Source: a virus (taxonomy: Duplodnaviria; Heunggongvirae; Uroviricota; Caudoviricetes). Taken from it: a stretch of DNA of 41,946 nt. Below the pieces are notes generated by a model, which saw nothing but the letters and a program-made list of their open reading frames with translations, did not search any database and was not told the DNA's origin. This document shows positions 1 through 41,946 of the stretch, piece by piece. Made by a program: the position numbers and the translations under genes. The stretch lies in IMG/VR virus record IMGVR_UViG_3300001242_000012; one strand, written 5' to 3'. Numbering within the stretch: position 1 is the stretch's first letter; every line of letters starts with the position of its first letter.

Positions 1-128
1 TCAACAATATCGCAATTCTTGGTCCCACATGGACAAACATGTACTATTATGCATGGTTTATTATAGTTTTTAGCTATATTACCACTATATGTAACTATCT
101 GATCTAGTTCAAACATTGGTGTATCCAT
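1..128 (-). CDS. 5' part of a small Cys-rich protein (MDTPMFELDQIVTYSGNIAK...), paralog of 130-381; runs off the window edge
   Basis: Manual translation; shares a 101-bp exact repeat with the neighbouring gene. Confidence 0.75.
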   Translation of the reverse strand, partial: MDTPMFELDQIVTYSGNIAKNYNKPCIIVHVCPCGTKNCDIV

Positions 129-366
129 GTTATTCAATCCATGATGTTACTATGTTGTCTACGGGTGCATCTTTCTTTAACTTCTTTAATCTATTAGAAC
201 ATATCGGGCCATAGCTATTATGCTTTCTATATTTTCCTGCTAATAATACATGCTGGTGTGCACATTCAACAATATCGCAATTCTTGGTCCCACATGGACA
301 AACATGTACTATTATGCATGGTTTATTATAGTTTTTAGCTATATTACCACTATATGTAACTATCTG
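1..366. repeat. 101-bp exact direct repeat (1-101 and 266-366)
   Basis: Direct comparison: tcaacaatatcgcaatt...gtaactatctg is identical in both copies. Confidence 0.95.
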
Positions 367-381
367 GTCTACCTCAAACAT
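130..381 (-). CDS. small Cys-rich hypothetical protein (DQIV family)
   Basis: ORF with GGAGG RBS; FEVDQIV motif. Confidence 0.8.
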   Translation of the reverse strand: MFEVDQIVTYSGNIAKNYNKPCIIVHVCPCGTKNCDIVECAHQHVLLAGKYRKHNSYGPICSNRLKKLKKDAPVDNIVTSWIE

Positions 382-404
382 AGTACCTCCTATAATTATA
401 ATAT

Positions 405-734
405 TAATGAGGGTGTGCTATTACGCCAAATGCTCTGAGGGTCTAGTATAGCATTGCACCATTAGACCTAACAAGAGCCCAATGATACTTGAGTATGCCG
501 CTTTCATAACAACCTTTGACTGTTGATTAAATCACGCGTCACTATACTAACTCTTTTCAGCTAACAGTTTTCCGTATGTTTCCCCTGTACGATATCTATA
601 CATGCTTGTTACATGATGTAGCTTTCACGTACTCGCAACTCCTTAGATGAGTCAATACCTTATACTTTGTTAAGTATTTTGATATCAACTTCGCTTTCGC
701 GAATGGCTGCCTCTAAGCCAACATTCCCTCATTA
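405..734 (-). ncRNA. candidate structured RNA containing a split 23S rRNA H42-H44 (L11-binding) mimic
   Basis: 9-bp terminal helix (405-413/726-734); AUGUUGGCUUAGAGGCAGCCAU near the 5' end and GCGUAAUAGC near the 3' end; no credible ORF. Confidence 0.75.
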
Positions 735-756
735 GTATTATTAACAAATCTACTAT

Positions 757-1029
757 CTAAAGTAAGTCTTCTAATGAATCAGCATCCGTGGCCTTTCTCA
801 CAGTCCATGAACACCAGGTACAGTCTTCTCTTACAAGACCACGTATAAATATGTGTACTCCATAACATACATCGTCTCCCATAGGTCTACAAGTTCTTCT
901 ACATGGTTTAATTTTTTCTATAATAAAAGCCTTGCCTAGCAGTTCTTCTTTGATTCCTTCAGTCCTATGAAAAATAACTATTTCGTCTATACTAAGACTT
1001 TCGTTACTTATACCCCCCATAATCACCAT
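757..1029 (-). CDS. Cys-rich hypothetical protein, tandem paralog of 1023-1289
   Basis: Shared DE(I/M)VIFH...C..C...CYG...WCSWTVRK...DSLEDLL. Confidence 0.8.
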   Translation of the reverse strand: MVIMGGISNESLSIDEIVIFHRTEGIKEELLGKAFIIEKIKPCRRTCRPMGDDVCYGVHIFIRGLVREDCTWCSWTVRKATDADSLEDLL

Positions 1030-1289
1030 CCATTAACAAGTAAGTCTTCTAATGAGTCAGTTGACTTAATTTTCCTTACAGTCCACGAACACCATGAGTA
1101 TTTTTCCATATTAAGTCCATGGATGTATATCGTCTGTCCATAACAGACTCTTTGTCCTGTAGGTCCATTGCATCCGAAACATTCAATTGTTTTTCCTATT
1201 GTAAAGATGTTGCCTGATAGTTCCTCATAAGGACCGTTAGTCTCATGGAAGATAACCATCTCATCAACGTTAAGTCTTTCGTTACTCAT
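1023..1289 (-). CDS. Cys-rich hypothetical protein, tandem paralog of 757-1029
   Basis: Same motif set as 757-1029. Confidence 0.8.
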   Translation of the reverse strand: MSNERLNVDEMVIFHETNGPYEELSGNIFTIGKTIECFGCNGPTGQRVCYGQTIYIHGLNMEKYSWCSWTVRKIKSTDSLEDLLVNGW

Positions 1290-1308
1290 ATTTCCTATGA
1301 CCTTTCAC

Positions 1309-1884
1309 CTACTTGCTCTTTATTACAGAATCAATTAGTCCATAAGCTAATGATTCAGTAGCGGACATGAAGAAGTCACGCTCAGTATCAATTTGAACTT
1401 TCTCCAAGGGTTGGCCTGTATTCTCAGATAAAATTCTGTTAAGTTCGTCCTTCATACGTAATATCTCAGCAGCCTGAATCTGAATATCAGTAGCTTGACC
1501 ACGTGACCCGCCTGAGGGCTGGTGAATCATTATACGGGAGCTTGGCAATGAGAATCTCTTACCCTTGGTTCCTGCTGCCAACAGGAAAGCCCCCATACTG
1601 GCGGCTTGTCCAACGCATATGGTGGCTACGTCAGCTTTAATGTACTGCATAGTATCATATATTGCCATTCCAGCAGTGACTACACCACCAGGGGAATTAA
1701 TATATAAGCTGATATCTTTTTCTGGATTATCACTTTCAAGGAACAACATCTGAGCAACTATGGCATTAGCCATATAATCATCAATCTCTCCGCCTAAGAT
1801 TATGATGCGATCCTTCAACAATCTTGAATAGATATCGTAAGACCTCTCACCATTCATCGTCTGTTCAATTACAATAGGAATCAA
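1309..1884 (-). CDS. clpP: ATP-dependent Clp protease proteolytic subunit
   Basis: [26 protein letters not shown] (catalytic Ser), RIMIHQP, DTERD. Confidence 0.97.
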
Positions 1885-1886
1885 TA

Positions 1887-2129
1887 CTAATCTCTCCCTT
1901 TATCTATTTTTATAAATCTATGTGAGCATAAACCTAATGGATTTTCAATAAAGTTTAATGTTAATTTTGGACAAGTATCCCAGTGTTCCTTATGAATGCA
2001 GCGATATACATTATTCACGGCAATACACCGAGTGCTTTTTCGTATCACATAACATTTATCCATGATTATAAGGTGCCCATTCCGTTCGTAATTCTCAGTT
2101 GATACTACAATATCTCCCGCATTAATCAC
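1887..2129 (-). CDS. Cys-rich hypothetical protein (GTG start), paralog of 32554-32796
   Basis: Shared GDI.V...DKCY...C.H..HW..C.K...C..RFIKI; the upstream part of the track ORF overlaps another gene. Confidence 0.7.
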
Positions 2130-2598
2130 ATCCACAACCACCGTAATCACCACCGCAAGATCCAGAATCATAGGAGCCATTATCTGAATAACTATGACTG
2201 TTATGATCATGAGAACTGTGTGAGCTGTGATTGCTATGAGAATTATGATGTTGAGAATTACTATGACTCGTCTTATGAGTATCATCACCAAGTACAATAG
2301 CTGTTTGTACTGGGTCAATGTCGTAAGTCTTAACTGACTTTTTCTCTATATGGCCATTGACCCTATTTGGTATTTTTGTGTTAGGAGATGAACTTGCATG
2401 TATGCTAGCTTTCCTAGACTCAGGGACTATGCTAGACTTAGCTACTGACTGATTAATTATTTTCAGATCTTGGATCTCTCTCTTATAGGAATATATTTCT
2501 TCCTTTAGAGATGATATCTCCTTATTCTTCCCTGATACTATTTTGAATAGTATCAGAGCCATTATAAGACTTAAAACATTAAGAGTTAATGAAAACAC
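2122..2598 (-). CDS. membrane-anchored protein with a His/Ser-rich tract and a Gly/Cys C-terminal tail
   Basis: N-terminal hydrophobic helix, coiled coil, HSNHSSHSSH..., [12 protein letters not shown]. Confidence 0.75.
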   Translation of the reverse strand: MFSLTLNVLSLIMALILFKIVSGKNKEISSLKEEIYSYKREIQDLKIINQSVAKSSIVPESRKASIHASSSPNTKIPNRVNGHIEKKSVKTYDIDPVQTAIVLGDDTHKTSHSNSQHHNSHSNHSSHSSHDHNSHSYSDNGSYDSGSCGGDYGGCGCD

Positions 2599-2599
2599 T

Positions 2600-2788
2600 C
2601 TATTCCTCCTCCTTAATAAATTCTATCCAATCTTCTGTTTTCCCGTCTGGACAGCCTATACGACAGTACTCTTGACCTCCGTCTACGAAGATACTTTTAC
2701 AACTACATCTAACAAAGTCATGACGAGACTTGCTCTCAAGTATATCTCCGCACTTCTTACATTTGACTTTGTTCTTATACTTGGCCAT
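2600..2788 (-). CDS. small Zn-binding phage protein
   Basis: CKKC...HDFVRCSC...VDGG motif. Confidence 0.8.
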   Translation of the reverse strand: MAKYKNKVKCKKCGDILESKSRHDFVRCSCKSIFVDGGQEYCRIGCPDGKTEDWIEFIKEEE

Positions 2789-3017
2789 ATGCTGTACTCT
2801 CCTTTGCCCATGTTACTTGTTTATTATCATCTATGTAGTAATCAATATCCGACTCTGGGATTTCATATACTTCTTCATAACTAGAGTGCTTATCACATCC
2901 AAATAATGTGTCTACAAGTATTAGTAATTCCTTAATCTTATCCTTACTACACTTAATATATCCATTATTACCGCACCTTGAAGTAATGTAGTATACTTGT
3001 GGATTGCTTATATCCAT
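2775..3017 (-). CDS. hypothetical protein
   Basis: ORF in a tightly packed operon. Confidence 0.65.
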   Translation of the reverse strand: MDISNPQVYYITSRCGNNGYIKCSKDKIKELLILVDTLFGCDKHSSYEEVYEIPESDIDYYIDDNKQVTWAKESTAYGQV

Positions 3018-3026
3018 TATGCATCT

Positions 3027-3344
3027 CTACCTTCTGTTTATACTTCCTCCAGCTCTAACGCTACCTCCTACGTCATCACAATTGACTGACCCACCAGCAA
3101 TTACATCCCCTCCTACATCATCACAGTTTACAGATCCTCTTGCAGAGACATTACCCGCTATTCTACCATGCACTGATACGCTCTTATCAGAGATAAGGCT
3201 AACGAGGTCACCTTTTACAGTAATAGTTGTACCTACTGCTTCTGTTATAGTTTTTCCATCAACCGTTATCACATTATCTGATACAGTTATATTATTTCCA
3301 TGCACTGTAATACCATTAATTGTTATCATCCAAATTCTCCTCAT
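3027..3344 (-). CDS. beta-solenoid/beta-helix repeat protein
   Basis: Repeated GSVNCDDVGG and V.G.V.A motifs. Confidence 0.7.
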   Translation of the reverse strand: MRRIWMITINGITVHGNNITVSDNVITVDGKTITEAVGTTITVKGDLVSLISDKSVSVHGRIAGNVSARGSVNCDDVGGDVIAGGSVNCDDVGGSVRAGGSINRR

Positions 3345-3409
3345 ATGCTATGTAAATTTCTAGGCGGTGGGAACTAGCCGACTATGTCGCACGCCCCATC
3401 TCCGCCAAC

Positions 3410-3482
3410 TGGATGGCACGGTAAGAGTCGAACTTACGTCACCAGCTTGTGGGCCGGAGCTCTACCATTAAGCTACATGCCA
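3410..3482 (-). tRNA. tRNA-like RNA with a 6-nt anticodon loop (CCACAA), U73 and encoded CCA
   Basis: Acceptor UGGCAUG/CGUGCCA, canonical D and T arms, stem CCGGC/GCUGG. Confidence 0.75.
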
Positions 3483-3489
3483 GTGTATT

Positions 3490-3702
3490 CTAGCAACATC
3501 TATACATTTTACATGGTCTAAAATCAAAGAGTTCAATAAGCTCTCCGTGGTTGTAGCAACAGTACCAAGCTTCTATTCTATTATCTTCAACAATCTTAGT
3601 ATTAGGATTAAGCACTATACCACCGCTAGCTCGTTTATTAATACAGTGTCGGCAACTCTTACAAGACCTTAACTTGAGCATTCCTAATATTTTATTAAAC
3701 AT
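3490..3702 (-). CDS. Cys-rich hypothetical protein
   Basis: ORF with GAGGTG RBS. Confidence 0.65.
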   Translation of the reverse strand: MFNKILGMLKLRSCKSCRHCINKRASGGIVLNPNTKIVEDNRIEAWYCCYNHGELIELFDFRPCKMYRCC

Positions 3703-3711
3703 ATATTCACC

Positions 3712-4050
3712 TCATCCAAATATTAATTTTTCATCATCCTTAGGTTTTCTGAATGCATTCTCACATCTAAATGACATGTTATTCTTTTTAGGATCTAATG
3801 ATATAAATTGCCCATTACAATACTTATCATTAGTCATTAAACACACATAAAGGTTATGATCTTGTTTACTACTAAAAGGACATTTAACAATCTCATTTAT
3901 TATATAAGCAAGACCTATTCCGCATTTATCTCCTCCTAAAATACTGTCGGGGAGTGTATTAATATTAGATATTACTATCTCATCTACATTGAATGTCACT
4001 ATATATTCACCACCACTGATATTATAAATATCACTATAATGTGAAGCCAT
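3712..4050 (-). CDS. hypothetical protein
   Basis: ORF track; start uncertain. Confidence 0.6.
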   Translation of the reverse strand: MASHYSDIYNISGGEYIVTFNVDEIVISNINTLPDSILGGDKCGIGLAYIINEIVKCPFSSKQDHNLYVCLMTNDKYCNGQFISLDPKKNNMSFRCENAFRKPKDDEKLIFG

Positions 4051-4379
4051 TGATCAATACCTATGTTCATCCACCATAAGCCAGGTATATCCTCCCTAGG
4101 TATACGCTTAACATTGACCATTAACCACACTACAAGCTTCCTATCATCAATAAAGAAATGAGATATTAGTAATGCTAAGTACGTCCATATCAAAGTCATT
4201 TCACTATATCCGAATAGAGTTAATGTTAAAGTAGATAGCGTAGCATAAATGAGTGAATGTACATATCTAGCTTTCCAGTTAGTAAACTTATTAGTTGCTT
4301 CCCAATTAGTTTGTACTATCCAGTCATAGGCCATACTAACGAATAAAACTATGAATAATGTAGCATCAAGTTTCAGCAT
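3999..4379 (-). CDS. DUF3307-like membrane protein
   Basis: SHFFIDD and GIDQWLH motifs, hydrophobic helices; start moved to the RBS-preceded ATG. Confidence 0.75.
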   Translation of the reverse strand: MLKLDATLFIVLFVSMAYDWIVQTNWEATNKFTNWKARYVHSLIYATLSTLTLTLFGYSEMTLIWTYLALLISHFFIDDRKLVVWLMVNVKRIPREDIPGLWWMNIGIDQWLHIIVIFIISVVVNI

Positions 4380-4578
4380 ATAATTCCTCCATATCAATTT
4401 TAATAAAATACTTATTGAATAAGGCATCATCATCTATATCCAAACCATCACTAATATTATAAGAGTTGTTATCGTCAGCTACAACTCTATATTTTCTCAT
4501 GCTTTCATATATTGGATAGATTTTATCTACTGTTAAGCGTCCATCGGCTCTTAGCTTCGCTATAGCATATATTTTCAC
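4366..4578 (-). CDS. small TxDKIY-family protein
   Basis: LTVDKIY...DDN...F.KYF. Confidence 0.75.
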   Translation of the reverse strand: MKIYAIAKLRADGRLTVDKIYPIYESMRKYRVVADDNNSYNISDGLDIDDDALFNKYFIKIDMEELYAET

Positions 4579-4587
4579 ACAATCACC

Positions 4588-4788
4588 TCATTCTCGATTA
4601 TAGATATCTATAATATATATAAAGTATCTATTAAACAATTCATCTGTATCGGTATCCAAGCTATCAGACACTCTGCAAATAGAAGCATCGTCTGATTTTA
4701 TCCAGTACCTATCTCCAAGTCTGTTCATATCATAGATTTTGTCAATAGTTAATGTCTCAGATACATTACGTTTTGCTACTGCTAACAT
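4588..4788 (-). CDS. small TxDKIY-family protein
   Basis: LTIDKIY...SDD...FNRYF. Confidence 0.75.
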   Translation of the reverse strand: MLAVAKRNVSETLTIDKIYDMNRLGDRYWIKSDDASICRVSDSLDTDTDELFNRYFIYIIDIYNRE

Positions 4789-4804
4789 TTTCCCCTCCTT
4801 ATAA

Positions 4805-4887
4805 TGGTGGAGAGAGTCAGAGTTGAACTGACACAGCCGAAGCCACGGTTTTACAGACCGCTTCCCTTACCAATGGGATATCTCTCC
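4805..4887 (-). tRNA. tRNA-Tyr(GUA)
   Basis: Cloverleaf with long variable arm, loop CUGUAAA, ACCA end. Confidence 0.92.
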
Positions 4888-5157
4888 ATCTAATGGTTCA
4901 AATCTATTGCCACATGTATGATACAAGCTTTCACATATTGTAACTACTTGCCCGGTACACTTACTACCTATACAATTATAATATCCTGACGGAAATCTTG
5001 TGTTGATTGTACCATCAAGTACGTGTTTGCATGTTCTAATGCTTGATATAACTACCGTAGTTCCCTTCTCTATTACTGAGAAACGGCGGTAATTATCTGT
5101 AATAGGACAGGAAAATATAGTTTTAACGATTTGGTCTACTTCGTATATCGGATACAT
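4867..5157 (-). CDS. Cys-rich DQIV-family protein
   Basis: YEVDQIV...KCTGQ...C. Confidence 0.75.
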   Translation of the reverse strand: MYPIYEVDQIVKTIFSCPITDNYRRFSVIEKGTTVVISSIRTCKHVLDGTINTRFPSGYYNCIGSKCTGQVVTICESLYHTCGNRFEPLDGEISHW

Positions 5158-5159
5158 TA

Positions 5160-5471
5160 TTAGTCTCCTGTAAATATATTGCCTATTTCCTCATTAGATG
5201 GTATAAAGTGGTTTGAACAAAATTGTTTATTACTTCCGCATATTTTTAATAACTGCCCATTACACTTTTGATTAAAACACATATAAGAACCATCTGGTTG
5301 CACTATTATGTCCTTGCGACCTGCTATTATTAATGGACAGTTACTAGCTTTATTAACAACTATATGATCTCCTTCTTCTATTTTAATAAGTCTATTACCT
5401 GTCGCTATTCTGATCTCACGAGTATTTAATAATATCTGGTCTTTAGAGAATTTAATAACATTCACCACCAA
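5160..5471 (-). CDS. Cys-rich DQIV-family protein
   Basis: KDQIL...CFNQKCNGQ...CSNHF. Confidence 0.75.
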   Translation of the reverse strand: MVVNVIKFSKDQILLNTREIRIATGNRLIKIEEGDHIVVNKASNCPLIIAGRKDIIVQPDGSYMCFNQKCNGQLLKICGSNKQFCSNHFIPSNEEIGNIFTGD

Positions 5472-5480
5472 GTTTATTTA

Positions 5481-5555
5481 TGGTGGACCCTGAGAGACTT
5501 GAACTCCCAACCAGCCGGTTATGAGCCGGATGCTCTACCGTTGAGCTAAGGGTCC
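5481..5555 (-). tRNA. tRNA(CAU), probably Ile2 type
   Basis: Loop CUCAUAA; the GGACCCU acceptor resembles Firmicute tRNA-Ile2; ACCA end. Confidence 0.88.
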
Positions 5556-5644
5556 AAGTGTCAGCCTTGCCCAGGGGCTGACGATAGTACTTAGAAGATT
5601 TACCTAGTCCCTCAACTAGGCTGCTAATGGTAGGTCTTTGGCTA

Positions 5645-5728
5645 TGGCGGAGGGCACAGGAGTCGAACCCGCTAGGCTTTTACACCCGACTGTTTTCAAG
5701 ACAGTTTGCCACCGTTGGCCTACCCTCC
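5645..5728 (-). tRNA. tRNA-Ser(UGA)
   Basis: Loop CUUGAAA, long variable arm, G73 CCA. Confidence 0.9.
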
Positions 5729-5743
5729 ATATTAAATTTAGTT

Positions 5744-5821
5744 TGGCTGGCATAGCTGGGCTCGAACCAGCAACCTCTTGATTAACAGTCAAGTGCTAAC
5801 TACCTATTGAGCTATATGCCA
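5744..5821 (-). tRNA. tRNA-Asn(GUU)
   Basis: Loop CUGUUAA, G73 CCA. Confidence 0.9.
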
Positions 5822-5888
5822 AGGTTAGTGGGTGTTGCGATCACCCACTAGGTAAAACCTGATATGGTTTAGGACCAGCAGTAGTCTT

Positions 5889-5964
5889 TGGTACTGAGGA
5901 CTGGAGTCGAACCAGCTACCACCTAATTAAAAGTTAGGTGCTCTTCCAGATGAGCTACCTCAGT
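5889..5964 (-). tRNA. tRNA-Lys(UUU)
   Basis: Loop CUUUUAA, ACCA end. Confidence 0.92.
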
Positions 5965-6161
5965 ATACTACGATTAATAAGAACAAATTGATCATCAGCC
6001 TCAAGTATTATATCTGTTGGAAAATTAAAGTTGTTATCATCAGATATATAGTATGCACTTTCTGTCTCAAAATTATTTGGTATGCCATACAGTATAGGAT
6101 ACATTTTGTCTTTTGTAAAGAAACTGTATTTATCCGTAATGCACACAATACTTCCTTGCAT
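5955..6161 (-). CDS. small TxDK(M)Y-family protein
   Basis: FTKDKMYPIL; start moved to the ATG after GAGGTG. Confidence 0.7.
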   Translation of the reverse strand: MQGSIVCITDKYSFFTKDKMYPILYGIPNNFETESAYYISDDNNFNFPTDIILEADDQFVLINRSILR

Positions 6162-6171
6162 ACCAACACCT

Positions 6172-6351
6172 CTAATCAATAAATATAAAATTGCTATCTC
6201 CATCTATCCAATTGGTTGATATCTGTTCGTCTTCATCATCAATTATATAATGATATAAACTATCTGATGATCTAACTAGTATAGGATACATTTTGTCTCG
6301 TGTCAGGAAGGTATATATACCAGTATTACATATTACATATTTAGGTTGCAT
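6172..6351 (-). CDS. small TxDK(M)Y-family protein missed by the ORF track (59 aa)
   Basis: Manual translation MQPKYVICNTGIYTFLTRDKMYPIL... Confidence 0.7.
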   Translation of the reverse strand: MQPKYVICNTGIYTFLTRDKMYPILVRSSDSLYHYIIDDEDEQISTNWIDGDSNFIFID

Positions 6352-6355
6352 ATTG

Positions 6356-6550
6356 TTACCTCAAATATGGATCTAGATCTTCATCACATATCCGACATAT
6401 CTTTAGAACTGGATGATAGGCTGGTGTTCCATCTGGGAACTTGTGATTGCATCCTCTAGTTAGTTTCCGTAACTTTGAGTCAATATTGATTAGAAACTTT
6501 CCACGCTCTTCCTTTAAAGCCATTACCTCATTTATTGTCCTCTGATTCAT
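6356..6550 (-). CDS. hypothetical protein (C.H...C.IC)
   Basis: ORF with AAGGAG RBS. Confidence 0.65.
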   Translation of the reverse strand: MNQRTINEVMALKEERGKFLINIDSKLRKLTRGCNHKFPDGTPAYHPVLKICRICDEDLDPYLR

Positions 6551-6570
6551 AATGATTCTCCTTAGTCATT

Positions 6571-6645
6571 TGGTTGCAGAGGTGGGACTCGAACCCACAA
6601 CCTTTAGCTTATGAGGCTAACGAGCTACCTTTGCTCTACTCTGCG
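6571..6645 (-). tRNA. tRNA-fMet-like (CAU)
   Basis: C1:A72 mismatch, GAGC/GCUC D stem, loop CUCAUAA. Confidence 0.85.
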
Positions 6646-6646
6646 A

Positions 6647-6719
6647 TGGAAGGGAGAGAAGGAATCGAACCTTCATAGCTAGGGTCTTCCTAGGATGTTG
6701 CCTGTTACATCATCTCCCT
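6647..6719 (-). tRNA. tRNA-like RNA with an aberrant anticodon arm (5-nt loop AAGAC), U73 and encoded CCA
   Basis: Acceptor AGGGAGA/UCUCCCU, T arm GAAGG-UUCGAUU-CCUUC. Confidence 0.7.
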
Positions 6720-6887
6720 ATGATATTCATCATAAACCTTTTCATACTCTCTTTGTTCTTCCCAAGACTTAAAGTTCTTAGTTACTTCACAGTCCTCACA
6801 TACTAATGCTTTCACATCATCGAACGTTATATCTTTTAATACCATTGTCTTTTTACATATAGGACATTTTAATTTTTTATATTTCAT
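6705..6887 (-). CDS. small Zn-ribbon protein
   Basis: CPIC...CEDC. Confidence 0.7.
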   Translation of the reverse strand: MKYKKLKCPICKKTMVLKDITFDDVKALVCEDCEVTKNFKSWEEQREYEKVYDEYHREMM

Positions 6888-6910
6888 TCGAGATCTCCTA
6901 AAAATATTTA

Positions 6911-7073
6911 TATTTGGGGAGGGATTAACGATTCTTCACCCTCGATTCCTGCCCTATACGACCATGATGTATAGCTCCGTATTGGCTTCGCTAACAGGTA
7001 TAGTTCTTTTCTTTGTCATAGACTTTTAATCTATTACCAACTCTTTGATCGTATGACTACTATCACCCAAATA
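6911..7073 (-). ncRNA. candidate multibranch structured RNA
   Basis: Terminal helix UAUUUGGG/CCCAAAUA plus several internal helices; no ORF. Confidence 0.45.
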
Positions 7074-7080
7074 ATTGTCC

Positions 7081-7146
7081 ATGGGAGAATAGTTAAGTAG
7101 GGTATATTATCTGTACGTAGAAGTAACCCTACTTTACACTACCCAT
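7081..7146 (-). ncRNA. Y RNA-like unit A (short, tRNA-less), just downstream of the Ro60 gene
   Basis: AUGGG/CCCAU outer stem, UAGUGUA, 9-bp inner stem, UACUUC, UAUUCU. Confidence 0.7.
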
Positions 7147-7152
7147 GAAATC

Positions 7153-8769
7153 TTAATATCTGTTTATAGTTTCAAGCACATTAGTGTTGTTGACTTCGCA
7201 TGTTTTAACGAAGTCAAAGATCTTTTCTGACCAACCAGCTATCCTATATACGTTAGGTTCATCCATAGGTACCGGTGTAGTACCATATGAAGATAAATCA
7301 ATAGTATATAGTTTGATATCTGGATTTATTGTTCTCCTATAGTCTTTCAGTAAATCAGCTAATGCCTTTCTGCTGCCACCACCATAACCCCAAGCAGTAA
7401 CACCATAGCATTGTTCGTCAGAGAAGATGAAGATTCTATCCGCAAAGGTTTTCTTCTTCAGTAGCTCTTCGACTACACGGTAAGCATTTGTAGACATACC
7501 TTTGGTATCTGCCCTAGCTATCCTATTCATGTTAGTGAATATGGAGTCAGCCGGATTAAGGTTAACAGGGCACCAATCAGTACCGAAAGCACCTACTATA
7601 GAAGACTCACAGAAACCATGAGCCATAGCACATAGTAAATTAGCAATGTTGGCACATGATACCTTGCTTCTTTCTGATACAGCTTGTGACATAGAACCAG
7701 AATTATCAGCTGCAAGCAGTGTTATACCTTCAAGCATAGGGACATTCTGTACACTTATACTAATGGCCTCAGATAATGCTGCAAGTACTTTAGATATATT
7801 AGGATTAGTACCAATTAAGCTTTCCATTTCACGATAAGCACTATAAAATCTAAATGGAAGCTGCTTAGATCTAAGAACTTGATTAGGGTCCTTCAATCTC
7901 TCAATGACACTACCTATACATTTAGCATCAGCATTAATGATGTTCCTTATATTACGGAGCATAGCCATGAAAGGTAAGTTAAGTTCATCCCATACTTCAG
8001 GCTTGTTACCAAACTTACTTACAGCCATCTCCCAGGTCATATCACCAGCCCTAATAAGATGTCTAGCTTCTTCGAAGTTATCTATCTTAGCAAACTCTTT
8101 ATGAGCTTTGTGCAGCACCATAACGTCATCGTTCTCTATATCATGACACATATACTTAAAGATAGCATCGTGCAGTACATCACTTGGTTTAGCACGACAT
8201 ACTCTGATTACATCTTTAATCTTAACTGATTTACTCCTGTCATACTTTAAGAAATGATACTCACCGAAAGTATTCAATACATCGGAGATACCTTTCTTAA
8301 GTGAGTTAGGGAAGGCATGAGTGCCACCTGCTTGACCTTTATCACCTATGTCACCATGTTTACTAACCCAGTAAGCAACTAGTTCAGCAGGTTCATCAGC
8401 ACGCTTTAATATACGAGGAACCCATTTACGAACGAATGGCTTACACTCATTGATTGCTGCAGCTTCACCCAGTAGTACTATAGGTATAGATCTTAAGTAC
8501 ATTTCATTTCTAGCATAAGCAGCTAGCTTTAAGATAAACTCAGGATCTATAGCTGCTACTTGCTTAATGTCTCTGATAATACCAGCAAGAGTTTCAGTGT
8601 TTTTCTGGTAGTAAGTATCAGACAGTAAGCAGTTACATACTTTCTTATACAGTCTAGTTTTAGCATCCATTTCGAAAGCTACACCACCTGCGAGGTTCTT
8701 AATTACATCAGGTCTGTTGACCACACTAGCCAATCTACTGGCAGAATTAAATTTAGACATTAGTGTCAC
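7153..8769 (-). CDS. rsr: Ro60/TROVE-domain RNA-binding protein with C-terminal vWA domain
   Basis: N...GG.AF, DPEFILKLA.YAR....LRS, PFMAMLRNIRN, SKQLPFRFYSAY, DNSGSM (MIDAS), IFSDEQ, IAGWSEKIFDF. Confidence 0.95.
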   Translation of the reverse strand: MTLMSKFNSASRLASVVNRPDVIKNLAGGVAFEMDAKTRLYKKVCNCLLSDTYYQKNTETLAGIIRDIKQVAAIDPEFILKLAAYARNEMYLRSIPIVLLGEAAAINECKPFVRKWVPRILKRADEPAELVAYWVSKHGDIGDKGQAGGTHAFPNSLKKGISDVLNTFGEYHFLKYDRSKSVKIKDVIRVCRAKPSDVLHDAIFKYMCHDIENDDVMVLHKAHKEFAKIDNFEEARHLIRAGDMTWEMAVSKFGNKPEVWDELNLPFMAMLRNIRNIINADAKCIGSVIERLKDPNQVLRSKQLPFRFYSAYREMESLIGTNPNISKVLAALSEAISISVQNVPMLEGITLLAADNSGSMSQAVSERSKVSCANIANLLCAMAHGFCESSIVGAFGTDWCPVNLNPADSIFTNMNRIARADTKGMSTNAYRVVEELLKKKTFADRIFIFSDEQCYGVTAWGYGGGSRKALADLLKDYRRTINPDIKLYTIDLSSYGTTPVPMDEPNVYRIAGWSEKIFDFVKTCEVNNTNVLETINRY

Positions 8770-8784
8770 TCCTTATAATTTGAT

Positions 8785-8871
8785 ATGAGAGAATAAATGA
8801 ATAGGGTAATTTGATGTTTCAATAAGATACTAATTTGTATATATGAAGTAACCCTATCCTACACTACTCAT
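8785..8871 (-). ncRNA. Y RNA-like unit B (short)
   Basis: AUGAG/CUCAU outer stem with the conserved motifs. Confidence 0.7.
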
Positions 8872-8879
8872 AAATTTGT

Positions 8880-9017
8880 ATGGGAGAATAATCACATAGA
8901 GTAGCTTTTAGTGCTCTAACCAACTGAGCTACAGAACCTTTTGATGAGGCCCTGGTAGGACTCGAACCTACGACCACTCGATTACAATTCGATGAAACTC
9001 TATGCTACACTACCCAT
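8880..9017 (-). ncRNA. YrlA-type Y RNA unit C (circularly permuted tRNA module)
   Basis: T arm GUAGG-UUCGAGU-CCUAC precedes a loop-closed acceptor stem, then D arm UAGCUCAGUUGGUUAGAGC. Confidence 0.85.
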
Positions 9018-9024
9018 AATATTG

Positions 9025-9162
9025 TATCAGGAAGAATTGTTCGTTAAGAGTACATAGTGCTCTACCAGCTGAGCTACGGAGCTATCAGTTGCTCTGATGG
9101 GACTCGAACCCATGACCACTCTATTAAATGTAGAAGTAACTCTTAACTACACTGTCCTGATA
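9025..9162 (-). ncRNA. YrlA-type Y RNA unit D
   Basis: T arm AUGGG-UUCGAGU-CCCAU, closed acceptor stem, D arm UAGCUCAGCUGGUAGAGC. Confidence 0.85.
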
Positions 9163-9170
9163 ATAAGCTT

Positions 9171-9311
9171 AGATTAGGAAGAATAAGCTATAAGGGTACA
9201 TTACGTTGCCTTGACTACTTGGCTAACCCACTATGGTTGTGGGTGAGAGATTTGCACTCCCGATCACGGCTGAAGATGCGAAGTAACCCATTATATACAC
9301 TATCCTAATCT
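9171..9311 (-). ncRNA. YrlA-type Y RNA unit E
   Basis: T loop UGCAAAU, ACCCAC/GUGGGU closed acceptor stem, D arm UAGCCAAGUAGUCAAGGC. Confidence 0.8.
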
Positions 9312-9319
9312 TAAAATTG

Positions 9320-9459
9320 TTAGGGAGAATTAAGCGATAAGAGACTATCTAAACCAGTGCCTTGGACCGCTTGGCTAACCCGTGATAGCCACGGGTGGAG
9401 GATTTGAACCTCCGGATGCTGGTGCCCTATTGAAGTAACTCTTATCTACACTACCCTAA
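9320..9459 (-). ncRNA. YrlA-type Y RNA unit F
   Basis: GGAGG-UUCAAAU-CCUCC, ACCCGUG-GCUAU-CACGGGU, D arm UAGCCAAGCGGUCCAAGGC, CUGGU/ACCAG stem. Confidence 0.88.
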
Positions 9460-9467
9460 TAGTTTGC

Positions 9468-9534
9468 GATAGGAGAATAATTAATAGTAGGGTGGCACTT
9501 TTATCAGAAGTAACCCTACATCACACTACCTATC
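9468..9534 (-). ncRNA. Y RNA-like unit G (short)
   Basis: GAUAGG/CCUAUC outer stem with the conserved motifs. Confidence 0.7.
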
Positions 9535-9541
9535 AATATTT

Positions 9542-9625
9542 TAATGAGAGAATAATTGGACAGAGAGCTTTGTATATAAATAAGAAGTTTATTTTTGAAG
9601 TAACTCTGCCCTACACTGCTCATTA
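9542..9625 (-). ncRNA. Y RNA-like unit H (short)
   Basis: UAAUGAG/CUCAUUA outer stem with the conserved motifs. Confidence 0.7.
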
Positions 9626-9769
9626 ATTACGTTGTGCTGGTGGTGCTCCTGGTCTAGAACTTACAGGAGCAGAATTGAGTCCTTGCTTTCTGACTCTACC
9701 CTGTGTAAGTAGAGCTTTATTAGGTTTAATACTATCATGTTTGAATAGATTTAACAACCATTTAAGCAT
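9623..9769 (-). CDS. small basic protein, 48 aa (MLKWLLNLFK...RPGAPPAQRN)
   Basis: Manual translation; AAGGAUGGU RBS-like sequence. Confidence 0.55.
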   Translation of the reverse strand: MLKWLLNLFKHDSIKPNKALLTQGRVRKQGLNSAPVSSRPGAPPAQRN

Positions 9770-9785
9770 AATACCATCCTTTCAT

Positions 9786-9873
9786 TGGAGGAGAGTGTAG
9801 GATTTGAACCTACGCAGGTGTTACCCTGACCTTTGATTAGCAATCAAGTACAATGCCACTCTGTCAACTCTCC
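9786..9873 (-). tRNA. tRNA-Ser(GCU)
   Basis: Loop UUGCUAA, long variable arm, CCA end (U73). Confidence 0.85.
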
Positions 9874-9878
9874 ATATC

Positions 9879-9956
9879 ATATGACCATTTGTGTCACGAA
9901 TCAGCCCACTCTGGACACCCTTCGCACCTCTGGCTACTCCCGCAGCCTGGTCATAT
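9879..9956 (-). ncRNA. candidate GC-rich three-way-junction RNA
   Basis: 9-bp terminal helix, GGCUGC-GGGA-GUAGCC, GUGUC/GACAC. Confidence 0.45.
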
Positions 9957-9965
9957 AAATTAAAC

Positions 9966-10054
9966 TGGCGACCGGGTGAGGATTTGTACCTCACTTCTAG
10001 TATATACTCTCCCAACTGATATATGTCGCTGCAGTTCGATTTGATATACCCGGT
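9966..10054 (-). ncRNA. degenerate tRNA-like element
   Basis: ACCGGG/CCCGGU, T arm UGAGG-UACAAAU-CCUCA, GCCA end; no D or anticodon arm recognisable. Confidence 0.5.
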
Positions 10055-10143
10055 AAAAGTATACTCTAAGCATTTTTGTTATAAGTTACTTATTGCGCTA
10101 ATAGGGCTTATAACAAAAACCATAGGTGATTGTTTTAACTTGA

Positions 10144-10362
10144 TTAAACTACCGGCCTTATAACTGTTTTGAATAGGCAGGATTCAAACCTGCTTGGTCC
10201 GGAATACGGTTCAGCTACCTTCGGTTTATCACGCCGATGCTGTACCCTATCGTATCTTATATGTTTTGGTAACTTGACATCCTTACTCTTGGCCTTCGGT
10301 TCAGGACTTCTTATATCTCTGCATATAGTAACTTTAGGTGTTCTCACCACGCCGCTATTCAA
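10144..10362 (-). CDS. basic hypothetical protein
   Basis: ORF track. Confidence 0.5.
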   Translation of the reverse strand: MNSGVVRTPKVTICRDIRSPEPKAKSKDVKLPKHIRYDRVQHRRDKPKVAEPYSGPSRFESCLFKTVIRPVV

Positions 10363-10382
10363 AAGTCAAAGAGGTTTACTAC

Positions 10383-10457
10383 TGGTCTGGGTGGCAAGGC
10401 TCGAACTTGCGACCACCTGCTCCCAAGGCAGGCATGCTACCACTGCACTACACCCAG
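10383..10457 (-). tRNA. tRNA-Pro(UGG)
   Basis: Loop CUUGGGA, C1:G72, ACCA end. Confidence 0.93.
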
Positions 10458-10462
10458 ATGGT

Positions 10463-10539
10463 TGGTGCACCATGAAGGACTTGAACCTTCAACCTACCGA
10501 TTAAGAGTCGGTTGCTCTAGCCAATTGAGCTAATGGTGC
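10463..10539 (-). tRNA. tRNA-Lys(CUU)
   Basis: Loop CUCUUAA, ACCA end. Confidence 0.93.
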
Positions 10540-10542
10540 ATG

Positions 10543-10748
10543 TAAGCGGGTAAGGATTTGCACCTTACATGTCATCAGGAGCTTATCCCTGATGGTCTAG
10601 CTGTTTTTACCTCTAGACAAGGATCTATGAACTCAATAGCTATCTAGAATTACTATATAGCGTCTACTATTGCCCTAAGAAAGGTATGCATCCCTTTTGG
10701 AAAACAGGCTTTACCACCGATTAAGGTGTCTATTCTCGCCACCGCTTA
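10543..10748 (-). ncRNA. 206-nt expanded tRNA-Leu-like RNA
   Basis: UAAGCGG/CCGCUUA, T arm GUAAGG-UGCAAAU-CCUUAC, long variable-arm-like hairpin, large inserts. Confidence 0.65.
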
Positions 10749-10753
10749 TTTAC

Positions 10754-10829
10754 TGGAGCCTCCTACAGGACTTGAACCCGTAACCCACTCCTTACAAAGG
10801 AGTCACTCTACCAATTGAGTTAAGGAGGC
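10754..10829 (-). tRNA. tRNA-Thr(UGU)
   Basis: Loop UUUGUAA, UCCA end. Confidence 0.93.
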
Positions 10830-11043
10830 AATTTCTACAAAATATTCTTTGAATGATGTATCAGCATCTGTATTACTATAAGCTGTAATGCAATATGTAT
10901 GATCATTATCACCTGTAAAATGATAATAACCATTCTTTTTAATTATCTTATATATTTTATCAACAGTTAATATTCTACTCATGCCACGTATACATGCCGC
11001 ATTAATAGTTTGGCCACTTATGCTGATTGTATTGATAACTATT

Positions 11044-11244
11044 TCACCTCACCGTATATAGTTCTATGAAATAATATTTGAAAGAAGTGTCTGTAATGTA
11101 ACTATCCGCTTTACATATATAATAGTTATGTCCATTGTCACCGACAACACGTAGTTCATTTCTATCGTCTTGGTAAAGTTTATATATTTTATCTACGGTG
11201 AATATATTAGTAGCCCTGTTCTTACATACCGTATATACTTTCAT
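11044..11244 (-). CDS. small TxDKIY-family protein
   Basis: FTVDKIY...GDN...FKYYF; start moved to the RBS-preceded ATG. Confidence 0.75.
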   Translation of the reverse strand: MKVYTVCKNRATNIFTVDKIYKLYQDDRNELRVVGDNGHNYYICKADSYITDTSFKYYFIELYTVR

Positions 11245-11259
11245 ATACAACCCCCTATC

Positions 11260-11425
11260 TGGTGCACCTGGCCGGTATCGAACCGGCTCTCGTTTCCTAA
11301 GCATAAGATCAAGGATTACGCGCTTCCTTACTCAACTTCACCGAGCGGTTTTTCAGTGCCTCTGCAACCTTATCTCTGCAACCAGTCTCCGTTTTACTGT
11401 GCTCTTTCCATTGAGCTACAGGTGC
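11260..11425 (-). ncRNA. 166-nt tRNA-like RNA with the anticodon arm replaced by a 112-nt segment
   Basis: GCACCUG/CAGGUGC plus ACCA, D arm GCUC-AAUGGAAA-GAGC, T arm GCCGG-UUCGAUA-CCGGC. Confidence 0.8.
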
Positions 11426-11631
11426 ATTAATATAAAGAAAGCATTAAATAAACTATCTATTTTAAGATTACTATCAAGTGAGATTCTAATCTTATGTTCA
11501 GAATCAGATGTAATAGTATAATATTCTTCTTCAGTATCTATATGTAATTCAGTTTCATAAATTTTATCTATAGTGATCATGTAAACATTTGAATTAATAT
11601 GTTTGACAGATCTTTTACAGACTATTAGCAT
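11416..11631 (-). CDS. small TxDKIY-family protein
   Basis: ITIDKIY...SDS...FNAFF. Confidence 0.7.
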   Translation of the reverse strand: MLIVCKRSVKHINSNVYMITIDKIYETELHIDTEEEYYTITSDSEHKIRISLDSNLKIDSLFNAFFILMHL

Positions 11632-11896
11632 CTTGTTCCTCCCATATTAGAACCTCATCTAATTTTGGCTCTCTGAAGTAGGTATGACACCAATAACATC
11701 CACGTATATTTATCTCAAGCTTTGCACATTCACTATCCATACTGCAAACATCAGCATGAAGGCATCTACGTACTTTATCAATTAGTACAGCAGTACCTTG
11801 TAAAATTGGTACTATATCTTCTTTGTCAAGGAGCAATATGAAGTCTGCTTCAACTATCACTATCTGGTCAGTCTCTAACATAGTTATCTCCTTCAA
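11615..11896 (-). CDS. Cys-rich DQIV-family protein
   Basis: ETDQIV...GTAV.I..VR.C...C.....WCH..FREP. Confidence 0.75.
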   Translation of the reverse strand: MKEITMLETDQIVIVEADFILLLDKEDIVPILQGTAVLIDKVRRCLHADVCSMDSECAKLEINIRGCYWCHTYFREPKLDEVLIWEEQDANSL

Positions 11897-12125
11897 ATAC
11901 TAGTTCTTCGTTGACCTTAGGAACTCTAAATTTATGAGCACAGAAGAATGTTTTATTGTTCACTCTATATATAGTCATACTACATCTTTTTTCGTAGGAA
12001 CATCGCATACCACATTTCCGTACATCATTTATGACTACTGCAGTTCCAGCTTTTATTGTAATATGATTTCCGGATCTCTTATAATACCATAGACTCTCAT
12101 TAGCGACCATTATTCTATCTATCAT
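11868..12125 (-). CDS. Cys-rich protein, paralog of 11615-11896
   Basis: GTAVVINDVRKC...FCAHKFRVP. Confidence 0.7.
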   Translation of the reverse strand: MIDRIMVANESLWYYKRSGNHITIKAGTAVVINDVRKCGMRCSYEKRCSMTIYRVNNKTFFCAHKFRVPKVNEELVFEGDNYVRD

Positions 12126-12369
12126 GGTATATTACCAGATCTGTATCTGTATCGATAGTATACATTGGATCATCATGAGTGTCTGTTAACTTGAAACCAA
12201 ACATTCCACATAGTATATCAGCTACTTCTGTGATACTCCCATGCTTGTACTCTATGTAATTAAGAGCTTCTTGGTACATATATCTAAGTGATTCAATATC
12301 AAATTCTTTCTCATGAGTGATAAGCTGAGTTTTAAAGTATCCATCTACTTCATAGGTAATCATGATCAC
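12115..12369 (-). CDS. hypothetical protein
   Basis: ORF track, operon packing. Confidence 0.65.
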   Translation of the reverse strand: MIMITYEVDGYFKTQLITHEKEFDIESLRYMYQEALNYIEYKHGSITEVADILCGMFGFKLTDTHDDPMYTIDTDTDLVIYHDR

Positions 12370-12385
12370 TGCTCCTAGTTTATAT

Positions 12386-12459
12386 TGGCATGGTAGTTAG
12401 GAATTGGACCCAAATCTACGGTGTTGGAAGCCGTTGTTCTACCGTTGAACTACTACCAC
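12386..12459 (-). tRNA. tRNA-Trp(CCA)
   Basis: Loop UUCCAAC, G73 CCA. Confidence 0.85.
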
Positions 12460-12681
12460 ATGTAGGCGGTATAACCGCCTATAATTGCTTAGCAATAAAT
12501 TCTCTAAGATCATTACTAATCTTAGTAAAGTTTTCTTCCGGTACTTCTATTAAATATCCACCTTTGATCTGTAGCCAGTAACCATTGTCTTTCTTAATGG
12601 TATGAACTACATCACCATATTTAGTTTTCAATGGGTAAATGTTTCTAATGGCGGTTTTTAAATCAATTGAATGATTCCCCT

Positions 12682-12930
12682 TTACTGGTTCTGAATGTCA
12701 TCAATCTTCGGATAATAGAATACAACGAAACCTTTACCATCTGGTTCTGATTCAGCAGAAACAAGTTCAACATTAGATAGTCTTCCATCAAATGTTTCTC
12801 TATGTAGCCCTGATAAAAGGTCTCGATCACTTATCTCATCTAATACCTCAACTAGATGTCCATAGTCATATGGATTTCTTACCTCTGCTTCTATCATTCC
12901 TTCTAGTGTGTAGTACATCCTTATCTTCAT
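12682..12930 (-). CDS. acidic hypothetical protein
   Basis: ORF track. Confidence 0.65.
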   Translation of the reverse strand: MKIRMYYTLEGMIEAEVRNPYDYGHLVEVLDEISDRDLLSGLHRETFDGRLSNVELVSAESEPDGKGFVVFYYPKIDDIQNQ

Positions 12931-12956
12931 ATTGAATCACTACCTTTGCGGTATCA

Positions 12957-13265
12957 TTAAATATCATAACATCTTTTATATCTAACATAACTTTGATATA
13001 TCCTTAATGATTGCCTTTCTTTGGGTTTAAGAATACTATTCTTCTTCTCCCATTTACACATCCAACAGCTACAGGAGGTATTATGTTTAGCAAGTCTACC
13101 TGGCTGTTCAATATATCTATCAGAATAATTTCGCATATTACGCCAAGATCTTTGGCCTTCCATCCTTCTATTTCTACGGTAGTTTATTATGCGCATTCTT
13201 TGATGCCTCTTATATGCTCTACCTCGTTTATTAGGTACGAAACCAAAGAGTAAGTATACCTCCAA
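12957..13265 (-). CDS. basic hypothetical protein (CSCWMC motif)
   Basis: ORF track. Confidence 0.6.
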   Translation of the reverse strand: MEVYLLFGFVPNKRGRAYKRHQRMRIINYRRNRRMEGQRSWRNMRNYSDRYIEQPGRLAKHNTSCSCWMCKWEKKNSILKPKERQSLRIYQSYVRYKRCYDI

Positions 13266-13294
13266 CTATAACACCTCCTGACTTTGATCACATC

Positions 13295-13690
13295 TTAAAA
13301 ATCATCATCAATGGCTAGTAACGTGTCTCTTTTCTTCTGAGCTAATGTCTTTTCCACCCTATTAGACTTGATATAGGATCTATAGAGATCCATAGCTATT
13401 TCTCTTAGGTCTATTCCTGGTTCATAGGTAACGAATTTGTAAGTTAGTTCGTGCCAGCATTCAAAGATGCAAGATTCTTTCTTACGTTCTAACCTTATAT
13501 AATAATCACATTCGTCAAGATTTCCCCAGTATAGATTTTTTTTGATGTCAGAAGAGACTTCATCTTCGATTGCCAATCGAAGATTATAATCGATATAAAT
13601 GTACTTTACCGTGATATCACTTCCAGTAGTAACACTTCCTCCAATTAACTTCTGTGTAGTATTCTTGGTTACGTTTAACCCAAGCTTCAC
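13295..13690 (-). CDS. hypothetical protein
   Basis: ORF track. Confidence 0.6.
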   Translation of the reverse strand: MKLGLNVTKNTTQKLIGGSVTTGSDITVKYIYIDYNLRLAIEDEVSSDIKKNLYWGNLDECDYYIRLERKKESCIFECWHELTYKFVTYEPGIDLREIAMDLYRSYIKSNRVEKTLAQKKRDTLLAIDDDF

Positions 13691-13976
13691 TACATTCGTT
13701 TACTACCTTTATCCATGTCTCATTATTTTCGTCATAACGATAAGCATAATGAGGTACATATCTATTGGCTAGAAATAACCATTCACCTAATGTACAGTAG
13801 CTTTTATAATCTACTATATCATAACTACAGAAGTATTTTTTATATACCTTACCATACGGTACATCATGTAACTTGCGTACTTTCTTATTAGCTAATCTCT
13901 TAGCATACTTTCTGTAGTGTGGGCCACTATCACCCACACATGGATTGTGTCTATAACTTCTTGACACTATGACCAC
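13617..13976 (-). CDS. basic phage protein (SRSYR...KRLANKKVRK)
   Basis: ORF with GGGAGGTG RBS. Confidence 0.7.
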   Translation of the reverse strand: MVIVSRSYRHNPCVGDSGPHYRKYAKRLANKKVRKLHDVPYGKVYKKYFCSYDIVDYKSYCTLGEWLFLANRYVPHYAYRYDENNETWIKVVNECSEAWVKRNQEYYTEVNWRKCYYWK

Positions 13977-14031
13977 CTCCCTTAGAAGGTGTTACGTCGC
14001 ATCCTTTCTTGCATCCGCTTCACTCCTCTAA

Positions 14032-14697
14032 CTATTCATCAGTTGCAGAATCAGGATCATAGAATGATAATGTAGCAGACTGTCCATCAGCTCTACCCCT
14101 CATATAACCTTTGGTAGCACAAGACATAGTAGTGAATGCATCTTTTGTACCTAATACATCATTAGTATATGAGGCCATATTACCAATCTTGATGTTTAGA
14201 TTCTCTGAAATCTTAGATAGGTCTTGGTTAGCACCCATATAAGCAAATGTCCACTTATTCGAACTGTTACATTGTTGTATTAGTTCTGCAAGACGGTTCT
14301 GGGTATATTCTTTTGAAGAATTTTCTTCCCCATCACTAATGATAGTAACCAGTATAGAATCGTTCTCATTACCAGATAAACTCTTGATATGCTCAATTGC
14401 ATATCCTACAGCATCATACATTGCTGTTCCACCATTAGGCTTATAGGATTCGCTTGTAAGCTCTTGTAATGAATCTAATGATTCACTAAGGAATACTGGA
14501 TTAACTGTATGGTTAAACTTTATGAGCGAAACACTGACATTATTATTAGCTTGCTCACTTTTGAGCATCTGAACCTGCTCGTTGAATCCTGATATAGTTT
14601 GTTCTTCTACGGGTTTCATTGAACCACTCTGGTCTAGTACATAAACAATGTGGGTTCTCCCACCTACTGACGCATTATAAGCATCTACTAAATCCAA
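14032..14697 (-). CDS. von Willebrand factor A domain protein
   Basis: VLDQSGSM MIDAS, GGTAMYDAVG, IISDGEENSS. Confidence 0.92.
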   Translation of the reverse strand: MDLVDAYNASVGGRTHIVYVLDQSGSMKPVEEQTISGFNEQVQMLKSEQANNNVSVSLIKFNHTVNPVFLSESLDSLQELTSESYKPNGGTAMYDAVGYAIEHIKSLSGNENDSILVTIISDGEENSSKEYTQNRLAELIQQCNSSNKWTFAYMGANQDLSKISENLNIKIGNMASYTNDVLGTKDAFTTMSCATKGYMRGRADGQSATLSFYDPDSATDE

Positions 14698-14710
14698 TTA
14701 GCAACTCTCC

Positions 14711-15214
14711 TTATTTAATTTCCTTAAGCTGTTTAGCAAGTTGTTTAACTTCATCCATCACATATTCAAAGTTTCTGTATACTTTTTCATCTTCTATTGG
14801 TAAAGGAATCATTGGAAATCTCTCTGATACTTTATTAGCGATTTCAATAAGACCTGGTACGTAATCAAAGGAATGAGCTGTATCAAAACCAAAGTACCAG
14901 TAGCCCTTAAGCATACCTTCTATGTGTGGCCCTTCCTCTGAATATGTAATGCCACCATGACATTGAAGACTATCAGTTTTACTGTAATCATCAATATGAG
15001 AAACTCTATGTAGTGGATGATTGGGCTTAACTCCTACATAACCATTAAGATTTTTCATTCTAGGATTTCTATGTATAATACAATGCATATCTTTATCGAA
15101 CCATTCGAAATGAGGTAGTTCATTTTCCCATTCCATTTCCACTATAGAACCTCCATATTCATAATGCCCTGACATTATGTCAGGGCATTCGTGATAATAC
15201 TTTGTCGGAAGCAT
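14711..15214 (-). CDS. conserved phage protein; true start probably ~80 nt downstream of the track start
   Basis: NGYVGV...CHGGITYS...YFGFDTAH. Confidence 0.75.
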   Translation of the reverse strand: MLPTKYYHECPDIMSGHYEYGGSIVEMEWENELPHFEWFDKDMHCIIHRNPRMKNLNGYVGVKPNHPLHRVSHIDDYSKTDSLQCHGGITYSEEGPHIEGMLKGYWYFGFDTAHSFDYVPGLIEIANKVSERFPMIPLPIEDEKVYRNFEYVMDEVKQLAKQLKEIK

Positions 15215-15501
15215 TATATTTTATGTTAAGTTTGCACACGGAGCAATTTATTTTTGTACAAAGAATGTACTACAGTATTTGAAGTGTGATGTATGCTCAG
15301 TATGAATAAGTAAGTGTAACTAAGGAACAGTGAAGTATAACTTATACTTTGTTTAGATAATAAGTTTTCTTCTTGTAAGAACCATGTTGTTCCTATTAAT
15401 TTAATGTGTATTACGTATCAAATTGATTCGTGTTTGATCCACTACACCTGTCCTCTGTTCGCCAGGTTGAACCGCTCACACTATGCATCCCTAACAAAGA
15501 T

Positions 15502-15530
15502 ATTTTACCACATTTATGATTCAATTTCAA
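15502..15530 (-). promoter_or_regulatory. sigma-A-type promoter
   Basis: TTGAAA-17 bp-TAAAAT with extended TG. Confidence 0.7.
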
Positions 15531-15772
15531 GTGTTTTTAGTAATTATATTCTTTAGCTTGAATATTGGATATACCAAACACAATATTAACGTTGATGTTA
15601 CACAAGCTACTAAAGTTCCTGGATATAGTAGGTCTGTCCATAGTGTAGTACTTCTGCCTCTTCCGTATACTAGCACTAATACTATGCCAATCGGAAGTAA
15701 TATTATGCCGAAGATATAAGCTAATGGGTATAAGATCCACTTAGGAACCAAATCGTCAATACCAAAGTTCAT
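15527..15772 (-). CDS. small membrane protein
   Basis: Two hydrophobic segments. Confidence 0.6.
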   Translation of the reverse strand: MNFGIDDLVPKWILYPLAYIFGIILLPIGIVLVLVYGRGRSTTLWTDLLYPGTLVACVTSTLILCLVYPIFKLKNIITKNT

Positions 15773-16072
15773 TTACATTACCATCTCTTCGAACCTAGTC
15801 TTAACTTTCTCGTTAGCAGCCCTAGAACTTTCAAGATTAACTACCAGATCATTAAGATCAGTAATCTGAGACCTAGCAACTACAATTCTGCTATCAATCT
15901 TGCTGTTGATTTTATTAATCTTAGTGACAATGCGCTTGAAGATATTCAGTTGGTTCTCAACCTTACGATCAAAATCCCTGAGATCCTCATTCAAATCCCT
16001 AATGATTGTCTCTGTATGAGACTTAATCCTTCTATTCCTCCACCATGCTAATAAACCAAACAAAACTATCAT
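15773..16072 (-). CDS. membrane-anchored coiled-coil protein
   Basis: ORF with GGGGAG RBS. Confidence 0.65.
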   Translation of the reverse strand: MIVLFGLLAWWRNRRIKSHTETIIRDLNEDLRDFDRKVENQLNIFKRIVTKINKINSKIDSRIVVARSQITDLNDLVVNLESSRAANEKVKTRFEEMVM

Positions 16073-16155
16073 CTCCCCTATTTAATTTTCGGAGGTGAAG
16101 GAAGGATAGGTAGTCTATAGCCTACACTAACCCAACTTCACCAATTTATTATGAC

Positions 16156-16252
16156 GTCTAAGGAATCGAACCTCTAAGATTTGGCACCAGCCACCTTTAG
16201 ATTTTATCTCTCGGTTAACGGATTCGAACCGTTACTATGCTACCAGCAACAT
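16156..16252 (-). ncRNA. two tandem mini D-loop/T-loop hairpin pairs
   Basis: A GCUGGU-loop hairpin followed by a GGUUCGA(A/U)UCC hairpin, twice. Confidence 0.45.
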
Positions 16253-16551
16253 CATAAATTTATTTCATCATCAAGTATATGGCGCAAACCTTTCCCTCCG
16301 ATCAATATCGTTCTATCTAATTTCGGAGAGCAAACTATATAACATATTTTACAAGGATGCTCCTTCTTCATTCCTTTAGCTAATACATAACAGACTGTTC
16401 CATTAGGAATATTAGTATCCTTGTCATTAACAGTATGGTCATAGAAATCTATCACTGCATTCGGATAACCTAATTCTCCAGCTAAAGTATGGTGGTAAGG
16501 ATACCTTTCGCCATTATCTTTGATTATAACAAGTTGATCTATCTGATACAT
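16252..16551 (-). CDS. DQIV-family protein
   Basis: YQIDQLVII. Confidence 0.7.
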   Translation of the reverse strand: MYQIDQLVIIKDNGERYPYHHTLAGELGYPNAVIDFYDHTVNDKDTNIPNGTVCYVLAKGMKKEHPCKICYIVCSPKLDRTILIGGKGLRHILDDEINL

Positions 16552-16844
16552 TCTATTACCTCATCTAAGATATTTATGTTATGTACAAGTATAAAATGCT
16601 TCACTACAAAACCACGATATGCATATTCATGTGAGTATCCAAACGTAAGTAGTGCTATATATCCAGTATCATCCTGTGTATAAAGCGAGTTGTTATATTC
16701 ATGCCTGTAGACATCGTACATTTTATCCCTGGTAAATAACTTTTTACATCCAGTTATACGAGATGAAATAAAATCATCAGTACATATGAGTTTAGTATCA
16801 GTTTTTATATAGTTTTCAATAATCATTTTAACCTCATAGCCCAT
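16539..16844 (-). CDS. TxDK(M)Y-family protein
   Basis: FTRDKMY...QDDTG. Confidence 0.7.
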   Translation of the reverse strand: MGYEVKMIIENYIKTDTKLICTDDFISSRITGCKKLFTRDKMYDVYRHEYNNSLYTQDDTGYIALLTFGYSHEYAYRGFVVKHFILVHNINILDEVIECIR

Positions 16845-17146
16845 GGATATATTTCAATATGTAATGGAGCGTTTACTTTGAGTAATCTGTACATGTTATC
16901 TCTACCTACGGGATTACTAGTATGAAGATAAATGATATCTGGATACTTATTCTTATGAATTATATACATAGCTACATCATAACCAGTTTTTCTTGATAAA
17001 TTAAAGTCAATATCATGATCCAGTGAAAGTATATTAACCTCATTATCACGTAGTAGATTCATGCATTCTTCTGGTGTTTTGGCTAGTACGAAACCTTCTG
17101 GACATGGTCTTACGTCGTCAAGATATATATTAATCATATATATCAC
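16823..17146 (-). CDS. cyclic-phosphate-processing receiver-like (cREC) domain protein
   Basis: IYLDDVRPCP, SLDHD, TGYDV, LHTSNPVG. Confidence 0.8.
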   Translation of the reverse strand: MIYMINIYLDDVRPCPEGFVLAKTPEECMNLLRDNEVNILSLDHDIDFNLSRKTGYDVAMYIIHKNKYPDIIYLHTSNPVGRDNMYRLLKVNAPLHIEIYPWAMRLK

Positions 17147-17399
17147 CTACATATATTATAGTCAAGTACTGTTTATTAACTGGTCCAGGCACTGTAAGTC
17201 CGTCTTGTCTCTTAGATCCTAGTACGGCAGAAATACCAAGCTCAGTTTCTCCTATCATGATACTCTTTGAATCATTGTATTGGTACAGATCATATATCTT
17301 ATCCTGAAGATATATGGGCCTACCAGTACTAGTATAATGGGCCTTGTAACATACAGCTTTATAGTTTTTAATGAATCTGAAATTAGGATTCATATTCAT
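17130..17399 (-). CDS. TxDKIY-family protein
   Basis: YLQDKIYDL. Confidence 0.7.
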   Translation of the reverse strand: MNMNPNFRFIKNYKAVCYKAHYTSTGRPIYLQDKIYDLYQYNDSKSIMIGETELGISAVLGSKRQDGLTVPGPVNKQYLTIIYVGDIYD

Positions 17400-17601
17400 C
17401 TCCTATGTATTTAAAATAATGATCATAGCCGTTTATCATCCTATTATTTTGTATGCCACATATATAGAATCTTTTGTCTCTCTCATTAATGACAAAGAGG
17501 ATATTACAATGCTCATTAATATGAGCATGATATATCTTATCTACTATGAATAGTGTAATACCATCATAATCTCTCATTTCTTGCTTGCAAACAAATTCCA
17601 T
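17383..17601 (-). CDS. TxDKIY-family protein
   Basis: FIVDKIY...YFKYI. Confidence 0.7.
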   Translation of the reverse strand: MEFVCKQEMRDYDGITLFIVDKIYHAHINEHCNILFVINERDKRFYICGIQNNRMINGYDHYFKYIGDEYES

Positions 17602-17623
17602 AATGTCCTCACTAAAGTTTTAA

Positions 17624-17698
17624 TGGTCGGGATGGAAGGGAACGATCCTTCGACCTCCTGCTCCCAAAGCAGGCGCTCCTCCACTGAGCTACATCCCG
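17624..17698 (-). tRNA. tRNA-Pro(UGG), second copy, with atypical T loop AUCGUUC
   Basis: Loop UUUGGGA, C1:G72, ACCA end. Confidence 0.85.
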
Positions 17699-17748
17699 AT
17701 GTTATAATATAGTATTAGAAAACCATCAAATATCCTTTCTAGCTTTAA

Positions 17749-18096
17749 TCATTTGATGGTTTTCTTGAACTCTATTAGTTCTCCTGTATTAACCTTTCTA
17801 AAATGACACCAACATATTTCTGAAATACCATTAGGAACGAGTACTCTAATAATTTGTCCAATGCATTTATCACCAAAGCATGTTATTAAGCCACATTTAT
17901 CAAAACCTTCTGCCTCATAAAGCACTGAATTACAAAAGCGTGTACTCTTAACTATCATTGCCGATCCTTCTGGCACATAACTACGTGGATGAACACAAAC
18001 ATCCTTAGTGTTAATTACTATCTGATCCTTATAGAATGGTTCTGGTATCATGTTGCACCTCCAATGATATAAAGTATCTATTGAAAAAAATACCAT
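17749..18096 (-). CDS. Cys-rich DQIV-family protein
   Basis: YKDQIVIN...CFGDKCIGQ...CWCHF. Confidence 0.72.
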   Translation of the reverse strand: MVFFSIDTLYHWRCNMIPEPFYKDQIVINTKDVCVHPRSYVPEGSAMIVKSTRFCNSVLYEAEGFDKCGLITCFGDKCIGQIIRVLVPNGISEICWCHFRKVNTGELIEFKKTIK

Positions 18097-18253
18097 TATG
18101 ATTTGTACCTAGCGTTACTCTTATATTATAATCTTGTTCGCATCTAACTACTAAATATCTTTCATTTACCTCATTAGTTCCATATATCTTATCTTTAATG
18201 AATAGATCCAGAATGTTTGCTGCTCTTAAATCTCGTTTACAAACAATCTTCAT
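18029..18253 (-). CDS. TxDKIY-family protein
   Basis: FIKDKIY...FNRYF. Confidence 0.72.
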   Translation of the reverse strand: MKIVCKRDLRAANILDLFIKDKIYGTNEVNERYLVVRCEQDYNIRVTLGTNHNGIFFNRYFISLEVQHDTRTIL

Positions 18254-18453
18254 AAATCCTCCATATTGATAATCAGGAAATGATTAAGTGCCCAAGAGCC
18301 AGGTGAGAATACAAATCCTATATCAAATTTAGTACGTATAGTGATCATATTATGCTCATCATCGTACTCGTAATTATATATACCATCTGTATCATAGTTG
18401 TGGCTATAAAGTGCATAGTTAAAGTTATTGTTAAGACATATAGCTTTTAACAT
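18250..18453 (-). CDS. TxDKIY-family-like protein
   Basis: AICL...DTDGIY. Confidence 0.6.
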   Translation of the reverse strand: MLKAICLNNNFNYALYSHNYDTDGIYNYEYDDEHNMITIRTKFDIGFVFSPGSWALNHFLIINMEDL

Positions 18454-18460
18454 ATCTCAC

Positions 18461-19057
18461 CTACGCTATTAGCAGTTTAACTGCATTCATCACAGACTCA
18501 ATGTGATACTTCATAACAAATATCTTATCGCTATACTCAGGATAGAATCTCGTTCCATGTTTACATAACGGAACTATGTGGCTCTCAGTTTCCTTTATAT
18601 AATCAACTACTTTTAGATTAGTGAATGCTCCAACCATTGTTGAAACGTTATTGCATCTATCACTTATCTTTATAAGCAGTGCTCTCTGGTCTTTACTTAT
18701 CTCCTGGTAATAATGTTCATCCGATATTGCGTCGTATTTAGTTAATAGTTTAACTACTGCAATTGTAGCAGGATCTATCCCGTAATCAAGCATTAGCGTC
18801 TGGATTGTTACTCCACAATCTTCAACCACATCATGTAGTATAGCAGAGGCTAACATAATATCATCATGTATCCCGAGAGATACCAAGTGAGAAGTAACTC
18901 TAGTAGGATGAATAATAAATGGCTCACCATTATTTCTGATCTGTCCTTCATGCAATTTAGTTGCTGCGTTAATTGCCTTCAGTAATTCAAATAGGCTATG
19001 GCCCTTAGCAAACCCTTTAAGATATATTAGTTCCTTGTTCAACGTTATCCCTCCCAC
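18461..19057 (-). CDS. HD-domain protein, RelA/SpoT-hydrolase-like (small alarmone hydrolase type)
   Basis: H.GQ.R..GEPFIIHP, ILHDVVED, LLTK, IKISDRCNN. Confidence 0.85.
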   Translation of the reverse strand: MGGITLNKELIYLKGFAKGHSLFELLKAINAATKLHEGQIRNNGEPFIIHPTRVTSHLVSLGIHDDIMLASAILHDVVEDCGVTIQTLMLDYGIDPATIAVVKLLTKYDAISDEHYYQEISKDQRALLIKISDRCNNVSTMVGAFTNLKVVDYIKETESHIVPLCKHGTRFYPEYSDKIFVMKYHIESVMNAVKLLIA

Positions 19058-19275
19058 TTATCTAATATTACAAAGTCTCTTTCGAATGCTTCCTCTCCAT
19101 TGAATGGTTTCCCATTTATACTAGCTACAATATAGAAGGAGCTTTTAGTTAAAAATATAGCTAAGCAACTCATATCCTTACGATGTTTAGCAAACTTTAC
19201 CTTATATATTTTATCTCTAGTAAGATATAAGAGCTTGTTTGACTTATATACTATACTCATCCCTTCCTTAACCAT
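19045..19275 (-). CDS. TxDKIY-family protein
   Basis: LTRDKIY. Confidence 0.7.
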   Translation of the reverse strand: MVKEGMSIVYKSNKLLYLTRDKIYKVKFAKHRKDMSCLAIFLTKSSFYIVASINGKPFNGEEAFERDFVILDKWEG

Positions 19276-19296
19276 ATTCCTCCTCCTTAAAATAAA

Positions 19297-19320
19297 TGCA
19301 GAGGCCAGGTGAGCCTCTGC
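19297..19320 (-). terminator. intrinsic terminator
   Basis: GCAGAGGC-loop-GCCUCUGC followed by AUUUAUUUU. Confidence 0.75.
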
Positions 19321-19425
19321 TTGTGTGTGTTAAAAAGTTTGCTTCAGGAGGCAAAACCACCTCCATGAAATTCGTATTTTATTGGTTGTTAAGGACAACC
19401 AGGCCCACCTGGACAACCCGGACAT

Positions 19426-19986
19426 TTAGGCCCCAATCGTAGTCTCCTCCCATTCTATATCTATAATCCAATTAGCCTGCTGAATCGCAGATTGTAACTT
19501 AGTAATAGCTTTAGATAACTTATCAGTTTCATTACGATATTTCTTAGTGTCATAAGTAACCTCAAAGTTCTCTTGGAATGAGAAGTCGTTTGCGCCATTA
19601 CCGAATCTATTACCACTCATAGAGTTAACGCGTGAGTGTGTTTTACAGCTGGCTAAGGCATCGTAGTTACCTTTCTCAACTCTCATTTGCTCTATTAAGA
19701 TTATTGCTTCAGCTAATGTGATTTGTTTGTCATCAATAAGCCAGTTAATCGTATTAGATGCATTAGCTAATGAGATTAGCTGACGAATCTTACGGATGTC
19801 TGAGTTAAGCTTAGTTATTATGGCATCACATTCATCAACTGAATATTCGGGGATTAAGACTGGAACCTTCTCTCCGATTTCTCCCTTTTTCCAGGATGAA
19901 TATCTACCTTCGAATCTTCTTTCAGTCCATACTCTGACATCTTTTATGAAGTCATCTCTTACGAGTATAGCTTCTGCAAGCTTCAT
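19426..19986 (-). CDS. DIP1984-like coiled-coil protein
   Basis: MKLAEA...AN...TLAEAI...YD...IQQANW pattern. Confidence 0.6.
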   Translation of the reverse strand: MKLAEAILVRDDFIKDVRVWTERRFEGRYSSWKKGEIGEKVPVLIPEYSVDECDAIITKLNSDIRKIRQLISLANASNTINWLIDDKQITLAEAIILIEQMRVEKGNYDALASCKTHSRVNSMSGNRFGNGANDFSFQENFEVTYDTKKYRNETDKLSKAITKLQSAIQQANWIIDIEWEETTIGA

Positions 19987-20012
19987 TCATATCGCCTCCA
20001 TTATTTATGTAT

Positions 20013-20041
20013 ATTATACTATAGGAATATTATTCCGTCAA
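20013..20041 (-). promoter_or_regulatory. sigma-A-type promoter
   Basis: TTGACG-17 bp-TATAAT, followed by GGAGG. Confidence 0.85.
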
Positions 20042-20049
20042 TACTAATA

Positions 20050-20316
20050 TCAACTTATTCTACACGGTGGTGGTTTTGGTGGTGGAGGTGGAGACCTCAT
20101 TATCTTTGGTAACAGCATAGAAGGATACTCTATCATGTGTTGTCCTCTTCTTATTCCATTTAGACCACCATATAGTTGTCTTGATTTTATTTCTATCTTA
20201 TCGGCTATACGTGCTATACGTATCTGTTTCTCTCTATCCTTCTCCTCGTATGCCCATATAGCTAGCTCTAGTGCATCCTTAGAGAAGAAGGCTTTAAATT
20301 GTGTAGGTATGTTCAA
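20050..20316 (-). CDS. hypothetical protein with Pro-rich tail
   Basis: ORF with GGAGG RBS. Confidence 0.6.
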   Translation of the reverse strand: MNIPTQFKAFFSKDALELAIWAYEEKDREKQIRIARIADKIEIKSRQLYGGLNGIRRGQHMIEYPSMLLPKIMRSPPPPPKPPPCRIS

Positions 20317-20325
20317 TGTCTCCTC

Positions 20326-20781
20326 CTAATGATGACTTACTCTAAAGTGTGGGACATTATTAAATATGTCTCCATGCTCTATCATAGAACCTGTTTGAGT
20401 TTCGTCAGAATATTCAAGTTCATAAAAGATAGAATTCTCGTTCTCTGCTATGAACTTTACAGCATCCTCATGTGGTTCATTTACAATCATTGCTTCAAAT
20501 TCATTCCAGCTCATTCCATCAGGCCATTCATGCAAATCTGAAGATATTCTTTTCATTACATGTTCTTTGGTTATGATAGTATCTTCATTTTGCATATCAT
20601 TAAATATTATTTCAGCAATAAAATCTGTCGGAAGTATATCATTAGTGTATCGATGGTATACTTTTTCGTTATTGCCAAATAACGAGTACCTAAGGGCTTT
20701 GACGCTCTCTGGTTTACCTAGCATAGCTATAATGAATGAGGAACTACTACTGTTAGTTACAAAGTCAGTTCTTATCTTCAT
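20326..20781 (-). CDS. conserved protein (MKIRTDFVTNSSSSSFII family)
   Basis: Characteristic N-terminus. Confidence 0.8.
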   Translation of the reverse strand: MKIRTDFVTNSSSSSFIIAMLGKPESVKALRYSLFGNNEKVYHRYTNDILPTDFIAEIIFNDMQNEDTIITKEHVMKRISSDLHEWPDGMSWNEFEAMIVNEPHEDAVKFIAENENSIFYELEYSDETQTGSMIEHGDIFNNVPHFRVSHH

Positions 20782-20954
20782 ATCTTATTTATACCTTCTT
20801 CCAAGTCCTTTACAATTAGGTTTATGAAACTCATTAGTAGTTCAAGATGTCTATATGTTTTTTCTTCTTCTGTATAGAAGCAAATACCACAGTCACGACA
20901 TGCATATTCAGGCGTTGTGATACATTTACCTGATTCATCGTAACCATTAAACAC
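20778..20954 (-). CDS. small Cys-containing protein (GTG start, 58 aa)
   Basis: Manual translation; fills the gap with coupled start and stop codons. Confidence 0.55.
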   Translation of the reverse strand: MFNGYDESGKCITTPEYACRDCGICFYTEEEKTYRHLELLMSFINLIVKDLEEGINKI

Positions 20955-21652
20955 TAGATCTCACCTTTCAAAAGCTTATCAGCCTTCTGGATATCTTCCC
21001 ATACAGCTTTCTTAGCCTCCATCCATTTATCCTTATCTACTGATTCTAACCTCAATATATATGCAGGGTGAAATATAGCCATTGCCTTTGTTTTATTTGG
21101 TAATGAGAAAACCACTCCATGTTCCTTAGTAATTGAGAAGTTAGGATGGATTACTGTGTTAGCAGAAGGTGATCCCCAACATATAATTAACTTAGGTTGG
21201 ACTAATTCTATCTGTTCGTCCAGAAATCTTTTACACATTACTACCTCAGATATCTCTGGTGTACGATTATTAGGTGGTCTACACTTTACGATGTTACAGA
21301 TGAATATGTCTTCGCGCTTCCATTTGATAGCTCCAATAATATTATTAAGTAATTTACCTGCTGGTCCAACAAATGGTCTACCCATTTCATCTTCTATCTG
21401 ACCAGGAGCTTCCCCGACGCACATAATATTCGCAGGCATCGGACCTTCTCCAGGAACTTTATTAGTACAGCTATCAATTAGTTTACATGCTTTACAACTA
21501 GCGATTCTCTCATCAAGTGTTGGAGGATTGGATCTTAGTTGTATTAGTTCCTGAAGCTTCTTAGCACATTCAACTAAAACTTTAGGATCTTGACCTTGTA
21601 CCATGTGTCCTGATATAGATCTAATCAAATCAACTTCTTCCTTTGTTACCAT
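20954..21652 (-). CDS. uracil-DNA glycosylase, family 4
   Basis: C..C.L....., GEAPG..ED..GRPFVG.AG, KCRPP.NR, FHPAY; start moved to the RBS-preceded ATG. Confidence 0.93.
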   Translation of the reverse strand: MVTKEEVDLIRSISGHMVQGQDPKVLVECAKKLQELIQLRSNPPTLDERIASCKACKLIDSCTNKVPGEGPMPANIMCVGEAPGQIEDEMGRPFVGPAGKLLNNIIGAIKWKREDIFICNIVKCRPPNNRTPEISEVVMCKRFLDEQIELVQPKLIICWGSPSANTVIHPNFSITKEHGVVFSLPNKTKAMAIFHPAYILRLESVDKDKWMEAKKAVWEDIQKADKLLKGEI

Positions 21653-22823
21653 AATAACCTCCCTTGGTGAGCATGTTATAAATCTCATTCTTATTTATTC
21701 CTAGAACTAATGATACCCTTGATACATAGTGTTCCAGTTCAACAGCATCAGGCATCTGTGCTAATAATGGAAGAGCTTGTCTCAGACTAGATAATATAAC
21801 TGCATCAAGCTTAGTTTGAACATCAGATAATAGTCGATTAATATTGAATCCAGGTATGAGAACTGCATTTTCCTTTATATAGTCACTAATATTATCTTTA
21901 AGCTCTATAGCTAGTATATCGGGATCTTTATCAGTTATGATGGCCATTACTTGGATTCCATTATCCTTGAGTATCTGTGCTATTCTATTAGTAGATAGTG
22001 CACCAGCTGCATCTCCATCCAAGAACAGTATCGCATTATTTGTATGTTTTTTAATCAACTCTACCTGTTCTTGAGAGAGTGCGGTTCCCATTAGTCCAGC
22101 TGCTGGCTCATTATACTTCTGTAATTGTATTACGTCAGTGTATCCTTCTACTAATATAACATAGTCCTTATCTCGAATCAACTTCTTAATGTTATGTAAC
22201 CCATACAATAATGAACTTTTCTTAAATATGAGTGAGTCAGGACTATTTATATACTTAGGTTTAGATCCATCAACTGACCTATATCCAAACCCTGCTGTTC
22301 TACCTTGTTCATCCATTATAGCAAACGCTATGCGTCCTGTATAAGGCTTGTTGTATCTTTCTGGGACTAGACCGATTCTCCAATCACCTATATCTTTCTC
22401 AGTTATGAATCTTGATAGTAAATAATCTATAGCTTCCTTATTATCTTGTAATTCTTTCCAGTATGTACGGTTATAACTTATCATTGAATCATATTGTCTA
22501 CTGAACACTTTACTTTGTCCACTAGAAAACATACTCAATGATATACCAGCGTGATCAGCTAACTTTTGTACGGCTTCGTCAAATTCTATATCATGAATGA
22601 AGGCAACAAAGTTTATTGTGTCACCTGATGCTCCACATCCAAAGCAATGGAAGCTATTTGTCTTAGGATAAAAGGTAAGACTGGGAGTATCATCGCCAGG
22701 ATGTATGCACTTAGCTTGGTAGATACCCCCGCTCTTAATAACATGAATCCCATATAGTTTTGCTAAGTCAAGTATGTCAACTTTCGTTTTCAATTCATCA
22801 AGGAATTCACGTGGATAAAACAT
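21630..22823 (-). CDS. dnaG: DNA primase
   Basis: CHC2 Zn finger (CIHP.DDTPS...FHCFGC), KYINSP, VEGYTD, LDGD TOPRIM. Confidence 0.95.
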   Translation of the reverse strand: MFYPREFLDELKTKVDILDLAKLYGIHVIKSGGIYQAKCIHPGDDTPSLTFYPKTNSFHCFGCGASGDTINFVAFIHDIEFDEAVQKLADHAGISLSMFSSGQSKVFSRQYDSMISYNRTYWKELQDNKEAIDYLLSRFITEKDIGDWRIGLVPERYNKPYTGRIAFAIMDEQGRTAGFGYRSVDGSKPKYINSPDSLIFKKSSLLYGLHNIKKLIRDKDYVILVEGYTDVIQLQKYNEPAAGLMGTALSQEQVELIKKHTNNAILFLDGDAAGALSTNRIAQILKDNGIQVMAIITDKDPDILAIELKDNISDYIKENAVLIPGFNINRLLSDVQTKLDAVILSSLRQALPLLAQMPDAVELEHYVSRVSLVLGINKNEIYNMLTKGGYYGNKGRS

Positions 22824-22828
22824 AATTG

Positions 22829-23071
22829 TTACCTCTTTACTTGTTTGATATTGCTGCTACCACATTCATAGCAGCTATTTGGTCTATGAATGTTTTCTAT
22901 GGTTGGATTAGAATCTAGTTCGAGAAATTGTTCGTTGCCGTCTACAATTACTGATCCATCTGAGAAGTTTGCATCTGCACAGAACCTCTCTGTGTTACCA
23001 CACCCCATACACTTCCATACAAGATTAGTTTCCAGTTGAACCAAAGCCTCCTTGCCCACGTTCAGTGTCAT
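22829..23071 (-). CDS. small Zn-binding protein
   Basis: CMGC...CYEC. Confidence 0.65.
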   Translation of the reverse strand: MTLNVGKEALVQLETNLVWKCMGCGNTERFCADANFSDGSVIVDGNEQFLELDSNPTIENIHRPNSCYECGSSNIKQVKR

Positions 23072-23492
23072 CGAGTTCTTTCTTCAAGTTAAAGTTAGCT
23101 CTTACCTTCTGAATGAAGACAACTTGAGCAATTCTTTCGTTAGGTTCAATAGTTACAGGCATGTTACCATGGTTAATAACTATTGCTTTCCATTCACCAC
23201 GAAAGTCTGAATCAATAGTTCCAGGAGCATTAAGAATAGTAAGTCCTTCGTTCATTGCTCTACCACTCCTAGGCACTACTAAACCAATATAGTCGCTAGG
23301 AAATGATGTGACAAAACCTAATGGTACTAGTGCACGAAAGCCAGGATATATCGTCATGCTTTCTGCAAGGCTTGCGTACATATCAGCGCAAGCGGCATTT
23401 TCAGTCATGTATTCTGGAACTTTGCCACCAGTTAACATCACGTCAACATCAATGGTTTTACTGTATTGAACCTCATTGTCTTTCTTTGCCAT
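23025..23492 (-). CDS. dut: dUTPase
   Basis: PRSG, GTIDSDFRGE, RIAQ, RGQGGFGSTG. Confidence 0.96.
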   Translation of the reverse strand: MAKKDNEVQYSKTIDVDVMLTGGKVPEYMTENAACADMYASLAESMTIYPGFRALVPLGFVTSFPSDYIGLVVPRSGRAMNEGLTILNAPGTIDSDFRGEWKAIVINHGNMPVTIEPNERIAQVVFIQKVRANFNLKKELDDTERGQGGFGSTGN

Positions 23493-23506
23493 GTAGCATC
23501 CTCCAA

Positions 23507-23860
23507 TTAAAATTTGAAATCATTTAATGAGAACTTCTCTGGAGTAGGTTCCGGTGTGTCATCAGTTGCTGCATCTTTTATAACACTTATTAAAAGAGTT
23601 GACAATAGGAACATCAACTGCCCAGGATTTATATTTTTAGTCTTAATTAAATTCAACAATTCAATTCCGATTGGTGCCGTGTCTTTAATATCTTGTGGTC
23701 CAATGTCGCCAGCTAATGCCATATTAAATTTAGGTAGGATCTTCAATAGATCCATACCAATTTCAAAACTTTCCATTAACTTCTCCTTAGTATTTATTTT
23801 TTGGAACATCATTGTCCAATAAGAATTTATTATCCATCCTTGTTGGACGTCTAGTCCCAT
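23507..23860 (-). CDS. hypothetical protein
   Basis: ORF track; start uncertain. Confidence 0.6.
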   Translation of the reverse strand: MGLDVQQGWIINSYWTMMFQKINTKEKLMESFEIGMDLLKILPKFNMALAGDIGPQDIKDTAPIGIELLNLIKTKNINPGQLMFLLSTLLISVIKDAATDDTPEPTPEKFSLNDFKF

Positions 23861-24239
23861 CTTTCTTATAATCCCATGAATTAAATAAGTCTGGTCTTTC
23901 CTGTATGATTGACAGTTGCTCCTCTATAGTTTCACAATTAGAGAAGTCAATCACTTCATATTCAGAAGGAATACCGAATATGTGCTCGTAGGCTTTGGAT
24001 AGCTGTTCGATTAGAGTGTCTATACTACTCTCAAACTGTTCTGAAGAACCGCACTCAAAATAGGCATGATTTTTCCTATCAGGATACTCATATACGACTA
24101 CAGCTTCAATTCTTCCATCAACAGTTTGTTTTGTTAATATTCTATGGAATGGAGCTTCATTACTTATAGAACCATTAACCTGTATGATGAATTTGTAAAG
24201 TTTTTCTCCTTCTTTTACATCTAATGATACATTCTTCAT
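23787..24239 (-). CDS. hypothetical protein
   Basis: ORF with AGGAG RBS. Confidence 0.65.
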   Translation of the reverse strand: MKNVSLDVKEGEKLYKFIIQVNGSISNEAPFHRILTKQTVDGRIEAVVVYEYPDRKNHAYFECGSSEQFESSIDTLIEQLSKAYEHIFGIPSEYEVIDFSNCETIEEQLSIIQERPDLFNSWDYKKDGTRRPTRMDNKFLLDNDVPKNKY

Positions 24240-24258
24240 ATCAAAACTCCTTTTAGAA

Positions 24259-26196
24259 TTATACTCTTCTTATGAGACCCTCTGGAATCTCATTGATGAA
24301 CCTAGAGATTTTCTGTTCCATTGTCATTCCCGCAATCATTCTTAATCTACTGCCTGATAGATAAAGTTTGTCCTTAGCTCTTGTAACTGCTACATAGAAT
24401 AAACGTCTCTCCTCTTGCATGTCTTTAGGGTTACTAAATGATCTTGCATGAGGAAAGATACCTTCTTCTATACCAACAGTAAATACTATAGGAAATTCAA
24501 GTCCCTTAGCAGTATGTACGGTCATTAACTTTACCATATCCTTATCGTCTTTAATTTGGTCTTGGTCTGAAAGTAGACTAATACCAGATAAGAAGGATGT
24601 CATGGTTGGACTAGCACTCTCTGATTGATATCTTTCAGCTACTATTAATAATTCATTAAGATTATCAATCCTTACCAATGATTCTTCAGAGCCATCTTCA
24701 ATAAGAATAGCTACGTATTGAGTATCATGCCATATTTTAGTGATTATATCAGTTAACTTGTTCTCTTGATTATTAGAGTATTCACGTAAGTCTTTAATCA
24801 AATCAAGGAATCCAGATAATTTATCTCTAGTTCCCTTTGATAGCTTGGGTACTTCATCAAATCTTTCCAGAGCATCAGGGAATGATATCCCTGCATCACG
24901 AGCAAACTGCTCTATCTTCTTGATTGTAGTGTCTCCAATTCCTCTCTTAGGAACATTGATTATTCTCCTTAAAGCAAGGGAATCAAATTCATTGGTTAAT
25001 ATTCTGAGATAAGCAATCATATCTTTGATCTCTTTACGGTCGTAAAACGCTAATCCTCCAACGATCTGATAAGGGATTTGGTTCTGGATTAAGGCTTCCT
25101 CTATCGCTCTTGACTGTGTATTAGTTCTATAGAGGATAGAGAAGTCACCATAATTTCTCTCTTCTACTTTCATAGTCCTTTTAATTAATGCTGCTATCAG
25201 TCTAGCTTCATCAGTCTCATCTTCTGCATGATGGAATACTATTGGAACTCCAGCGCTATTCTCAGTCCAAAGTTCTTTAGTAATCTGCTCTTTATTGTTA
25301 GATATAACTGCATTAGCTGCTCTGATAATTGTAGAAGTAGAACGATAGTTTTGCTCCAGCTTGACTATTTCAGTATCTTCATGCTCACCAAGGCTTAATA
25401 TGTGTGAGATATCAGAACCTCTAAAACTATATATGCTTTGTGAAATGTCTCCTACTACGAATAAATTATTATTCTCTGTATGTAACAGCTGTAGAAGATC
25501 ATTTTGTGAGCTATTAACATCTTGAAATTCGTCAACCAGAATGTGTTCAAATTTGTTCTGAAAGGTTCCTCTGATATTTTTATTACTCTGTAGTAGTTGC
25601 ACAGGCTTCATAATTAGATCATCAAAGTCAAGACTGTTATTCTCAGCTAGTAGTTCTTGGTACCTATGATAGGCATTAGATACGTCTTTCTCGGCCTTCT
25701 TAATGGCTTTCTCCATTAATTCCTGCTGAGTAACCATGTTGTTCTTTGCTTTACTTATCATATCAGCTACAAACTCCGGCTTATATCCATCTTCTATTCC
25801 TACCTGTTTCATAGCCTGTTTGATAAGCTTAAGTTGATCTTTGCTGTCTAATATAGTGAATCCTGATTGTACTCCAACAGATGCACCAAATTTAGACAAC
25901 ATTCTAACACCTATACCATGGAAAGTTCCTATCCAGCTGTATCTTACGGAATTACCAACGAGATTAGATAATCTAGATCTCATTTCATTAGCAGCTTTAT
26001 TTGTGAAAGTCACAGCTAATACTCTAGAGGGGTCAACTCCATTATATATCTTGTGTGCTATTCTGTAAGCTAAGGTGCGAGTCTTTCCAGAACCCGCACC
26101 AGCTAATACAAGAATATTTTTACTTTCACTTAATGCAGCTTTACTCTGTGCCTTGTTCAGTTCTTGTAGAATTTTCATTAGCATTCTCCCGTGCAC
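24259..26196 (-). CDS. pcrA: PcrA/UvrD-family SF1 helicase
   Basis: AGAGSGKT, TFTNKAA, VDEFQD, QSIYSFRG, LEQNYRS, MTVHTAKGLEF, EERRLFYVAVTRA. Confidence 0.96.
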   Translation of the reverse strand: MHGRMLMKILQELNKAQSKAALSESKNILVLAGAGSGKTRTLAYRIAHKIYNGVDPSRVLAVTFTNKAANEMRSRLSNLVGNSVRYSWIGTFHGIGVRMLSKFGASVGVQSGFTILDSKDQLKLIKQAMKQVGIEDGYKPEFVADMISKAKNNMVTQQELMEKAIKKAEKDVSNAYHRYQELLAENNSLDFDDLIMKPVQLLQSNKNIRGTFQNKFEHILVDEFQDVNSSQNDLLQLLHTENNNLFVVGDISQSIYSFRGSDISHILSLGEHEDTEIVKLEQNYRSTSTIIRAANAVISNNKEQITKELWTENSAGVPIVFHHAEDETDEARLIAALIKRTMKVEERNYGDFSILYRTNTQSRAIEEALIQNQIPYQIVGGLAFYDRKEIKDMIAYLRILTNEFDSLALRRIINVPKRGIGDTTIKKIEQFARDAGISFPDALERFDEVPKLSKGTRDKLSGFLDLIKDLREYSNNQENKLTDIITKIWHDTQYVAILIEDGSEESLVRIDNLNELLIVAERYQSESASPTMTSFLSGISLLSDQDQIKDDKDMVKLMTVHTAKGLEFPIVFTVGIEEGIFPHARSFSNPKDMQEERRLFYVAVTRAKDKLYLSGSRLRMIAGMTMEQKISRFINEIPEGLIRRV

Positions 26197-26911
26197 ATGA
26201 TACTTGACGATAAGCTTCCAACACTTCTTCTTTAAGTGGAAACTCTCCGCAAGTTCTGTTTCTATTCTCAGAACAGTATCCTAACACCCTACATTTAGGT
26301 ACCAAATACTTAGAAAACATTGGGTACACGGTTCTTATCTGTTCTGCTATCCTTCTTGTAAGCTCAGTAATCTCCTCCTGAGCTCTCTTACATAGTCTAA
26401 CATTACAGATATGGATTAATTCTCTAAGGTTCATAGTAATGACCATGTTAGTAGTACTGCCTTCAGGCATCAGCATTCTTGCATTCTCTTTCTTAACACC
26501 CATCTTGATTAAGTCTTGGTAGTCAAGTAAAGAATCAATCATACACTCTCTATACAGGTCCTCAAGTCCTAGCTCTTTAATTTCTTCAGGTATAGCATAG
26601 GAGAAAGTATCCTTAGTTGTTTGCACATATCTTTGAGACTGCTGTGATGGAGATATAAGACGGTGCCTAACTAATTGATGACTAGTTACTCTACTAATTC
26701 CTGAGATAGCAAAAGTAAAGCTTGTGTGCTCTAGAATGCTATGATGCCCGGAAGATATAATATCGTTAATAAGTGTCACTTTCTGCTCAATAGGTATGTT
26801 GTATGCTTTCTCCCATATCTCCATTGGAGTGTCTGATGAATAGCAAGTGCGACAAGCAGTATACAGAATATTTATTGTTTCTTCCGGTTTTGATAATAAA
26901 GTTACATTCAT
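26141..26911 (-). CDS. thyX: FAD-dependent thymidylate synthase
   Basis: HHSILEH, ISRVTSHQLVRHR, SQQSQRY, ARMLMP. Confidence 0.95.
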   Translation of the reverse strand: MNVTLLSKPEETINILYTACRTCYSSDTPMEIWEKAYNIPIEQKVTLINDIISSGHHSILEHTSFTFAISGISRVTSHQLVRHRLISPSQQSQRYVQTTKDTFSYAIPEEIKELGLEDLYRECMIDSLLDYQDLIKMGVKKENARMLMPEGSTTNMVITMNLRELIHICNVRLCKRAQEEITELTRRIAEQIRTVYPMFSKYLVPKCRVLGYCSENRNRTCGEFPLKEEVLEAYRQVSCARENANENSTRTEQGTE

Positions 26912-27058
26912 ACCATGTTAACCTCTCTTAACTTAGATTCGAGAGCATGATATAATGCTTCTACATCCTTAGTCTGCATTCTATCGAGGCTAGGTATTTG
27001 CATACCTAGCATGTCCTCGATTAATGCGCAGAGGTTAACCTTCTTTCTAAAGGCTATT

Positions 27059-28105
27059 CTACTCATTCGGCATTTGCCCTCCACGTAACATTTGTTCTAA
27101 CATATTACAGAATTCTTGGTTTTCCTTAACATAGGCTCTGACATTGTCTCTACCTTGGATCTTAAAGTAGTCTGGACTACCTTCTTCTCCGTATGTAAAC
27201 CATGCCCCGCCTTGTTTAATTATACCGGCTGTTATGGCTACGTCAGCCACTTCTGCTTGTCTATCTACACCTATTCCGTACTGTAGATTAAAGATAGCTT
27301 CTTTGTATGGTGTAGCTATCTTATTTTTAACTATCCTACATTTAATTTGATGTCCAATGATTACACCAGCAGTGTCTTTAATCTGGCCACTGTTACCACC
27401 ATTCTGACTGACAGCTATCCTAATTGATGCATAGAACGCGAGCGCTCTTCCACCACTGGTAACCTCCGGATTGCCATAAAGGACACCAACCTTTTCACGA
27501 ATTTGGTTGATGAAGATTATAGTACAATTACCTTCTGATGTGACCGGTGTCATTTTACGTAGAGCCTTGCTCATAAGCCTAGCTTGTAGACCTATAGAGT
27601 TTTGTTCCATCTCTGCTTCTGATTCAGCAGAAGGGAGTAGAGCACTCACTGAGTCAATAACTATCACACCAAATTCACCTGTTCTGGCTAAGGATTCAGC
27701 TACTTCTAGTGCTTCCTCACCAGTGGATGGTTGGTTAATAATCAAGTCGTCTATGTTTACTCCATACTCTTGTGCTAAATTAGGGTCTAATGCATGTTCT
27801 ACGTCAACGAATGCAGCTAGTCTACCTGACTTCTGTACTTCAGCTATGTGTAGTAGAGCAAGAGTAGTCTTGCCTGAAGCTTGCGCTCCGTATAGCTCTA
27901 CTATTCTACCAGTAGGTAATCCTCCTTTACCTAACGCAAGGTCAAGTAACAGAGAACCTGTTGACTCAACCTTGATATCATAATTGGTAAAGTTATCGCC
28001 CAATCTTTGGACTGAACCAGCGCCAAACTTCTTATTAAGAAGTGTTAGTGCTTTGTCCACATCGGCATATGCCAAATTTGATTCCTCCATTTTAGCTCTT
28101 TGCAA
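27059..28105 (-). CDS. recA: recombinase RecA
   Basis: GAQASGKTT, DVEHALD, IDSVSAL, ARLMSKALRK, FINQIREKVG. Confidence 0.97.
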   Translation of the reverse strand: MQRAKMEESNLAYADVDKALTLLNKKFGAGSVQRLGDNFTNYDIKVESTGSLLLDLALGKGGLPTGRIVELYGAQASGKTTLALLHIAEVQKSGRLAAFVDVEHALDPNLAQEYGVNIDDLIINQPSTGEEALEVAESLARTGEFGVIVIDSVSALLPSAESEAEMEQNSIGLQARLMSKALRKMTPVTSEGNCTIIFINQIREKVGVLYGNPEVTSGGRALAFYASIRIAVSQNGGNSGQIKDTAGVIIGHQIKCRIVKNKIATPYKEAIFNLQYGIGVDRQAEVADVAITAGIIKQGGAWFTYGEEGSPDYFKIQGRDNVRAYVKENQEFCNMLEQMLRGGQMPNE

Positions 28106-28382
28106 GTGTTTGTAGTTCTTCGATCCTATTCATAATCCTAAAGCGTTCTGACTCGTCTACTACTCTCTCTAACTTTTCTTTCAAGAGTGAGAGAGTAGTC
28201 TTATCATCTGCTTTACATACTGTTGTAGCTTCAGGATTGAACTGCATATATTCTTCCCATAGTATCTTAGCTACTTTAGCTTTAGCCTGGGTTTCACTAA
28301 AGCCACCTTTGATATATAGGTTATACAAATGCATTGAATATTGATGAAGTCCATTTATCAGTGTCTCATGACTAGGAGTCAT
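28092..28382 (-). CDS. hypothetical protein
   Basis: ORF track. Confidence 0.65.
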   Translation of the reverse strand: MTPSHETLINGLHQYSMHLYNLYIKGGFSETQAKAKVAKILWEEYMQFNPEATTVCKADDKTTLSLLKEKLERVVDESERFRIMNRIEELQTLAKS

Positions 28383-28395
28383 CTTATCTCACCTT

Positions 28396-28758
28396 CTAAA
28401 ACGGTGTGTCATCAGAGTTGGCAACTGCACCAGCACCCTTGCCACGTTCAAGGAACTTGATATTATCAATCTTATATTCTGTTCTGTACTTCTTCACACC
28501 GTCTTGTTCCCAAGTCTTTGTATGAGGACGACCAGCTATAAAGATCAATTTACCTTTGTCCATAAAGTTGCAGAGATTATCTGCTGTCTTACGCCAAGCT
28601 ACACAATCATAAAAGTCTGAAGGTGCATCCTTGAATTCACCATCACATGCAATTGTGAATGTACATACTGAAACTTCCTCACCGTTGATCGTTACACGTC
28701 TTAGGCCCTCACTAGGGTCCTTAACCAGTCTTCCAATCGCTTCAAATCTAGCAAACAT
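28396..28758 (-). CDS. ssb: single-stranded DNA-binding protein
   Basis: GRLVKDP, FTIACD, DFYDCVAW, KGKLIFIAG, acidic DDTPF tail; start moved to the ATG after GAGGAGG. Confidence 0.93.
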   Translation of the reverse strand: MFARFEAIGRLVKDPSEGLRRVTINGEEVSVCTFTIACDGEFKDAPSDFYDCVAWRKTADNLCNFMDKGKLIFIAGRPHTKTWEQDGVKKYRTEYKIDNIKFLERGKGAGAVANSDDTPF

Positions 28759-28791
28759 ATTAAATTTTTCCTCCTCGACGCTATATAGCAT

Positions 28792-28820
28792 ATTATACTA
28801 CAAAAGTAGTAATATTTCAA
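28792..28820 (-). promoter_or_regulatory. sigma-A-type promoter for ssb-recA
   Basis: TTGAAA-17 bp-TATAAT. Confidence 0.85.
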
Positions 28821-28849
28821 TTGTATTTCACCTGCCAGGCGCAGGAAAG

Positions 28850-29053
28850 TTAGCTTCTAGCTTTCTTAACTAACATTACGATCTCATGTGTCATTACCGC
28901 TATGATCACTAATGGCCATGCTAATGATGCTAATATCATAGCCGTAGATAATGCAAACGAATATTCTCTCATGTCTTCAGGTTTATCCTCTTTCATATAC
29001 CACATTACATGGATAAGAATGAGGGAAAGAATAGCTATAACAATGTATATCAT
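28850..29053 (-). CDS. small membrane protein
   Basis: Two hydrophobic segments. Confidence 0.6.
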   Translation of the reverse strand: MIYIVIAILSLILIHVMWYMKEDKPEDMREYSFALSTAMILASLAWPLVIIAVMTHEIVMLVKKARS

Positions 29054-29325
29054 ACAACAACTCCCTGCATCAAAGATCTAAGTAGTTTCTTAGATATTCT
29101 AACGACAAAGTCTTGTTCTATATCTACTATATGATCAATAGGATAGTTTTCATTATAGTGAAAAGCATTCTTATTCCTATTGTCAATAGCTATTATAGTA
29201 GCATGTGGATATAGTGTTGTGACTAGTTTCCCTTTACCGTCTATCTTACCTATATCAGTTCCTAATGGAACTGCGTAAGTATATCCATCTATCCTCACTA
29301 CTTTAATTCTGTCTCCAATTATCAT
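29050..29325 (-). CDS. hypothetical protein, paralog of 29341-29655
   Basis: Shared YAVP and YP(I/V)(D/E) motifs. Confidence 0.65.
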   Translation of the reverse strand: MIIGDRIKVVRIDGYTYAVPLGTDIGKIDGKGKLVTTLYPHATIIAIDNRNKNAFHYNENYPIDHIVDIEQDFVVRISKKLLRSLMQGVVV

Positions 29326-29340
29326 AGAATCATTCCTTTC

Positions 29341-29655
29341 TTAAAATGGCATAGGTGGATATCCAGGCAAGATTCCAAGCTGACGATAGAGTTTGTCAGA
29401 CATTCTTGCTATCGATCCAGAAGTCATTTGTAATATATCTTCAACCGGATATTCTTCATGGTTTCTATATAAGGATGCTGCGCCTTGTTCTAGATAGCCT
29501 GTAATTTTAACGTTTTCATACGCAATCGATGTAGATCTCATGTTAGTTATTTTGTTCCTAAGTTCTTCTACGCCCATAGCTTTTACTGGAACAGCGTAGA
29601 AGTATTGATTAATGTTTAGTACATTAATAAATTCTCCTTCTTTCATTACAATCAT
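29341..29655 (-). CDS. hypothetical protein, paralog of 29050-29325
   Basis: YAVP...EYPVED. Confidence 0.65.
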   Translation of the reverse strand: MIVMKEGEFINVLNINQYFYAVPVKAMGVEELRNKITNMRSTSIAYENVKITGYLEQGAASLYRNHEEYPVEDILQMTSGSIARMSDKLYRQLGILPGYPPMPF

Positions 29656-29747
29656 AACATCACTCCAAAAATAGATTTAGTATTCACCGAGAAAAACCAG
29701 AAAACATATTGACGACCCTTAGGCCCTATAAAAAAATTTGGTATTTT

Positions 29748-30317
29748 TCAGTATATTAAGGGTTTTGCCTCAGTATATGAATTGTTGGAACTACTGTACT
29801 CCACGGTTATCAATCTTCCATATTTAGTTAACACGGAATCCTGTATGTTTATTATCCTCTGGTTATTACTTCCTTTCCATGGTGTGATAGGATATCTATT
29901 ATGTAATTGATATGGTCCATCAATTAGTAATGACACCTCATTTACTAGAGTAAGTATTGGAGAGGATGGCTGTACATTCCGTAATATATCTTCCAGTACA
30001 TAACCAGTATATAAAATTACTGTGCCTGGGTAGAACCTCTTATACCACCTCACTATCTCTATTAATGGTTCAGCTTGTAATAATGGCTCACCACCTGATA
30101 GTGTAATTCCAGAGATACTTCTTGATGTCAAGTGTGCTCTGTTAATCATTCTCTTAACTTCATTAACTTTCATGAGTCTTCCACCATTAGGGTCCCAAGT
30201 ATCTGGATTATGACATCCTGGGCAATGATGTGGACATCCTTGAGTGAAGATTGTAATCCTTATTCCTGGACCATCCACTACTGATTCATTGGTTATACCA
30301 GCTATCCTAATATCCAT
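29748..30317 (-). CDS. nrdG: anaerobic ribonucleotide reductase activating enzyme (radical SAM)
   Basis: ESVVDGPGIR, QGCPHHCPGCHNP, SGGEP, GSNNQR. Confidence 0.95.
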   Translation of the reverse strand: MDIRIAGITNESVVDGPGIRITIFTQGCPHHCPGCHNPDTWDPNGGRLMKVNEVKRMINRAHLTSRSISGITLSGGEPLLQAEPLIEIVRWYKRFYPGTVILYTGYVLEDILRNVQPSSPILTLVNEVSLLIDGPYQLHNRYPITPWKGSNNQRIINIQDSVLTKYGRLITVEYSSSNNSYTEAKPLIY

Positions 30318-30696
30318 TGTTATGGTGCAGTGATACACATTTAGTACTTCCTGCATTGTCATATACGATAGCTAGTCTATCAGCATTAGGGACAAAGTAA
30401 ATCACAACGAAATCACCATTAGGAAGATCAAGATGCGATTCTCCACTAGCTTTAATCTCATTTATCTTATTACGCCGATTATTCATGATAACATCATAGA
30501 CATTAACTGGTTCATGTCTCCTACGAGGATTAGCAATTGGTCTATCAGCTTGTTGATCTGCTAATGTTTGTCCTAATGTCCTAGTGTTAGTTGGTAAAGG
30601 CTCATTTCTACCTCTTGTGCTATTTCTAGTTCCTGTAAGAGTATCAGATAGCTTATTAAGTGTTTCATTTAGTTGATTATAAGCTGTTAAATTCAT
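30307..30696 (-). CDS. hypothetical protein
   Basis: ORF with GAGGTG RBS. Confidence 0.6.
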   Translation of the reverse strand: MNLTAYNQLNETLNKLSDTLTGTRNSTRGRNEPLPTNTRTLGQTLADQQADRPIANPRRRHEPVNVYDVIMNNRRNKINEIKASGESHLDLPNGDFVVIYFVPNADRLAIVYDNAGSTKCVSLHHNNGY

Positions 30697-30705
30697 ATTA
30701 CCACC

Positions 30706-30954
30706 TCAAAGATCAATTTCAGGAAGCATAGCTTTCCTTCCTGATAGCCAATGATCACAATCTGTCATATATTCAATAACGCCATTTGTTATAAAACTAT
30801 GGCATCTTGGATGTTCTAAGTAAAGCACTGATGGATTCAATGTAGGATAATTAACATTACCATTAAAATCCCATGTATTATCCACACAGTGTAGTTTTCC
30901 ACATCCTGGACAATAGAACAGATACGTGTTTCCGCGTATTACTAGTCTAGCCAT
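30706..30954 (-). CDS. DUF6527-like small Cys/His protein
   Basis: CPGC..H..W.FNG....PT..PSVL....CHSFIT.G......DC.H. Confidence 0.7.
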   Translation of the reverse strand: MARLVIRGNTYLFYCPGCGKLHCVDNTWDFNGNVNYPTLNPSVLYLEHPRCHSFITNGVIEYMTDCDHWLSGRKAMLPEIDL

Positions 30955-31159
30955 TTGATCACTTCTCCGTACTTAGATTTAAGAATTGGTACACAATATT
31001 TATCGTACTTTATAACATAATCTCTTCCTCTCAGCTTTTTCGTCTATTTTCTGTAATATATGTTCAGGAAGAATTTCGTTTAATCTTCCATATTGTACAT
31101 TTTTAGGTTTGATGACAAAGCTTGTTTAGCATCATCATTAAGATTAAGAAATTGAACAA

Positions 31160-31486
31160 TTATATCCTCTTACCTGTAAGAGCCATATAATCACTTATGG
31201 TTGCTGTAAGTACTATATGTTCTTGTTTTATACTTGGCAATACTTCCATTAGTTGATCAACAAGCTCCGATATATAATCATATCTAGTAGAACTAGGCTT
31301 AGAGGAATATTTATCTCTTATCTTTTGATCTACAATCATCATAGAGTCTCTGATATTTCTTTTTAAGTCATTAATTGATTTTGCATAAGTTTCATCAACT
31401 AATTTTTCTTCCTGTTTTTTTCTTATCATTCTGACTAGTTCATCGTTAGATAACGCTAAATCAGAATCAGTAATATTAATTAACAT
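31160..31486 (-). CDS. hypothetical protein
   Basis: ORF track. Confidence 0.6.
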   Translation of the reverse strand: MLINITDSDLALSNDELVRMIRKKQEEKLVDETYAKSINDLKRNIRDSMMIVDQKIRDKYSSKPSSTRYDYISELVDQLMEVLPSIKQEHIVLTATISDYMALTGKRI

Positions 31487-31937
31487 ACCTTAATTCCTCC
31501 CTAACTTGCATTAGTAATATTCCAAGTTTATTCTTACCAGTACCATCTGGACCTGTACCCCAGTACGAGTCCACTGGGCTTGATTCAACCAGATAGGCAT
31601 CTCCTGTGGCTAGTAACATATCTCTTAAATGTTTATGCTGAGTAAACTTAGCACGCAAGGCTGTAAGCATAATTTCTTCCTTAATCAGGTTCCAGTCAGC
31701 ACGTAATGGGCGGTGTTTCTTACGTCCTTCTTTGGCTGCTTCGTAAGCAGTTAGTTGATTAATTATTACATACTCGTGTTCAGTTCCTACGAACTTTTGT
31801 GACTGAAAGTAATGTTCAGTGGTTAAGTATATTTTCCCACTAATCATTATTGTAGCATACCAGAAGTTACTTAGGAACCCATAAGGTTCACTAGTCTTCC
31901 AAAACTCTATTATTTCAATCTTTCTCTTTGGTATCAC
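31476..31937 (-). CDS. NADAR (YbiA-like) protein
   Basis: YGFLSNFW, TTEHYFQSQKF, W...K..IM...L.AKF.Q, VESSP.DSYWG.G...G.NKLG..LM.VR. Confidence 0.93.
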   Translation of the reverse strand: MIPKRKIEIIEFWKTSEPYGFLSNFWYATIMISGKIYLTTEHYFQSQKFVGTEHEYVIINQLTAYEAAKEGRKKHRPLRADWNLIKEEIMLTALRAKFTQHKHLRDMLLATGDAYLVESSPVDSYWGTGPDGTGKNKLGILLMQVREELRYVN

Positions 31938-32306
31938 TTAGTTCACCTCAATATAAGTATTATCTTTAAATATTATCGTACCAAATTCTGCTGCTACAAC
32001 ATCTAACACACAACTTGGATTACTTCCATGCCAAGTCTTATAGTGATAGAGTTTGGCATCTAACTTATTCATATGCTCGTATTCATCAAGGTTCAATATG
32101 TATTGTGAGTTATAATTGACAAACACGTCAGCTTCTCTACATTCTTCAAGATACCTAGCTACCACACATGTTTCACTATCCGCGTTACCTATATGCTTGA
32201 CAACAGCAAGTCTCCATTTAGCTATGTTATATAGCCAGAAACATACCATTACTAGTTGATCTGTTTTAAAGTGATCATGTTGTCTACAATAATGTTTCAT
32301 TATCAT
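31938..32306 (-). CDS. DQIV-family-like protein
   Basis: FKTDQLVMV. Confidence 0.6.
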   Translation of the reverse strand: MIMKHYCRQHDHFKTDQLVMVCFWLYNIAKWRLAVVKHIGNADSETCVVARYLEECREADVFVNYNSQYILNLDEYEHMNKLDAKLYHYKTWHGSNPSCVLDVVAAEFGTIIFKDNTYIEVN

Positions 32307-32359
32307 TGTGTAGCCTCCTAAATAACATTGCTCTTGGCTTACCTCAACAGAAATATCAT

Positions 32360-32557
32360 TTATATATCTACAGCTATGAAGTAAGAGTCAAAGATGTATC
32401 CCTTATTTACTGATACAATTATGGGATAACCATCATCACATACGACATAATAAGAATCGTTCATGTTATCAGCAAGGATAGCATCATATATTCTATCCAT
32501 CGTAAGAACATTTGTGTCCAGATATCCATATTCTTTTATGCATAAAAATTTCATCAT
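32360..32557 (-). CDS. TxDKIY-family protein
   Basis: FLCIK...LTMDRIY...CDDG...FDSYF. Confidence 0.72.
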   Translation of the reverse strand: MMKFLCIKEYGYLDTNVLTMDRIYDAILADNMNDSYYVVCDDGYPIIVSVNKGYIFDSYFIAVDI

Positions 32558-32796
32558 CGACCCTCACTAATCTTAATGAATCTATATGAACACATTCCGG
32601 CTATCTTCATGCCTTCCAAACTAACCTGATGTTTACTACATTTTTCCCAGGCATGAGGATGTATACATCCTTCAGGATTATTATGATGACTGCATTGATA
32701 AGCTACGGATACAGCATAACATTTGTCTCTTTGAAACCTAAATCCTTCGTAGTTGTCGTCTTTAATAGCAACCAGTATGTCTCCTTCTTTAATCAT
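32554..32796 (-). CDS. Cys-rich protein, paralog of 1887-2129
   Basis: See 1887-2129. Confidence 0.7.
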   Translation of the reverse strand: MIKEGDILVAIKDDNYEGFRFQRDKCYAVSVAYQCSHHNNPEGCIHPHAWEKCSKHQVSLEGMKIAGMCSYRFIKISEGR

Positions 32797-32998
32797 TTCA
32801 TCTCCTTAGGTCAGATGTAGCTAATTCTCTACAATAGTCACAGCTATAAAATAGATAATTATCTTCATCGGCATTTGCACATTCTGGCATACCGTAATCA
32901 TGTAATCCAAGTTTACTTGGACAGAGCTTCTCGTCCTTAAGCTTATTTAATAATTCATCCGGTGTCATCATCTCACCTCAATCTTCAAGTAATACAAG

Positions 32999-33397
32999 TT
33001 AGTCTTTGTTATGAATCATAGATACTCTTTGCTTTGACAAGCCTAAGAGTATCCCTATTTCTTCGAATGTTTTGCCTTCTTGCCTTAGGCTGTTTATTAA
33101 AGCTTTTCGTGCTATATTTTCTGGACTTATTTCTCTTTTAACTCTTTCCTTTGGTTCAGTATGCTTATCTTTCTTTGGATAAGGATGTTCTCTATAATAA
33201 CAGCTTTTACACAAACCTCTAGCGTATATGTTTTGATTTTTTCTACATTTGCTACAAGTTATAGATTCATATAGATCACAAGTGTCTGTGCTATTATTGT
33301 AATCTCTCACATTATAAGTTCCATTAGGTTTTGCATTAACAATGTGGTTTTTACAAGTTCTTAATTTTAAACAGCACCTATTATTACAGTAGTCCAT
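32999..33397 (-). CDS. Cys-rich protein with C-terminal sigma70-region-4-like HTH
   Basis: TFEEIGILLGLSKQRVSMI. Confidence 0.75.
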   Translation of the reverse strand: MDYCNNRCCLKLRTCKNHIVNAKPNGTYNVRDYNNSTDTCDLYESITCSKCRKNQNIYARGLCKSCYYREHPYPKKDKHTEPKERVKREISPENIARKALINSLRQEGKTFEEIGILLGLSKQRVSMIHNKD

Positions 33398-33533
33398 GTC
33401 TATTCACTCCAAGCTCGCTAACACATGTCTTATATTCTCTGCTATAATGTCAAGATATACAGAACACATAGCTCTTTCGACAGCATAAGCTTCAAGTTTT
33501 TCCAGAGCCTCTCTCATAATCCTATTTTGTTCT

Positions 33534-33827
33534 TCAGTAGTCATAGATACCCTCCATTTTATCACATATCATCGGCCTATTAGGACAATTTTCTTGACTA
33601 AGAAGGAGTAGCATAGTCCTGTAATTCTGCGATCCAAGTGCCAGATCGCTATGTGAGATGTTAAATAATTCATATTTTCCAGCATCATTTAACACATATG
33701 AATTATAAGACCCACTCTGATATACACACTTCGCATCATAGATTTTGTCCACAGTCAGTTTATAGTCATGTAATGGTGGTGCAATGCACACCACCTTGAA
33801 TAATATGTCTTCTACATTATTCACCAC
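33534..33827 (-). CDS. TxDKIY-family protein
   Basis: VVCI...LTVDKIY...NDAG. Confidence 0.7.
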   Translation of the reverse strand: MVNNVEDILFKVVCIAPPLHDYKLTVDKIYDAKCVYQSGSYNSYVLNDAGKYELFNISHSDLALGSQNYRTMLLLLSQENCPNRPMICDKMEGIYDY

Positions 33828-33944
33828 CTAGCTTTGAATTAATAAACTCAAGGATCTGTGTAATACCTACAATGTCATATTTATCCTCAATCTCAATTTG
33901 CAATCCATCATTACGTACTTCTTTCTCTATAGTTTAATATGTAC

Positions 33945-33962
33945 AGGGTGGTCATCCACCCT
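33945..33962. terminator. terminator-like hairpin after nrdD
   Basis: AGGGTGG-TCAT-CCACCCT. Confidence 0.55.
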
Positions 33963-33969
33963 AGAGTTG

Positions 33970-36063
33970 TTAATTATGAATTATTCTTGCCTTTAATTCG
34001 GCTGTTTTCCCGTCTCCGAACTTATCTACAGAACTGAGGTATCCAGTTACGCGCCTAATACGTTTAATATCAGAACTGCCACACTTCGGGCATTCTCTCT
34101 CATCAATTACATCATCGTATCCACAGGTACCACAATGATCAATTGGAAAGTTGATTCCCATGTAGCCCATGTCGCAACTGGCAGCATGCAGCACTAACTG
34201 CATTATGGCTTCAGGATTATGAGTTGGAGCAGACTCAAGCTCTACATAACTTATGTGACCTGCATCACAAAATTTATGGAATGGTCCTTCGAGCTTAAGC
34301 TTATTAAACATACTGATTCCATAATCAGGTGGTATGTGATATGAGTTTACGTAATATCCTTTATCTGTCACACCAGGTATATCTCCGTATTTCTCTTTAT
34401 CAATTGATATGAACCTACCCGACAATCCTTCAGCTGGAGTAGCTATAGTAGTAAAATTAAGATGGTGTCTCTGAGTCATTTCCTTAACCTTAAGCGCTAT
34501 ATACTCTGCTAGATTTAAAGCATCAGCGTGTGATTGCTCATCTTCACCATGATGTTTACCATTAAGTAACTGTAAAACTTCAGCTATACCAATATATCCG
34601 ATAGCTAATGTCCCATGCTTTGTGGCTTCTTCAATGGTATCTTCATCCTTTAGGTTCTCGCTACCCATATATAGGTGTTGACCCATCAGGAATGGGAGAT
34701 CTTTAACTCTCAGCTTACTAGTCACTTCATATCTATGGAGTAGTTGTTCTTCGCATAGGGCGATTAATTTATCTAAAAGTTTATAGAACTTCTTCCAGTT
34801 GCCTTTAGCCTCAATCGCTAGCCTAGGAAGATTCATAGTTACGAAGCCAATATTACCGCGTGTGTGTGCTATTGCTTCACCATTCACGTTAGCTTGAACT
34901 CTTGAGCGACATCCCATATAGCTTGGCATTATCCCATAAGGCTTATTTATGGTCATATCCATGAAGCTGAATGTAGGATTCATTCTCTTAGCAGCTACTT
35001 CACATGCTAACTTGAACAAATCATAATTACGATCTCCAGGCGACATGTTAATGCCTTCCTTCAGTCTGAAAATAAGATTTGGGAATAATGGGATTTCACC
35101 ACGTCCTAGTCCAGCTTTGAATGCCTTAAGTAACATTTCAGACACTAACCTACCTTCAGGCGTCGTATCACAACCAAAGTTTATTGAACTGAAGGGACAT
35201 TGATTCCCTGCCCTACTATGCATGCTGTTAAGGTTATATACAAAGCCTTCCATAGCCTGGTAAACTTCATTTCTTATTTCTTCACGTCTTGCTTGCCTAT
35301 GTTCGTAAACTTCCATAGAATTTCCCATCGTATACATAGGAGGCTTAATTCTTGCAACACTTGCATAACCTTCAGGAACATGCGGAGCCATGTACGTATC
35401 GAACTGGTCAAATGATTGACCACCGTACATGTCATTCTGGTTACACTGTAATATGATAGCAGCTAATGCGGCAGCAGACCCAATTCTTTTGGGTGGCCTA
35501 ATGTAACCACGTCCAGCATCAAATCCCTTCTTAAGAACTTCACCTAAATCAATCTGGAGACAGTTGATTGTTTTCTCCAGATAATCTAGGTCATGTATAT
35601 GGATAGCACCTGATGCATGAGCTTTAGCTATGTGTTTAGGCATCTTAGAGAGGTTGTGCTTCTTACTAGCTGCTGAACCGATTTGAAGCATCTTTGACGA
35701 AGGACTATTACCTATATTCGCATTGTCACGTGTTGTTTCCTTAGTGATCTTAGATATAGTCTTCATCAAATCTGATTCGACATCTCTTATTTCATCTCTT
35801 TCATTGCGGAAGTTGATATAAGAAGCAACAACATCATACATCTTATTGTCTATTAGCTTCTTCACTGTCAGATCATATAGATCAATTGCCTTAATATCAG
35901 GAATCAACTTAGCTTCTTCAATGATTTCATTTGTCATGGATTGAGCTAAGTCTTCGTTGATACTCTCAGTATCTTGCATTGCTGAGAGTATTCCATTTAG
36001 AATTTTACTAGAGTTGAATGTCCGATTACGTCCATCCCTTTTAGTTATACTATTTGGATACAC
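33970..36063 (-). CDS. nrdD: anaerobic (class III) ribonucleoside-triphosphate reductase with ATP cone
   Basis: ATP cone, IHIHDLDY, MYGGQ, YMGCRS, ATPAEG, C..C...CP.C, RRVTGYL glycyl loop. Confidence 0.97.
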   Translation of the reverse strand: MYPNSITKRDGRNRTFNSSKILNGILSAMQDTESINEDLAQSMTNEIIEEAKLIPDIKAIDLYDLTVKKLIDNKMYDVVASYINFRNERDEIRDVESDLMKTISKITKETTRDNANIGNSPSSKMLQIGSAASKKHNLSKMPKHIAKAHASGAIHIHDLDYLEKTINCLQIDLGEVLKKGFDAGRGYIRPPKRIGSAAALAAIILQCNQNDMYGGQSFDQFDTYMAPHVPEGYASVARIKPPMYTMGNSMEVYEHRQARREEIRNEVYQAMEGFVYNLNSMHSRAGNQCPFSSINFGCDTTPEGRLVSEMLLKAFKAGLGRGEIPLFPNLIFRLKEGINMSPGDRNYDLFKLACEVAAKRMNPTFSFMDMTINKPYGIMPSYMGCRSRVQANVNGEAIAHTRGNIGFVTMNLPRLAIEAKGNWKKFYKLLDKLIALCEEQLLHRYEVTSKLRVKDLPFLMGQHLYMGSENLKDEDTIEEATKHGTLAIGYIGIAEVLQLLNGKHHGEDEQSHADALNLAEYIALKVKEMTQRHHLNFTTIATPAEGLSGRFISIDKEKYGDIPGVTDKGYYVNSYHIPPDYGISMFNKLKLEGPFHKFCDAGHISYVELESAPTHNPEAIMQLVLHAASCDMGYMGINFPIDHCGTCGYDDVIDERECPKCGSSDIKRIRRVTGYLSSVDKFGDGKTAELKARIIHN

Positions 36064-36078
36064 TGTATCACTCCTTGG

Positions 36079-39000
36079 CTATGCCATCTTGTTGACCCTC
36101 TTAGGGATATATATTTCTCTCACTACAAGACCTGCCTTATCCTTTACCAGCTTAATCTTTGCGATTAAGCCTGGAGCGATCTCTCCCCTGCATGTAGCAT
36201 AAACCTTGGTGAATATCGTTATTAGTTTCTTTCCTTCAAGCGTTTCTATCTCTACAAACGCCATAGGATCGCCTTTCTTGGTGTTGACTTGTTTAATCTC
36301 CATTATCATTCCAAATACATCGAATGGCTTTCTTTCCTCAATGACATCCCAATTGACTGGTTTGGCCACACTCTGTAATGGATGACCAGAAATAAATGAA
36401 CCTAGCAATGAGTTTTCATATCCAAGTTTTGCTCTTTCATCGAACTTACTTACCTCTTCCGTCATATCAATTTTTTCATCACGATATCTTAAAGCCTCTT
36501 GAAGTATGGCCATACGGTTATTTCCGAACTGATCTAAGGCACCGGATAAAGCTAGCGATGTGATTGTCTTTTTATTAAGTTGACGTTTAGGTAGACTACT
36601 TACTAGATTTTCCAGACTATCAAATGGTTGTGTTTTTGTAATATAGGTAGCTACATTAGGTCCAACATTCATAACAGCTGATAGTGCAAATCTTATAGCA
36701 TCACCATCAATTGTAAATTTGATATCTGATTTATTGATATCTGGAACCAATATCTTAATTCCCATTCTCTTAGCTTCATGAATATATTTTTTAGTTTTAT
36801 CTGAGTTATCAGATGCCACAGTAAGCAATGCACACATAAACTCTAATGGGAAATGAGCTTTAAGATAAGCTGTTTGATAGGCGAGTAATGCATATCCAGT
36901 ACCATGACTTTTATTGAACCCATAAGAAGCAAATCTTTCTATCAGGATAGCTATTTGTTCCGCAATAGCTAGTGGTATGCCATTGGCAATCATACCTGGT
37001 ATACCTTCTTCAGCGCTACCATTAACTAATTTGTCTAACTCTCTAGCCATAATCTCAGGACTTTTCTTACCGATTGATTTACGTAACATATCGGATTGAC
37101 CTGGAGTATAGCCAGCTAGATCAGTAGCTATTTTCATGGTTTGCTCTTGGTAAAGAATAACGCCATAGGTCTCATCTAGAATAGGTTCTAATTCAGGTGT
37201 TAGATACTCTACATTGCGATATCCGTTATAACCAGATATGTAAGTAGGAATCAGCTTTAACGGTCCAGGACGGTAGAGGCTTATTCCAGCTACTAATGCT
37301 CCAAAGGTTACATTATTCAACTCTTTGAAAATATGTTGCATTCCTTCTGACTCAAGCTGGAACACACCAACAGTCTTCCCACTAGATATTAAATCTAAGG
37401 TCTTCTTATCTCTCAGAGGTAAATTATCAAGATCAAGTCTATAGCCATACCTCTCATTTATCAGGTCAATAGCTATCTTCATAATAGTTAATGTCTTGAG
37501 TCCAAGAAGATCTATTTTCAGGCAACCTAAATCTTCGATAGTATTCTTATCGAATTGACTTAGGGCTTCACCTTCTTTACCTCTAGCTAGTGGAAAGTAT
37601 TTTACTAATTCATCTGGTGTAACTACAACTCCAGCAGCATGAGTACCGGCTTGTCTTGGTAATCCTTCAAGTTCTCTTGCTAATTCAAATAGTTCTGGAT
37701 ATGCTATCTCTGCTTCGGCTATCTCATGTATCTCATGTACAGCCTGATCAATAGTATATGGTTTACCCTCAATGACTGGTATTGATTTAGTTAAGGCATT
37801 GATTATATCAAAGTCAATATCTAATATTCTACCAGCATCTTTGAGTACCATTCTACTTAACATACTGCCAAAAGTAATGATTTGGCATACGTTATTAGTA
37901 CCATACTTGTCCGATAAGTACTGAATTATCTCTTCTCTACGTTCATCCATGATATCTACATCAATATCTGGCATAGATGGGCGATCTGGATTAATGAATC
38001 TTTCGAACAGAAGGCCATGAGCTAATGGATCAACATTAGTTATTTTTAATACATAAGACACTAAAGAGCCAGCAGCACTTCCCCTACCTGGACCTACATA
38101 AATACCTCTACTTTTAGCTTCATTAACGAAATCCTGAACAATTAAGAAATAACCTGATAGATCCTTACCATTAATTACACTTAATTCATACTCAAGTCTC
38201 TCAGAGTAAAAGCAAATATCGGTAACATCTATATTTGTTTCCATAGCCCTTTGAAACAATCCATCTTGACAAAGTTTAGATAGATAAGTGTTTAATGTAT
38301 AGCCTTCTGGAACAATAAACTCAGGCATGTGGAAAGTACCCATGGGAATTGTTATATTACACATTTCAGCTATTGCTTGTGTGTTGTCTAACGCCTCTTG
38401 AGGCATTCCCATTGATAGCATTTCTTCTTCTGATTTAAGCCATGCATGAGCGTATATTGACTCCCATCTATCTTCTCCTTTGCTCTTTGCACTTCCTAGT
38501 ATAGTAAAGTTCTTATGTATTTTACCATCTTCTTGAAGTACGAAGTGGGTATCACAGGTGGCTACTAATGGAATTTTAGTTTCTTCACTAAGCTGTTTAA
38601 GTAGTTCATTTACTATGGCTTGCTCAGGTATGTTATTTGCTTGTATCTCAAGAAAGTATCCATTGAATGTATCTCTATACCCAAATGCAAGTTCCTTTGC
38701 TTCTTCATACTCTCCACGTAATAGTAACTGTGGCACTTCGCCAGCAAGACATCCAGATAGAGCTATAATTCCACTACTATATTGTTGTAGTAGATTAAAA
38801 TCTACTCTGGGTTTATAGTAAAAACCCTTTAACATACTTAGAGACACCAAACGACGAAGGTTTTCATGTCCTTCGTCGTTCATAGCTAGTAATACCAAGT
38901 GACAATTATCATAAGGGAGTTCGGATAATAATGCTTTATCCTTGACTGTATGATCTTTAGTAACATACATTTCACAGCCGATAATTGGTTTAATGCCAAT

Positions 39001-39168
39001 TTCTTGGCAGGCTTTGTAATGCTCTATTGTCCCATACATCACTCCATGATCAGTGATGGCTATAGCAGTTTGACCCATTTCACTAGCTCTTCTTGCAAGT
39101 TTCTTGGGTCTTCCTAGTCCATCAAGTAGACTATAACAGGTGTGTACATGAAGATGTACAAATGCCAT
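36079..39168 (-). CDS. dnaE: DNA polymerase III alpha subunit
   Basis: PHP (HLHVHT.YSLLDG, AITDHG), GPGRGSAAGS, FERF.NP.R.SMPDIDVD, FNKSH, C-terminal OB fold. Confidence 0.97.
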   Translation of the reverse strand: MAFVHLHVHTCYSLLDGLGRPKKLARRASEMGQTAIAITDHGVMYGTIEHYKACQEIGIKPIIGCEMYVTKDHTVKDKALLSELPYDNCHLVLLAMNDEGHENLRRLVSLSMLKGFYYKPRVDFNLLQQYSSGIIALSGCLAGEVPQLLLRGEYEEAKELAFGYRDTFNGYFLEIQANNIPEQAIVNELLKQLSEETKIPLVATCDTHFVLQEDGKIHKNFTILGSAKSKGEDRWESIYAHAWLKSEEEMLSMGMPQEALDNTQAIAEMCNITIPMGTFHMPEFIVPEGYTLNTYLSKLCQDGLFQRAMETNIDVTDICFYSERLEYELSVINGKDLSGYFLIVQDFVNEAKSRGIYVGPGRGSAAGSLVSYVLKITNVDPLAHGLLFERFINPDRPSMPDIDVDIMDERREEIIQYLSDKYGTNNVCQIITFGSMLSRMVLKDAGRILDIDFDIINALTKSIPVIEGKPYTIDQAVHEIHEIAEAEIAYPELFELARELEGLPRQAGTHAAGVVVTPDELVKYFPLARGKEGEALSQFDKNTIEDLGCLKIDLLGLKTLTIMKIAIDLINERYGYRLDLDNLPLRDKKTLDLISSGKTVGVFQLESEGMQHIFKELNNVTFGALVAGISLYRPGPLKLIPTYISGYNGYRNVEYLTPELEPILDETYGVILYQEQTMKIATDLAGYTPGQSDMLRKSIGKKSPEIMARELDKLVNGSAEEGIPGMIANGIPLAIAEQIAILIERFASYGFNKSHGTGYALLAYQTAYLKAHFPLEFMCALLTVASDNSDKTKKYIHEAKRMGIKILVPDINKSDIKFTIDGDAIRFALSAVMNVGPNVATYITKTQPFDSLENLVSSLPKRQLNKKTITSLALSGALDQFGNNRMAILQEALRYRDEKIDMTEEVSKFDERAKLGYENSLLGSFISGHPLQSVAKPVNWDVIEERKPFDVFGMIMEIKQVNTKKGDPMAFVEIETLEGKKLITIFTKVYATCRGEIAPGLIAKIKLVKDKAGLVVREIYIPKRVNKMA

Positions 39169-39191
39169 TTGGCCTCATTCCTTATTTAAGT

Positions 39192-39602
39192 TTATTCTGT
39201 TGCAGTACAGTTTACAAGAGGATAGATTTCTCCACATGCTATCGTGTTACTATAGTTTCCAATTTTTTCTTTCTTATTCTTGGATACATAGACACGACCT
39301 TTGGCGATTACGACCATACCCTTCTCAAACTTGTGTTTCTCATTATAGATGTCATATATTTGATCGATAAACATTAATTCCGTTTGTCCTACAGCATCAT
39401 CTAATATGATATTCACAACGCACCTTGTTTCATCTTTGCCTTCCCCAAAGGTATTTCCTCCAAAGAAAGACTGCCAATTCTGAATTTCTACAATCTCTCC
39501 GCCTACACACACTTCGTCACCATGCTTAAACTTAAGTGGTACGGCTGCACTGAATGCAGTAACCCATGGCTTTAATTGTTCAATGATTTTTGAATCAACC
39601 AT
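39192..39602 (-). CDS. stand-alone OB-fold protein resembling the DnaE OB domain
   Basis: V.VGG.I..I...II.LDD..G..E...F...Y......KGMVVI.KG.V. Confidence 0.65.
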   Translation of the reverse strand: MVDSKIIEQLKPWVTAFSAAVPLKFKHGDEVCVGGEIVEIQNWQSFFGGNTFGEGKDETRCVVNIILDDAVGQTELMFIDQIYDIYNEKHKFEKGMVVIAKGRVYVSKNKKEKIGNYSNTIACGEIYPLVNCTATE

Positions 39603-39621
39603 TAGGTCATTCCTTCCTTCA

Positions 39622-40116
39622 TTAGTTAGCTACTTTCAATTTGACTGGCCTTCTGCCAAAGTCATTTGCAATACTTTCTTCTACAAAAATATCTATTCTG
39701 GAACCACGTATGAGCCCGCCTGTATCTTCAGCTATGTATGTTCCGGATATACCTGGATAGTCAGAAACTATTTTCAATTTAGATCCTAACGGAATTACTT
39801 TAGGATCAACAGCAACTGTTCTATTGACTTTAGGCCAAGTGCCAGTTTTAGTTTTTTGTCCTGTCCATGTATAGGCAGTGGCTATAAAACTTGAGTTGCC
39901 TCTGGAAGGCTGAGCTTTAAGAGTACGAGATTCTCTAGCTTTCTGAAGCTGAGACTGAGTATCTCTCAGTCTTCTATTCACCTCTTCGAGTTTTTGTTTT
40001 GTTATAGACAATTCTTCTTTTATTCTGGTCGTATCATTAATAAGAATAACGAGAGATATAATAAAGGAGACTAACAGTAATAGAATGAGTAGGATCAACT
40101 TTCCATTTGAGTTCAT
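39622..40116 (-). CDS. membrane-anchored 3D-domain (peptidoglycan-active) protein
   Basis: ATAYT, VAVDP.VIPLGS, AEDTGG.I.G..IDIF. Confidence 0.9.
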   Translation of the reverse strand: MNSNGKLILLILLLLVSFIISLVILINDTTRIKEELSITKQKLEEVNRRLRDTQSQLQKARESRTLKAQPSRGNSSFIATAYTWTGQKTKTGTWPKVNRTVAVDPKVIPLGSKLKIVSDYPGISGTYIAEDTGGLIRGSRIDIFVEESIANDFGRRPVKLKVAN

Positions 40117-40189
40117 ATATCCACCTTTCTACTAATTAAGAGAGGCCGTAGCCTCTCCTAGTATTAGAGTAGATGTAAATTACATATAT

Positions 40190-40218
40190 ATTATAACATG
40201 CAATCACGTATCTTTCAA
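40190..40218 (-). promoter_or_regulatory. sigma-A-type promoter
   Basis: TTGAAA-17 bp-TATAAT. Confidence 0.8.
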
Positions 40219-40916
40219 GCATTTGTTTCCTGCTCATCTAATATTTTATTCACCAATAGGTCCACCTCAGCGTTCTCTTCTCTAGGTACATGCCTTATGG
40301 TAAAGTTAGGAAGTCGCTTTGATAATAATCTTGCCCTATTCCTAAGCTTTACAAGATGAGGTGCCCTAGTAGCATTAGTGCCATTAATTTGCTGGACAAC
40401 TACATTACTGTCACTTAAGAATATAATATTAGGAGCAGTGATCTCCTTCTCAATCAGGTATTCAAGAGAGCTAATCAAGGACATATATTCAGCCACATTA
40501 CTAGTAGCTCGCGCTACAGATGCGTCGTCAATTCCACTCTTCGGGATAATGATGTGTGAGCCAATATATTCCGCATACCTTGTTATCTCATTTCCATCAC
40601 CGTAAATGATAAAAGCAAGTGCAGACTTATTGTCTATATCTGGATTATCATTTCCTCTGGCAGCACCATCTATTCTTATAATTAATTCTTTGTGAGAGAA
40701 ACGGATACCAAGTTCTTCCTTTATGTCATTGAGTATTTTGTCAGGATCATCGCCATTAAGTTTTATTTGGACAAGTAGACTTGTAAGCCCATCTTTGGCT
40801 ACAGTCCACTTCTCCAACTTCTTTCCCGGCATTCCATGTTTTACTTCGCCAACATGTAGACGTTCAACATACATACGGATAAGATCATAAGCCATTTCAC
40901 GGGAGATAGTGTACAT
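40215..40916 (-). CDS. rnhA: RNase HI-like protein with N-terminal extension
   Basis: IDGAARGN, NVAEY, SDS.VVVQQ, HVPREEN..VD. Confidence 0.85.
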   Translation of the reverse strand: MYTISREMAYDLIRMYVERLHVGEVKHGMPGKKLEKWTVAKDGLTSLLVQIKLNGDDPDKILNDIKEELGIRFSHKELIIRIDGAARGNDNPDIDNKSALAFIIYGDGNEITRYAEYIGSHIIIPKSGIDDASVARATSNVAEYMSLISSLEYLIEKEITAPNIIFLSDSNVVVQQINGTNATRAPHLVKLRNRARLLSKRLPNFTIRHVPREENAEVDLLVNKILDEQETNA

Positions 40917-41573
40917 CTATCCCTTTTCACTTTTGCAAAACGATATCAGAGGCTCTAAGAATAGATTAGCCGTGTGAAATGATGCCTTCATCGGAGCATC
41001 AAGTACCATTGATGGAAGTGGCCCAAGTTCTTTTCTGATACATTCAATAAATCTTGCATAAAGTTCTGACATGATTATTTTGATCTGTTGTGAAAGTTGA
41101 TTATCAGGTTCTGCCTTGGCCATGATATCCAATAACTCTTGTGGATAGTTTTCTTTCGGAATATAAATACCAACTGTTAAATCCAGAAGATACAGGATAT
41201 TATTACAGTATAGCTTTCCATAGCTACCTATGATGTTATCAATAAGTTCTTGGGGCACATGCATATGATTTAGCTGTATCAAGTTAATTGACAATACTCC
41301 GTCCATTGAATCTACAATAATTCTTCTTATTGGACTAAGTTTCTCTCTTATTGTGCTAAGTGTGCGGTCACATTTGCATTTATCATTGCAGTTGCCGTCA
41401 CATCCCATCCAGCGAATGTAGGATTCACTTGGCGCATCAGGTTTTTTCTCGGTATTGACAAACAACTTGTCAATACCTACTACTTCCTTGATGCTCTCGG
41501 CTTTTAGCTCATTCTCATGGACTGGTTTCGGCTTAAACAAGTTTTCGATTGCATCTTCAAAATTTTCAGGCAT
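40917..41573 (-). CDS. hypothetical protein
   Basis: ORF with AGGAGG RBS. Confidence 0.7.
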   Translation of the reverse strand: MPENFEDAIENLFKPKPVHENELKAESIKEVVGIDKLFVNTEKKPDAPSESYIRWMGCDGNCNDKCKCDRTLSTIREKLSPIRRIIVDSMDGVLSINLIQLNHMHVPQELIDNIIGSYGKLYCNNILYLLDLTVGIYIPKENYPQELLDIMAKAEPDNQLSQQIKIIMSELYARFIECIRKELGPLPSMVLDAPMKASFHTANLFLEPLISFCKSEKG

Positions 41574-41583
41574 AAAGTCCTCC

Positions 41584-41880
41584 TTATTTTACTTTTAACA
41601 GCCCATATCTACACTCGAACATCCCATTTACTAATCTGCCTTTAGCAGATCCTCCATACTGTTCTTCTGTGTAGCCCTTAGCATCTTTAGTAGCAATAAA
41701 CTCTGTATTATCCCATACGATTGCCATTTCGATATTTGGGTCTTCTTGGACTGCGATGAGTTTTCCATTTGCGTCCTTAATGATCTTTGTCTTACTTTCA
41801 CCTGATGACTGTGTTTCTATATTAGTAGCCATCATTTCAACTGCTTCAGTACCGAGTATAGCAAGTAACTCGGATGACAT
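41584..41880 (-). CDS. hypothetical protein
   Basis: ORF track. Confidence 0.65.
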   Translation of the reverse strand: MSSELLAILGTEAVEMMATNIETQSSGESKTKIIKDANGKLIAVQEDPNIEMAIVWDNTEFIATKDAKGYTEEQYGGSAKGRLVNGMFECRYGLLKVK

Positions 41881-41946
41881 ACGAGCAATTATTTGTTTAT
41901 TATTAACCCTGACAAAAGAGTCAATCTTAAACTTTGGGTGTTCTGT

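Follow-up and report, generated by a model that had tools for sequence, protein, structure and literature searches.

The window, by which we mean the whole stretch of 41,946 nucleotides analysed here, belongs to a 244-kb phage genome from groundwater. All of its genes lie on the minus strand and follow one another in the order of a replication and nucleotide-metabolism block (DNA polymerase, primase, UvrD, ThyX, RecA and NrdD/NrdG), 14 tRNA genes, a ClpP-like protease, small Cys-rich ORFs and a noncoding RNA gene of 330 nt at positions 405–734. The coordinates of the RNA, its parts and its neighbours are collected in Table 1. The ORF upstream of the RNA is paralogous to a further ORF at 1023–1289, and no family match was obtained for either of the two flanking ORFs. 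Within the RNA itself there is no minus-strand ORF of at least 60 aa. Public sequencing runs that contain the stretch, in whole or in part, comprise seven groundwater DNA runs, with no RNA run listed; contigs from four of these seven contained the same DNA or else unrelated short pieces, and the RNA showed no variants.

Table 1. Parts of the RNA and neighbouring genes, with their positions in the window
Feature	Position	Strand	Description
Downstream neighbour, 83-aa Cys-rich ORF	130..381	-	AGGAGG + ATG, 23 nt past the 3′ arm of the RNA
Closing helix P1, 3′ arm CCCUCAUUA	405..413	-	Perfect complement of UAAUGAGGG, 9 bp
GAC strand 3 GCGUAAUAGCACA	414..426	-	Equivalent to 23S 1091-1103, H44 hexaloop
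Insertion B	427..637	-	Structured domain of 211 nt that separates the U1090 and G1091 equivalents
P_B1	637-635/433-431	-	UGC/GCA, GUC/GAC, UUC/GAA, AUC/GAU: four types in 16 relatives parsed
Tandem GA	634-633 and 435-434	-	GA facing GA
P_B2	631-628/591-588	-	UACG/CGUA in the window; 12 sequence types among 16 relatives
GGGG/CCCU	585-582 with 441-438	-	Recovered by unconstrained MFE fold of the insert
P_B3	549-541/452-444	-	UAGUAUAGU/GCUAUACUA in the window; also in the unconstrained MFE fold
GAC strand 2 CAUCUAAGGAGU	638..649	-	Equivalent to 23S 1079-1090; covaries with strand 1 and internally
Insertion A	650..702	-	53 nt between the U1078 and C1079 equivalents
Insertion A, hairpin A2	650..690	-	MFE fold: 10-bp stem 690-681/659-650, 6-bp tip 677-672/667-662
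Insertion A, hairpin A1 UCGC-GAAA-GCGA	691..702	-	GNRA-capped; MFE fold
GAC strand 1 AAUGUUGGCUUAGAGGCAGCCAU	703..725	-	Equivalent to 23S 1056-1078, H43 hairpin and 1067 loop
Closing helix P1, 5′ arm UAAUGAGGG	726..734	-	Pairs with 413-405; stands where 23S H42 ends
Upstream neighbour, 90-aa Cys-rich ORF	757..1029	-	Ends 22 nt before the RNA
14 tRNA genes	3410-17698	-	
Ro60 homologue (TROVE + vWA)	7153-8769	-	Among the tRNA genes, 6.4 kb from the RNA

The core of the RNA consists of three separated strands which together rebuild the GTPase-associated centre (GAC) of 23S rRNA, the part of the ribosome that binds uL11. An earlier note on this DNA had described a 9-bp terminal helix enclosing near-exact copies of H43 (21/22) and H44 (10/10), with the equivalents of A1067 and A1095 kept. 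All of these were recovered at the positions given in Table 1. The two adenines were re-extracted at positions 714 and 422, the H44 loop of strand 3 is identical to rRNA at 10/10 positions, and strand 1 matches E. coli AUGUUGGCUUAGAAGCAGCCAU (23S nt 1057–1078) at 21 of 22, with A1070, here G711, as the sole difference (the E. coli reference being a real 23S rRNA sequence, L079). The note had placed a single insert of about 265 nt between the two motifs. This part had to be revised: CAUCUAAGGAGU (649–638) is a third rRNA strand and splits the stretch into the 53-nt insertion A and the 211-nt insertion B. It contributes A1088 and the 1082:1086 pair, and forms the 3′ side of the base of H43 as well as the 5′ side of lower H44. 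The rRNA-like motifs are not due to chance: the H43 22-mer, with up to three mismatches allowed, occurs once in the window against 0.00 expected from 100 shuffles. No LSU rRNA match was found anywhere in the 244-kb genome. The minimum free energy (MFE) of the whole RNA is −94.2 kcal/mol (z = −3.75).

When IMG/VR was scanned for an exact H43 20-mer, with a pattern permitting R at 1070, 72 loci were returned. Nearly all have the same three-strand layout, the exceptions being one real 23S rRNA and a few truncated loci. In order, the layout comprises a closing helix, H43, CAUYUAARGAGU, an insertion of 41–358 nt, UUUG-GCGUAAUAGC-ACA and the second helix arm. The window RNA matches every one of these elements, with ACA at 1101–1103 (a signature of the phage family, where rRNA has UCA), UUUG ahead of G1091, U1090 followed by an insertion, and a closing helix that varies in the family. 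In a collection of species-representative genomes, a strict pattern found 33 real 23S rRNAs and 9 stand-alone copies. The latter are mostly on contigs assigned to the class Clostridia (Eubacteriales, Acutalibacteraceae), together with one Muribaculaceae and one unclassified MAG, and are probably prophages. One of the carriers is an isolate, Flintibacter muris DSM 110149. The RNA family spans unrelated phages of Proteobacteria and Firmicutes.

Covariation was counted across 69 distinct family members. Pair 1057:1081 is A-U in 56 and C-G in 13; 1058:1080 is U-A in 63, G-C in 3, U.G in 2 and A-U in one; and 1082:1086 is U-A in 33, C-G in 31 and A-U in 4. Overall, the junction pairs which join separated strands are canonical in 68–69 of the 69 members. 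Residue 1072, which forms a base triple with the 1092-1099 pair in the L11-RNA crystal structures of Conn and Wimberly, is linked to that pair throughout (69/69): C accompanies C-G in 58 members, U accompanies U.G in 8 and U-A in 3. Invariant positions are U1060, A1088, G1071, G1091-C1100, G1093, U1094 and A1098, among which 1071 with 1091-1100 and U1060/A1088 correspond to GAC tertiary contacts of the same crystal structures. In the window RNA, a canonical residue occupies every GAC core position checked (pairs, triples and invariants), and the junction pairs 1057:1081, 1058:1080, 1059:1079 and 1082:1086 are all canonical. The loop tips are kept in most members, A1067 in 61/69 and A1095 in 63/69. 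A1070, called invariant in rRNA (PMC6239185), is G in the window RNA and in 18/69 members overall.

Since the inter-strand pairs and the 1072 triple covary, the RNA is evidently under selection to fold like the GAC. This inter-strand covariation is non-circular evidence, unlike the pairing of the closing helix, and comparative sequence analysis thus gives good support to the view that selection keeps the three strands in the tertiary architecture of the GAC. The loss of A1070 suggests that the fold as such is under stronger selection than each of the factor contacts. The closing helix P1, which replaces H42, has 9 bp in the window RNA and 3–14 bp in relatives; its sequence is free and differs between nearly all lineages while pairing persists. 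The mean uninterrupted run of P1 is 7.5 bp, compared with 0.7 bp when the 3′ arm is slid by 14–29 nt; as P1 length was used to set the RNA ends, only this slid-arm contrast is informative and not the percentage paired.

The reference system for comparison is the bacterial 23S GAC (the end of H42, H43 and H44; E. coli 1051–1108), a 58–60-nt domain for uL11 and thiostrepton. The window RNA has the same H43 and H44 loops, with 1082:1086, U1060/A1088 and the 1071 and 1072 triples kept or covarying, and a three-way junction closed by a helix. Unlike the 23S GAC, it is located outside any rRNA, has a short helix of free sequence in place of H42, carries A1101/U1090 (a swapped pair) and G for A1070, and accommodates large insertions at 1078/1079 and 1090/1091 together with a UUUG linker. 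The earlier description of a stand-alone, non-ribosomal copy of the GAC therefore holds, given a genome devoid of rRNA, a closing helix that is not rRNA-like and compensatory changes across the family.

The GAC is a small autonomous folding unit and uL11 binding requires its tertiary fold (PMC6239185). Both uL11 and thiostrepton contact H43, the uL11 contacts including the H43 base (PMC1635324). We regard the window RNA as a structured noncoding RNA of a large phage family, and give about equal weight to accepting and to doubting that it is a mimic acting in trans and centred on uL11. According to this proposal, the RNA would be released from the phage minus-strand transcript and would offer the GAC fold, in trans, to a protein whose usual target is the GAC of the ribosome. 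The private helix P1 closes the three-strand fold, from which insertions A and B emerge as side domains. Host uL11 is the first candidate partner and the most economical one, because it recognises the fold itself and contacts H43. The outcome may be a free uL11-RNA particle which, in the infected cell, diverts uL11 from ribosomes, or else diverts uL11-GAC-docking factors such as RelA and the translational GTPases. One observation speaks against a uL11 mimic: insertion A leaves the core at 1078/1079, at the base of H43, where uL11 contacts have been placed (PMC1635324).

Binding of uL10 requires nearly the whole of H42, conserved core included (PMC1635324). That core is missing in the window RNA, which has the 9-bp helix of free sequence instead, and uL10, named in the earlier note as a protein that might be decoyed, is therefore an unlikely partner. 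Co-occurrence was surveyed in 50 mimic-bearing phage records including the window's own genome, 26 of which are at least 90% complete. A phage-encoded uL11 was present in 0/50, so that any uL11 partner would be that of the host. TROVE/Ro60 was found in 2/50 records, and in 0/26 of those at least 90% complete, which makes the mimic independent of Ro60; a domain of the HD_4 alarmone-hydrolase type was found in 4/50, with just one above the Pfam cut-off. Among the 50 records none of TROVE, uL11 or HD_4 is associated with the mimic, and with no associated phage partner the binding target of the RNA most likely belongs to the host.

Longer relatives from the window RNA's own subclass, with an insertion B of 330–358 nt, carry a second piece of the ribosome. 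A hairpin of their domain B contains the exact core AGUACGAGAGGA of the sarcin-ricin loop (SRL, H95 of 23S rRNA), copied over 12–13 nt. SRL-bearing members are L076/78, L160, L165, L167, L169, L171, L172, L186, L198 and L219; the hairpin stem covaries (UUCCA/UGGAA, UUGCA/UGCAA, CCGC/GCGG), and variants occur in L211 (a one-base change) and in L074/75 (G2655U). The SRL hairpin is absent from the window RNA. Its positional homology with a plain hairpin found there is ambiguous, the flanking NUUAAK recurring several times. Elsewhere in the genome, the search for an SRL gave a single 13-mer with two mismatches, at chance level and inside a zinc-ribbon ORF. Apart from the SRL of relatives, the inserts contain just 9–11-nt matches to other pieces of 23S rRNA, again at chance level; a likeness of GGGCGAAGCCUAGAC to the tip of H89 was judged superficial. 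The SRL-bearing relatives suggest that at least some members imitate the whole factor-binding site, and their optional SRLs suggest factor- or toxin-directed mimicry over simple titration of uL11.

These relatives lend some weight to another explanation, which we nevertheless consider unlikely, if the most plausible of the alternatives: the RNA could be bait for a host defence toxin that cleaves or modifies the rRNA of the factor-binding site, or could trap RelA or a translational GTPase directly, without uL11. Such a role would have its parallel in phage tRNAs that counter tRNA-targeting defences. The toxins VapC20 and VapC26 act on the SRL and the ADP-ribosyltransferase Tre23 acts on H44. 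An exact SRL core on a covarying stem in members of the same subclass, and the retention of the A1067 and A1095 tips in most members, would fit a bait, and so would the position of the family among phage tRNA genes. In contrast, the window RNA has no SRL, the only SRL-like 13-mer of its genome being the one within the zinc-ribbon ORF; its A1070 is replaced; and the tips are more variable in the family than in rRNA. Moreover, we are aware of no defence system directed at the GAC in phage-infected cells.

The two insertions differ in their distribution. Insertion A is rare: it occurs in 8 distinct family members, in each of which it opens with a GNRA-capped hairpin on a differing stem. In 7/8 of these a second hairpin directly follows the first, while L009 has a single GNRA-capped hairpin. 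Three helices had been proposed in the earlier note for the region between the rRNA motifs. AUACUU/AAGUAU fits our model as the tip of hairpin A2, and CAUG/CAUG falls within the P_B2 domain of the MFE fold. GGUCUA/UAGACC did not survive comparison with relatives, in which UAGACCCU is the end of P_B3 and is followed by GA and then by the CCCU strand.

Insertion B, which ends in the UUUG linker (430–427), makes up about two thirds of the window RNA. Its helices, parsed by sequence anchors in 16 relatives, covary. (A consensus fold of five members by RNAalifold, from a MAFFT alignment, paired the core wrongly and put the inserts out of register, and was set aside.) The base of domain B keeps the pattern UGC-GA-G[P_B2]CA-GGGG ... 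CCCU-CA-GA-GCA; its 3′ GA never changes, and the dinucleotide on the 5′ side is GA in 14/16 and AA in 2/16. P_B3 has 7–9 bp and a distinct sequence in each of 10 members of a short-B subclass (see below), including the window RNA. In a k-turn, tandem sheared G.A pairs lie beside a helix and one strand carries a 3-nt bulge, and in a k-junction a third helix is added on the non-bulged strand. The sequence at the foot of domain B bears the signature of such a k-turn-like three-way junction, which may be a k-junction. The window RNA would then be an elaborated family member, in which the GNRA hairpin and the putative k-junction domain would brace or decorate the GAC replica.

A structured domain of this size could also be read the other way round, the GAC fold being a mere compact scaffold and domain B, or A and B together, doing unrelated work such as ligand or protein binding or RNA assembly. 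The conserved covarying helices of domain B and its recurrent motifs (the GA/GA junction, CAGGGG...CCCU and NUUAAK) agree with this, as does the swapping of modules (the SRL, extra hairpins) between relatives. We think it improbable. It is the GAC core alone that is common to all members; domain B shrinks to 41–47 nt in L009 and L050 and is lacking in L051; and the core retains loop nucleotides identical to rRNA which a scaffold would not need.

In whole-length blastn searches, the window RNA had no match in cultured phages. Copies in such phages were found with a 54-nt 5′ piece of a relative, L005, and are unannotated. Carriers among Rak2-like jumbo phages are Pectobacterium CBB, Cronobacter GAP32, Yersinia fHe-Yen9-03 and fHe-Yen9-04, Serratia BF, Kaldavass and the Erwinia phages pEa_SNUABM_12, 19, 44, 47, 49 and 50. 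The Xanthomonas phages XbC2, XaC1 and XacN1 are listed apart from this group, and further cultured carriers are Acinetobacter ME3, Ralstonia RSP15, Aeromonas 4_4572 and several Pseudomonas phages. Complete elements were extracted from seven cultured phages. The RNAs of CBB, XacN1, XaC1, fHe-Yen9-04, Kaldavass, BF and ME3 form, with L005, L077 and the window RNA, a short-B subclass, in which the window RNA shares the P_B1 / GA-GA / P_B2 / CAGGGG...CCCU / P_B3 architecture. The ends of insertion B (UGCGAG... and ...GACCCUCAGAGCAUUUG) also recur in other IMG/VR contigs; a search with the pattern ATYTAARGAGTTGCRAG was discarded, its 88 matches being mostly due to chance and devoid of GAC motifs. 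A profile HMM was built from seven relatives (CBB, XacN1, XaC1, fHe-Yen9-04, Kaldavass, BF and L005) with the window RNA excluded. Using nhmmer, it matches the 244-kb genome once, and the match covers the RNA end to end, H43 through the 3′ strand (E = 1.3e-16, hmm 4–224 of 225).

Genomic context differs between the family at large and the window RNA. Across the family, tRNA genes are found within 3 kb in 53/81 loci, always on the same strand and often 0–10 nt from the closing helix, an adjacency which fits a stable RNA released by tRNA-processing enzymes. By contrast, small ORFs flank the window RNA and the short-B copies of cultured phages. The tRNA gene closest to the window RNA lies 2.7 kb away, upstream and on the same strand, a distance at which tRNA processing does not explain the excision of the RNA. 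No convincing promoter or terminator of its own was found for the window RNA. No neighbouring protein is conserved across subclasses, a point against the mimic acting in trans; an attempt to follow synteny through the ClpP-like neighbour was given up, this protein being too widespread to reveal relatives of the locus.

This arrangement raises the question of a role within the mRNA. The RNA ends 23 nt before the ribosome-binding site of the ORF at 130–381, which is compatible with such a role and counts against a mimic acting in trans, and in the Rak2-like cultured phages the next ORF likewise begins 30–40 nt past the RNA. The RNA could be a leader or an intergenic regulator that acts in cis, where binding of a host protein to the GAC fold would control translation or stability of the 83-aa ORF; the want of a convincing promoter or terminator would agree with this. 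On the other hand, flanking ORFs are non-homologous between distant carriers and none encodes a ribosomal protein, and most family members adjoin tRNA genes and not ORFs. We judge a cis-acting role quite improbable and retain the trans-acting mimic as the preferred reading.

Regulatory leaders of this kind are the nearest known parallel. Ribosomal-protein mRNA leaders imitate rRNA sites, according to the passage of PMC10931766 that cites Meyer 2018. Such leaders, of which the L10 leader (RF00557) and mimics of the uL1 and uS15 sites are examples, resemble the window RNA as extra-ribosomal imitations of a protein site on rRNA. They are cis-regulatory, lie upstream of ribosomal-protein genes and are loosely rRNA-like, whereas the window RNA is phage-borne, its loops are near-identical to rRNA and no ribosomal-protein gene is adjacent.

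Two other classes of RNA invite comparison. Y RNAs of bacteria and phages (YrlA) mimic tRNA and bind Ro60; they are also noncoding RNAs that imitate a part of the translation machinery, and the phage studied here encodes a Ro60, but the window RNA imitates rRNA and not tRNA. ROOL and GOLLD are likewise large structured phage RNAs, often located beside tRNAs; to our knowledge neither contains copies of rRNA. Rfam 15 gave no match at the gathering score in the region and none at E ≤ 10 on window positions 250–900. The kinship with GOLLD proposed in the earlier note was accordingly abandoned, and the same searches ruled out ROOL, the L10 leader, LSU rRNA fragments and group I introns as the identity of the RNA. 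Finally, an inert remnant of a captured host 23S rRNA gene fragment, perhaps with intervening sequences, is hardly credible despite the 21/22 and 10/10 identities, being contradicted by compensatory changes in all core pairs and the base triple, by a closing helix that is not rRNA-like, by the ACA and UUUG signatures which rRNA lacks, by conservation in unrelated phages of Proteobacteria and Firmicutes, and by a genome with no other rRNA and no group I intron match.

Full-text searches of the literature found no description of a phage-encoded copy of the GAC or SRL and, as far as we have found, the family of GAC-mimic RNAs is undescribed, being neither in Rfam 15 nor in the literature searched. 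Viral and bacterial RNAs that mimic tRNA are known, as is the loose mimicry of rRNA sites by ribosomal-protein leaders. What appears to be new, within the same limits, is a near-exact copy of a functional centre of the ribosome, maintained by covariation and present as a separate gene in hundreds of phages. We lean, with some reserve, towards the broader view that large phages make a free-standing, protein-binding replica of the GAC, in some cases with an added SRL, which would capture host uL11, RelA, translational GTPases or defence toxins that target rRNA. The subclass of the window RNA is found in cultured jumbo phages that infect Pectobacterium, Xanthomonas, Yersinia, Serratia, Erwinia, Cronobacter and Acinetobacter, which makes the question testable at the bench, and the RNA family constitutes a natural set of GAC variants with insertions for structural biology. 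If the RNA binds uL11 or the proteins that read uL11-GAC, phages would gain a means of acting on the stringent response, the recruitment of factors or defences aimed at the ribosome. Should this prove true, it would represent an undescribed route by which phages seize or protect translation, through the imitation of a piece of the ribosome.

Stand-alone copies of the 23S rRNA GTPase-associated centre (GAC mimics) are also found on bacterial genome contigs (L256, L267, L271, L278, L280, L281, L291 and L294). These belong to members of the class Clostridia, to Muribaculaceae and to one unclassified MAG, and include a cultured isolate, Flintibacter muris DSM 110149 (L280). The copies are probably located in prophages. 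The genome-contig matches (L255-L296) also include real 23S rRNAs, from Zixibacteria, Planctomycetota, Omnitrophota, Ignavibacteriales, Desulforudis, a Clostridia MAG, Spirochaetota and two MAGs labelled Methanosarcinales/Methanolinea. Their H44 reads GAGU-AUCGUAAYAGAUCA, a naturally occurring variant at positions 1090-1101.

In cultured phages, short "hypothetical protein" CDSs overlie the RNA in the GenBank records of Erwinia phage Kaldavass (L253:1531-1623) and Pseudomonas phage Milchi, and are probably spurious calls. Xanthomonas phage XacN1 is the sole case of an RNA-repair gene beside the GAC RNA; no such gene is seen at the other loci.

Features of the GAC mimic family and its neighbourhood. 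Positions without a locus are those of the window.
Feature	Position	Strand	Remarks
Longer relatives with sarcin-ricin-loop core	L160:6881-7303; L198:5601-6011; L076:8410-8795; relatives	-	Same subclass as window RNA
2'-5' RNA ligase (annotated)	L247:828-1478		XacN1; immediately upstream of RNA copy
Small Cys-rich ORFs	130-381; 757-1029; 1023-1289	-	Either side of GAC RNA
tRNA-like gene	3410-3482	-	Rfam tRNA, 51.8 bits
Non-coding gap	6900-7152	-	~250 nt, after Ro60 homologue
Ro60 homologue	7153-8769	-	TROVE 1.4e-33; Ro60 vWA domain
HD_4-domain protein	18461-19057	-	198 aa; RelA/SpoT-type hydrolase fold

In the window, the two upstream Cys-rich ORFs are paralogues (55% identity), and neither Pfam nor PHROGs provides a family for any of the three. 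From its domain, the HD_4 protein may be a phage alarmone hydrolase; among other phages HD_4 shows no association with the GAC RNA, occurring in 4 of 50 mimic-bearing records. The tRNA-like gene, at the edge of the tRNA cluster closest to the GAC RNA, could not be assigned by ARAGORN (2-nt "anticodon" ac) and is nonetheless recognised by Rfam; it is an odd tRNA or a tRNA mimic. Within the same cluster lies the Ro60 homologue. The gap which follows it opens on a long, imperfectly paired stem, CAUGGGUAGUGUAAAGUAGGGU ... ACCCUACUUAACUAUUCUCCCAUGG, matches nothing in Rfam and is a candidate Y RNA.

L051, L022 and L057, small virus contigs from IMG/VR (15-42 kb), carry a 59-nt stand-alone GAC copy with no insert, with UCA at 1101-1103 as in rRNA and a closing helix of 5 bp (ACUAG/CUAGU). 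This may represent a minimal member of the family, or it may have been captured separately. In the longer relatives, domain B (the structured insertion between the U1090 and G1091 equivalents) contains a covarying hairpin that reproduces the sarcin-ricin-loop core exactly. These RNAs therefore copy the factor-binding site of the ribosome in both its halves.

What the first reader, a model, noticed from the sequence alone, without database searches (positions are those of the whole stretch)
3410..16252. Overall pattern: many tRNA derivatives that specifically lack a usable anticodon
Seen: beside 12 normal tRNAs there are about 11 elements that keep T/D-elbow or acceptor features but lose the anticodon loop in different ways. 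Two are shrunken, two expanded, four permuted, one hollow and two miniature. Established: many anti-phage effectors are anticodon nucleases, and elbow-binding factors recognise the T/D corner. Inference: together with Ro60, this may be a tRNA-mimic counter-defence or translation-control arsenal.
Basis: inference. Interest (0 to 1): 0.7.

Follow-up and report, generated by a model that had tools for sequence, protein, structure and literature searches.

The report
Phage Ro60 island of anticodon-less tRNA-like RNAs
A 244-kb uncultured phage packs, among 12 ordinary tRNA genes, about 16 tRNA-derived RNA genes that cannot decode; at least nine are partner RNAs ("Y RNAs") or likely partners of the phage's own Ro60 RNA-surveillance protein, so this is mainly an unusually large Ro60 system, not a demonstrated anti-defence decoy set.

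Summary
There are 12 normal tRNAs plus the 11 listed elements, and I found five more: four short Y units and D1.

Eight elements are paralogous Y RNAs flanking a Ro60/TROVE gene, and their two stems are kept by compensatory changes. Four of them (Y3-Y6) carry a permuted tRNA module of the known YrlA kind. A rotation test shows they are circular permutations of tRNA-shell RNAs that sit beside Ro60 in other phages.

The "hollow" element belongs to a conserved family that Rfam 15 does not match. It occurs in at least 21 viral contigs, inside tRNA arrays wherever I checked. TROVE genes occur in 12 of 22 of those records. This scan had already met the family on other genomes.

The remaining elements are orphans: two short-loop tRNAs, two roughly 200-nt RNAs, D1 and the T-arm miniatures. 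I found no homologues for them. Three have degenerate T loops, and one loses its T arm in a sister assembly.

So the anticodon is missing mainly because a protein-binding helix or payload occupies that position. The Ro60 link is supported. The anticodon-nuclease decoy idea is untested, and it is hard to reconcile with elements that lack the nuclease's target loop. The phage also encodes RtcB.

Verdict: a new variant of a known kind, of moderate interest.

The parts
3410..3482 (-). S1: tRNA-shaped RNA with a 6-nt anticodon loop (CCACAA) and a U73-CCA end
   Evidence: ARAGORN calls it 'tRNA-???', anticodon (ac). Rfam tRNA 51.8 bits. Cloverleaf fold.
4805..4887 (-). tRNA-Tyr(GUA), normal
5481..5555 (-). 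tRNA-Met(CAU), normal
5645..5728 (-). tRNA-Ser(UGA), class II, normal 7-nt loop
   Evidence: ARAGORN. Loop CUUGAAA read. Rfam scores it only as a sub-threshold tRNA-Sec match.
5744..5821 (-). tRNA-Asn(GUU), normal
5889..5964 (-). tRNA-Lys(UUU), normal
6571..6645 (-). tRNA-Met(CAU), normal
6647..6719 (-). S2: tRNA-shaped RNA with a 5-nt loop (AAGAC) on a 5-bp stem and a U73-CCA end; it abuts tRNA-Met
   Evidence: ARAGORN forces anticodon 'aga' without U33. Rfam tRNA 44.8 bits. Fold z = -2.15.
7081..7147 (-). Y8: short Y RNA unit downstream of Ro60, no tRNA module
7153..8769 (-). Ro60 (TROVE plus Ro60-type vWA), 538 aa
   Evidence: Pfam TROVE 117 bits, vWA_Ro60 31 bits. Homologues at up to 51% identity.
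8785..8872 (-). Y7: short Y RNA unit
8880..9018 (-). Y6: Y RNA with a permuted tRNA module (T arm, closed acceptor hairpin, D arm)
   Evidence: Rfam YrlA 42.9 bits, E 9e-7, below the 69-bit cut-off; tRNA model 28.7 bits on the module. Rotation test.
9028..9160 (-). Y5: Y RNA with a permuted tRNA module
   Evidence: Rfam YrlA 39 bits, E 1e-5. Rotation test score 113 against 65 unrotated.
9175..9308 (-). Y4: Y RNA with a permuted tRNA module and a non-consensus T loop (GUGCAAAUC)
9321..9459 (-). Y3: Y RNA with a permuted tRNA module
9469..9534 (-). Y2: short Y RNA unit
9544..9624 (-). Y1: short Y RNA unit
9786..9873 (-). tRNA-Ser(GCU), normal
9966..10055 (-). D1: 6-bp acceptor, one long bulged hairpin, T arm (GUACAAAUC loop), G-CCA end; no anticodon arm
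   Evidence: Sequence reading. Folds (z = -1.4). No homologue found.
10170..10362 (-). X2: 193-nt RNA closed by a 7-bp acceptor stem next to a T arm (GUUUGAAUC loop); no CCA encoded
   Evidence: z = -1.4. No homologue. Not an H-family member (9.6 bits).
10383..10457 (-). tRNA-Pro(UGG), normal
10463..10539 (-). tRNA-Lys(CUU), normal
10541..10747 (-). X1: 207-nt RNA lying exactly between tRNA-Thr and tRNA-Lys, with a 7-bp acceptor, Leu-type D-arm halves split by about 60 nt, a long variable-arm hairpin and a T arm (GUGCAAAUC loop); no CCA
   Evidence: z = -2.9. No homologue. The T arm is deleted in sister assembly L177.
10754..10829 (-). tRNA-Thr(UGU), normal
11260..11425 (-). H: complete tRNA shell (acceptor, D arm, T arm, A73-CCA) with 112 nt of conserved structured RNA where the anticodon and variable arms would be; member of a conserved phage RNA family
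   Evidence: blastn to Streptomyces phages. Family of at least 21 contigs. Covariation. Model R1 124 bits.
12386..12459 (-). tRNA-Trp(CCA), normal
16156..16254 (-). M: two modules, each a D-like hairpin (loop UGGU) followed by a consensus T arm, in a 179-nt intergenic gap
   Evidence: Sequence reading. Two exact T-loop words. Fold z = -1.6.
17624..17698 (-). tRNA-Pro(UGG), normal; outside the finding's range

Best explanation
The region is a phage non-coding-RNA island built from tRNA parts and centred on a phage Ro60 protein.

The 12 decoding tRNAs and the tRNA-like RNAs are probably made from long transcripts and cut out by the host's tRNA-processing enzymes. This is inferred from tight tRNA-to-element junctions, encoded CCA ends and the absence of terminators.

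Eight paralogous Y RNAs most likely dock on Ro60 through a conserved two-stem helix (outer stem, YAGUGUR/WAUUCU internal loop, inner stem, UUACUUC). In these RNAs that helix sits where a tRNA has its anticodon arm. That is why the four tRNA-module units, and their unpermuted relatives in other phages, have no anticodon. The variable modules are either a tRNA-like elbow or an A/U-rich loop. By analogy with the bacterial Ro60-Y RNA-PNPase complex and phage phiLo, they would tether Ro60 to different host factors: exonucleases such as PNPase, or tRNA-binding enzymes.

The 'hollow' RNA H is a conserved tRNA-shell RNA carrying a different payload, and it is statistically linked to Ro60-encoding phages.

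The six orphans (S1, S2, X1, X2, D1, M) are tRNA-derived RNAs of unknown role. Some may be functional tRNA-scaffolded RNAs and some may be decaying copies.

Shown here: gene content, RNA architectures, covariation, family membership, co-occurrence. Inferred: Ro60 binding, processing, tethering.
For: - Ro60 gene: Pfam TROVE 117 bits plus the Ro60-type vWA domain.
- Y RNA stems: eight units share the same motifs. The inner stem forms 60 of 64 possible pairs and the outer stem 48 of 48. When 3' strands are swapped between units the means are 42 and 30.5 and the maxima 52 and 41.
- YrlA model: Y5 and Y6 match Rfam YrlA over its full length, E 1e-5 to 9e-7.
- Recurrence: the same Y type occurs in other phage tRNA arrays, with 5 units in L002 upstream of its Ro60 and 4 in L008. 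TROVE is present in 12 of 22 records fetched by the Y motif alone, and in 7 of 9 complete ones.
- Permutation: tRNA-shell RNAs of 140-150 nt carry the same Y helix in place of the anticodon arm. Two lie less than 1 kb downstream of TROVE on the same strand. Rotated Y3-Y6 align to one of them at 97-122, against 56-69 unrotated; 200 shuffles of Y5 reached at most 84.5.
- H family: at least 21 contigs. Members lie in tRNA arrays in the loci examined, and Rfam matched none of the 11 loci scanned. Acceptor, T and inner stems covary. TROVE is in 12 of 22 records and 6 of 9 complete ones, against 293 of 50,697 phage records overall.
- Genome context: RtcB is encoded in the genome.
- Transcription: no terminator enrichment in the region.
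- Literature: YrlA-type Y RNAs mimic tRNA and lie next to Ro60 in bacteria and 22 phages (PMC4201824). Phage phiLo Ro60 binds two Y-like RNAs and host PNPase (PMC12135203).
Against: - No expression, processing or binding data exist; the phage is uncultured.
- The canonical bacterial Ro-binding motif GNCGAA is absent from 7 of 8 units. The units score below Rfam's YrlA cut-off.
- H is 2.5 kb from Ro60 here and about 10 kb away in Streptomyces phage Comrade. Three complete H-bearing phages have no TROVE match. Only 1 of 21 Y-type records has a clear H member.
- The explanation says little about S1, S2, X1, X2, D1 and M.
- In sister assembly L177 the Ro60 frame is broken by a 2-nt insertion, so the system may be dispensable, or that assembly may be faulty.
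Confidence: 0.6

Rival explanations
1. Counter-defence decoy arsenal. The anticodon-less mimics would titrate or distract tRNA-directed defence toxins, or elbow- or acceptor-binding factors, and so protect real tRNAs.
For: - The normal tRNA set includes species I recall as known anticodon-nuclease targets (Lys-UUU, Tyr, Asn). Phage tRNAs are known to counter such nucleases (PMC10264068).
- The genome encodes RtcB, a ligase that can reseal cleaved tRNA.
- Four orphans and H keep perfect acceptor stems with encoded CCA, so they could engage acceptor-end binders.
- An X1 hairpin shares 10 nt with the tRNA-Lys(CUU) anticodon arm.
Against: - As generally understood, anticodon nucleases recognise the anticodon stem-loop, which these RNAs lack. 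They can serve neither as substrates nor as replacements.
- Nine of the elements have a better-supported partner in Ro60.
- The 10-nt match has about 0.2 expected by chance.
- No defence or anti-defence gene association was found or tested.
Confidence: 0.15
2. Decay products. The orphans (S1, S2, X1, X2, D1, M) would be tRNA genes damaged by small deletions and insertions, carried along in a fast-evolving tRNA array without any function.
For: - No homologues for X1, X2 or D1.
- X1, X2 and D1 have non-consensus T loops and, for X2 and D1, weak folding z-scores.
- A sister assembly deletes X1's T arm.
- Short-loop tRNAs are rare one-offs in other arrays.
Against: - Acceptor, D and T stems of S1 and S2 are flawless, and the CCA is kept.
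- 6-nt-loop tRNAs with a 4-nt variable loop recur in two unrelated phages (L002, L160).
- M repeats the same two-part design twice, and a similar stem-closed module occurs 57 kb away in the genome.
- Phage genomes are compact.
- Decay cannot explain the Y RNAs or H.
Confidence: 0.15
3. Processing and stability handles. The tRNA-like ends and T-arm modules would mainly recruit RNase P or RNase Z, or block exonucleases. They would punctuate polycistronic transcripts, or act as natural 'tRNA scaffolds' that stabilise inserted payload RNAs unrelated to Ro60.
For: - Elements abut tRNAs with 0-3 nt spacers (X1, S2).
- M lies between two ORFs.
- There are no terminators in 15 kb.
- T-arm modules also occur outside the tRNA region.
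- H-type RNAs carry conserved payloads inside an intact tRNA shell.
Against: This explains how the RNAs are made, not what they do. It is compatible with the main explanation and does not compete with it. It does not account for the TROVE co-occurrence.
Confidence: 0.1

Closest known systems
YrlA-type bacterial and phage Y RNAs with Ro60/Rsr (Rfam RF02553; Chen et al. 2014, PMC4201824)
   Same: The RNAs are encoded next to Ro60 on the same strand. Their 5' and 3' ends pair into a long stem. The internal domain has a T arm, a closed acceptor-like hairpin and a D arm. The model aligns over its full length to Y5 and Y6.
   Different: - There are eight units instead of the usual one or two (355 YrlAs in 276 genomes in that paper).
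- Half the units have no tRNA module.
- The stem motif is YAGUGUR/WAUUCU plus UUACUUC, not GNCGAA.
- Scores of 39-43 bits are below the 69-bit cut-off.
Thermus phage phiLo Ro60 with Yrl1 and Yrl2 and host PNPase (PMC12135203)
   Same: A phage-encoded Ro60 with Y-like RNAs just upstream. This is the only phage system with biochemistry: binding to the Y-like RNAs and to PNPase, and attenuation of PNPase.
   Different: phiLo has two RNAs defined by a CGAA motif and no tRNA module is described. Here there are eight RNAs with a different motif, four with tRNA modules, embedded in a tRNA array.
Salmonella rsr-yrlBA-rtcBA RNA repair operon (PMC7790460)
   Same: The same three components are present: Ro60, Y RNAs and the RtcB ligase.
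   Different: It is not in one operon with Ro60. No RtcA or RtcR was looked for.
Phage tRNAs that evade anticodon nucleases (van den Berg et al. 2023, PMC10264068)
   Same: tRNA arrays in large phages, read as a response to tRNA-targeting defences.
   Different: Those are decoding tRNAs with altered but functional anticodon loops. The elements here have no usable anticodon.
Phage T4 stable RNAs C and D in its tRNA cluster, and engineered tRNA scaffolds for RNA expression (both from memory, not checked here)
   Same: Non-decoding RNAs that are co-transcribed and processed with tRNAs; a payload placed where the anticodon arm would be.
   Different: No sequence or structural comparison was made.

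Membership tests
YrlA / Y RNA (RF02553) | Encoded within about 4 kb of a Ro60/TROVE gene, on the same strand | tested here: met
   Seven units lie 16-860 nt upstream and one lies 6 nt downstream of the TROVE ORF, all on the minus strand.
YrlA / Y RNA (RF02553) | The 5' and 3' ends pair into a long stem that carries the Ro60 site | tested here: met
   Two stems are kept by compensatory change in all 8 units. Ro60 binding itself cannot be tested here.
YrlA / Y RNA (RF02553) | GNCGAA(N)G motif near the 5' end | tested here: not met
   Units read YAGUGUR...UUACUUC. Only Y6 contains CGAA, and in a different position.
YrlA / Y RNA (RF02553) | tRNA-like domain with T arm, D arm and a closed acceptor-like stem | tested here: met
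   Y3-Y6 only. The tRNA model gives 28.7 bits on Y6. Rotation onto a tRNA-shell relative succeeds. Y1, Y2, Y7 and Y8 lack the domain.
YrlA / Y RNA (RF02553) | Score at or above Rfam's gathering cut-off (69 bits) | tested here: not met
   42.9 and 39.0 bits for Y6 and Y5. No hit for the other units.
Canonical decoding tRNA (RF00005), for S1 and S2 | Cloverleaf scoring above the cut-off | tested here: met
   51.8 and 44.8 bits against a 29-bit cut-off.
Canonical decoding tRNA (RF00005), for S1 and S2 | 7-nt anticodon loop with U33 and a 3-nt anticodon | tested here: not met
   6-nt and 5-nt loops.
tRNA-shell RNA family with GGUUGC-RGAN-GCAC and GGAAGCGCGU core (not matched by Rfam 15), for H | 7-bp acceptor, D arm, hairpin with AAAACGGA loop, the two core blocks, T arm | tested here: met
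   H has all of these and scores 124 bits with model R1; ordinary tRNAs score at most 32. X1, X2 and D1 do not qualify: no hit, 9.6 bits and 5.8 bits.
tmRNA, for H, X1 and X2 | tRNA-like ends plus a tag reading frame and pseudoknots | tested here: not met
   ARAGORN's tmRNA search finds none, even at a relaxed threshold. Rfam tmRNA matches are at most 12 bits.
Intron-containing tRNA, for H, X1 and X2 | Removing the insert leaves a normal anticodon arm; the insert is a known intron type | tested here: not met
   ARAGORN's intron mode offers 'tRNA-Ile, 86-nt intron' for H. However, the family alignment shows conserved insert blocks and no conserved anticodon loop. No group I or II match. ARAGORN's intron mode makes no call for X1 or X2.
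Anticodon-nuclease decoy or substrate mimic | Presents the anticodon stem-loop that the nuclease recognises | tested here: not met
   None of the elements has a 7-nt U33 loop. Whether any toxin binds other surfaces cannot be tested here.

The most novel reading that the evidence does not exclude
The phage fields a graded panel of anticodon-less tRNA mimics. Each keeps a different subset of tRNA recognition surfaces: whole shell with CCA (S1, S2, H, D1), acceptor plus T arm (X1, X2), or elbow only (M, Y3-Y6). Together they capture or retarget different host tRNA-binding factors, including tRNA-directed defence toxins, with Ro60 as the hub that holds or destroys what is captured.
Probability: 0.15. 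Interest if true: 0.85.

Novelty: new variant of a known kind. Interest (0 to 1): 0.55.

Why it matters
What Ro60-Y RNA particles do in bacteria and phages is still poorly understood. This locus offers, in one phage, eight Y RNAs with interchangeable modules. Comparison with other phages gives a clear evolutionary link: tRNA, then a tRNA shell with a Ro-binding helix in place of the anticodon arm, then the circularly permuted YrlA form. The locus also holds a second, uncatalogued tRNA-shell family.

That makes a concrete question testable: do different Y modules direct one Ro60 to different targets? It also warns that "tRNA-like without anticodon" in phage tRNA arrays usually signals a protein-docking RNA, not a broken tRNA or a nuclease decoy.

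Tried and rejected
- **Close relatives for comparative genomics.** Megablast of 14 kb against phages found nothing. Peptide-word scans with Ro60 and DnaE reached only 29-34% identity. The best Ro60 homologues among 5.8 billion proteins are 51% identical and sit in small, unrelated phages. So there was no orthologue-level test for the orphans.
- **blastn of the orphans.** X1, X2 plus D1 plus the 9874-9962 hairpin, and the 6905-7080 RNA gave no match in 50,697 phage records.
- **Rfam at permissive thresholds.** No family matched H, X1, X2, D1 or M.
- **X1 and X2 as paralogues.** Only the first ~25 nt and the T arm resemble each other.
- **H as an intron-containing tRNA or a tmRNA.** Rejected.
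- **X1, X2 or D1 as diverged H-family members.** Rejected.
- **Promoter and terminator scan.** No enrichment.
- **H pattern in 26 Ro60 or Y-type records.** The exact pattern found none. The covariance model found one clear member.
- **RNA ligase Rnl family (PF09414) in the genome.** Absent.

Full report
**Setting.** The window is the reverse strand of bases 34248-76193 of a 244,052-base IMG/VR virus record rated complete. All genes and RNAs discussed are on the window's minus strand. The phage has no close relative in the collections I could reach. Its DnaE is 45% identical to those of Bacillus jumbo phages.

**Checking the observation.** ARAGORN finds 14 tRNA-shaped genes.
- Twelve are ordinary: Tyr, Met x2, Ser x2, Asn, Lys x2, Pro x2, Thr, Trp.
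- Two are not. S1 (3410-3482) has a 5-bp anticodon stem closed by the 6-nt loop CCACAA. S2 (6647-6719) has a 5-nt loop AAGAC. Both keep flawless acceptor, D and T arms and end in U73-CCA. Both exceed Rfam's tRNA cut-off.
They are four 'permuted' units at 8880-9459, a 'hollow' RNA at 11260-11425, an 'expanded' RNA at 10543-10748 (I take the similar one at 10170-10362 as the second), and two 'miniature' modules at 16156-16252. All are present as described.

The T-loop word GGTTCRANYCC occurs 13 times in the window, always on the gene strand, against 0.11 expected. Six of those hits lie in non-canonical elements. The genome as a whole has 17 hits, again all on the gene strand.

I found further members: four short Y units, and D1 (9966-10055). 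D1 has a 6-bp acceptor, one long hairpin, a T arm and a G-CCA end.

**The Y RNA array.** ORF 7153-8769 is a Ro60 protein (TROVE 117 bits plus Ro60-type vWA). Seven tandem units upstream and one downstream share one plan: outer stem, YAGUGUR, an 8-bp inner stem, UUACUUC, a variable domain, the inner stem's return strand, WAUUCU, and the outer stem's return strand.

The stem sequences differ between units but stay complementary within each unit.
- The inner stem forms 60 of 64 possible pairs. When 3' strands are exchanged between units the mean is 42 and the maximum 52.
- The outer stem forms 48 of 48 pairs, against a mean of 30.5 and a maximum of 41.

That is the signature of selection on structure in all eight units. 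Y3-Y6 carry an 82-89-nt domain made of a T arm, a loop-closed acceptor-like hairpin and a D arm. Y5 and Y6 align to Rfam's YrlA model over its full length (39 and 42.9 bits, E 1e-5 to 9e-7), below the 69-bit cut-off. YrlA-type Y RNAs that mimic tRNA and sit beside Ro60 are known from 254 bacteria and 22 phages (PMC4201824). A phage Ro60 has been shown to bind two Y-like RNAs and host PNPase (PMC12135203).

**The same Y type elsewhere.** The word AGTGTAGNNNNGAGTTACTTC hits 23 viral stretches. A stricter unit finder gives 5 units in L002 (interleaved with tRNAs upstream of its Ro60), 4 in L008 and 1-2 in others. Short and tRNA-module units are mixed, as here. Most of these loci are tRNA arrays. 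Of 22 records fetched by the motif alone, 12 encode TROVE, and 7 of the 9 complete ones do. So eight units is the largest array I saw, but the design is a family trait.

**Why there is no anticodon.** Several of those phages carry 140-150-nt RNAs with a complete, open tRNA shell: a 7-bp acceptor, a textbook D arm and a T arm. The anticodon arm is replaced by the same inner stem, a GUUCC/GGUGUA internal loop, a short loop-closed outer stem and UACUUC. In G032 and G036 this RNA lies less than 1 kb downstream of the TROVE gene on the same strand.

Rotating the window's Y3-Y6 so that they start in the acceptor-hairpin loop raises their alignment score to such an RNA from 56-69 to 97-122. Shuffled Y5 controls reached at most 84.5. 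The permuted units are therefore circular permutations of a tRNA whose anticodon arm became the Ro60-type helix. In this class the missing anticodon is a design feature.

**The hollow RNA.** H has acceptor GCACCUG/CAGGUGC, a normal D arm and T arm, an A73-CCA end, and 112 nt in between.
- blastn found 80% identity over 71 nt to an unannotated gap in seven Streptomyces phage records.
- A two-block pattern with 23 fixed bases then found 21 viral stretches.
- The members I examined lie in tRNA arrays, and Rfam matched none of the 11 loci scanned.
- All 19 distinct sequences have 7-bp acceptor stems. In an 18-sequence alignment the acceptor, T stem and the hairpin at the anticodon position covary strongly.
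- A loop AAAACGGA, a hairpin GGUUGC-RGAN-GCACC and the block GGAAGCGCGU are nearly invariant.
- TROVE is encoded in 12 of 22 records with this RNA, and in 6 of the 9 complete ones. Only 293 of 50,697 phage records have it overall. The 22 records represent perhaps eight lineages, so the enrichment is real but not obligate.

Notes from other sessions of this scan had reached the same family on other genomes and called it Ro60-linked. I tested that link myself. A covariance model (R1) scores H at 124 bits, ordinary tRNAs at 32 or less, X2 at 9.6 and D1 at 5.8, with no hit for X1. It finds one further clear member in a 376-kb phage that also has Y units and TROVE.

**The orphans.**
- X1 lies exactly between tRNA-Thr and tRNA-Lys. 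It has a 7-bp acceptor, Leu-type D-arm halves split by about 60 nt, a long variable-arm hairpin and a T arm. Its fold is better than 199 of 200 shuffles.
- X2 has the same outline, but beyond the first ~25 nt and the T arm it shows no real sequence similarity to X1, and its fold score is weak.
- Neither X1 nor X2 encodes CCA. X1, X2 and D1 have non-consensus T loops and no detectable homologues.
- A sister assembly of the same phage (L177) is 99.3% identical over window 13373-7265. It lacks 29 nt that include X1's T arm, and it carries a 2-nt insertion that breaks the Ro60 frame. Whether these are real variants or assembly errors is open.
- tRNAs with 6-nt loops and 4-nt variable loops also occur in L002 and L160, and ARAGORN flags one in L173. 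Such abnormal-loop calls are rare, roughly 1 in 100 tRNAs in the arrays I surveyed.
- M repeats a D-like hairpin plus a consensus T arm twice. A similar stem-closed module lies at genome position about 2735-2815, and another hairpin plus T arm at about 237,020-237,090.

**Context.** The genome encodes an RtcB ligase at 5667-6773. Ro60, Y RNAs and RtcB are the parts of the Salmonella RNA-repair operon (PMC7790460). Jumbo-phage TROVE proteins have been discussed as RNA-repair platforms (PMC7824862). No terminator or promoter enrichment is seen across 15 kb, which is consistent with long transcripts cut by tRNA-processing enzymes.

**Conclusion.** The pattern is real and non-random. Its best explanation is an expanded Ro60-Y RNA system built from tRNA parts, together with a conserved tRNA-shell RNA and a handful of unexplained tRNA derivatives. 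The anticodon-nuclease decoy half is untested, and it is at odds with the absence of the nuclease's recognition element. For the orphans, function and decay remain open.

Noticed in passing
L190 (G032:44053-44199), L184 (G036:33830-33974), L185 and L186 (G033), L187 (G041), L188 (G045): These are 140-150-nt RNAs with a complete open tRNA shell. Their anticodon arm is replaced by the window-type Y helix (inner stem, GUUCC/GGUGUA loop, short closed stem, UACUUC). Two lie just downstream of TROVE. They look like the unpermuted form of YrlA-type Y RNAs. I did not check whether this class has been described.
   Followed up: partly
L177 (ENA ANAN16-1 scaffold_5502) against window 7265-13373: A sister assembly at 99.3% identity carries a 29-nt deletion removing X1's T arm (window 10549-10577). 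It also has a 2-nt insertion that frameshifts Ro60 (at window 7635) and a SNP in an X1 hairpin loop (10649). These may be real variants or assembly errors.
   Followed up: partly
window 9874-9962 (-): A three-way-junction RNA closed by an 11-bp stem, directly upstream of tRNA-Ser(GCU). Its fold z-score is -5.1, the strongest in the region, and it contains GCGAA. There is no Rfam or blast match.
   Followed up: partly
genome (G000:C1) about 2735-2815 and about 237,020-237,090, outside the window: Two more hairpin plus consensus T-arm modules that are not called as tRNAs. The first is closed by a GC stem and resembles the M modules.
   Followed up: no
window 6911-7073 (-): A non-coding gap of about 160 nt after Y8, with possible helices. 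Its fold z-score is only -0.8 and there is no homologue, so I cannot call it an RNA gene.
   Followed up: partly
window 10700-10730 (X1) and 10495-10515 (tRNA-Lys CUU): The X1 hairpin CACC-UUAAUC-GGUG shares the 10-mer CTTAATCGGT with the anticodon arm of the neighbouring tRNA-Lys(CUU). By my rough estimate about 0.2 such matches are expected by chance, so this is not significant alone.
   Followed up: no
window 5822-5888 and 5556-5644 (-): The spacers after tRNA-Lys(UUU) and tRNA-Ser(UGA) both begin CAAAGACYUAC and then form GC-rich hairpins. This may be a shared processing signal.
   Followed up: no
window 4867-5471 and 6356-6887 (-): Small ORFs between the tRNAs. At least 6705-6887 encodes paired CxxC motifs (a zinc-ribbon-like protein). 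The others looked alike on reading but were not searched.
   Followed up: no
L002:9336-9409 and L160:2854-2925: tRNA-shaped genes with 6-nt anticodon loops (UUCAAG, CUCCAA) and 4-nt variable loops in two unrelated phage tRNA arrays. They resemble S1 (CCACAA) and may form a recurrent class.
   Followed up: partly
one search hit list: The closest cellular homologues of the phage Ro60 (about 40-43% identity) are from Patescibacteria, whereas DnaE points to Bacillus-type jumbo phages. The host remains unclear.
   Followed up: no

What the first reader, a model, noticed from the sequence alone, without database searches (positions are those of the whole stretch)
7081..9625. Phage Ro60 gene with an array of eight Y-RNA-like elements
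Seen: seven tandem units upstream of the Ro60/TROVE ORF (8785-9625) and one downstream (7081-7146). Each reads outer stem - YAGUGUR - inner stem ending RRGU - UACUUC - variable domain - inner stem' - WAUUCU - outer stem'. UACUUC is in 7 of 8; unit C has UUCAUC. Stems differ between units but always pair (AUGGG/CCCAU, AUGAG/CUCAU, UAUCAGGA/UCCUGAUA, AGAUUAGGA/UCCUAAUCU, UUAGGG/CCCUAA, GAUAGG/CCUAUC), while the loop motifs stay fixed. Established: bacterial and some phage Ro60 genes neighbour Y RNAs, typically one or two. Inference: a modular RNP system in which one Ro protein uses eight interchangeable RNAs with a shared docking stem and different payloads. I do not see the GNCGAA-type Ro motif I recall from described Y RNAs, so this may be a distinct subfamily.
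Basis: partly seen in the sequence, partly recalled or inferred. Interest (0 to 1): 0.92.

Follow-up and report, generated by a model that had tools for sequence, protein, structure and literature searches.

The report
Phage Ro60 with eight Y RNAs
A 244-kb groundwater jumbo phage carries a Ro60 gene flanked by eight small RNA genes that share one conserved docking stem but have different bodies (four tRNA look-alikes, four plain hairpins); this is a large but not unique example of the known Ro60-Y RNA partnership.

Summary
Eight units lie on the minus strand: seven head-to-tail at 9626-8784, directly upstream of a genuine Ro60 gene (8760-7153; TROVE plus Ro60 vWA), and one at 7149-7078, 4 nt after its stop codon.

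All eight share a "handle": outer stem, bulged pyrimidine, AG:CU, UGUR loop, inner stem, then UUACUUC. A covariance model of the handle finds exactly these eight in the window. A motif scan finds no others in the 244-kb genome.

The same model gives 328 hits in about 160 Ro60 loci, every one on the Ro60 strand, with strong compensatory covariation.

- U3-U6 carry permuted tRNA-like domains of the YrlA type.
- U1, U2, U7 and U8 are short, YrlB-like hairpins.

The handle is not a separate family. The commonest relative form, GNCGUAG, is one letter from the published GNCGAAN0-1G motif, and AGCGUAG bridges it to this phage's AGUGUAG.

Arrays are common. Here 50 of 129 loci with hits had three or more, and the published Caulobacter phage CcrColossus has seven. 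Eight was the maximum in my sample. Earlier notes of this scan report similar arrays of 4 to 17 on other DNA.

Expression and Ro60 binding are untested. Verdict: new member of a known kind; moderate interest.

The parts
7153..8760 (-). Ro60 (Rsr-type) gene, 535 aa from the ATG at 8760. AAGGAG ribosome-binding site at 8774-8769. MIDAS-type DxSxS motif present.
   Evidence: Pfam TROVE 1.4e-33 and vWA_Ro60 2.9e-07. phmmer to the solved phiLo Ro60 structures 9KOP/9L5Y gives E = 3.9e-25 over residues 21-527. D352, S354 and S356 are invariant in the 34-sequence alignment.
9541..9626 (-). U1: short Y RNA (YrlB-like). 8-bp outer stem, handle CAGUGUAG, AU-rich 30-nt loop.
   Evidence: Fold. Model R1: 76.5 bits.
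9467..9535 (-). U2: short Y RNA. 7-bp outer stem, handle UAGUGUGA.
   Evidence: Fold. R1: 38.9 bits, E = 6e-10; not used to build the model.
9320..9459 (-). U3: YrlA-like Y RNA with a permuted tRNA-like body. Order: T arm, 7-bp acceptor-like hairpin, D arm with a 3-bp stem and long loop.
   Evidence: Fold. R1: 45.4 bits, not in the seed. T and D arms read directly in the sequence.
9171..9311 (-). U4: YrlA-like Y RNA. 9-bp outer stem; tRNA-like body of the same type as U3.
   Evidence: Fold. R1: 38.1 bits, not in the seed.
9025..9162 (-). U5: YrlA-like Y RNA. tRNA-like body with a class-I type D arm (GUAGCUCAGCUGGUAGAGC).
   Evidence: Rfam YrlA RF02553: 39.0 bits, E = 2.1e-06, below the gathering score of 69. 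R1: 45.1 bits.
8879..9018 (-). U6: YrlA-like Y RNA. 7-bp acceptor-like hairpin. The only unit with UUCAUC instead of UACUUC.
   Evidence: Rfam YrlA: 42.9 bits, E = 1.6e-07, sub-threshold. Rfam tRNA: 28.7 bits, just under 29. R1: 44.1 bits.
8784..8872 (-). U7: short Y RNA. It ends 9 nt before the Ro60 ribosome-binding site.
   Evidence: Fold. R1: 80.7 bits. Spacing read.
7078..7149 (-). U8: short Y RNA. It starts 4 nt after the Ro60 stop codon.
   Evidence: Fold. R1: 63.0 bits.

Best explanation
These are eight Y RNA genes of the bacterial and phage YrlA/YrlB kind, partners of the phage's own Ro60.

Shown:
- Each RNA closes with the same handle: a 6-9 bp outer stem, one bulged pyrimidine, a 2-bp AG:CU step, an asymmetric internal loop (5' UGUR; 3' a purine plus 5-8 nt ending in UU), an 8-9 bp inner stem, and the single-stranded UUACUUC.
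- The bodies differ. Four are circularly permuted tRNA mimics (T arm, acceptor-like hairpin, D arm). Four are short hairpins with AU-rich loops.
- Units are separated by only 6-13 nt, with no sigma-70-like promoter or intrinsic terminator found between them.

Inferred:
- The array, the Ro60 mRNA and probably the neighbouring tRNA genes are made as one long transcript. Host RNases then cut it into separate RNAs.
- Ro60 docks on the handle. The handle sits where the published GNCGAAN0-1G Ro site sits and resembles it.
- The different bodies tether the ring to different partners. The tRNA mimics would reach tRNA-binding enzymes. The open AU-rich loops would reach single-strand-binding exoribonucleases such as host PNPase.
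- Together with the phage's tRNA set and its RtcB ligase, this would retool RNA quality control and decay during infection.
For: - Ro60 identity.
- Eight units with a common fold.
- Model R1 finds exactly eight in the window, including five not used to build it. A motif-plus-stem scan finds no other complete unit in the 244-kb genome.
- Compensatory changes among the eight: 98.5% paired, 11 of 17 pairs changed on both sides.
- Linkage to Ro60: 172 + 156 R1 hits in about 160 Ro60 loci from IMG/VR and GTDB genomes, all on the Ro60 strand and none on the other strand.
- Across 145 distinct homologues, 92.2% of cells pair against 58.6% when shuffled. All 17 pairs show double changes. The covariation score is 0.868, against about 0.13 when the partners are slid.
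- The nearest Ro60 relatives (51% identity) carry 2-3 such units directly upstream.
- U5 and U6 hit Rfam YrlA at E = 2e-6 and 2e-7.
- Published biology: YrlA is a tRNA mimic next to Ro60 on the same strand. [quoted passage not shown] A phage Ro60 binds two upstream Yrl RNAs and host PNPase (PMC12135203).
- CcrColossus, cited as a phage with Y-like RNAs, has seven units with this handle upstream of its TROVE gene.
- No sigma-70-like promoter on the minus strand between 10890 and 6500, and no terminator-like site.
- RtcB is present in the same genome.
Against: - No RNA data exist for this uncultured phage, so transcription, processing and stable accumulation are not shown.
- Ro60 binding is not shown.
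- The literal GNCGAAN0-1G motif is absent from all eight units.
- No unit reaches the Rfam YrlA gathering score (42.9 and 39.0 against 69).
- The covariation alignments were fitted to the model's structure, which inflates pairing somewhat.
- The promoter scan covers only sigma-70-type sites, so phage-specific promoters inside the array cannot be excluded.
- The partners of the bodies (PNPase, tRNA enzymes) are extrapolated from Deinococcus, Salmonella, Mycobacterium and Thermus phage work.
Confidence: 0.8

Rival explanations
1. The units act mainly on their own, independently of Ro60, as tRNA-derived decoys or sponges. The four tRNA mimics would soak up host tRNA-directed defence or processing enzymes. 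The shared stem would merely replace the anticodon arm and stabilise the RNA.
For: - The array sits inside the phage's only tRNA cluster: all 14 tRNAs lie within 58-73 kb of the genome.
- The genome carries RtcB, an RNA repair ligase typical of counter-measures to tRNA cleavage.
- U3-U6 keep the T, D and acceptor features but have no anticodon loop.
Against: - Four of the eight units have no tRNA-like part yet keep the handle perfectly.
- The handle is found on the Ro60 strand beside Ro60 genes in about 130 loci. A free-standing decoy would not need this.
- The sequence-conserved, single-stranded parts of the handle (AGYGYAG, UUACUUC) point to a specific protein contact.
Confidence: 0.08
2. 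The repeats are cis-acting structures of a long operon transcript and not stable trans-acting RNAs. They would be processing or stability elements, or Ro60-binding operators that autoregulate Ro60 translation.
For: - U7 ends 9 nt before the Ro60 ribosome-binding site and U8 starts 4 nt after the stop codon.
- Spacers are only 6-13 nt, with no promoters or terminators detected.
- The same tight placement before the Ro60 start is seen in L002.
Against: - Seven tandem copies are far more than an operator or stabiliser needs.
- In relatives the arrays lie upstream, downstream or both, up to 3 kb away.
- Homologous RNAs (YrlA, YrlB, Yrl1 and Yrl2) are experimentally stable Ro60-bound RNAs (PMC4201824, PMC12135203).
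- An autoregulatory role for U7 is compatible with the main explanation.
Confidence: 0.05
3. The units are a separate RNA family with its own, different protein partner, and merely co-localise with Ro60.
For: - The literal GNCGAAN0-1G motif is absent.
- The Rfam YrlA model does not reach its threshold.
- R1 found nothing beside the Ro60 genes of HGTV-1, cr111_1, Vibrio phage Va1 and Gordonia phage Rabbitrun.
Against: - A graded series of handles connects it to the published motif.
- The tRNA-like bodies have the YrlA arrangement.
- The only gene consistently next to the handle across phages, Bacteroidota, Clostridia and Patescibacteria is Ro60, because the loci were collected by that gene alone and all hits are co-oriented with it.
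Confidence: 0.05

Closest known systems
Bacterial YrlA / YrlB Y RNAs with Rsr (Salmonella Typhimurium, Mycobacterium smegmatis; Chen et al. 2014, PMC4201824; Rfam RF02553)
   Same: - Encoded next to Ro60 on the same strand.
- The 5' and 3' ends close a long stem, with a conserved purine-rich motif on the 5' strand.
- One class carries a T arm, acceptor-like hairpin and D arm in the YrlA order. A second class is a plain hairpin.
- YUAY follows the inner stem (here UUAC).
   Different: - The handle reads YAGUGURG instead of GNCGAAN0-1G.
- UUACUUC is extended and nearly invariant, even in the units without a tRNA-like body.
- There are eight genes instead of two.
- Rfam scores are 39-43 bits, below the gathering score of 69.
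Caulobacter phage CcrColossus TROVE gene gp139 and its upstream RNAs (JX100810; cited as a phage with Y-like RNAs in PMC12135203)
   Same: - Jumbo phage with its Ro60 gene beside tRNA genes.
- Seven tandem units with the same architecture directly upstream.
- A mix of tRNA-like and short bodies.
   Different: - Its handle is U-GG-CGUAG (GNCG type) in GC-rich stems.
- All seven units lie upstream of the gene.
- The units are unannotated, or labelled tRNA-Gln or terminator, in the record.
Thermus phage phiLo Ro60 with Yrl1 and Yrl2 (PMC12135203; PDB 9KOP, 9L5Y)
   Same: - Phage-encoded Ro60 with Y-like RNAs directly upstream.
- The protein matches over its full length (E = 3.9e-25).
- It is an experimentally shown phage Ro60-RNA-host PNPase complex, which is the model for the mechanism proposed here.
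   Different: - Two RNAs, identified through a CGAA motif.
- No array and no reported tRNA-like bodies.
Deinococcus radiodurans Yrn1 / Yrn2 and metazoan Y RNAs
   Same: - Terminal stem with a bulged helix as the Ro60 site.
- Several paralogous Y RNAs per genome (2-4).
- The loop tethers an effector (PNPase).
   Different: - Both strands of the GGUCCGA-type helix are conserved there.
- The arrangement of the tRNA-like parts differs.
- There are no tandem arrays.

Membership tests
Y RNA of the bacterial/phage YrlA-YrlB kind | Encoded within about 4 kb of a Ro60 (TROVE) orthologue and on the same strand | tested here: met
   - Seven units lie 24-866 nt upstream of the gene and one lies 4 nt downstream, all on the minus strand with it.
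- The same holds for 328 of 328 model hits in other Ro60 loci.
Y RNA of the bacterial/phage YrlA-YrlB kind | 5' and 3' ends pair into a long stem that carries the Ro60 site | tested here: met
   - Outer plus inner stems are present in all eight units.
- 98.5% of cells pair and 11 of 17 pairs change on both sides.
- In the wider family, all 17 pairs covary.
Y RNA of the bacterial/phage YrlA-YrlB kind | GNCGAAN0-1G motif near the 5' end (Chen et al. 2014) | tested here: inconclusive
   - The literal motif is absent from all eight units. They read AGUGUAG, or AGUGUGA, AGUGUAU and AGUGUAA.
- The motif is at the same position and is linked by intermediates. These are GGCGAAUG in the Rfam consensus, GNCGUAG as the commonest form in relatives and in CcrColossus, and AGCGUAG in the nearest relatives.
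- Homology of the motif is an inference.
YrlA (Rfam RF02553) | tRNA-like domain: T arm, acceptor-like stem-loop and D arm, in that order | tested here: met
   - Present in U3-U6.
- The Rfam alignments of U5 and U6 cover the T, AS and D arms with high posterior probability.
- Absent from U1, U2, U7 and U8, which are therefore YrlB-like and not YrlA.
YrlA (Rfam RF02553) | Score at or above the curated gathering threshold (69 bits) | tested here: not met
   - Best scores are 42.9 and 39.0 bits. There were no hits at the gathering threshold.
- CcrColossus, Chryseobacterium and other relatives also stay below it. The model therefore does not cover this branch. I file the units under the Y RNA kind, not under the Rfam family as curated.
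Y RNA (functional definition) | Stable small RNA physically bound by Ro60 | not testable with these tools
   No RNA run holds the sequence. Testing this needs RIP or EMSA.
Ro60 / Rsr protein | TROVE HEAT-repeat ring plus a vWA domain with a MIDAS DxSxS motif | tested here: met
   - Pfam TROVE and vWA_Ro60 are both over their cut-offs.
- Full-length match to a solved phage Ro60.
- DNSGS is conserved.

The most novel reading that the evidence does not exclude
The array is a true adaptor library. One phage Ro60 ring is loaded in turn with eight RNAs whose bodies each recruit a different host factor or substrate class. The two kinds of tRNA mimic, with 7-bp acceptor-like stems, may be cut by RNase P and CCA-tagged. 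The four open AU-rich loops would reach exoribonucleases. The phage could then reprogramme host RNA decay and tRNA surveillance, or blunt tRNA-targeting defences, in several directions at once. On this reading, array expansion (2-3 units in the nearest relatives, 8 here) tracks an arms race with the host.
Probability: 0.15. Interest if true: 0.7.

Novelty: new member of a known kind. Interest (0 to 1): 0.4.

Why it matters
Ro60-Y RNA particles are well studied in animals and in three bacteria, but what phages do with them is barely known. One biochemical study exists, on Thermus phage phiLo.

- This locus is a clean natural example of one handle carrying eight different bodies, placed inside a tRNA operon of a phage that also carries RtcB.
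- The handle model built here shows that multi-copy Y RNA arrays are common around Ro60 genes in phages, Bacteroidota, Clostridia and Patescibacteria. The current Rfam YrlA model misses them.
- That gives a practical route to annotating hundreds of unlabelled RNAs. It also gives a defined set of handle positions to mutate in binding tests: the bulge, AG:CU, UGUA and UUACUUC.

The finding extends a known system and does not reveal a new one.

Tried and rejected
- Rfam at gathering thresholds found only tRNAs in the window.
- A scan for the literal AGUGUR...AUUCU motif in the first four related loci found nothing, because they use AGCGUAG and CCU. A relaxed pattern then found them.
- MAFFT alignments of whole units misaligned the 3' strand. 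I therefore chose units with the same loop geometry for the seed.
- No RNA holder was listed among public runs. The DNA holders are groundwater and soil metagenomes.
- Laying four runs gave only short identical fragments, plus tRNA-like cross-matches from other organisms. It gave no information on variants or expression.
- Model R1 found nothing beside the Ro60 genes of HGTV-1, crAss-like cr111_1, Vibrio phage Va1 and Gordonia phage Rabbitrun. These may use other handles, so this is not evidence of absence.
- No PNPase or RNase PH domain is present in the phage genome.
- The PolyA_pol (CCA-adding type) match is only marginal: 17.7 bits, or 23.4 with its neighbours in the frame.
- The 2020 Annual Review on bacterial Ro60 is not held, and the supplementary tables of Chen et al. 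2014 are not held. I could not check how many YrlA copies they listed per phage.
- I considered REP-like repeats, terminators and attenuators and rejected them. The reasons are strand-specific linkage to Ro60, the conserved single-stranded motifs and the tRNA-like bodies.
Full report
**What is there**

The window is part of a 244,052-bp virus record (IMG/VR; complete by CheckV; 37% GC). It is found in groundwater metagenomes. Its genes include a DNA polymerase, NrdD, a helicase, a primase, a UvsX-like recombinase and a thymidylate synthase, so it is a jumbo phage.

All 14 tRNA genes of the genome lie in one 14-kb stretch, and the finding sits in the middle of it.

On the minus strand, 8760-7153 encodes a 535-aa Ro60.
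- Pfam gives TROVE at 1.4e-33 and vWA_Ro60 at 2.9e-07.
- It matches the solved Thermus phage phiLo Ro60 over its full length (E = 3.9e-25).
- A MIDAS-type DNSGS motif is conserved across 34 homologues.
- The nearest homologues are only 51% identical and come from metagenomic phage-like contigs. At about 43% identity come Patescibacteria.
- Among 50,697 deposited phages the best match is 31.7% identical.

**The observation**

| Unit | Coordinates | Type |
|---|---|---|
| U1 | 9626-9541 | short hairpin |
| U2 | 9535-9467 | short hairpin |
| U3 | 9459-9320 | tRNA-like body |
| U4 | 9311-9171 | tRNA-like body |
| U5 | 9162-9025 | tRNA-like body |
| U6 | 9018-8879 | tRNA-like body |
| U7 | 8872-8784 | short hairpin |
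| U8 | 7149-7078 | short hairpin |

Each unit folds on its own into the same architecture:
- an outer stem of 6-9 bp;
- one bulged pyrimidine;
- a 2-bp AG:CU step;
- an internal loop, UGUR on the 5' side and a purine plus 5-8 nt ending in UU on the 3' side;
- an inner stem of 8-9 bp;
- single-stranded UUACUUC (UUUCAUC in U6);
- a variable body.

I built a covariance model (R1) from three of the units plus nine units from other loci, with only the handle pairs given as structure.
- It finds exactly eight hits in the 42-kb window, all on the minus strand.
- The five units not used to build it score 38-45 bits, E = 1e-9 to 5e-12.
- A motif-plus-stem scan of the whole genome finds no further complete unit.
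- Among the eight paralogues, 98.5% of stem positions pair and 11 of 17 pairs carry changes on both sides. No shuffle out of 500 did as well, and sliding the partner by 1-3 columns drops pairing to 44-57%.

**What the bodies are**

U3-U6 carry, in order, a T arm (GGUUCGAGUCC or GGUUCAAAUCC type), a hairpin that stands in for the acceptor stem, UA, and a D arm. A short helix corresponding to the anticodon stem encloses all of this and continues into the handle.
- This is the circularly permuted tRNA layout described for YrlA (PMC4201824).
- U5 and U6 hit Rfam YrlA at 39.0 and 42.9 bits (E = 2e-6 and 2e-7). Both are below the gathering score of 69.
- U5 and U6 have class-I type D arms. U3 and U4 have a 3-bp D stem with a long loop.
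- The acceptor-like stem is 7 bp in U3 and U6. Chen et al. name this length as the determinant of RNase P cleavage of M. smegmatis YrlA.

U1, U2, U7 and U8 have only AU-rich loops of 16-37 nt. They correspond to the second class seen in every studied species, a long hairpin of the YrlB or Yrn2 type.

**Linkage to Ro60 elsewhere**

I collected about 160 Ro60 loci with 3-kb flanks. They came from IMG/VR and from one genome per GTDB species, through a 34-sequence Ro60 alignment, plus contigs carrying the two nearest homologues.
- R1 gives 172 + 156 hits at E <= 0.01. Every one is on the Ro60 strand and none is on the opposite strand.
- On 145 distinct hits, 92.2% of cells pair, against 58.6% when shuffled.
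- All 17 pairs show double changes. The covariation score is 0.868, against 0.10-0.15 for slid partners. That alignment is fitted to the model, which flatters it somewhat.
- The 2-bp step covaries cleanly: AG:CU, GC:GC, GU:AC and GG:CC.

The linkage is real.

**Relation to the published Ro60 site**

But the handle is not an isolated type.
- Among 295 aligned handles the 2-bp step is AG in 105, GC in 71, GU in 65, UG in 26 and GG in 18.
- After a G-first step the next base is almost always C, giving GNCGUAG. That is one letter from the published GNCGAAN0-1G.
- The Rfam YrlA consensus reads GGCGAAUG, followed 9 nt later by CUAC. Chen et al. describe this as a conserved YUAY after the stem. Here the corresponding letters are UUAC, at a similar though not identical distance (14 against 17 nt from the start of the motif).
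- The nearest Ro60 relatives read AGCGUAG. This phage reads AGUGUAG.

I therefore read YAGUGURG as a diverged form of the known Ro60 site. This is an inference from position and a graded series. It is not a demonstration of binding.

**How unusual is eight?**

Hits per locus, within 3 kb of the gene, were:

| Hits per locus | Number of loci |
|---|---|
| 1 | 52 |
| 2 | 27 |
| 3 | 27 |
| 4 | 13 |
| 5 | 6 |
| 6 | 3 |
| 8 | 1 (this window) |

- Eight is the maximum in this sample, but it is the end of a continuous distribution.
- The cultured Caulobacter phage CcrColossus is cited in the literature as a phage with Y-like RNAs. It has seven units with a U-GG-CGUAG...UACUUC handle packed into the 1.1 kb upstream of its TROVE gene. 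In its record they are unannotated, or labelled tRNA-Gln or terminator.
- Earlier notes of this scan, which are unchecked AI notes, report arrays of 4, 5, 8, 9, 12-13 and 17 handle RNAs beside Ro60-like genes on other DNA.
- The papers I could search describe one to four Y RNAs per genome and two for a phage. I found no description of such arrays. However, the key review and the supplementary tables of Chen et al. were not available.

**Likely mechanism**

Shown:
- gene order and strand;
- spacers of 6-13 nt between unit cores;
- U7 ends 9 nt before the Ro60 ribosome-binding site, and U8 starts 4 nt after the stop codon;
- no sigma-70-like promoter on this strand between about 10890 and 6500, and no terminator-like site.

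Inferred:
- One long transcript covers the tRNA genes, the array, Ro60 and U8, and host RNases cut it up.
- Ro60 binds the handle and protects each RNA.
- The bodies tether the ring to different partners. This follows the model of Rsr-Y RNA-PNPase in Deinococcus and Salmonella and of phiLo Ro60-Yrl-host PNPase.
- The phage has no PNPase of its own, so a host enzyme would be used. It does encode RtcB elsewhere in the genome. This echoes the bacterial rsr-yrlBA-rtcBA association.
- An extra autoregulatory role for U7, through Ro60 bound next to its own ribosome-binding site, is possible but speculative.

**Rivals**

- Ro60-independent tRNA decoys do not explain the four body-less units or the strict co-orientation with Ro60.
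- Purely cis-acting operon structures do not need seven copies, and homologous RNAs are known stable RNPs.
- A separate family with another partner is contradicted by the graded handle series and by Ro60 being the only gene used to collect the loci.

**Verdict**

The finding is a real and well-supported Y RNA array beside a phage Ro60. I rate it a new member of a known kind. It has a diverged handle and the largest copy number in my sample, but it is not qualitatively different from relatives such as CcrColossus. Expression and binding remain untested.

Noticed in passing
window 6905-7077 (minus strand): About 170 nt without an ORF, directly after U8 and before tRNA-Ser(aga). It folds moderately better than shuffles (-38.4 kcal/mol, z = -2.2) with a closing helix. 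It has no Rfam match and lacks the handle. It may be another RNA of the same transcript.
   Followed up: partly
window 9623-9769 (minus strand): A 48-aa ORF lies between tRNA-Ser(gcu) and U1. Its stop codon overlaps the first bases of U1's outer stem. I did not assess whether it is a real gene.
   Followed up: no
G000:C1:5667-6773 (outside the window): The phage encodes an RtcB RNA ligase (413-aa open frame, 165 bits) about 60 kb from Ro60. In Salmonella, rsr, the Y RNAs and rtcBA form one operon. Here they are unlinked but in the same genome.
   Followed up: partly
L170 (Caulobacter phage CcrColossus, JX100810) 1812-2913: Seven handle-bearing units lie upstream of TROVE gene gp139. The record annotates part of this stretch as tRNA-Gln (2131-2198) and as predicted terminators, and does not label them Y-like RNAs.
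   Followed up: partly
L029:1074-1422: A phage-encoded tmRNA (Rfam 119.5 bits) lies about 0.8 kb upstream of a six-unit Y RNA array and the Ro60 gene in an IMG/VR contig. This is another RNA quality-control element in the same neighbourhood.
   Followed up: no
L001:5620-5760: A GC-rich stretch of about 140 nt without a handle lies between the first and second Y units of the nearest Ro60 relative. I did not analyse it.
   Followed up: no
window 8903-8999 against Xanthomonas/Xylella phages (hits H41-H51): The tRNA-like body of U6 matches unannotated 94-nt stretches in eleven 43-kb Xanthomonas and Xylella phages at 74-76% identity. I did not check whether those are tRNAs or Y-like RNAs.
   Followed up: no
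window 3410-3482 (minus strand): ARAGORN calls a tRNA with an undetermined two-base anticodon (Rfam tRNA 51.8 bits).
   Followed up: no

What the first reader, a model, noticed from the sequence alone, without database searches (positions are those of the whole stretch)
8880..9459. Four circularly permuted tRNA modules from two tRNA classes
Seen: in units C-F the order is variable loop - T arm - acceptor 3' strand - short loop - acceptor 5' strand - U8A9 - D arm. The acceptor end is sealed and the conserved stem replaces the anticodon loop. C and D have GCUC/GAGC D arms. E and F have GCC/GGC D arms of the Gln/His/Cys/Leu style. F is a near-perfect permuted tRNA (7-bp acceptor, 5-bp CUGGU/ACCAG stem). 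E still has ACCA at positions 73-76 inside its closing loop. Established: this permutation is the YrlA Y-RNA architecture. Inference: repeated independent capture of tRNA genes into the Ro-binding scaffold, giving elbow mimics that cannot be charged and offer no anticodon to cleave.
Basis: partly seen in the sequence, partly recalled or inferred. Interest (0 to 1): 0.85.

Follow-up and report, generated by a model that had tools for sequence, protein, structure and literature searches.

The report
Phage Y RNAs carrying permuted tRNAs
A 244-kb groundwater phage carries eight small "Y RNA" genes around its Ro60 gene. Four of them contain a tRNA wired in circularly permuted order: a known design (YrlA), but here in two different tRNA flavours that bear on how such mimics arise.

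Summary
On the minus strand, units C (8880-9020), D (9028-9162), E (9174-9310) and F (9321-9461) each read variable loop, T arm, acceptor 3' strand, short loop, acceptor 5' strand, U8A9, D arm, with tRNA-exact spacing. Cut open and re-joined in silico, all four are called tRNAs by ARAGORN, against 0 of 1000 shuffles.

They are four of eight handle-closed units flanking a TROVE+vWA Ro60 gene. The same handle marks 130 units in 50 sources, usually beside Ro60, with strong secondary and tertiary covariation. So these are YrlA-type Y RNAs, a known kind. This scan has met phage Ro60/Y-RNA arrays before on other DNA.

- There are two lineages, not four captures. C/D share 79% identity and have relatives in other phages. 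E/F share 71% and have a tRNA-Gln-type D arm. Identity between the classes is 43-50%.
- C and D keep an anticodon-arm-like hairpin.
- E encodes ACCA at positions 73-76. NCCA there recurs in 11 of 49 modules (0.37 expected). This fits the published dimeric-tRNA origin model and possible RNase P opening, so "cannot be charged, no anticodon" is not supported.

Tree tests had no power. No expression data exist.

The parts
9321..9461 (-). Unit F: Y-RNA handle plus a permuted tRNA module (core 9353-9423). The D arm is Gln-type (9359-9375). T arm 9397-9413. Acceptor is 7 bp (9390-9396 with 9378-9384). Closing loop GCUAU (9385-9389). The 5-bp stem ACCAG/CUGGU is at 9419-9423 and 9353-9357.
   Evidence: 105 bits; the minimum-energy fold gives the permuted cloverleaf
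9174..9310 (-). Unit E: handle plus a permuted tRNA module (core 9204-9268). T arm 9245-9261 has a UGCAAAU loop. Acceptor strands are 9238-9244 and 9226-9232. The loop ACCAU (9233-9237) places ACCA at positions 73-76. The D arm (9208-9223) is Gln-type and has AG in place of G18G19.
   Evidence: (84.4 bits)
9028..9162 (-). Unit D: handle, an anticodon-arm-like hairpin (9119-9135), then a permuted tRNA module (core 9056-9120). T arm 9097-9113. Acceptor strands 9090-9096 and 9077-9083 form 5 of 7 pairs. D arm GCUC/GAGC is at 9059-9074.
   Evidence: YrlA 39.0 bits; 107.7 bits
8880..9020 (-). Unit C: handle, an anticodon-arm-like hairpin UCGA-AUUGUAA-UCGA (8978-8992), then a permuted tRNA module (core 8910-8978). 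T arm 8955-8971. The 7-bp acceptor is 8948-8954 with 8932-8938. D arm GCUC/GAGC is at 8913-8929.
   Evidence: YrlA 42.9 bits; tRNA model 28.7 bits over 8947-9014; 112 bits
9544..9626 (-). Short Y-like unit with the handle only and no tRNA module.
   Evidence: 45.1 bits
9469..9536 (-). Short Y-like unit with the handle only.
   Evidence: 27.9 bits
8785..8874 (-).
   Evidence: 47.2 bits
7153..8769 (-). Ro60 orthologue with TROVE and Ro60-vWA domains. The likely start is the ATG at 8759, which follows an AAGGAG ribosome-binding site.
   Evidence: (TROVE E 1.4e-33; vWA_Ro60 E 2.9e-7)
7081..7149 (-).
   Evidence: (39.7 bits)

Best explanation
Units C-F are four of eight YrlA-type Y RNA genes in the Ro60 locus of a jumbo phage.

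Shown:
- Each RNA is closed by a conserved handle. The 5' side reads UAGUGUAG, then a 7-8 bp helix, then a GUUACUUC bulge. The 3' side reads ..UUAUUCUC.
- This handle travels with Ro60 genes in many phages.
- Each module has the T arm, closed acceptor and D arm of a tRNA in permuted order.
- Secondary covariation, and covariation of the D-loop/T-loop contacts 18-55 and 19-56, support an L-shaped elbow.

Inferred:
- The handle binds the phage Ro60.
- The units are cut out of a long tRNA/Y-RNA/Ro60 transcript.
- Each tRNA-like elbow is a tether or protective cap that tRNA enzymes recognise. Modules with a 7-bp acceptor (F, C), and especially E with its encoded ACCA, may be opened by RNase P as in M. 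smegmatis YrlA. That would give a two-piece RNA with a tRNA-like 3' end.

Origin (inferred):
- There are two lineages. C/D belong to an old, widespread Y-RNA lineage that also keeps an anticodon-arm-like hairpin.
- E/F carry a tRNA-Gln-type D arm and a closing loop N73-C-(C/U)-A-U. This is what the junction of two head-to-tail tRNA genes 1 nt apart looks like, and such a pair exists in this phage.
- Because all units share one handle, the E/F module was most likely swapped into an existing scaffold by recombination with tRNA genes, not built from nothing.
For: Ro60 lies next to the array, and the eight units are the only ones in the 244-kb genome.

The handle motif, searched alone, found 48 viral contigs. 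Model R1 then found 130 units in 50 sources, and 31 of 42 unit-bearing loci hold Ro60 alongside.

Covariation:
- 93.5% of cells are paired, against 41-46% when partners are slid. All 31 pairs show double changes, and the covariation score is 0.487 against about 0.07.
- Tertiary contacts: G55 occurs in 3 modules, and all three have AG instead of GG in the D loop (Fisher p 0.003). The 19-56 pair appears as G-C, A-U and U-A.

De-permuted shells are called tRNAs, against 0 of 1000 shuffles.

Classes:
- The E/F D-arm motif is tRNA-Gln(UUG) in 86 of 119 viral matches.
- F matches a phage tRNA-Gln in 29 of 32 columns, from the D arm through an anticodon-loop remnant.
- E's 3' part matches a phage tRNA-Ile 3' end including CAACCA, 34 of 38, E 2e-5.
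- D's core is 85.5% identical over 62 nt to a tRNA-Met|tRNA-Met junction of phage PAU.

Traces of tRNA genes:
- NCCA sits at 73-76 in 11 of 49 modules, against 0.37 expected, and CCA never occurs deeper in the loops.
- All 14 phage tRNA genes encode CCA, and one pair is 1 nt apart.

Other:
- No sigma-70-like promoter or terminator lies on this strand across 6500-10600.
Against: - There are no RNA data: no RNA run holds the locus. Transcription, processing and Ro60 binding are therefore all inferred.
- Rfam YrlA scores for C and D are below the gathering score (69 bits), and E and F get no hit at all.
- The published GNCGAAN0-1G Ro-binding motif is absent from all eight units.
- AU tests on the 42 comparable columns cannot reject one clade for the four modules (p 0.78), or for all Y modules (p 0.26). 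Two origins rest on long specific matches, not on a tree.
- The tRNA-Ile and tRNA-Gln matches were found by searching a 2.3-Gb library with the modules themselves, so they are ascertained.
- D's module does not fold as a cloverleaf by minimum energy and has two acceptor mismatches.
- The role of the tRNA-like domain is unknown even for Salmonella YrlA.
Confidence: 0.72

Rival explanations
1. Single origin. All four modules descend from one ancestral YrlA module by duplication within the array, followed by compensatory drift. The Gln-like D arm and the CCA are convergent or selected features, and no second tRNA was captured.
For: All eight units share one handle. C-D and E-F are sister pairs. 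The AU test does not reject one clade for the four (p 0.78), or for all Y modules (p 0.26). D and T stems vary widely by compensatory change across the family.
Against: Core identity between the classes is only 0.43-0.50, about the level of unrelated tRNAs. The E/F D arm matches a 17-specified-base motif that is tRNA-Gln in 86 of 119 viral matches. The match runs on into the stem, the variable loop and a loop remnant of F. Relatives carry still other tRNA types, including Leu-like modules with UG at 8-9, and in L042 a long variable arm.
Confidence: 0.22
2. Decoys. The modules act mainly as uncleavable, unchargeable tRNA-elbow mimics. They soak up host tRNA-targeting defence nucleases or other elbow binders, with Ro60 only as a carrier.
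For: The array sits inside the phage's only tRNA cluster. The elbow contacts are conserved and covary. Having several different D and T stems in one array would offer a panel of mimics.
Against: C and D keep a 7-nt anticodon-like loop. Across the family that loop reads Y-U-NNN-R-A in 28 of 47 modules. E encodes ACCA, and F and C have 7-bp acceptors of the kind RNase P opens in M. smegmatis YrlA. No defence nuclease or binding partner was tested.
Confidence: 0.2
3. Permuted pre-tRNA genes. The handle is excised, the ends are ligated (the phage has RtcB), and the acceptor loop is opened. This would yield working tRNAs, as in Cyanidioschyzon merolae.
For: The genome encodes RtcB. F has a full 7-bp acceptor, a 5-bp anticodon stem and a possible loop remnant. 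E has ACCA. Wang et al. raise this possibility for some YrlAs.
Against: The same handle closes four units that have no tRNA part, and it tracks Ro60 rather than tRNA needs. E, C and D have only 2-3 bp where an anticodon stem should be. No splicing endonuclease or bulge-helix-bulge motif was looked for or seen. E departs from the tRNA consensus at positions 18 and 55.
Confidence: 0.05
4. Decayed tandem tRNA genes with no function of their own. This is the false positive that Chen et al. warned about.
For: True tRNA-tRNA junctions in related loci do hit the module part of model R1. D resembles a real tRNA-Met junction.
Against: No D arm precedes any unit and no T arm follows one. Acceptor strands pair within a unit, not between units. 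Unit-specific outer and inner stems covary. The arrangement recurs beside Ro60 in dozens of phages.
Confidence: 0.02

Closest known systems
YrlA (Rfam RF02553): Y RNA-like A of Salmonella, M. smegmatis and more than 250 bacteria and 22 phages (Chen et al. 2014, PMC4201824; structure in Wang et al. 2018, PDB 6CU1)
   Same: It is encoded next to Ro60. It has a terminal stem plus a tRNA-like domain in the order T arm, closed acceptor, D arm. The elbow contacts and the Levitt pair are kept. Several copies per locus are known. M. smegmatis YrlA, with a 7-bp acceptor, is opened by RNase P and receives CCA.
   Different: - The handle sequence differs and lacks GNCGAAN0-1G.
- Scores are below Rfam gathering for C and D, and there is no hit for E and F.
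- E and F break the 'extremely conserved' D and T stem sequences, having a Gln-type D arm instead.
- C and D add an anticodon-arm-like hairpin, making a five-way junction.
- CCA is already encoded in E.
- There are eight units in one array.
Yrl1 and Yrl2 of Thermus phage phiLo with phiRo60 (NAR 2025, PMC12135203)
   Same: Phage-encoded Y-like RNAs lie directly upstream of a phage Ro60 gene. Binding to Ro60 and complexes with host PNPase were shown there.
   Different: In the passages read, the phiLo RNAs are described as stem-bulge-stem Y RNAs with a CGAA motif. The term tRNA-like does not occur in that paper. There are two RNAs rather than eight.
Dimeric-tRNA origin model for YrlA (Sim and Wolin 2018, as cited in Wang et al. 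2018, 10.1101/312249)
   Same: In the model the T arm comes from an upstream tRNA and the D arm from a downstream tRNA. The NCCA traces and the match to the PAU junction fit it.
   Different: The model derives the acceptor stem from the spacer and leaves one versus many origins open. Here the acceptor strands look like the tRNA acceptor strands themselves, with N73-CCA and a 1-nt spacer in the loop. The shared handle argues for module replacement in an existing scaffold.
Circularly permuted tRNA genes of Cyanidioschyzon merolae and some archaea (Soma et al. 2007; cited)
   Same: The 3' half lies upstream of the 5' half, the acceptor is closed by a loop, and the termini pair.
   Different: Those genes mature into working tRNAs through a circular intermediate. 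Here the termini form a Ro60-type handle that is shared with units lacking any tRNA part, and most modules lack a usable anticodon stem.
D. radiodurans Yrn1 (Chen et al. 2013, 2014)
   Same: It is a Ro60-bound Y RNA with a T-arm-like hairpin and a possible anticodon-arm-like hairpin.
   Different: The orientation of its T and D elements is opposite to that of YrlA. Its Ro-binding helix is of the metazoan type. No closed acceptor stem is present.

Membership tests
YrlA-type Y RNA (RF02553; Chen et al. 2014) | Encoded within 4 kb of a Ro60 (TROVE) gene | tested here: met
   Units C-F lie 111-692 nt upstream of, and on the same strand as, a TROVE+vWA_Ro60 ORF. Across the family, 31 of 42 loci hold Ro60 alongside.
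YrlA-type Y RNA (RF02553; Chen et al. 2014) | Score at or above the Rfam gathering threshold (69 bits) | tested here: not met
   C scores 42.9 bits (E 6e-8) and D 39.0 bits (E 8e-7). E and F give no hit at E up to 10.
YrlA-type Y RNA (RF02553; Chen et al. 2014) | tRNA-like domain in the order variable loop, T arm, loop-closed acceptor, D arm, enclosed by paired 5' and 3' ends | tested here: met
YrlA-type Y RNA (RF02553; Chen et al. 2014) | tRNA tertiary nucleotides (U8, A14, G18G19 with U55C56, R15-Y48) | tested here: met
   C, D and F have all of them. E has A18/G55, a combination that recurs in 3 modules and covaries.
YrlA-type Y RNA (RF02553; Chen et al. 2014) | GNCGAAN0-1G motif on the 5' strand of the Ro60-binding stem | tested here: not met
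   The motif is absent from all eight units. A different conserved handle, UAGUGUAG...GUUACUUC, takes its place.
YrlA-type Y RNA (RF02553; Chen et al. 2014) | Conserved D-stem and T-stem sequences (Wang et al. 2018) | tested here: inconclusive
   C and D have GCUC/GAGC. E and F have GCC(A)/(A)GGC. T stems vary freely across the family. I did not compare against the Rfam seed itself.
YrlA-type Y RNA (RF02553; Chen et al. 2014) | Bound by Ro60; carries pseudouridine 55 and dihydrouridine | not testable with these tools
   No RNA or protein data are available, and no RNA run was listed.
Circularly permuted pre-tRNA genes (Soma et al. 2007) | Termini form a splice motif, and joining them restores a 5-bp anticodon stem and a 7-nt loop | tested here: inconclusive
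   F has a 5-bp stem and a possible loop remnant. E has 3 bp, and C and D have 2 bp. A bulge-helix-bulge motif was not searched for. RtcB is present in the genome.

The most novel reading that the evidence does not exclude
The Ro60 handle is a reusable scaffold that repeatedly exchanges its cargo with tRNA genes by recombination at head-to-tail tRNA junctions. A phage thereby builds a panel of different tRNA mimics. Those that keep a 7-bp acceptor and an encoded NCCA (E here, and 11 of 49 modules in the family) would be opened by RNase P into two-piece, CCA-ended RNAs. These would present a real tRNA 3' end on Ro60. They might be aminoacylated, or they might serve with the phage RtcB in the repair or surveillance of cleaved tRNAs.
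Probability: 0.15. Interest if true: 0.75.

Novelty: new variant of a known kind. Interest (0 to 1): 0.5.

Why it matters
Wang et al. (2018) left open whether YrlA-type tRNA mimics arose once or many times from dimeric tRNA transcripts. They assumed that the acceptor stem came from the spacer.

This locus and its relatives give sequence-level material for that question:
- one conserved Ro60 handle carrying modules of clearly different tRNA types (Met/Ile-like and Gln-like here; Leu-like elsewhere);
- NCCA kept at positions 73-76 far more often than chance;
- a module that still matches a real tRNA-Met|tRNA-Met junction.

[quoted passage not shown] These stems were thought to be a sequence-specific docking site. 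The units of one array may therefore have different partners.

The tertiary covariations at 18-55 and 19-56 are comparative evidence for the elbow without a structure.

None of this changes the basic picture. These are Y RNAs of a phage Ro60, and their function remains unknown.

Tried and rejected
- Tree of 42 comparable columns (209 rows). E, F and one tRNA-Ile form a starred trio, but that tRNA had been fetched for its likeness to E. AU tests did not reject one clade for the four modules (p 0.78) or for all Y modules (p 0.26). The free search was worse than the constrained one, so there is no power.
- Expression. No RNA holder was listed for the locus.
- Laying four DNA runs gave only identical pieces of the same phage and short matches of other organisms' tRNAs to the T and D arms. 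There were no informative variants.
- The promoter and terminator scan found nothing on the minus strand. This is weak evidence only.
- The handle pattern in bacterial and archaeal genomes gave 76 matches. About 280 would be expected by chance for 16 specified bases in 596 Gb. Only 16 loci held real units by model R1, so the raw count says nothing about spread in bacteria.
- Minimum-energy folding of whole units or cores recovers the permuted cloverleaf for F and E, partly for C, and not for D. Folding energies alone are weak here (z from -1.1 to -3.5).
- Rfam at a permissive threshold gave no family for E or F.
- The first repeat search failed because I gave the wrong strand and was repeated.
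- Considered and dropped: that the tRNA-Ile likeness of E proves a chimera. My rough estimate is that such a match could arise by chance about once in ten searches of a library that size.

Full report
**Where this is.** The window is the minus strand of bases 34248-76193 of a 244,052-base virus record. The record comes from groundwater metagenomes. The window holds replication genes: Pol III alpha, NrdD, RecA, UvrD, DnaG, ThyX and UDG. It also holds all 14 tRNA genes of the genome, every one on the minus strand and every one with an encoded CCA.

**The observation.** On the minus strand, 8783-9626 consists of seven tandem units 5-11 nt apart.
- Each unit is closed by its own terminal helix and shares a handle. 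The 5' side reads UAGUGUAG, then a 7-8 bp helix, then GUUACUUC. The 3' side reads ..UUAUUCUC.
- An eighth unit lies 3 nt after the stop of the ORF that follows.
- That ORF (8769/8759 to 7153) is a Ro60 orthologue: TROVE E 1.4e-33, Ro60 vWA E 2.9e-7.
- Units C (8880-9020), D (9028-9162), E (9174-9310) and F (9321-9461) contain, without a spare base, variable loop, T arm, acceptor 3' strand, loop, acceptor 5' strand, UA, D arm and nucleotide 26.

**Is it more than chance?**
- Rfam's YrlA model hits C (42.9 bits, E 6e-8) and D (39.0 bits, E 8e-7). Both are below the gathering score of 69. It does not see E or F.
- I cut the four shells open at the acceptor loop and closed them with an artificial anticodon arm. 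ARAGORN called all four tRNAs, against none of 1000 shuffled shells. With their natural flanks, C, D and F still pass.

**The family.**
- The handle pattern alone (16 specified bases) found 48 viral contigs.
- A covariance model built from 18 units with a structure I specified found 130 units in 50 sources. Arrays hold up to 11 units.
- In 31 of 42 unit-bearing loci a Ro60 relative lies alongside. Most of these loci had been fetched by the RNA motif only.
- The Xanthomonas phage Tabio group has the same pairing, unannotated.
- In the whole genome only these eight units match, plus one partial match elsewhere.
- On the 130-unit alignment, 93.5% of cells pair, against 41-46% when partners are slid. 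All 31 pairs show double changes, and the covariation score is 0.487 against about 0.07. This alignment was fitted to the model, which inflates the figures somewhat. The untouched MAFFT alignment already showed perfect, varied T stems in 18 of 18 units.
- The D-loop/T-loop contacts covary. G55 (T loop UGCAA) occurs three times, always with AG instead of GG in the D loop (Fisher p 0.003). Pair 19-56 appears as G-C, A-U and U-A.
- E's odd T and D loops are therefore a recurring variant of the elbow, not decay.

**What it is.** These are YrlA-type Y RNAs.
- The layout, the Ro60 neighbourhood and phage occurrence are all published: Chen et al. 2014 report 355 YrlAs in 254 bacteria and 22 phages. 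Wang et al. 2018 say that most YrlAs "likely resemble circularly permuted tRNAs".
- This scan has also met phage Ro60/Y-RNA arrays repeatedly on other DNA.
- Differences from the described family:
  - The handle lacks the GNCGAAN0-1G motif.
  - E and F have a non-canonical D arm.
  - C and D, and 28 of 47 modules in the family against 13 +/- 3 in shuffles, carry a hairpin with a 7-nt loop between handle and variable loop. The loop profile is C/A-U-NNN-A/G-A, the signature of an anticodon loop.
- So in C and D the handle does not replace the anticodon loop. It branches off beside an anticodon-arm-like hairpin. The sub-threshold tRNA hit over 8947-9014 (28.7 bits) comes from this.

**One duplication, four captures, or something between?**
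- Over 42 comparable columns, C-D are 0.79 identical and E-F 0.71. Identity between the classes is 0.43-0.50. This is not one recent duplication, but it is two sister pairs rather than four captures.
- C's nearest neighbours are Y modules of other phages and a tRNA-Met (26 of 27 in the 5' part).
- D's core is 85.5% identical over 62 nt to the junction of two adjacent tRNA-Met genes of Sphingomonas phage PAU. The T arm matches the upstream gene 22 of 22. The spacer is ACUGAU against ACUAAU. The acceptor 5' strand and D arm match the downstream gene. The acceptor 3' strand has been changed so that it pairs within the module.
- The E/F D arm (UAGCCAAGNNGUC(N)AAGGCA) is that of tRNA-Gln(UUG) in 86 of 119 viral matches.
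- In F the likeness to a phage tRNA-Gln runs on through nucleotide 26, the stem and a loop remnant (29 of 32 columns). The variable loop is CAUCC against CAUUC.
- E's 3' part matches a phage tRNA-Ile 3' end, including CAACCA, at 34 of 38 (E 2e-5). I rate this as suggestive only, because it was found by searching a large library.
- Relatives carry further types, including Leu-like modules with UG at 8-9 and a GCGA...ACGC D arm, one (L042) with a long variable arm.
- A tree on 42 columns has no power. AU tests reject neither one clade for the four (p 0.78) nor one clade for all Y modules (p 0.26).
- My reading: two origins are favoured (about 0.55-0.6) on the strength of the long, type-specific matches. 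A single origin is not excluded.

**Traces of tRNA genes.**
- NCCA stands exactly at positions 73-76 in 11 of 49 modules with a loop long enough. Loop shuffling predicts 0.37 (0 of 5000 shuffles reach 11). CCA never occurs deeper in the loops.
- The loops of E and F are ACCAU and GCUAU. Both fit N73-C-(C/U)-A-U followed by position 1. That is the geometry of two tRNA genes 1 nt apart, as in this phage's own tRNA pair 6719-6647 | 6645-6571.
- This fits the dimeric-tRNA model of Sim and Wolin, quoted by Wang et al., with two refinements.
  - The acceptor stem looks like the tRNA acceptor strands themselves, not the spacer.
  - Because all units share one handle, later modules were probably swapped into an existing scaffold.
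- The CCA may also be kept for a reason. M. smegmatis YrlA, with a 7-bp acceptor, is cut by RNase P and receives CCA in vivo. E would need only the cut and a 1-nt trim.
- For these reasons I do not accept "cannot be charged" or "no anticodon to cleave" as shown.

**How it probably works.**
- Shown: the structure, the family and the Ro60 linkage.
- Inferred:
  - The array, the neighbouring tRNAs and Ro60 are transcribed together. No promoter-like or terminator-like site lies on this strand in 6500-10600.
  - The units are released, and the handle binds Ro60.
  - The elbow tethers a tRNA-binding partner or shields the RNA.
  - The differing D and T stems would give the units different partners.
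- The genome also encodes RtcB, about 60 kb away. This fits the proposed Ro60/Y-RNA/RtcB repair link, but proves nothing.

**Verdict.** This is a real, well-supported feature of a known kind, in a variant form. The architecture call is right. The evolutionary claim is half right. The functional inference is not supported.

Noticed in passing
outside the window: G000:C1:237056-237118 (L181:1057-1119, + strand): A free-standing permuted tRNA-like module with no Ro60 handle. It reads GGAGG, AGAGC, T arm CUGGG-UUCGAAU-CCCAG, a short closed acceptor, UA, the same Gln-type D arm as E/F (GCCAAGUGGUCCAAGGC), G, CCUCC. It lies between a DUF1256 gene and an unassigned 146-aa ORF, behind a TATAAT-like box and a GC hairpin. 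It could be a sibling or source of the E/F module, or the remains of a tRNA dimer.
   Followed up: partly
outside the window: G000:C1:5667-6773: The phage encodes an RtcB RNA ligase (413-aa frame, E 1.8e-49). There is also a marginal PolyA_pol/CCA-adding-like hit at C1:20851-20919. No Rnl2-type ligase was found.
   Followed up: partly
L033:12645-12782 (-), L014:7150-7269 (+), L030:3595-3731 (-): Units in other phages have the same handle, but their tRNA-like part appears to run in native order (D arm, anticodon arm, T arm). In L033 this looks like a whole tRNA ending in ACC inside the handle. So the scaffold may take tRNA cargo in more than one topology.
   Followed up: no
L042:3095-3258 (-), L013:3508-3676 (-), L228:5768-5926 (-), L198:6198-6335 (+): These are permuted modules with a tRNA-Leu-like 5' part: UG at 8-9 and a D arm GCGA/GCGG...ACGC. 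L042 also has GCCGAGG as its acceptor 5' strand and a 14-nt variable arm. L013 also has ACCA at 73-76.
   Followed up: partly
window 6647-6719 and 6571-6645 (-): Two tRNA genes lie only 1 nt apart (...UUCCA u CGCAGAG...). ARAGORN calls the first Ser(aga) with an odd anticodon arm. It also calls 3410-3482 as tRNA-??? with a 2-base anticodon.
   Followed up: no
window 8757-8769 (-): The listed GTG start of the Ro60 ORF (8769) lies inside the AAGGAG ribosome-binding site. The ATG at 8759 is the more likely start, giving 535 aa.
   Followed up: partly
L063 about 4500-4640 (+), L177 about 12900-13150 (-): tRNA genes with a Gln-type D arm are interrupted by about 100 nt in the anticodon region. These are intron-like inserts, and ARAGORN did not call them.
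   Followed up: no
L004 (Xanthomonas phage Tabio LR743528.1) 2979-3581 (-): Three unannotated YrlA-like units lie upstream of a 439-aa 'hypothetical protein' that is a TROVE+vWA Ro60 relative. The same holds across about ten related Xanthomonas/Xylella phage records.
   Followed up: partly
window 9243-9396 and 9577-9700: A soil-metagenome run (X8) holds contig pieces identical to these stretches. The phage or a very close relative may therefore occur outside the groundwater study. The share of words held was small.
   Followed up: no

Follow-up and report, generated by a model that had tools for sequence, protein, structure and literature searches.

A 206-nt RNA in a phage tRNA operon belongs to a large uncatalogued family built on a tRNA-Leu shell

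It has been known since the 1970s that phage tRNA clusters also encode stable RNAs whose function is unknown, such as the species 1 and 2 RNAs of T4 and RNA1 and RNA2 of T5. A related build is used in engineered tRNA scaffolds, in which a foreign RNA placed at the position of the anticodon arm is processed and stabilised like a tRNA. T5 RNA1 (NC_005859, 30501-30644) carries the annotation 'tRNA-like stable RNA with unknown functions'. Another tRNA-related RNA, the Y RNA YrlA, is circularly permuted, with its ends forming the Ro60-binding stem and its acceptor stem closed by a loop (Chen et al. 2014, PMC4201824). Here we describe a 206-nt RNA encoded in the tRNA operon of a phage. This RNA has two inserts and belongs to a large uncatalogued family of phage RNAs derived from tRNA-Leu, which we define in this study and term the tRNA-Leu-shell family.

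Locus and parts of the 206-nt RNA

The window, i.e. the whole stretch of DNA that was analysed, comprises 41,946 nt and corresponds to bases 34248-76193, on the reverse strand, of the 244,052-base virus record IMGVR_UViG_3300001242_000012. Every gene between about 2.5 and 19 kb of the window is located on the minus strand. This region holds 14 tRNAs, and ARAGORN found 0 elsewhere in the genome. The 206-nt element is embedded in this tRNA operon between tRNA-Thr(UGU) and tRNA-Lys(CUU), with spacers of 5 and 3 nt, respectively; a previous reading of the sequence alone had likewise noticed that it fills the space between the two tRNAs almost exactly. There is no terminator-like site within 4 kb of the element. 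A search of cultured phages for close relatives, using 4 kb around the element, matched tRNAs only. Further tRNA mimics and a Ro60 gene are carried by the same phage, and the Ro60 gene and an array of Y RNAs lie 1-3 kb downstream of the element. The four Ro60-related viral loci are distant, at 29-34% identity, and were left out of the further comparisons. The features are as follows, where an RNA position p on the minus strand corresponds to window coordinate 10749-p, and R2 denotes a covariance model described below.

10543-10748, minus strand: tRNA-Leu-shell RNA gene, 206 nt, within the 244-kb phage genome
10754-10829, minus strand: tRNA-Thr(UGU), 5-nt spacer to the 206-nt element
10463-10539, minus strand: tRNA-Lys(CUU), 3-nt spacer to the 206-nt element
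About 8790-9640: Y-RNA array (RF02553) of eight Y RNAs
10742-10748, minus strand: 5' strand of the acceptor stem, UAAGCGG, forming seven Watson-Crick pairs with 10543-10549
10729-10741, minus strand: U8, then the D-stem 5' strand GCG and the D-loop 5' half A-GAAUAGA, placed by R2 alignment
p8-17, minus strand: first D-arm piece, UGGCGAGAAU
10715-10728, minus strand: helix a of the D-loop module, CACC-UUAAUC-GGUG, aligned by R2 at the helix-a position of 35 distinct members
10710-10714, minus strand: linker GUAAA of the D-loop module, invariant in alignment A3 and forming the GGUAAA motif with the preceding G
10672-10709, minus strand: helix b of the D-loop module, a 38-nt extended hairpin closed by GCCU/GGGC
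10660-10671, minus strand: D-loop 3' half and D-stem 3' strand, AAUAGUAGACGC, an invariant block in A3, placed by R2 alignment
p81-89, minus strand: second D-arm piece, AGUAGACGC, 63 nt from the first
10574-10659, minus strand: cargo body in place of the anticodon and variable arms, about 86 nt with three hairpins in the MFE and centroid folds
About 10641-10659, minus strand: stub hairpin of the cargo, directly after the D stem and followed by a 21-nt linker
10596-10617, minus strand: cargo hairpin UCUAG/CUAGA with a 12-nt loop
10574-10593, minus strand: cargo hairpin AUCAGG(G)/(U)CCUGAU
10569-10573, minus strand: junction GACAU, ending in the YAU of the family, of which U is the position-48 equivalent
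10550-10568, minus strand: T arm with a 6-bp stem (GUAAGG/CCUUAC), the loop UGCAAAU and G at position 55
10543-10549, minus strand: 3' strand of the acceptor stem, CCGCUUA, with CAU instead of CCA after it, ahead of tRNA-Lys

The 5' side of the shell reads UAAGCGG-U-GGCG(A)GAAUAG..AGUAGACGC, which has the 7-bp acceptor, the U and the GGCGGAAUAG..GUAGACGC D arm with a 3-bp stem that characterise the family. Relative to the family consensus GGCGGAAUAGA, this copy has one additional A after GGCG in the R2 alignment. The 3' side reads CAU-GUAAGG-UGCAAAU-CCUUAC-CCGCUUA and runs without a gap into the acceptor, again as in the family. The discriminator position is C. Stacking of the acceptor on the T stem gives 13 bp where 12 are usual, and position 1 carries U instead of G; both features count against the assumed processing by RNase P and at the 3' end. 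The 16 pairs of the shell and the closing pairs of both D-loop-module helices are all intact, and the two insertion sites of the family, in the D loop and at the anticodon/variable position, are both occupied.

Most parts had been recognised by the sequence-only reading, which described a tRNA-Leu-like RNA with a 7-bp acceptor, a 6-bp T stem, a variable-arm-like AUCAGG/CCUGAU hairpin, an anticodon-like UCUAG/CUAGA stem with a 12-nt loop and no encoded CCA. Each of these was found at the coordinates listed above. The distances also agree: the Leu-type D-arm pieces, estimated to be ~60 nt apart, are separated by 63 nt, and the stretch of ~40 nt before the anticodon-like stem measures 42 nt. However, the anticodon-like stem does not belong to an anticodon arm, since the 86-nt body has no 5-bp stem with a 7-nt loop and no 7-nt loop of the U33 type.

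The minimum free energy of the RNA is -61.5 kcal/mol (z = -2.7 versus shuffles), and the fold holds the listed helices, with the stub hairpin predicted to stack on the D stem. Given that this z is modest and that the opposite strand is nearly equal (z = -2.5), folding energy alone proves little. Searches with blastn and nhmmer for relatives of the 86-nt body and of the interior of helix b gave none in about 190 fetched loci, and a pattern specific to the 206-nt copy had 0 matches in IMG/VR viral contigs. As no homologue was detected, the folds of these two segments are predictions from energy alone. Judging from the sequence comparisons below, it is homology, not the fold, that places the 206-nt element beyond chance.

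The tRNA-Leu-shell family

The family was defined starting from a 22-nt pattern of the T arm and the first acceptor 3' bases, which is common to the 206-nt copy and to a neighbouring element C with a near-identical T arm. Scanning IMG/VR, this pattern matched at least 115 viral contigs. Upstream of nearly all matches listed there is NNNNCGG-UGGCGGAAUAGGUAGACGC, which comprises an acceptor strand able to pair with the bases that follow the T arm, and then a Leu-type D arm. The two halves of the shell are 45 to about 200 nt apart, and the intervening sequence differs between the contigs listed. The resulting frame consists of a 7-bp acceptor, U8, a 3-bp D stem, a GGAAUAG..GUAGAC loop, YAU, a 6-bp T stem and UGCAAAU, and it retains equivalents of the tRNA core residues U8, A14, A15, GG, U48 and C56. 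The first 33 nt of one member share 88-90% identity with annotated cyanophage tRNA-Leu genes, indicating that the 5' half of the family is of the Leu type.

Pairing of the shell is supported by covariation. In 21 short members, two of which come from cultured phages, the shell is 99.7% paired and shows compensatory changes in 9 of its 16 pairs, including 5 of the 7 acceptor pairs; 0 of 500 shuffles and no slid register approached this support. The middle pair of the D stem covaries between CG, AU and UA. Among 35 distinct full elements, 5 of the 6 T-stem pairs vary yet stay paired, with the loop-closing G-C being invariant. As the outermost pair is among those that vary with pairing kept, the sixth T-stem pair is real.

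The samples were drawn by scans with exact patterns, and the invariance of the patterns' own bases is thus partly by construction. A pattern of the D-loop module that contained the linker GUAAA and left out the T arm matched 49 viral contigs in IMG/VR. The T loop is UGCAAAU in 38 of the 39 members recovered with no T arm in the pattern. By comparison, the T loops of this phage's own tRNAs are varied and of the UUC type, so that the elbow of the family is held more tightly than tRNA folding by itself needs.

Some members have a split D loop, arranged as GGCGGAAUAGA, helix a, GGUAAA, helix b and AAUAGUAGACGC. This D-loop module has the architecture AAUAGA-(helix a)-GGUAAA-(helix b)-AAUAG-UAGAC, and both helices covary in the 35 distinct full elements, in the outer pairs of a and the closing pairs of b. 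The 206-nt copy has the same architecture, with linkers identical to the consensus. Its helix b agrees with the family in position and closing pairs, while the fifth pair (G-A) is unpaired. The A and U before the T stem are invariant in alignment A2, and the trinucleotide is CAU or UAU in 35 of 35 module-bearing members.

The cargo site between the D stem and YAU is the hypervariable site of the family. One listed contig has a complete tRNA-Thr(GGU) nested there. In another case, a cargo helix shows a compensatory change among four near-identical members. The cargo thus matters at least sometimes. None of the 24 short members inspected has an anticodon arm in its body.

Two covariance models, whose E-values are rough, were used to assess the membership of the 206-nt copy. 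The first, R1, was built from short family members and matched the T arm only, with 27.1 bits and an E-value of 4e-5. Since R1 cannot span two large inserts, we built R2 for the 5' domain, using the 5' domains of 10 other phages with a split D loop and excluding the 206-nt copy. R2 aligned 10660-10748 over its full length with 53.5 bits and an E-value of 1.2e-12. It gave no second convincing match in the window or in the whole 244-kb genome; a weak match at 16018-16049 sits inside a 99-aa ORF and was rejected as chance. These comparisons demonstrated that the 206-nt element belongs to the tRNA-Leu-shell family and has its helices and conserved module. We also compared it with three neighbouring elements, B (10170-10361), C (9965-10158) and D (11260-11425), as possible paralogues, and global alignments did no better than shuffles (z-scores of -0.5 to 2.6). 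Among these neighbours only C has a family-type T arm according to R1, and B and D were rejected as members by both R1 and R2.

The absence of homologues of the body and the modest z of the whole-sequence fold would also be expected of a decaying relic, i.e. a functionless tRNA-Leu pseudogene or recombination scar. However, 16 of 16 shell pairs and the closing pairs of both module helices are intact in this copy, its 5' domain matches over the full length a model trained on distant phages, and compensatory changes together with invariant loops extend across more than 150 contigs. We therefore regard a relic as very unlikely.

These data bear on the two identities that the sequence-only reading had offered. 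One of them, a stable tRNA-shelled non-coding RNA, had been tied to the conservation of shell or inserts among homologues. We found that homologues keep the shell and the architecture of the first insert, with compensatory changes, which supports this identity for an RNA that is presumably stable. Its two large insertions stand to different degrees: the first corresponds to the conserved two-hairpin D-loop module, whereas the second is the cargo-site body, for which no homologue is detectable.

The other identity, an intron-containing or processed tRNA, did not hold. According to this explanation, the inserts would be removed as introns to yield a decoding tRNA-Leu. The genome is otherwise devoid of a tRNA-Leu, since ARAGORN found none among the 14 tRNAs; joining of the two D-arm halves would yield a D arm of the Leu type, and the final hairpin is similar to a long variable arm. 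Nevertheless, removing the inserts leaves no anticodon arm, for the body contains no U33-containing 7-nt loop and its sole candidate loop has 12 nt. The 24 short members, which have no extra insert, are also devoid of the arm. Moreover, group I and group II introns are far larger than the two inserts (about 60 and 40 nt), no Rfam intron family was matched, and ARAGORN made no call even with introns of 0-300 nt allowed. The D-loop insert is instead a conserved, covarying structured module, and the non-canonical T loop is unlike that of any matched tRNA-Leu. An interrupted tRNA-Leu is hence extremely unlikely, and we conclude that the 206-nt RNA is neither a decoding tRNA nor an interrupted one, and that it cannot decode.

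Several known RNA classes were rejected as well. For a canonical tRNA, RF00005 gave no match to 10543-10748 up to an E-value of 10 (gathering score 29 bits). For a Y RNA, the element has normal tRNA topology, no Ro-binding stem and no RF02553 match. For a tmRNA (RF00023), the ARAGORN tmRNA search and Rfam were negative, and the acceptor has A3-U70, not the G3:U70 of tRNA-Ala.

Distribution and annotation of the family

More than 150 viral contigs carry members of the family. A strict pattern, run against 185,579 prokaryote species with one genome per species, gave 24 matches, mostly in Bacillota, comprising Leuconostoc, Weissella, Bacillaceae and Clostridia MAGs. The small number of prokaryote matches relative to the viral ones fits a phage or prophage element. 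Among cultured phages, the following carriers were verified by eye: Leuconostoc phage LN34 and its relatives, in which the D stem GAG/CUC covaries with the usual GCG/CGC; Bacillus phage KLEB27-1, with the T stem ACGAGG/CCUCGU; and Bacillus phage phi3T (KY030782, about 50190-50325, minus strand), in which a predicted CDS begins inside the element. With members in tractable phages such as phi3T and the Leuconostoc LN34 group, the function of the family is directly testable.

The genomic context varies. At 45 of the 115 loci listed, tRNAs lie no more than 1.5 kb away and invariably share the strand of the element. Among 79 elements, gaps of 30 nt or less to a tRNA occur once upstream and four times downstream; the tight tRNA packing of the 206-nt copy is not general in the family. 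At other listed loci, the element has large-terminase or portal genes as neighbours, and these are of several unrelated types. Terminators after family members are rare and not enriched (3 of 69). Across the family, indications of excision of the tRNA type were weak, and the lack of terminators is uninformative. Clustering of the ORFs within 3.5 kb of 115 listed members revealed no shared protein partner, yielding lineage-specific clusters only (terminase, portal and BRO-N).

Standard tools do not recognise these RNAs. Rfam 15 gave no match at the 206-nt element, either at gathering scores or at E-values up to 10, and nothing at the elements of ten loci even at E-values up to 1. For 79 distinct members, ARAGORN with introns allowed reported no shell-spanning tRNA save one low-quality intron call. 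A description of the family was not found in Rfam or in the literature searched. RNAs with a tRNA-Leu shell therefore go unannotated or are overlaid by spurious ORFs. They can be recognised by a signature composed of the G55 T loop, the 6-bp T stem and the Leu-type D loop, and their inserts occur at two fixed places, within the D loop and in place of the anticodon and variable arms. What appeared to be a 206-nt oddity is now linked to a very large and sharply defined family.

Possible function and comparison with known RNAs

Given this conservation, the 206-nt element is probably a functional RNA gene of the uncatalogued tRNA-Leu-shell family, acting as a non-decoding, tRNA-shaped adapter, carrier or decoy. 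We infer that the RNA is processed and stable, that it has a partner and that it plays a role in the cell. In a putative model, tRNA-Thr, the 206-nt RNA and tRNA-Lys would be transcribed as one precursor, from which the RNA is probably cut out. RNase P is assumed to cleave at the 5' end of the 206-nt RNA and at that of tRNA-Lys, 3 nt beyond the 3' end of the RNA, which would subsequently be trimmed. Once freed, the RNA may fold into an L-shaped, tRNA-like core that would protect it. This constant handle would be recognised via the invariant elbow, with phage-specific domains displayed at the elbow and at the anticodon position.

One conceivable fate of such a shell is charging, in which CCA would be added and the host LeuRS would leucylate the RNA for a non-ribosomal role or to the perturbation of LeuRS itself. 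The identity elements of bacterial LeuRS are A73 and the core formed by U8-A14, G18-U55 and G19-C56; the anticodon arm is dispensable, its complete deletion causing only a 2.5-fold loss in tRNA affinity, and A73C costs 48-fold (PMC2377443). The family indeed retains U8, A14 and the GG equivalents as well as C56, and 45 of 71 members have A at the discriminator position. However, the 206-nt copy has C73, G55, no CCA and about 60 nt inserted beside the G residues of its D loop, and 26 of the 71 members have no A73. Among the same 71 members, CCA is not one of the 12 commonest 3-nt tails, whereas all normal tRNAs of this phage encode it. Judged by these residues, leucylation of the 206-nt copy is unlikely, and a charged, non-decoding RNA is quite unlikely as an explanation of the element, although some members may be charged given the discriminator A in 45 of them.

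Alternatively, the shell itself might be the active part, serving as a decoy or sponge that titrates or blocks a host factor binding tRNA bodies, with the inserts serving mainly to exclude it from translation. The candidates are a toxin or defence nuclease directed at the acceptor or elbow, an enzyme of tRNA modification or quality control, and nucleases of RNA decay. A precedent in concept, from another family, is a phage anti-CRISPR that engages host nucleases via tRNA and tmRNA fragments (PMC11662646). Such a role is consistent with the fixation, in those 38 of 39 members, of T-loop positions that are variable in real tRNAs, with the hypervariable body and with the presence of other tRNA mimics and a Ro60 gene in the same phage. 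On the other hand, a pure decoy would need neither large, stably folded inserts nor a covarying D-loop module. Moreover, an RNA with no anticodon loop cannot decoy anticodon nucleases. A pure decoy is thus doubtful.

An adapter or carrier role is favoured over a pure decoy. A specific partner of the shell is suggested by the fixation of elbow positions at which real tRNAs vary, together with the 13-bp stack of acceptor and T stems. Likewise, the conserved D-loop module and the covarying cargo helix suggest that the inserts are more than filler. We tentatively propose, as a possibility still on the unlikely side, that the invariant elbow, formed by the UGCAAAU T loop and the GGAAUAG..GUAGAC D loop on the 13-bp stack, serves as a handle on which one conserved partner docks and that the interchangeable inserts are effector or target modules. 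The RNA would then be a phage 'adapter RNA', comparable to the Ro60-Y RNA system, and would act with Ro60, the eight Y RNAs and the tRNA mimics in a joint RNA-centred locus of counter-defence or RNA metabolism. An example of such a role would be the tethering or blocking of host nucleases of RNA decay or defence. If the elbow is indeed the handle for a partner, the family could represent a new class of modular phage RNAs with regulatory or counter-defence roles.

Comparison with known RNAs sets the family apart. The 206-nt RNA resembles a class-II tRNA-Leu (RF00005) in its 7-bp acceptor, U8, 3-bp D stem, GGAAUAGGUAGAC-type loop, U48 equivalent and T arm. It differs from tRNA-Leu in having no anticodon arm or encoded CCA, in the UGCAAAU T loop with G55 instead of UUCRANY, in the 6-bp T stem giving a 13-bp coaxial stack, and in the inserts that the family carries within the D loop and where the anticodon and variable arms would be. 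T5 RNA1 and RNA2 and the species 1 and 2 RNAs of T4 (rnaC and rnaD), the closest RNAs described so far, are, like the 206-nt RNA, found in phage tRNA clusters and combine tRNA-like ends with a non-tRNA interior, but none of them matches the UGCAAAU loop of the family. T5 RNA1 has a Leu-type D arm (GCCGGAAUUGGUAGACGG), a T arm and a body of ~85 nt, a likeness of build, and it differs in its canonical T loop (UUCAACU), its 5-bp T stem and the lack of a D-loop module. T4 rnaC (species 1) shares only the T arm with the family.

With YrlA-type Y RNAs the family shares the principle of a non-decoding mimic of the tRNA core, composed of a constant handle and a variable module, and one Y-RNA unit of the same phage (about 9245-9261) has the same UGCAAAU T loop. 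Unlike YrlA, however, the family is not linked to Ro60 in other phages. With an invariant elbow acting as the handle for a partner, the family would provide a natural precedent for the expression of RNAs on a tRNA scaffold. In contrast to the engineered tRNA scaffolds, it is natural and conserved, has a non-canonical elbow of its own and offers the D loop as a second insertion site.

Leu-shell members at other loci

Two of the members of the Leu-shell family, phage RNAs on a class-II tRNA-Leu frame, that were found at other loci are listed here.

L078:404-565, (-) strand, IMG/VR contig 3300028833_001372: member with a nested tRNA, called by ARAGORN
L198:1201-1335, (+) strand, corresponding to about 50190-50325 (-) of Bacillus phage phi3T (KY030782): member of about 133 nt

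In the former, the ARAGORN call places a whole tRNA-Thr(GGU) in the cargo site, the hypervariable position where the anticodon and variable arms would be; it is a tRNA nested within a tRNA-Leu shell. The phi3T member carries the T stem GGGAGG/CCUCCC with the loop UGCAAAU and lies downstream of a yonN-like gene. The start of the annotated hypothetical CDS phi3T_57 falls within this RNA element, which suggests that phi3T_57 is mis-annotated.

Neighbouring tRNA-like elements in the window

Three oversized tRNA-like elements accompany the Leu-shell member of the window.

9965-10158, (-) strand: element C, about 190 nt, with uncertain boundaries
10170-10361, (-) strand: element B, 192 nt, starting 22 nt past tRNA-Pro
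11260-11425, (-) strand: element D, 166 nt

Element C possesses a T arm of the family type (GUGAGG-UACAAAU-CCUCAC), followed on its 3' side by CCGGUC-G-CCA, so that CCA is encoded. GGCCGG could provide a 6-bp closing stem, and a D-arm-like hairpin GUUU/AAAC is present; a Leu-type D loop is absent from 9965-10158. The alignment to R1, the covariance model from short Leu-shell members, covers a shorter form at 9969-10056 (23 bits, E 5e-4).

In element B, a 7-bp closing stem (UGAAUAG/CUAUUCA) and the T arm GCAGG-UUUGAAU-CCUGC enclose about 150 nt of other sequence, with a fold z-score of just -1.2. Its membership of the Leu-shell family was rejected, as both R1 and R2, the model of the 5' domain with the D-loop module, were negative; a homologue search among the retrieved loci returned none. 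Element D has a perfect acceptor stem as well as D and T arms; its CCA is encoded, and about 90 nt replace its anticodon region. With introns allowed, ARAGORN reads it as tRNA-Ile(UAU) with an 86-nt intron.

tRNA set and further candidates of the genome

Despite the Leu-derived shell RNA, tRNA-Leu is missing among the 14 tRNAs of the whole phage genome, G000. A simple search for a 7-bp closing stem plus a T arm (the shell finder) and ARAGORN added the following features.

3410-3482 of the window, (-) strand: tRNA of undetermined type, 73 nt, from ARAGORN
G000:C1:2555-2813, (+) strand, outside the window: oversized tRNA-like candidate, 259 nt, from the shell finder
G000:C1:3696-3829, (+) strand, outside the window: oversized tRNA-like candidate, 134 nt, from the shell finder

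The "anticodon" of the first consists of two bases (ac), indicating an abnormal anticodon loop. Also outside the window, R1 gave a weak match at G000:C1:3530-3644 (E 0.2). Separately, window 16140-16260 (-) holds a pair of short hairpins whose loops resemble that of a T arm (..GGUUCGAAUCC.. and ..GGUUCGAUUCC..). They are located immediately upstream of a 99-aa ORF, and no complete tRNA surrounds them.

Ro60 and the Y-RNA-like array

The window also encodes a Ro60 orthologue preceded by an RNA array.

7153-8769, (-) strand: Ro60/Rsr orthologue, 538 aa (TROVE 1.4e-33, Ro60 vWA domain)
about 8790-9640, (-) strand: Y-RNA-like tandem array of about seven units, preceding the Ro60/Rsr gene

The units share a repeated stem motif, and four of the approximately seven contain circularly permuted tRNA-like modules. 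The Rfam YrlA match at 9041-9146 scored 39 bits, below threshold. One permuted module, at about 9245-9261 (-), bears a UGCAAAU T loop on the stem GGGAG/CUCUC. This non-canonical loop is identical to that of the Leu-shell family, and G55 may thus be a mark shared among the non-decoding tRNA mimics of this phage.

What the first reader, a model, noticed from the sequence alone, without database searches (positions are those of the whole stretch)
11260..11425. Perfect tRNA shell whose anticodon arm is replaced by 112 nt
Seen: a flawless acceptor stem (GCACCUG/CAGGUGC, ACCA), D arm and T arm. Between position 26 and the T stem lie 112 nt instead of ~22. They include a GUUGCAGAG direct repeat and hairpins (CAGU/ACUG, AAGGA/UCCUU), and no U33-type anticodon loop. 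Inference: a potentially chargeable tRNA shell carrying a payload domain. This is tmRNA-like logic but with a true D stem. An unusual intron is the alternative.
Basis: partly seen in the sequence, partly recalled or inferred. Interest (0 to 1): 0.75.

Follow-up and report, generated by a model that had tools for sequence, protein, structure and literature searches.

The report
tRNA-shaped RNA of RNA-repair loci
This is an intact gene for a tRNA-shaped, non-decoding RNA with a near-invariant extra domain; the family is widespread in phages and bacteria, sits beside RNA-repair genes (Ro60, RtcB), and is absent from Rfam.

Summary
On the minus strand (11425 to 11260) lies a 166-nt gene with a perfect 7-bp acceptor stem, D arm, T arm and ACCA end, and 112 nt where about 22 are expected.

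It is not a one-off, a tmRNA-like RNA or a tRNA with an intron. I aligned 61 homologues: Streptomyces phages, uncultured phages of 45-424 kb, and MAGs of Myxococcota, Steroidobacteraceae and Clostridia.
- All share the shell, a short hairpin with an AAAACG loop at the anticodon-arm place, and a near-invariant core (GGUUGC..GCACCGAA..GGGAAGCGCGUU..UCC) at the variable-arm place.
- 95.5% of cells pair, and 29 of 36 pairs show compensatory changes.
- Encoded CCA follows the habit of the neighbouring tRNA genes.
- Rfam 15 has no family for it.

The family travels with RNA-repair genes. Ro60 was found in 5 of 5 cultured carrier phages tested, against 293 of 50,697 phage records overall. The RNA lies 44-324 nt upstream of Ro60 in four loci. 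RtcB lies directly upstream of it in six Steroidobacteraceae loci. This phage encodes Ro60, Band-7 and RtcB.

Most likely it is a protein-docking tRNA mimic of Ro60/RtcB repair particles. The closest described things are YrlA and the predicted, unvalidated "b7a-tRNA".

This scan has met the same family before on other DNA (e1-1682376, e1-5596685, e1-1616953, e1-1919346).

The parts
11260..11425 (-). Whole RNA gene, 166 nt including the encoded CCA (RNA position p = 11426 - window coordinate)
   Evidence: Sequence. Model R1 scores it 113 bits. It is the only copy in the 244-kb genome.
11419..11425 (-). Acceptor stem, 5' strand GCACCUG (RNA 1-7)
   Evidence: 7/7 pairing with 11264-11270. All 7 acceptor pairs show compensatory changes across the 61 members.
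11401..11416 (-). D arm GCUC-AAUGGAAA-GAGC (RNA 10-25), preceded by U8 A9
   Evidence: G10, A14, G18 and GAGC are conserved in the 28-sequence alignment. In the 61-member set G10 and C25 are at least 95% conserved.
11383..11399 (-). P1: hairpin at the anticodon-arm place, CAGU/ACUG with loop AAAACGGAG (RNA 27-43); not an anticodon loop
   Evidence: The stem covaries (CAGU/ACUG, CCCGU/ACGGG, GCUG/CAGC and others). The loop motif AAAACG is nearly invariant. Loop length runs from 8 nt to about 16-17 nt in the bacterial forms, and there is no U33.
11374..11382 (-). Linker holding the first, window-specific copy of GUUGCAGAG (RNA 44-52); its last bases start P2
   Evidence: Relatives have GGCGUG or GUCAUG here.
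11368..11376 (-). P2, 5' strand (RNA 50-58, GAGAUAAGG): long-range helix closing the extra domain
   Evidence: It pairs with 11305-11314 with one bulged G. The equivalent helix covaries in the family (GAUAGG/CCUAUC, GACAGG/CCUGUC, GUGGUGG/CCACCAC).
11356..11369 (-). Core motif GGUUGCAGAGGCAC (RNA 57-70)
   Evidence: GGUUGC, G64, A65 and GCAC are at least 95% conserved in the other 60 members.
11355..11359 (-). P3, 5' strand GCACU (RNA 67-71)
   Evidence: It pairs with AGGAAGC (RNA 98-104). The family has GCACC/GGGAAGC. The window's C71U is compensated by G98A.
11329..11354 (-). Internal loop (GAA of the CGAA-type motif, here UGAA) plus a reduced P4 hairpin (ACC-GCUC-GGU) and the 3' loop ending in GUA (RNA 72-97)
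   Evidence: The family has CCGAAYGG, then a GGCUC..GGGUC hairpin, then UGUA. P4 is replaced by larger hairpins in Moab and Kradal. The window version is the most reduced.
11313..11328 (-). P3 3' strand plus junction: AGGAAGC-GCGUAAUCC (RNA 98-113)
   Evidence: GGAAGCGCGU and C112 are at least 95% conserved in the other 60 members.
11305..11314 (-). P2, 3' strand CCUUGAUCUU (RNA 112-121)
   Evidence: Pairs with RNA 50-58. Helices 4 and 5 show compensatory changes at all six pairs.
11288..11304 (-). 3' linker AUGCUUAGGAAACGAGA (RNA 122-138)
   Evidence: Variable in length and sequence in the family, and sometimes a small hairpin.
11271..11287 (-). T arm GCCGG-UUCGAUA-CCGGC (RNA 139-155)
   Evidence: GUUCGA and C151 are conserved. 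Three of the five stem pairs show compensatory changes.
11260..11270 (-). Acceptor 3' strand CAGGUGC, discriminator A, encoded CCA (RNA 156-166)
   Evidence: All 14 tRNA genes of this phage also encode CCA. Across the family, encoded CCA follows the neighbouring tRNA genes.
7153..8769 (-). Ro60 (TROVE + Ro60 vWA) gene, 2.5 kb downstream on the same strand: inferred protein partner, not shown to bind
   Evidence: Pfam TROVE 1.4e-33 and vWA_Ro60. Co-occurrence statistics.
8891..9146 (-). Two YrlA-like Y RNAs upstream of Ro60 (8891-8995 and 9041-9146); context only, a different RNA family
   Evidence: Rfam RF02553 at 42.9 and 39.0 bits, E 2.9e-8 and 3.8e-7, below the gathering score.

Best explanation
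The locus encodes a stable, non-decoding, tRNA-shaped RNA of a widespread phage and bacterial family.

Shown:
- The RNA keeps a complete tRNA body: acceptor, D and T arms, elbow nucleotides and a CCA-type 3' end.
- At the anticodon-arm place it has a short hairpin with a nearly invariant AAAACG loop.
- At the variable-arm place it has a 65-170-nt domain with a nearly invariant core: helix P2, a GGUUGC..GCAC strand, helix P3, an internal loop with CGAA, hairpin P4, and GGGAAGCGCGUU..UCC.

Inferred:
- It is co-transcribed with the tRNA cluster.
- It is cut out by RNase P and the 3' tRNA-processing enzymes, like its neighbours.
- It is never spliced and never reads codons.
- It works as an adaptor in RNA-repair and RNA-surveillance particles. 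The stem-bulge(CGAA)-stem hairpin of the extra domain docks a scaffold protein, which in this phage is its Ro60. The tRNA body presents a tRNA look-alike to tRNA-binding enzymes such as RtcB ligase, PNPase or tRNA-cleaving nucleases.

In design it is the unpermuted counterpart of the YrlA Y RNAs. It may be the same thing as the predicted 'b7a-tRNA' of Band-7/RtcB systems.
For: Family and structure:
- blastn similarity to Streptomyces phages runs into the insert.
- Motif scans gave 21 metagenomic members, about 20 IMG/VR members and 21 bacterial members. Every true hit of the two core-only patterns lies inside a tRNA shell, wherever enough flank was present to check.
- In the 61-member alignment 95.5% of cells pair and 29 of 36 pairs have compensatory changes. 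The slid controls give 35-47%.

tRNA-type ends:
- Encoded CCA is present where the neighbouring tRNA genes encode it (window 14/14, L109 25/25, L100 22/24 and others) and absent where they do not.
- No promoter-like or terminator-like site flanks the gene on its strand.

Not a decoder, not an intron:
- The P1 loop is 8 nt or longer and lacks U33.
- ARAGORN intron mode gives no consistent solution.

Repair context:
- TROVE is present in 5/5 cultured carrier phages tested, in 12/22 IMG/VR records and in 6/9 complete ones, against 293/50,697 phage records overall.
- The RNA lies 44-324 nt upstream of Ro60 in L028, L045, L062 and L074, and within about 3 kb in L037, L040, L042, L078 and the window.
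- In L062 it sits inside the Y-RNA array.
- RtcB lies immediately upstream in six Steroidobacteraceae loci.
- Band-7 lies 1.2 kb upstream in phage Comrade.
- This phage encodes Ro60, Band-7 and RtcB.

Literature:
- A hairpin with a stem-bulge-stem and a CGAA motif is enough to bind a phage Ro60 at about 17 nM (PMC12135203).
- A tRNA-like RNA next to Band-7/RtcB, sometimes next to Rsr, was predicted as b7a-tRNA (bioRxiv 10.1101/312249).
Against: - No binding, expression or processing data exist for any member. No RNA run was available.
- The element lacks the docking stem shared by the Y RNAs of the same phages. In the window that stem is GGGUAGUGUAG..GUUACUUC with ..AAUUCUCCC; in L062 it is CYGGUGCGMAG with ..GAUCUCRG.
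- Ro60 is not obligatory. Three complete carrier phage genomes have no TROVE hit. None of the nine Steroidobacteraceae genomes has one, and only 8 of 21 bacterial carriers do, never in the same locus.
- Band-7 is found in only 6 of 26 records, and phage-encoded RtcB in 1 of 25.
- In this genome Band-7 and RtcB lie about 60 kb from the RNA.
- The window copy has UGAA instead of CGAA.
- Co-occurrence in the tRNA and RNA-repair islands of large phages could be partly guilt by neighbourhood.
Confidence: 0.55

Rival explanations
1. Decoy or competitive inhibitor. The RNA mimics a tRNA in order to soak up a host tRNA-targeting defence nuclease or another tRNA-binding factor. Its non-cleavable AAAACG loop is held by the extra domain. 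It acts without Ro60.
For: - It has a full tRNA body with a CCA end but no usable anticodon loop.
- It occurs in genomes without TROVE.
- AAAACG could pair with the conserved CGUUU of the junction in most members (idea from note e1-5596685).
Against: - A decoy would be expected to copy the anticodon loops of particular host tRNAs. Instead, loop and core are nearly invariant from actinophages to Myxococcota.
- It also resides in bacterial chromosomes next to rtcB.
- The window and L029 have UAA instead of UUU in the junction with no compensating loop change, so only 3 bp of the proposed lock remain.
Confidence: 0.2
2. A charged tRNA-like carrier. The shell is aminoacylated and donates an amino acid outside normal decoding, or enters the ribosome as tmRNA does.
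For: - It has a perfect acceptor stem, a discriminator base and a CCA end.
- Five members have G3:U70, the alanine identity pair.
- The window copy has A20, C35 and G36 at arginine-type positions.
Against: - Acceptor pairs 2:71 to 6:67 vary freely, 3:70 takes five forms, and the discriminator is A (42), G (14) or U (5), so no single synthetase identity is conserved.
- No tag reading frame is conserved.
- The tmRNA detectors are negative.
- The D stem is tRNA-like, not tmRNA-like.
Confidence: 0.07
3. An intron-containing tRNA. The extra domain is excised and the halves are joined, for example by RtcB, to give a working tRNA.
For: - RtcB is the tRNA-splicing ligase of archaea and eukaryotes, and it is encoded next to the RNA in Steroidobacteraceae.
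- ARAGORN intron mode proposes tRNA-Ile(UAU) with an 86-nt intron for the window copy.
Against: - That ARAGORN model has only 3 pairs in the anticodon stem, and it changes to Thr(CGU) when the flanks change.
- Across the 61 members ARAGORN proposes 15 different anticodons at insertion positions 29-42, and none for 20 members.
- The P1 hairpin, which would be destroyed by splicing, covaries and so is selected as a hairpin.
- The 'intron' is the most conserved part.
- There are no group I features and no Rfam intron hit.
Confidence: 0.05
4. A decayed tRNA gene or a chance arrangement with no function.
For: Standard tRNA finders skip it.
Against: 61 homologues across phyla, with compensatory changes in 29 of 36 pairs and an invariant core. 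The window copy keeps 40 of 44 near-invariant columns.
Confidence: 0.01

Closest known systems
YrlA (Y RNA-like A; Rfam RF02553; Chen et al. 2014, PMC4201824)
   Same: - A tRNA-mimicking non-coding RNA.
- Encoded with Ro60 and sometimes RtcB, in bacteria and phages.
- Has T arm, D arm and acceptor-like helix plus a protein-docking helix containing a CGAA-type motif.
- The two families lie side by side in L062, L051, L074, L078 and this window.
   Different: - YrlA is circularly permuted. Its ends lie in the Ro60-binding stem, which extends the anticodon-stem position, and its acceptor helix is closed by a loop with no CCA end.
- Here the ends are a real acceptor stem with a discriminator and CCA, an anticodon-position hairpin is kept, and the extra domain sits at the variable-arm position and is loop-capped.
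- RF02553 does not match it.
- The docking-stem consensus of the neighbouring Y RNAs is absent.
b7a-tRNA (Band-7-associated tRNA) predicted by Burroughs and Aravind 2016, as described in bioRxiv 10.1101/312249
   Same: - A predicted, experimentally unvalidated tRNA-like RNA of RNA-repair loci.
- Lies next to RtcB and a Band-7 protein, and occasionally next to Rsr/Ro60.
- The present family lies next to RtcB (six loci), next to Ro60 (at least four loci) and near Band-7 (Comrade).
   Different: - I could not read the primary paper, so sequence and structure could not be compared.
- b7a-tRNA is said to 'strongly resemble an authentic tRNA', which may or may not include a 65-170-nt extra domain.
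- Band-7 linkage is weak here: 6 of 26 records.
Yrl1/Yrl2 of Thermus phage phiLo (PMC12135203)
   Same: - Phage-encoded Ro60 partner RNAs.
- The binding unit is a hairpin with a stem-bulge-stem and a CGAA motif.
- The core here (P3, internal loop with CGAA, P4) has that layout.
   Different: - The phiLo RNAs are plain hairpins without a tRNA body.
- No sequence similarity was tested or claimed.
- The window copy reads UGAA.
tmRNA (Rfam RF00023)
   Same: A tRNA-like acceptor and T arm with a CCA end, enclosing a large internal domain.
   Different: - tmRNA has no true D stem.
- It has an alanine identity, a tag reading frame and pseudoknots.
- None of these is conserved here, and the detectors are negative.

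Membership tests
The tRNA-shell/invariant-core family defined here (model R1) | 7-bp acceptor, D arm and T arm with ends at the acceptor stem | tested here: met
   The window copy pairs 7/7, 4/4 and 5/5.
The tRNA-shell/invariant-core family defined here (model R1) | Core GGUUGC..GCAC(C/U)GAA..GGAAGCGCGU..UCC enclosed by covarying helix P2, plus a P1 hairpin with an AAAACG loop | tested here: met
   113 bits with R1 (the window copy is in the seed alignment). 40 of 44 near-invariant columns kept.
YrlA (RF02553) | Match to the Rfam covariance model | tested here: not met
   No RF02553 hit on 11100-11600 at E up to 10, nor on the homologues in four Streptomyces phage loci at E up to 5. True YrlA-like hits exist elsewhere in the window.
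YrlA (RF02553) | Permuted order: 5'/3' ends in the Ro60-binding stem and the acceptor helix closed by a loop | tested here: not met
   The ends are the acceptor stem with discriminator and CCA.
Y RNA in the functional sense (Ro60-bound RNA) | Physical binding to Ro60 | not testable with these tools
   Only genomic linkage and a CGAA-type stem-bulge-stem layout.
b7a-tRNA (Burroughs and Aravind 2016) | tRNA-like RNA gene adjacent to RtcB and a Band-7 protein, occasionally to Rsr | tested here: inconclusive
   The family is adjacent to RtcB in six loci, adjacent to Ro60 in at least four, and 1.2 kb from Band-7 in Comrade. In this genome Band-7 and RtcB lie about 60 kb away. Band-7 is in only 6 of 26 records.
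b7a-tRNA (Burroughs and Aravind 2016) | Sequence and structure agreement with the published alignment | not testable with these tools
   The primary paper (PMC5062991) is not held.
tmRNA | Resume codon and tag frame, alanine identity G3:U70, reduced D arm | tested here: not met
   ARAGORN -m finds nothing at ps70. Rfam tmRNA models give 4.9-12.1 bits. Pair 3:70 is A-U in the window copy and variable in the family.
Intron-containing tRNA | A conserved excision that restores a 5-bp anticodon stem and a 7-nt loop with U33 | tested here: not met
   15 different anticodons, 20 members with no solution, insertion positions 29-42.
Decoding tRNA (class II, long variable arm) | 7-nt anticodon loop with U33 and a purine at 37 | tested here: not met
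   The loop is 8 nt or longer and AAAACG is invariant.

The most novel reading that the evidence does not exclude
The near-invariant core is conserved from an AT-rich jumbo phage to Myxococcota, as strongly as a ribozyme or riboswitch core. It may be an active RNA domain rather than a passive docking site. Examples would be an RNA cofactor that activates or guides RtcB-type ligation of broken tRNAs, or a sensor that reads a damage signal and switches the attached tRNA body. That would be a new functional class of tRNA-fused RNA.
Probability: 0.07. Interest if true: 0.9.

Novelty: new variant of a known kind. Interest (0 to 1): 0.66.

Why it matters
tRNA-mimicking RNAs are known partners of the Ro60 surveillance protein, but only in a permuted form without free tRNA ends. 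This family joins a complete, CCA-ended tRNA body to an almost invariant structured domain. It recurs next to Ro60 in phages and next to the RtcB ligase in bacteria.

It is abundant, lies in cultured and genetically tractable Streptomyces phages, is missed by tRNA finders, is unannotated (or, in LuckySocke, overlapped by a hypothetical CDS call) in the GenBank records examined, and is absent from Rfam.

Defining its partner would make an open question testable: what tRNA-like RNAs do in bacterial and phage RNA repair. That question has been posed since 2014-2016 and has not been answered.

For annotation, it also removes spurious small ORFs that are called across the gene.

Tried and rejected
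- Exact-pattern scans of IMG/VR for the window's own shell or its 5' junction found nothing.
- The first blastn at E 1e-5 found nothing. Only the relaxed search did.
- Relatives found through the phage's Ro60 and DnaE proteins are only about 34% identical, and their loci hold no member.
- Sequencing runs: no RNA holder is listed. The four runs laid are DNA contigs that are either identical to the window or unrelated tRNAs, so they say nothing on expression, splicing or variants.
- Rfam E-value scans gave no meaningful family for the element.
- My early idea of a tRNA-Arg(ACG) derivative was dropped. ACG at positions 34-36 is part of the invariant AAAACG motif, loop length varies, and the shells are not close to the co-resident tRNA-Arg genes.
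- A large 'conserved neighbour protein' cluster turned out to be chained by false ORFs translated across the RNA gene itself. The real signal inside it was Ro60.
- The small ORF right after the gene is conserved only within Gilsonvirus-like phages and is unrelated to the window's downstream ORF.
- Pseudoknot between the AAAACG loop and the CGUUU junction: possible in most members, but both partners are nearly invariant, and the window and L029 lose two pairs without compensation. It is neither shown nor excluded.
- Band-7 and phage-encoded RtcB are much weaker companions than Ro60 in phages.
- The primary b7a-tRNA paper and two Y RNA reviews are not held.
- The single-sequence MFE fold (z -1.9) mispairs the core and was discarded in favour of the comparative structure.

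Full report
**What is in the window.**
Read on the minus strand, 11425 to 11260 gives a 166-nt RNA.
- The acceptor GCACCUG pairs perfectly with CAGGUGC.
- U8 and A9 follow, then a D arm GCUC-AAUGGAAA-GAGC.
- The T arm is GCCGG-UUCGAUA-CCGGC, then discriminator A and an encoded CCA.
- Exactly 112 nt lie between position 26 and the T stem.

ARAGORN and the Rfam tRNA model and 12 ordinary tRNAs around it, all on the same strand, but skip this gene. The window is the minus strand of a 244-kb IMG/VR phage record, estimated complete. It was recovered from groundwater, and identical fragments occur in other groundwater and soil runs. All 14 tRNA genes of the genome lie in this window.

**It belongs to a large family.**
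- A relaxed blastn search found Streptomyces phages whose similarity runs from the shell into the insert. These are Comrade-type Gilsonvirus, Moab, Alone3, LuckySocke, GiJojo, pSt2308, Kela, JustBecause, Kradal and Satis. The homologues lie in or near the phages' tRNA genes. They are unannotated, except in LuckySocke, where a hypothetical CDS is called across the RNA.
- A two-motif pattern recovered 21 true members from metagenomes.
- A pattern using only the insert core recovered about 20 in IMG/VR, from phages of 45 to 424 kb.
- A stricter core pattern recovered 21 in bacterial MAGs: Myxococcota, Steroidobacteraceae, one labelled Alphaproteobacteria and one Clostridia.
- The last two patterns did not ask for a tRNA shell, yet every true hit has one wherever enough flank was present. 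Shell and core are an obligatory pair.
- The own genome holds a single copy.

**Structure.**
I aligned 28 short-form members (A1) and took the RNAalifold consensus. I built covariance model R1 and used it to align 61 members (A3). On A3:
- 95.5% of cells form standard pairs.
- 29 of 36 pairs have changes on both sides.
- Sliding the partners by 1-3 columns drops pairing to 35-47%. The alignment is fitted to the model, so these counts lean towards it, but the same helices were visible in raw sequences from independent lineages.

The architecture has three parts.
- A tRNA acceptor, D arm and T arm.
- P1, a 4-5-bp covarying hairpin at the anticodon-arm place. Its loop always contains AAAACG but ranges from 8 nt to about 16-17 nt.
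- A domain at the variable-arm place. It is closed by the covarying helix P2 and contains GGUUGCRGA, helix P3 (GCACC/GGGAAGC), an internal loop with CGAA, hairpin P4 (replaced by larger hairpins in the long forms) and GCGUU..UCC.

The core is almost letter-for-letter invariant from actinophages to Myxococcota. The window copy is the most divergent member but is intact. It keeps 40 of the 44 columns that are at least 95% conserved in the others, and two of its four differences are one compensatory pair, C71U with G98A. Its first GUUGCAGAG copy and its reduced P4 are lineage-specific.

**What it is not.**
- *Not a decoding tRNA.* There is no 7-nt loop and no U33.
- *Not tmRNA-like.* ARAGORN's tmRNA search is empty even at a relaxed threshold, the Rfam tmRNA models give noise, and no tag frame is conserved. 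Acceptor identity is free: pair 3:70 occurs as CG, GC, UA, GU and AU, and the discriminator is A (42), G (14) or U (5).
- *Not an intron-bearing tRNA.* ARAGORN's intron mode proposes Ile(UAU) with an 86-nt intron for the window copy, but with only three pairs in the anticodon stem. With other flanks it proposes Thr(CGU). Over the 61 members it gives 15 different anticodons at positions 29-42, and nothing for 20. The 'insert' is the best-conserved part, and P1 is selected as a hairpin.
- *Not in Rfam 15.* Nothing meaningful at E up to 10 on the window copy, or up to 5 on four Streptomyces phage loci.

**It has tRNA-type ends.**
Encoded CCA follows the local habit. Where the neighbouring tRNA genes encode CCA, the element does too: the window (14 of 14), L109 (25 of 25), L100 (22 of 24), L096, L107, L097, L060 and others. 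Where they do not, as in the actinophages and Myxococcota, the element does not either, with two mixed cases. No promoter-like or terminator-like site flanks the gene on its strand. This fits release from a polycistronic transcript by tRNA-processing enzymes, which is an inference.

**Genomic company.**
The window encodes a Ro60 orthologue (TROVE plus Ro60 vWA, 7153-8769) 2.5 kb downstream on the same strand. Two YrlA-like Y RNAs lie just upstream of it.

Ro60 linkage across the family:
- TROVE is present in all five cultured carrier phages tested, in 12 of 22 IMG/VR carrier records and in 6 of 9 complete ones.
- Only 293 of 50,697 phage records match Ro60 at all.
- The RNA lies 44-324 nt upstream of Ro60 in L028, L045, L062 and L074, and within about 3 kb in L037, L040, L042, L078 and this window.
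- In L062 it sits inside the array of Y RNAs that precedes Ro60.

Other companions:
- In Steroidobacteraceae the gene directly upstream on the same strand is RtcB in six loci. These genomes have no TROVE hit.
- Band-7 lies 1.2 kb upstream in Comrade but is found in only 6 of 26 records.
- Phage-encoded RtcB is rare, 1 of 25.
- This phage encodes all three proteins: Ro60, Band-7 (C1:1940-2521) and RtcB (C1:5667-6773).

The common denominator is the RNA-repair and RNA-surveillance toolkit, not one obligatory protein.

**How it most likely works.**
The established background is as follows.
- Y RNAs tether Ro60 to effectors through a tRNA-like module (PMC4201824).
- A hairpin with a stem-bulge-stem and a CGAA motif is sufficient for binding to a phage Ro60, and each CGAA base contributes (PMC12135203).
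- A tRNA-like RNA, 'b7a-tRNA', was predicted next to Band-7 and RtcB and sometimes next to Rsr. It was suggested to be interchangeable with YrlA (bioRxiv 10.1101/312249).

The core here (P3, CGAA loop, P4) has the stem-bulge-stem hairpin layout. I therefore commit, at about 55%, to an adaptor model. The extra domain docks a scaffold protein, which is Ro60 in this phage. The CCA-ended tRNA body presents a tRNA mimic to tRNA-binding enzymes.

Against this:
- The element lacks the docking-stem consensus of the Y RNAs in the same phages.
- Ro60 is absent from some carriers.
- The window copy reads UGAA.
- Nothing has been measured.

A Ro60-independent decoy for tRNA-targeting nucleases is the main rival, at about 20%. 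The extreme conservation of the core also leaves room for an active RNA domain, which is the novel case.

**Novelty.**
The concept of tRNA-like RNAs in Ro60, Band-7 and RtcB systems is known. This architecture is distinct from YrlA: it is unpermuted, CCA-ended, and carries an invariant domain at the variable-arm place. It is absent from Rfam, and it is unannotated (or, in LuckySocke, covered by a hypothetical CDS call) in the cultured phage records examined. It may coincide with the predicted b7a-tRNA, but I could not check this because the primary paper is not held.

Earlier notes of this scan describe the same family on other genomes (e1-1682376, e1-5596685, e1-1616953, e1-1919346). I used them only as leads. 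The Ro60 linkage, the RtcB linkage and the structure were re-derived here.

Noticed in passing
window 8785-9625 and 7081-7150 (minus strand): An array of Y-RNA-like units around the Ro60 gene. They share a docking stem (5' GGGUAGUGUAG..GAGUUACUUC, 3' ..AAUUCUCCC). Two of them match Rfam YrlA below the gathering score. ARAGORN intron mode fuses the tRNA-like parts of two neighbouring units into a false 'tRNA-Asp with intron'.
   Followed up: partly
window 10543-10748 (minus strand): A second oversized tRNA-like RNA (206 nt; acceptor UAAGCGG/CCGCUUA; T arm GUAAGG-UGCAAAU-CCUUAC) between tRNA-Thr and tRNA-Lys. Its fold z-score is -2.7. Model R1 does not match it, so it belongs to a different class.
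   Followed up: partly
window 11044-11247 and 11416-11631 (minus strand): The two small ORFs flanking the RNA gene share a short motif (TVDKIYKLY and TIDKIYETE) and may be paralogues. Neither has a Pfam or PHROG match. The upstream ORF's stop codon lies inside the acceptor 5' strand.
   Followed up: no
G000:C1:1940-2521 and 5667-6773 (outside the window): The phage encodes a Band-7/SPFH protein and an RtcB ligase about 3 kb apart near one genome end. This is the pairing described for Band-7/RtcB repair systems, but no tRNA-like gene was found beside them.
   Followed up: partly
L096, L100, L105, L107, L109 (Steroidobacteraceae MAG contigs): The element and rtcB sit at the head of very dense tRNA gene arrays, with 13-25 tRNA genes in 8 kb and nearly all encoding CCA. 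These look like mobile or phage-derived tRNA islands in bacterial assemblies.
   Followed up: no
L092:2642-2874 (Streptomyces phage Alone3, near its Ro60): A match to the Rfam manA RNA motif (47.8 bits, gathering score 55.2, E 1.7e-9) among tRNA genes.
   Followed up: no
L011:335-484 (Streptomyces phage LuckySocke gene 22); also ORFs in L028, L062, L065, L074: Annotated or callable small ORFs (peptides such as MHRMALAGSVGKRV...) are translations across the RNA gene and are probably false gene calls.
   Followed up: partly
window 3410-3482 (minus strand): ARAGORN calls a tRNA of undetermined identity with a two-base 'anticodon' (ac), that is, a shortened anticodon loop. Rfam tRNA scores it 51.8 bits.
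   Followed up: no
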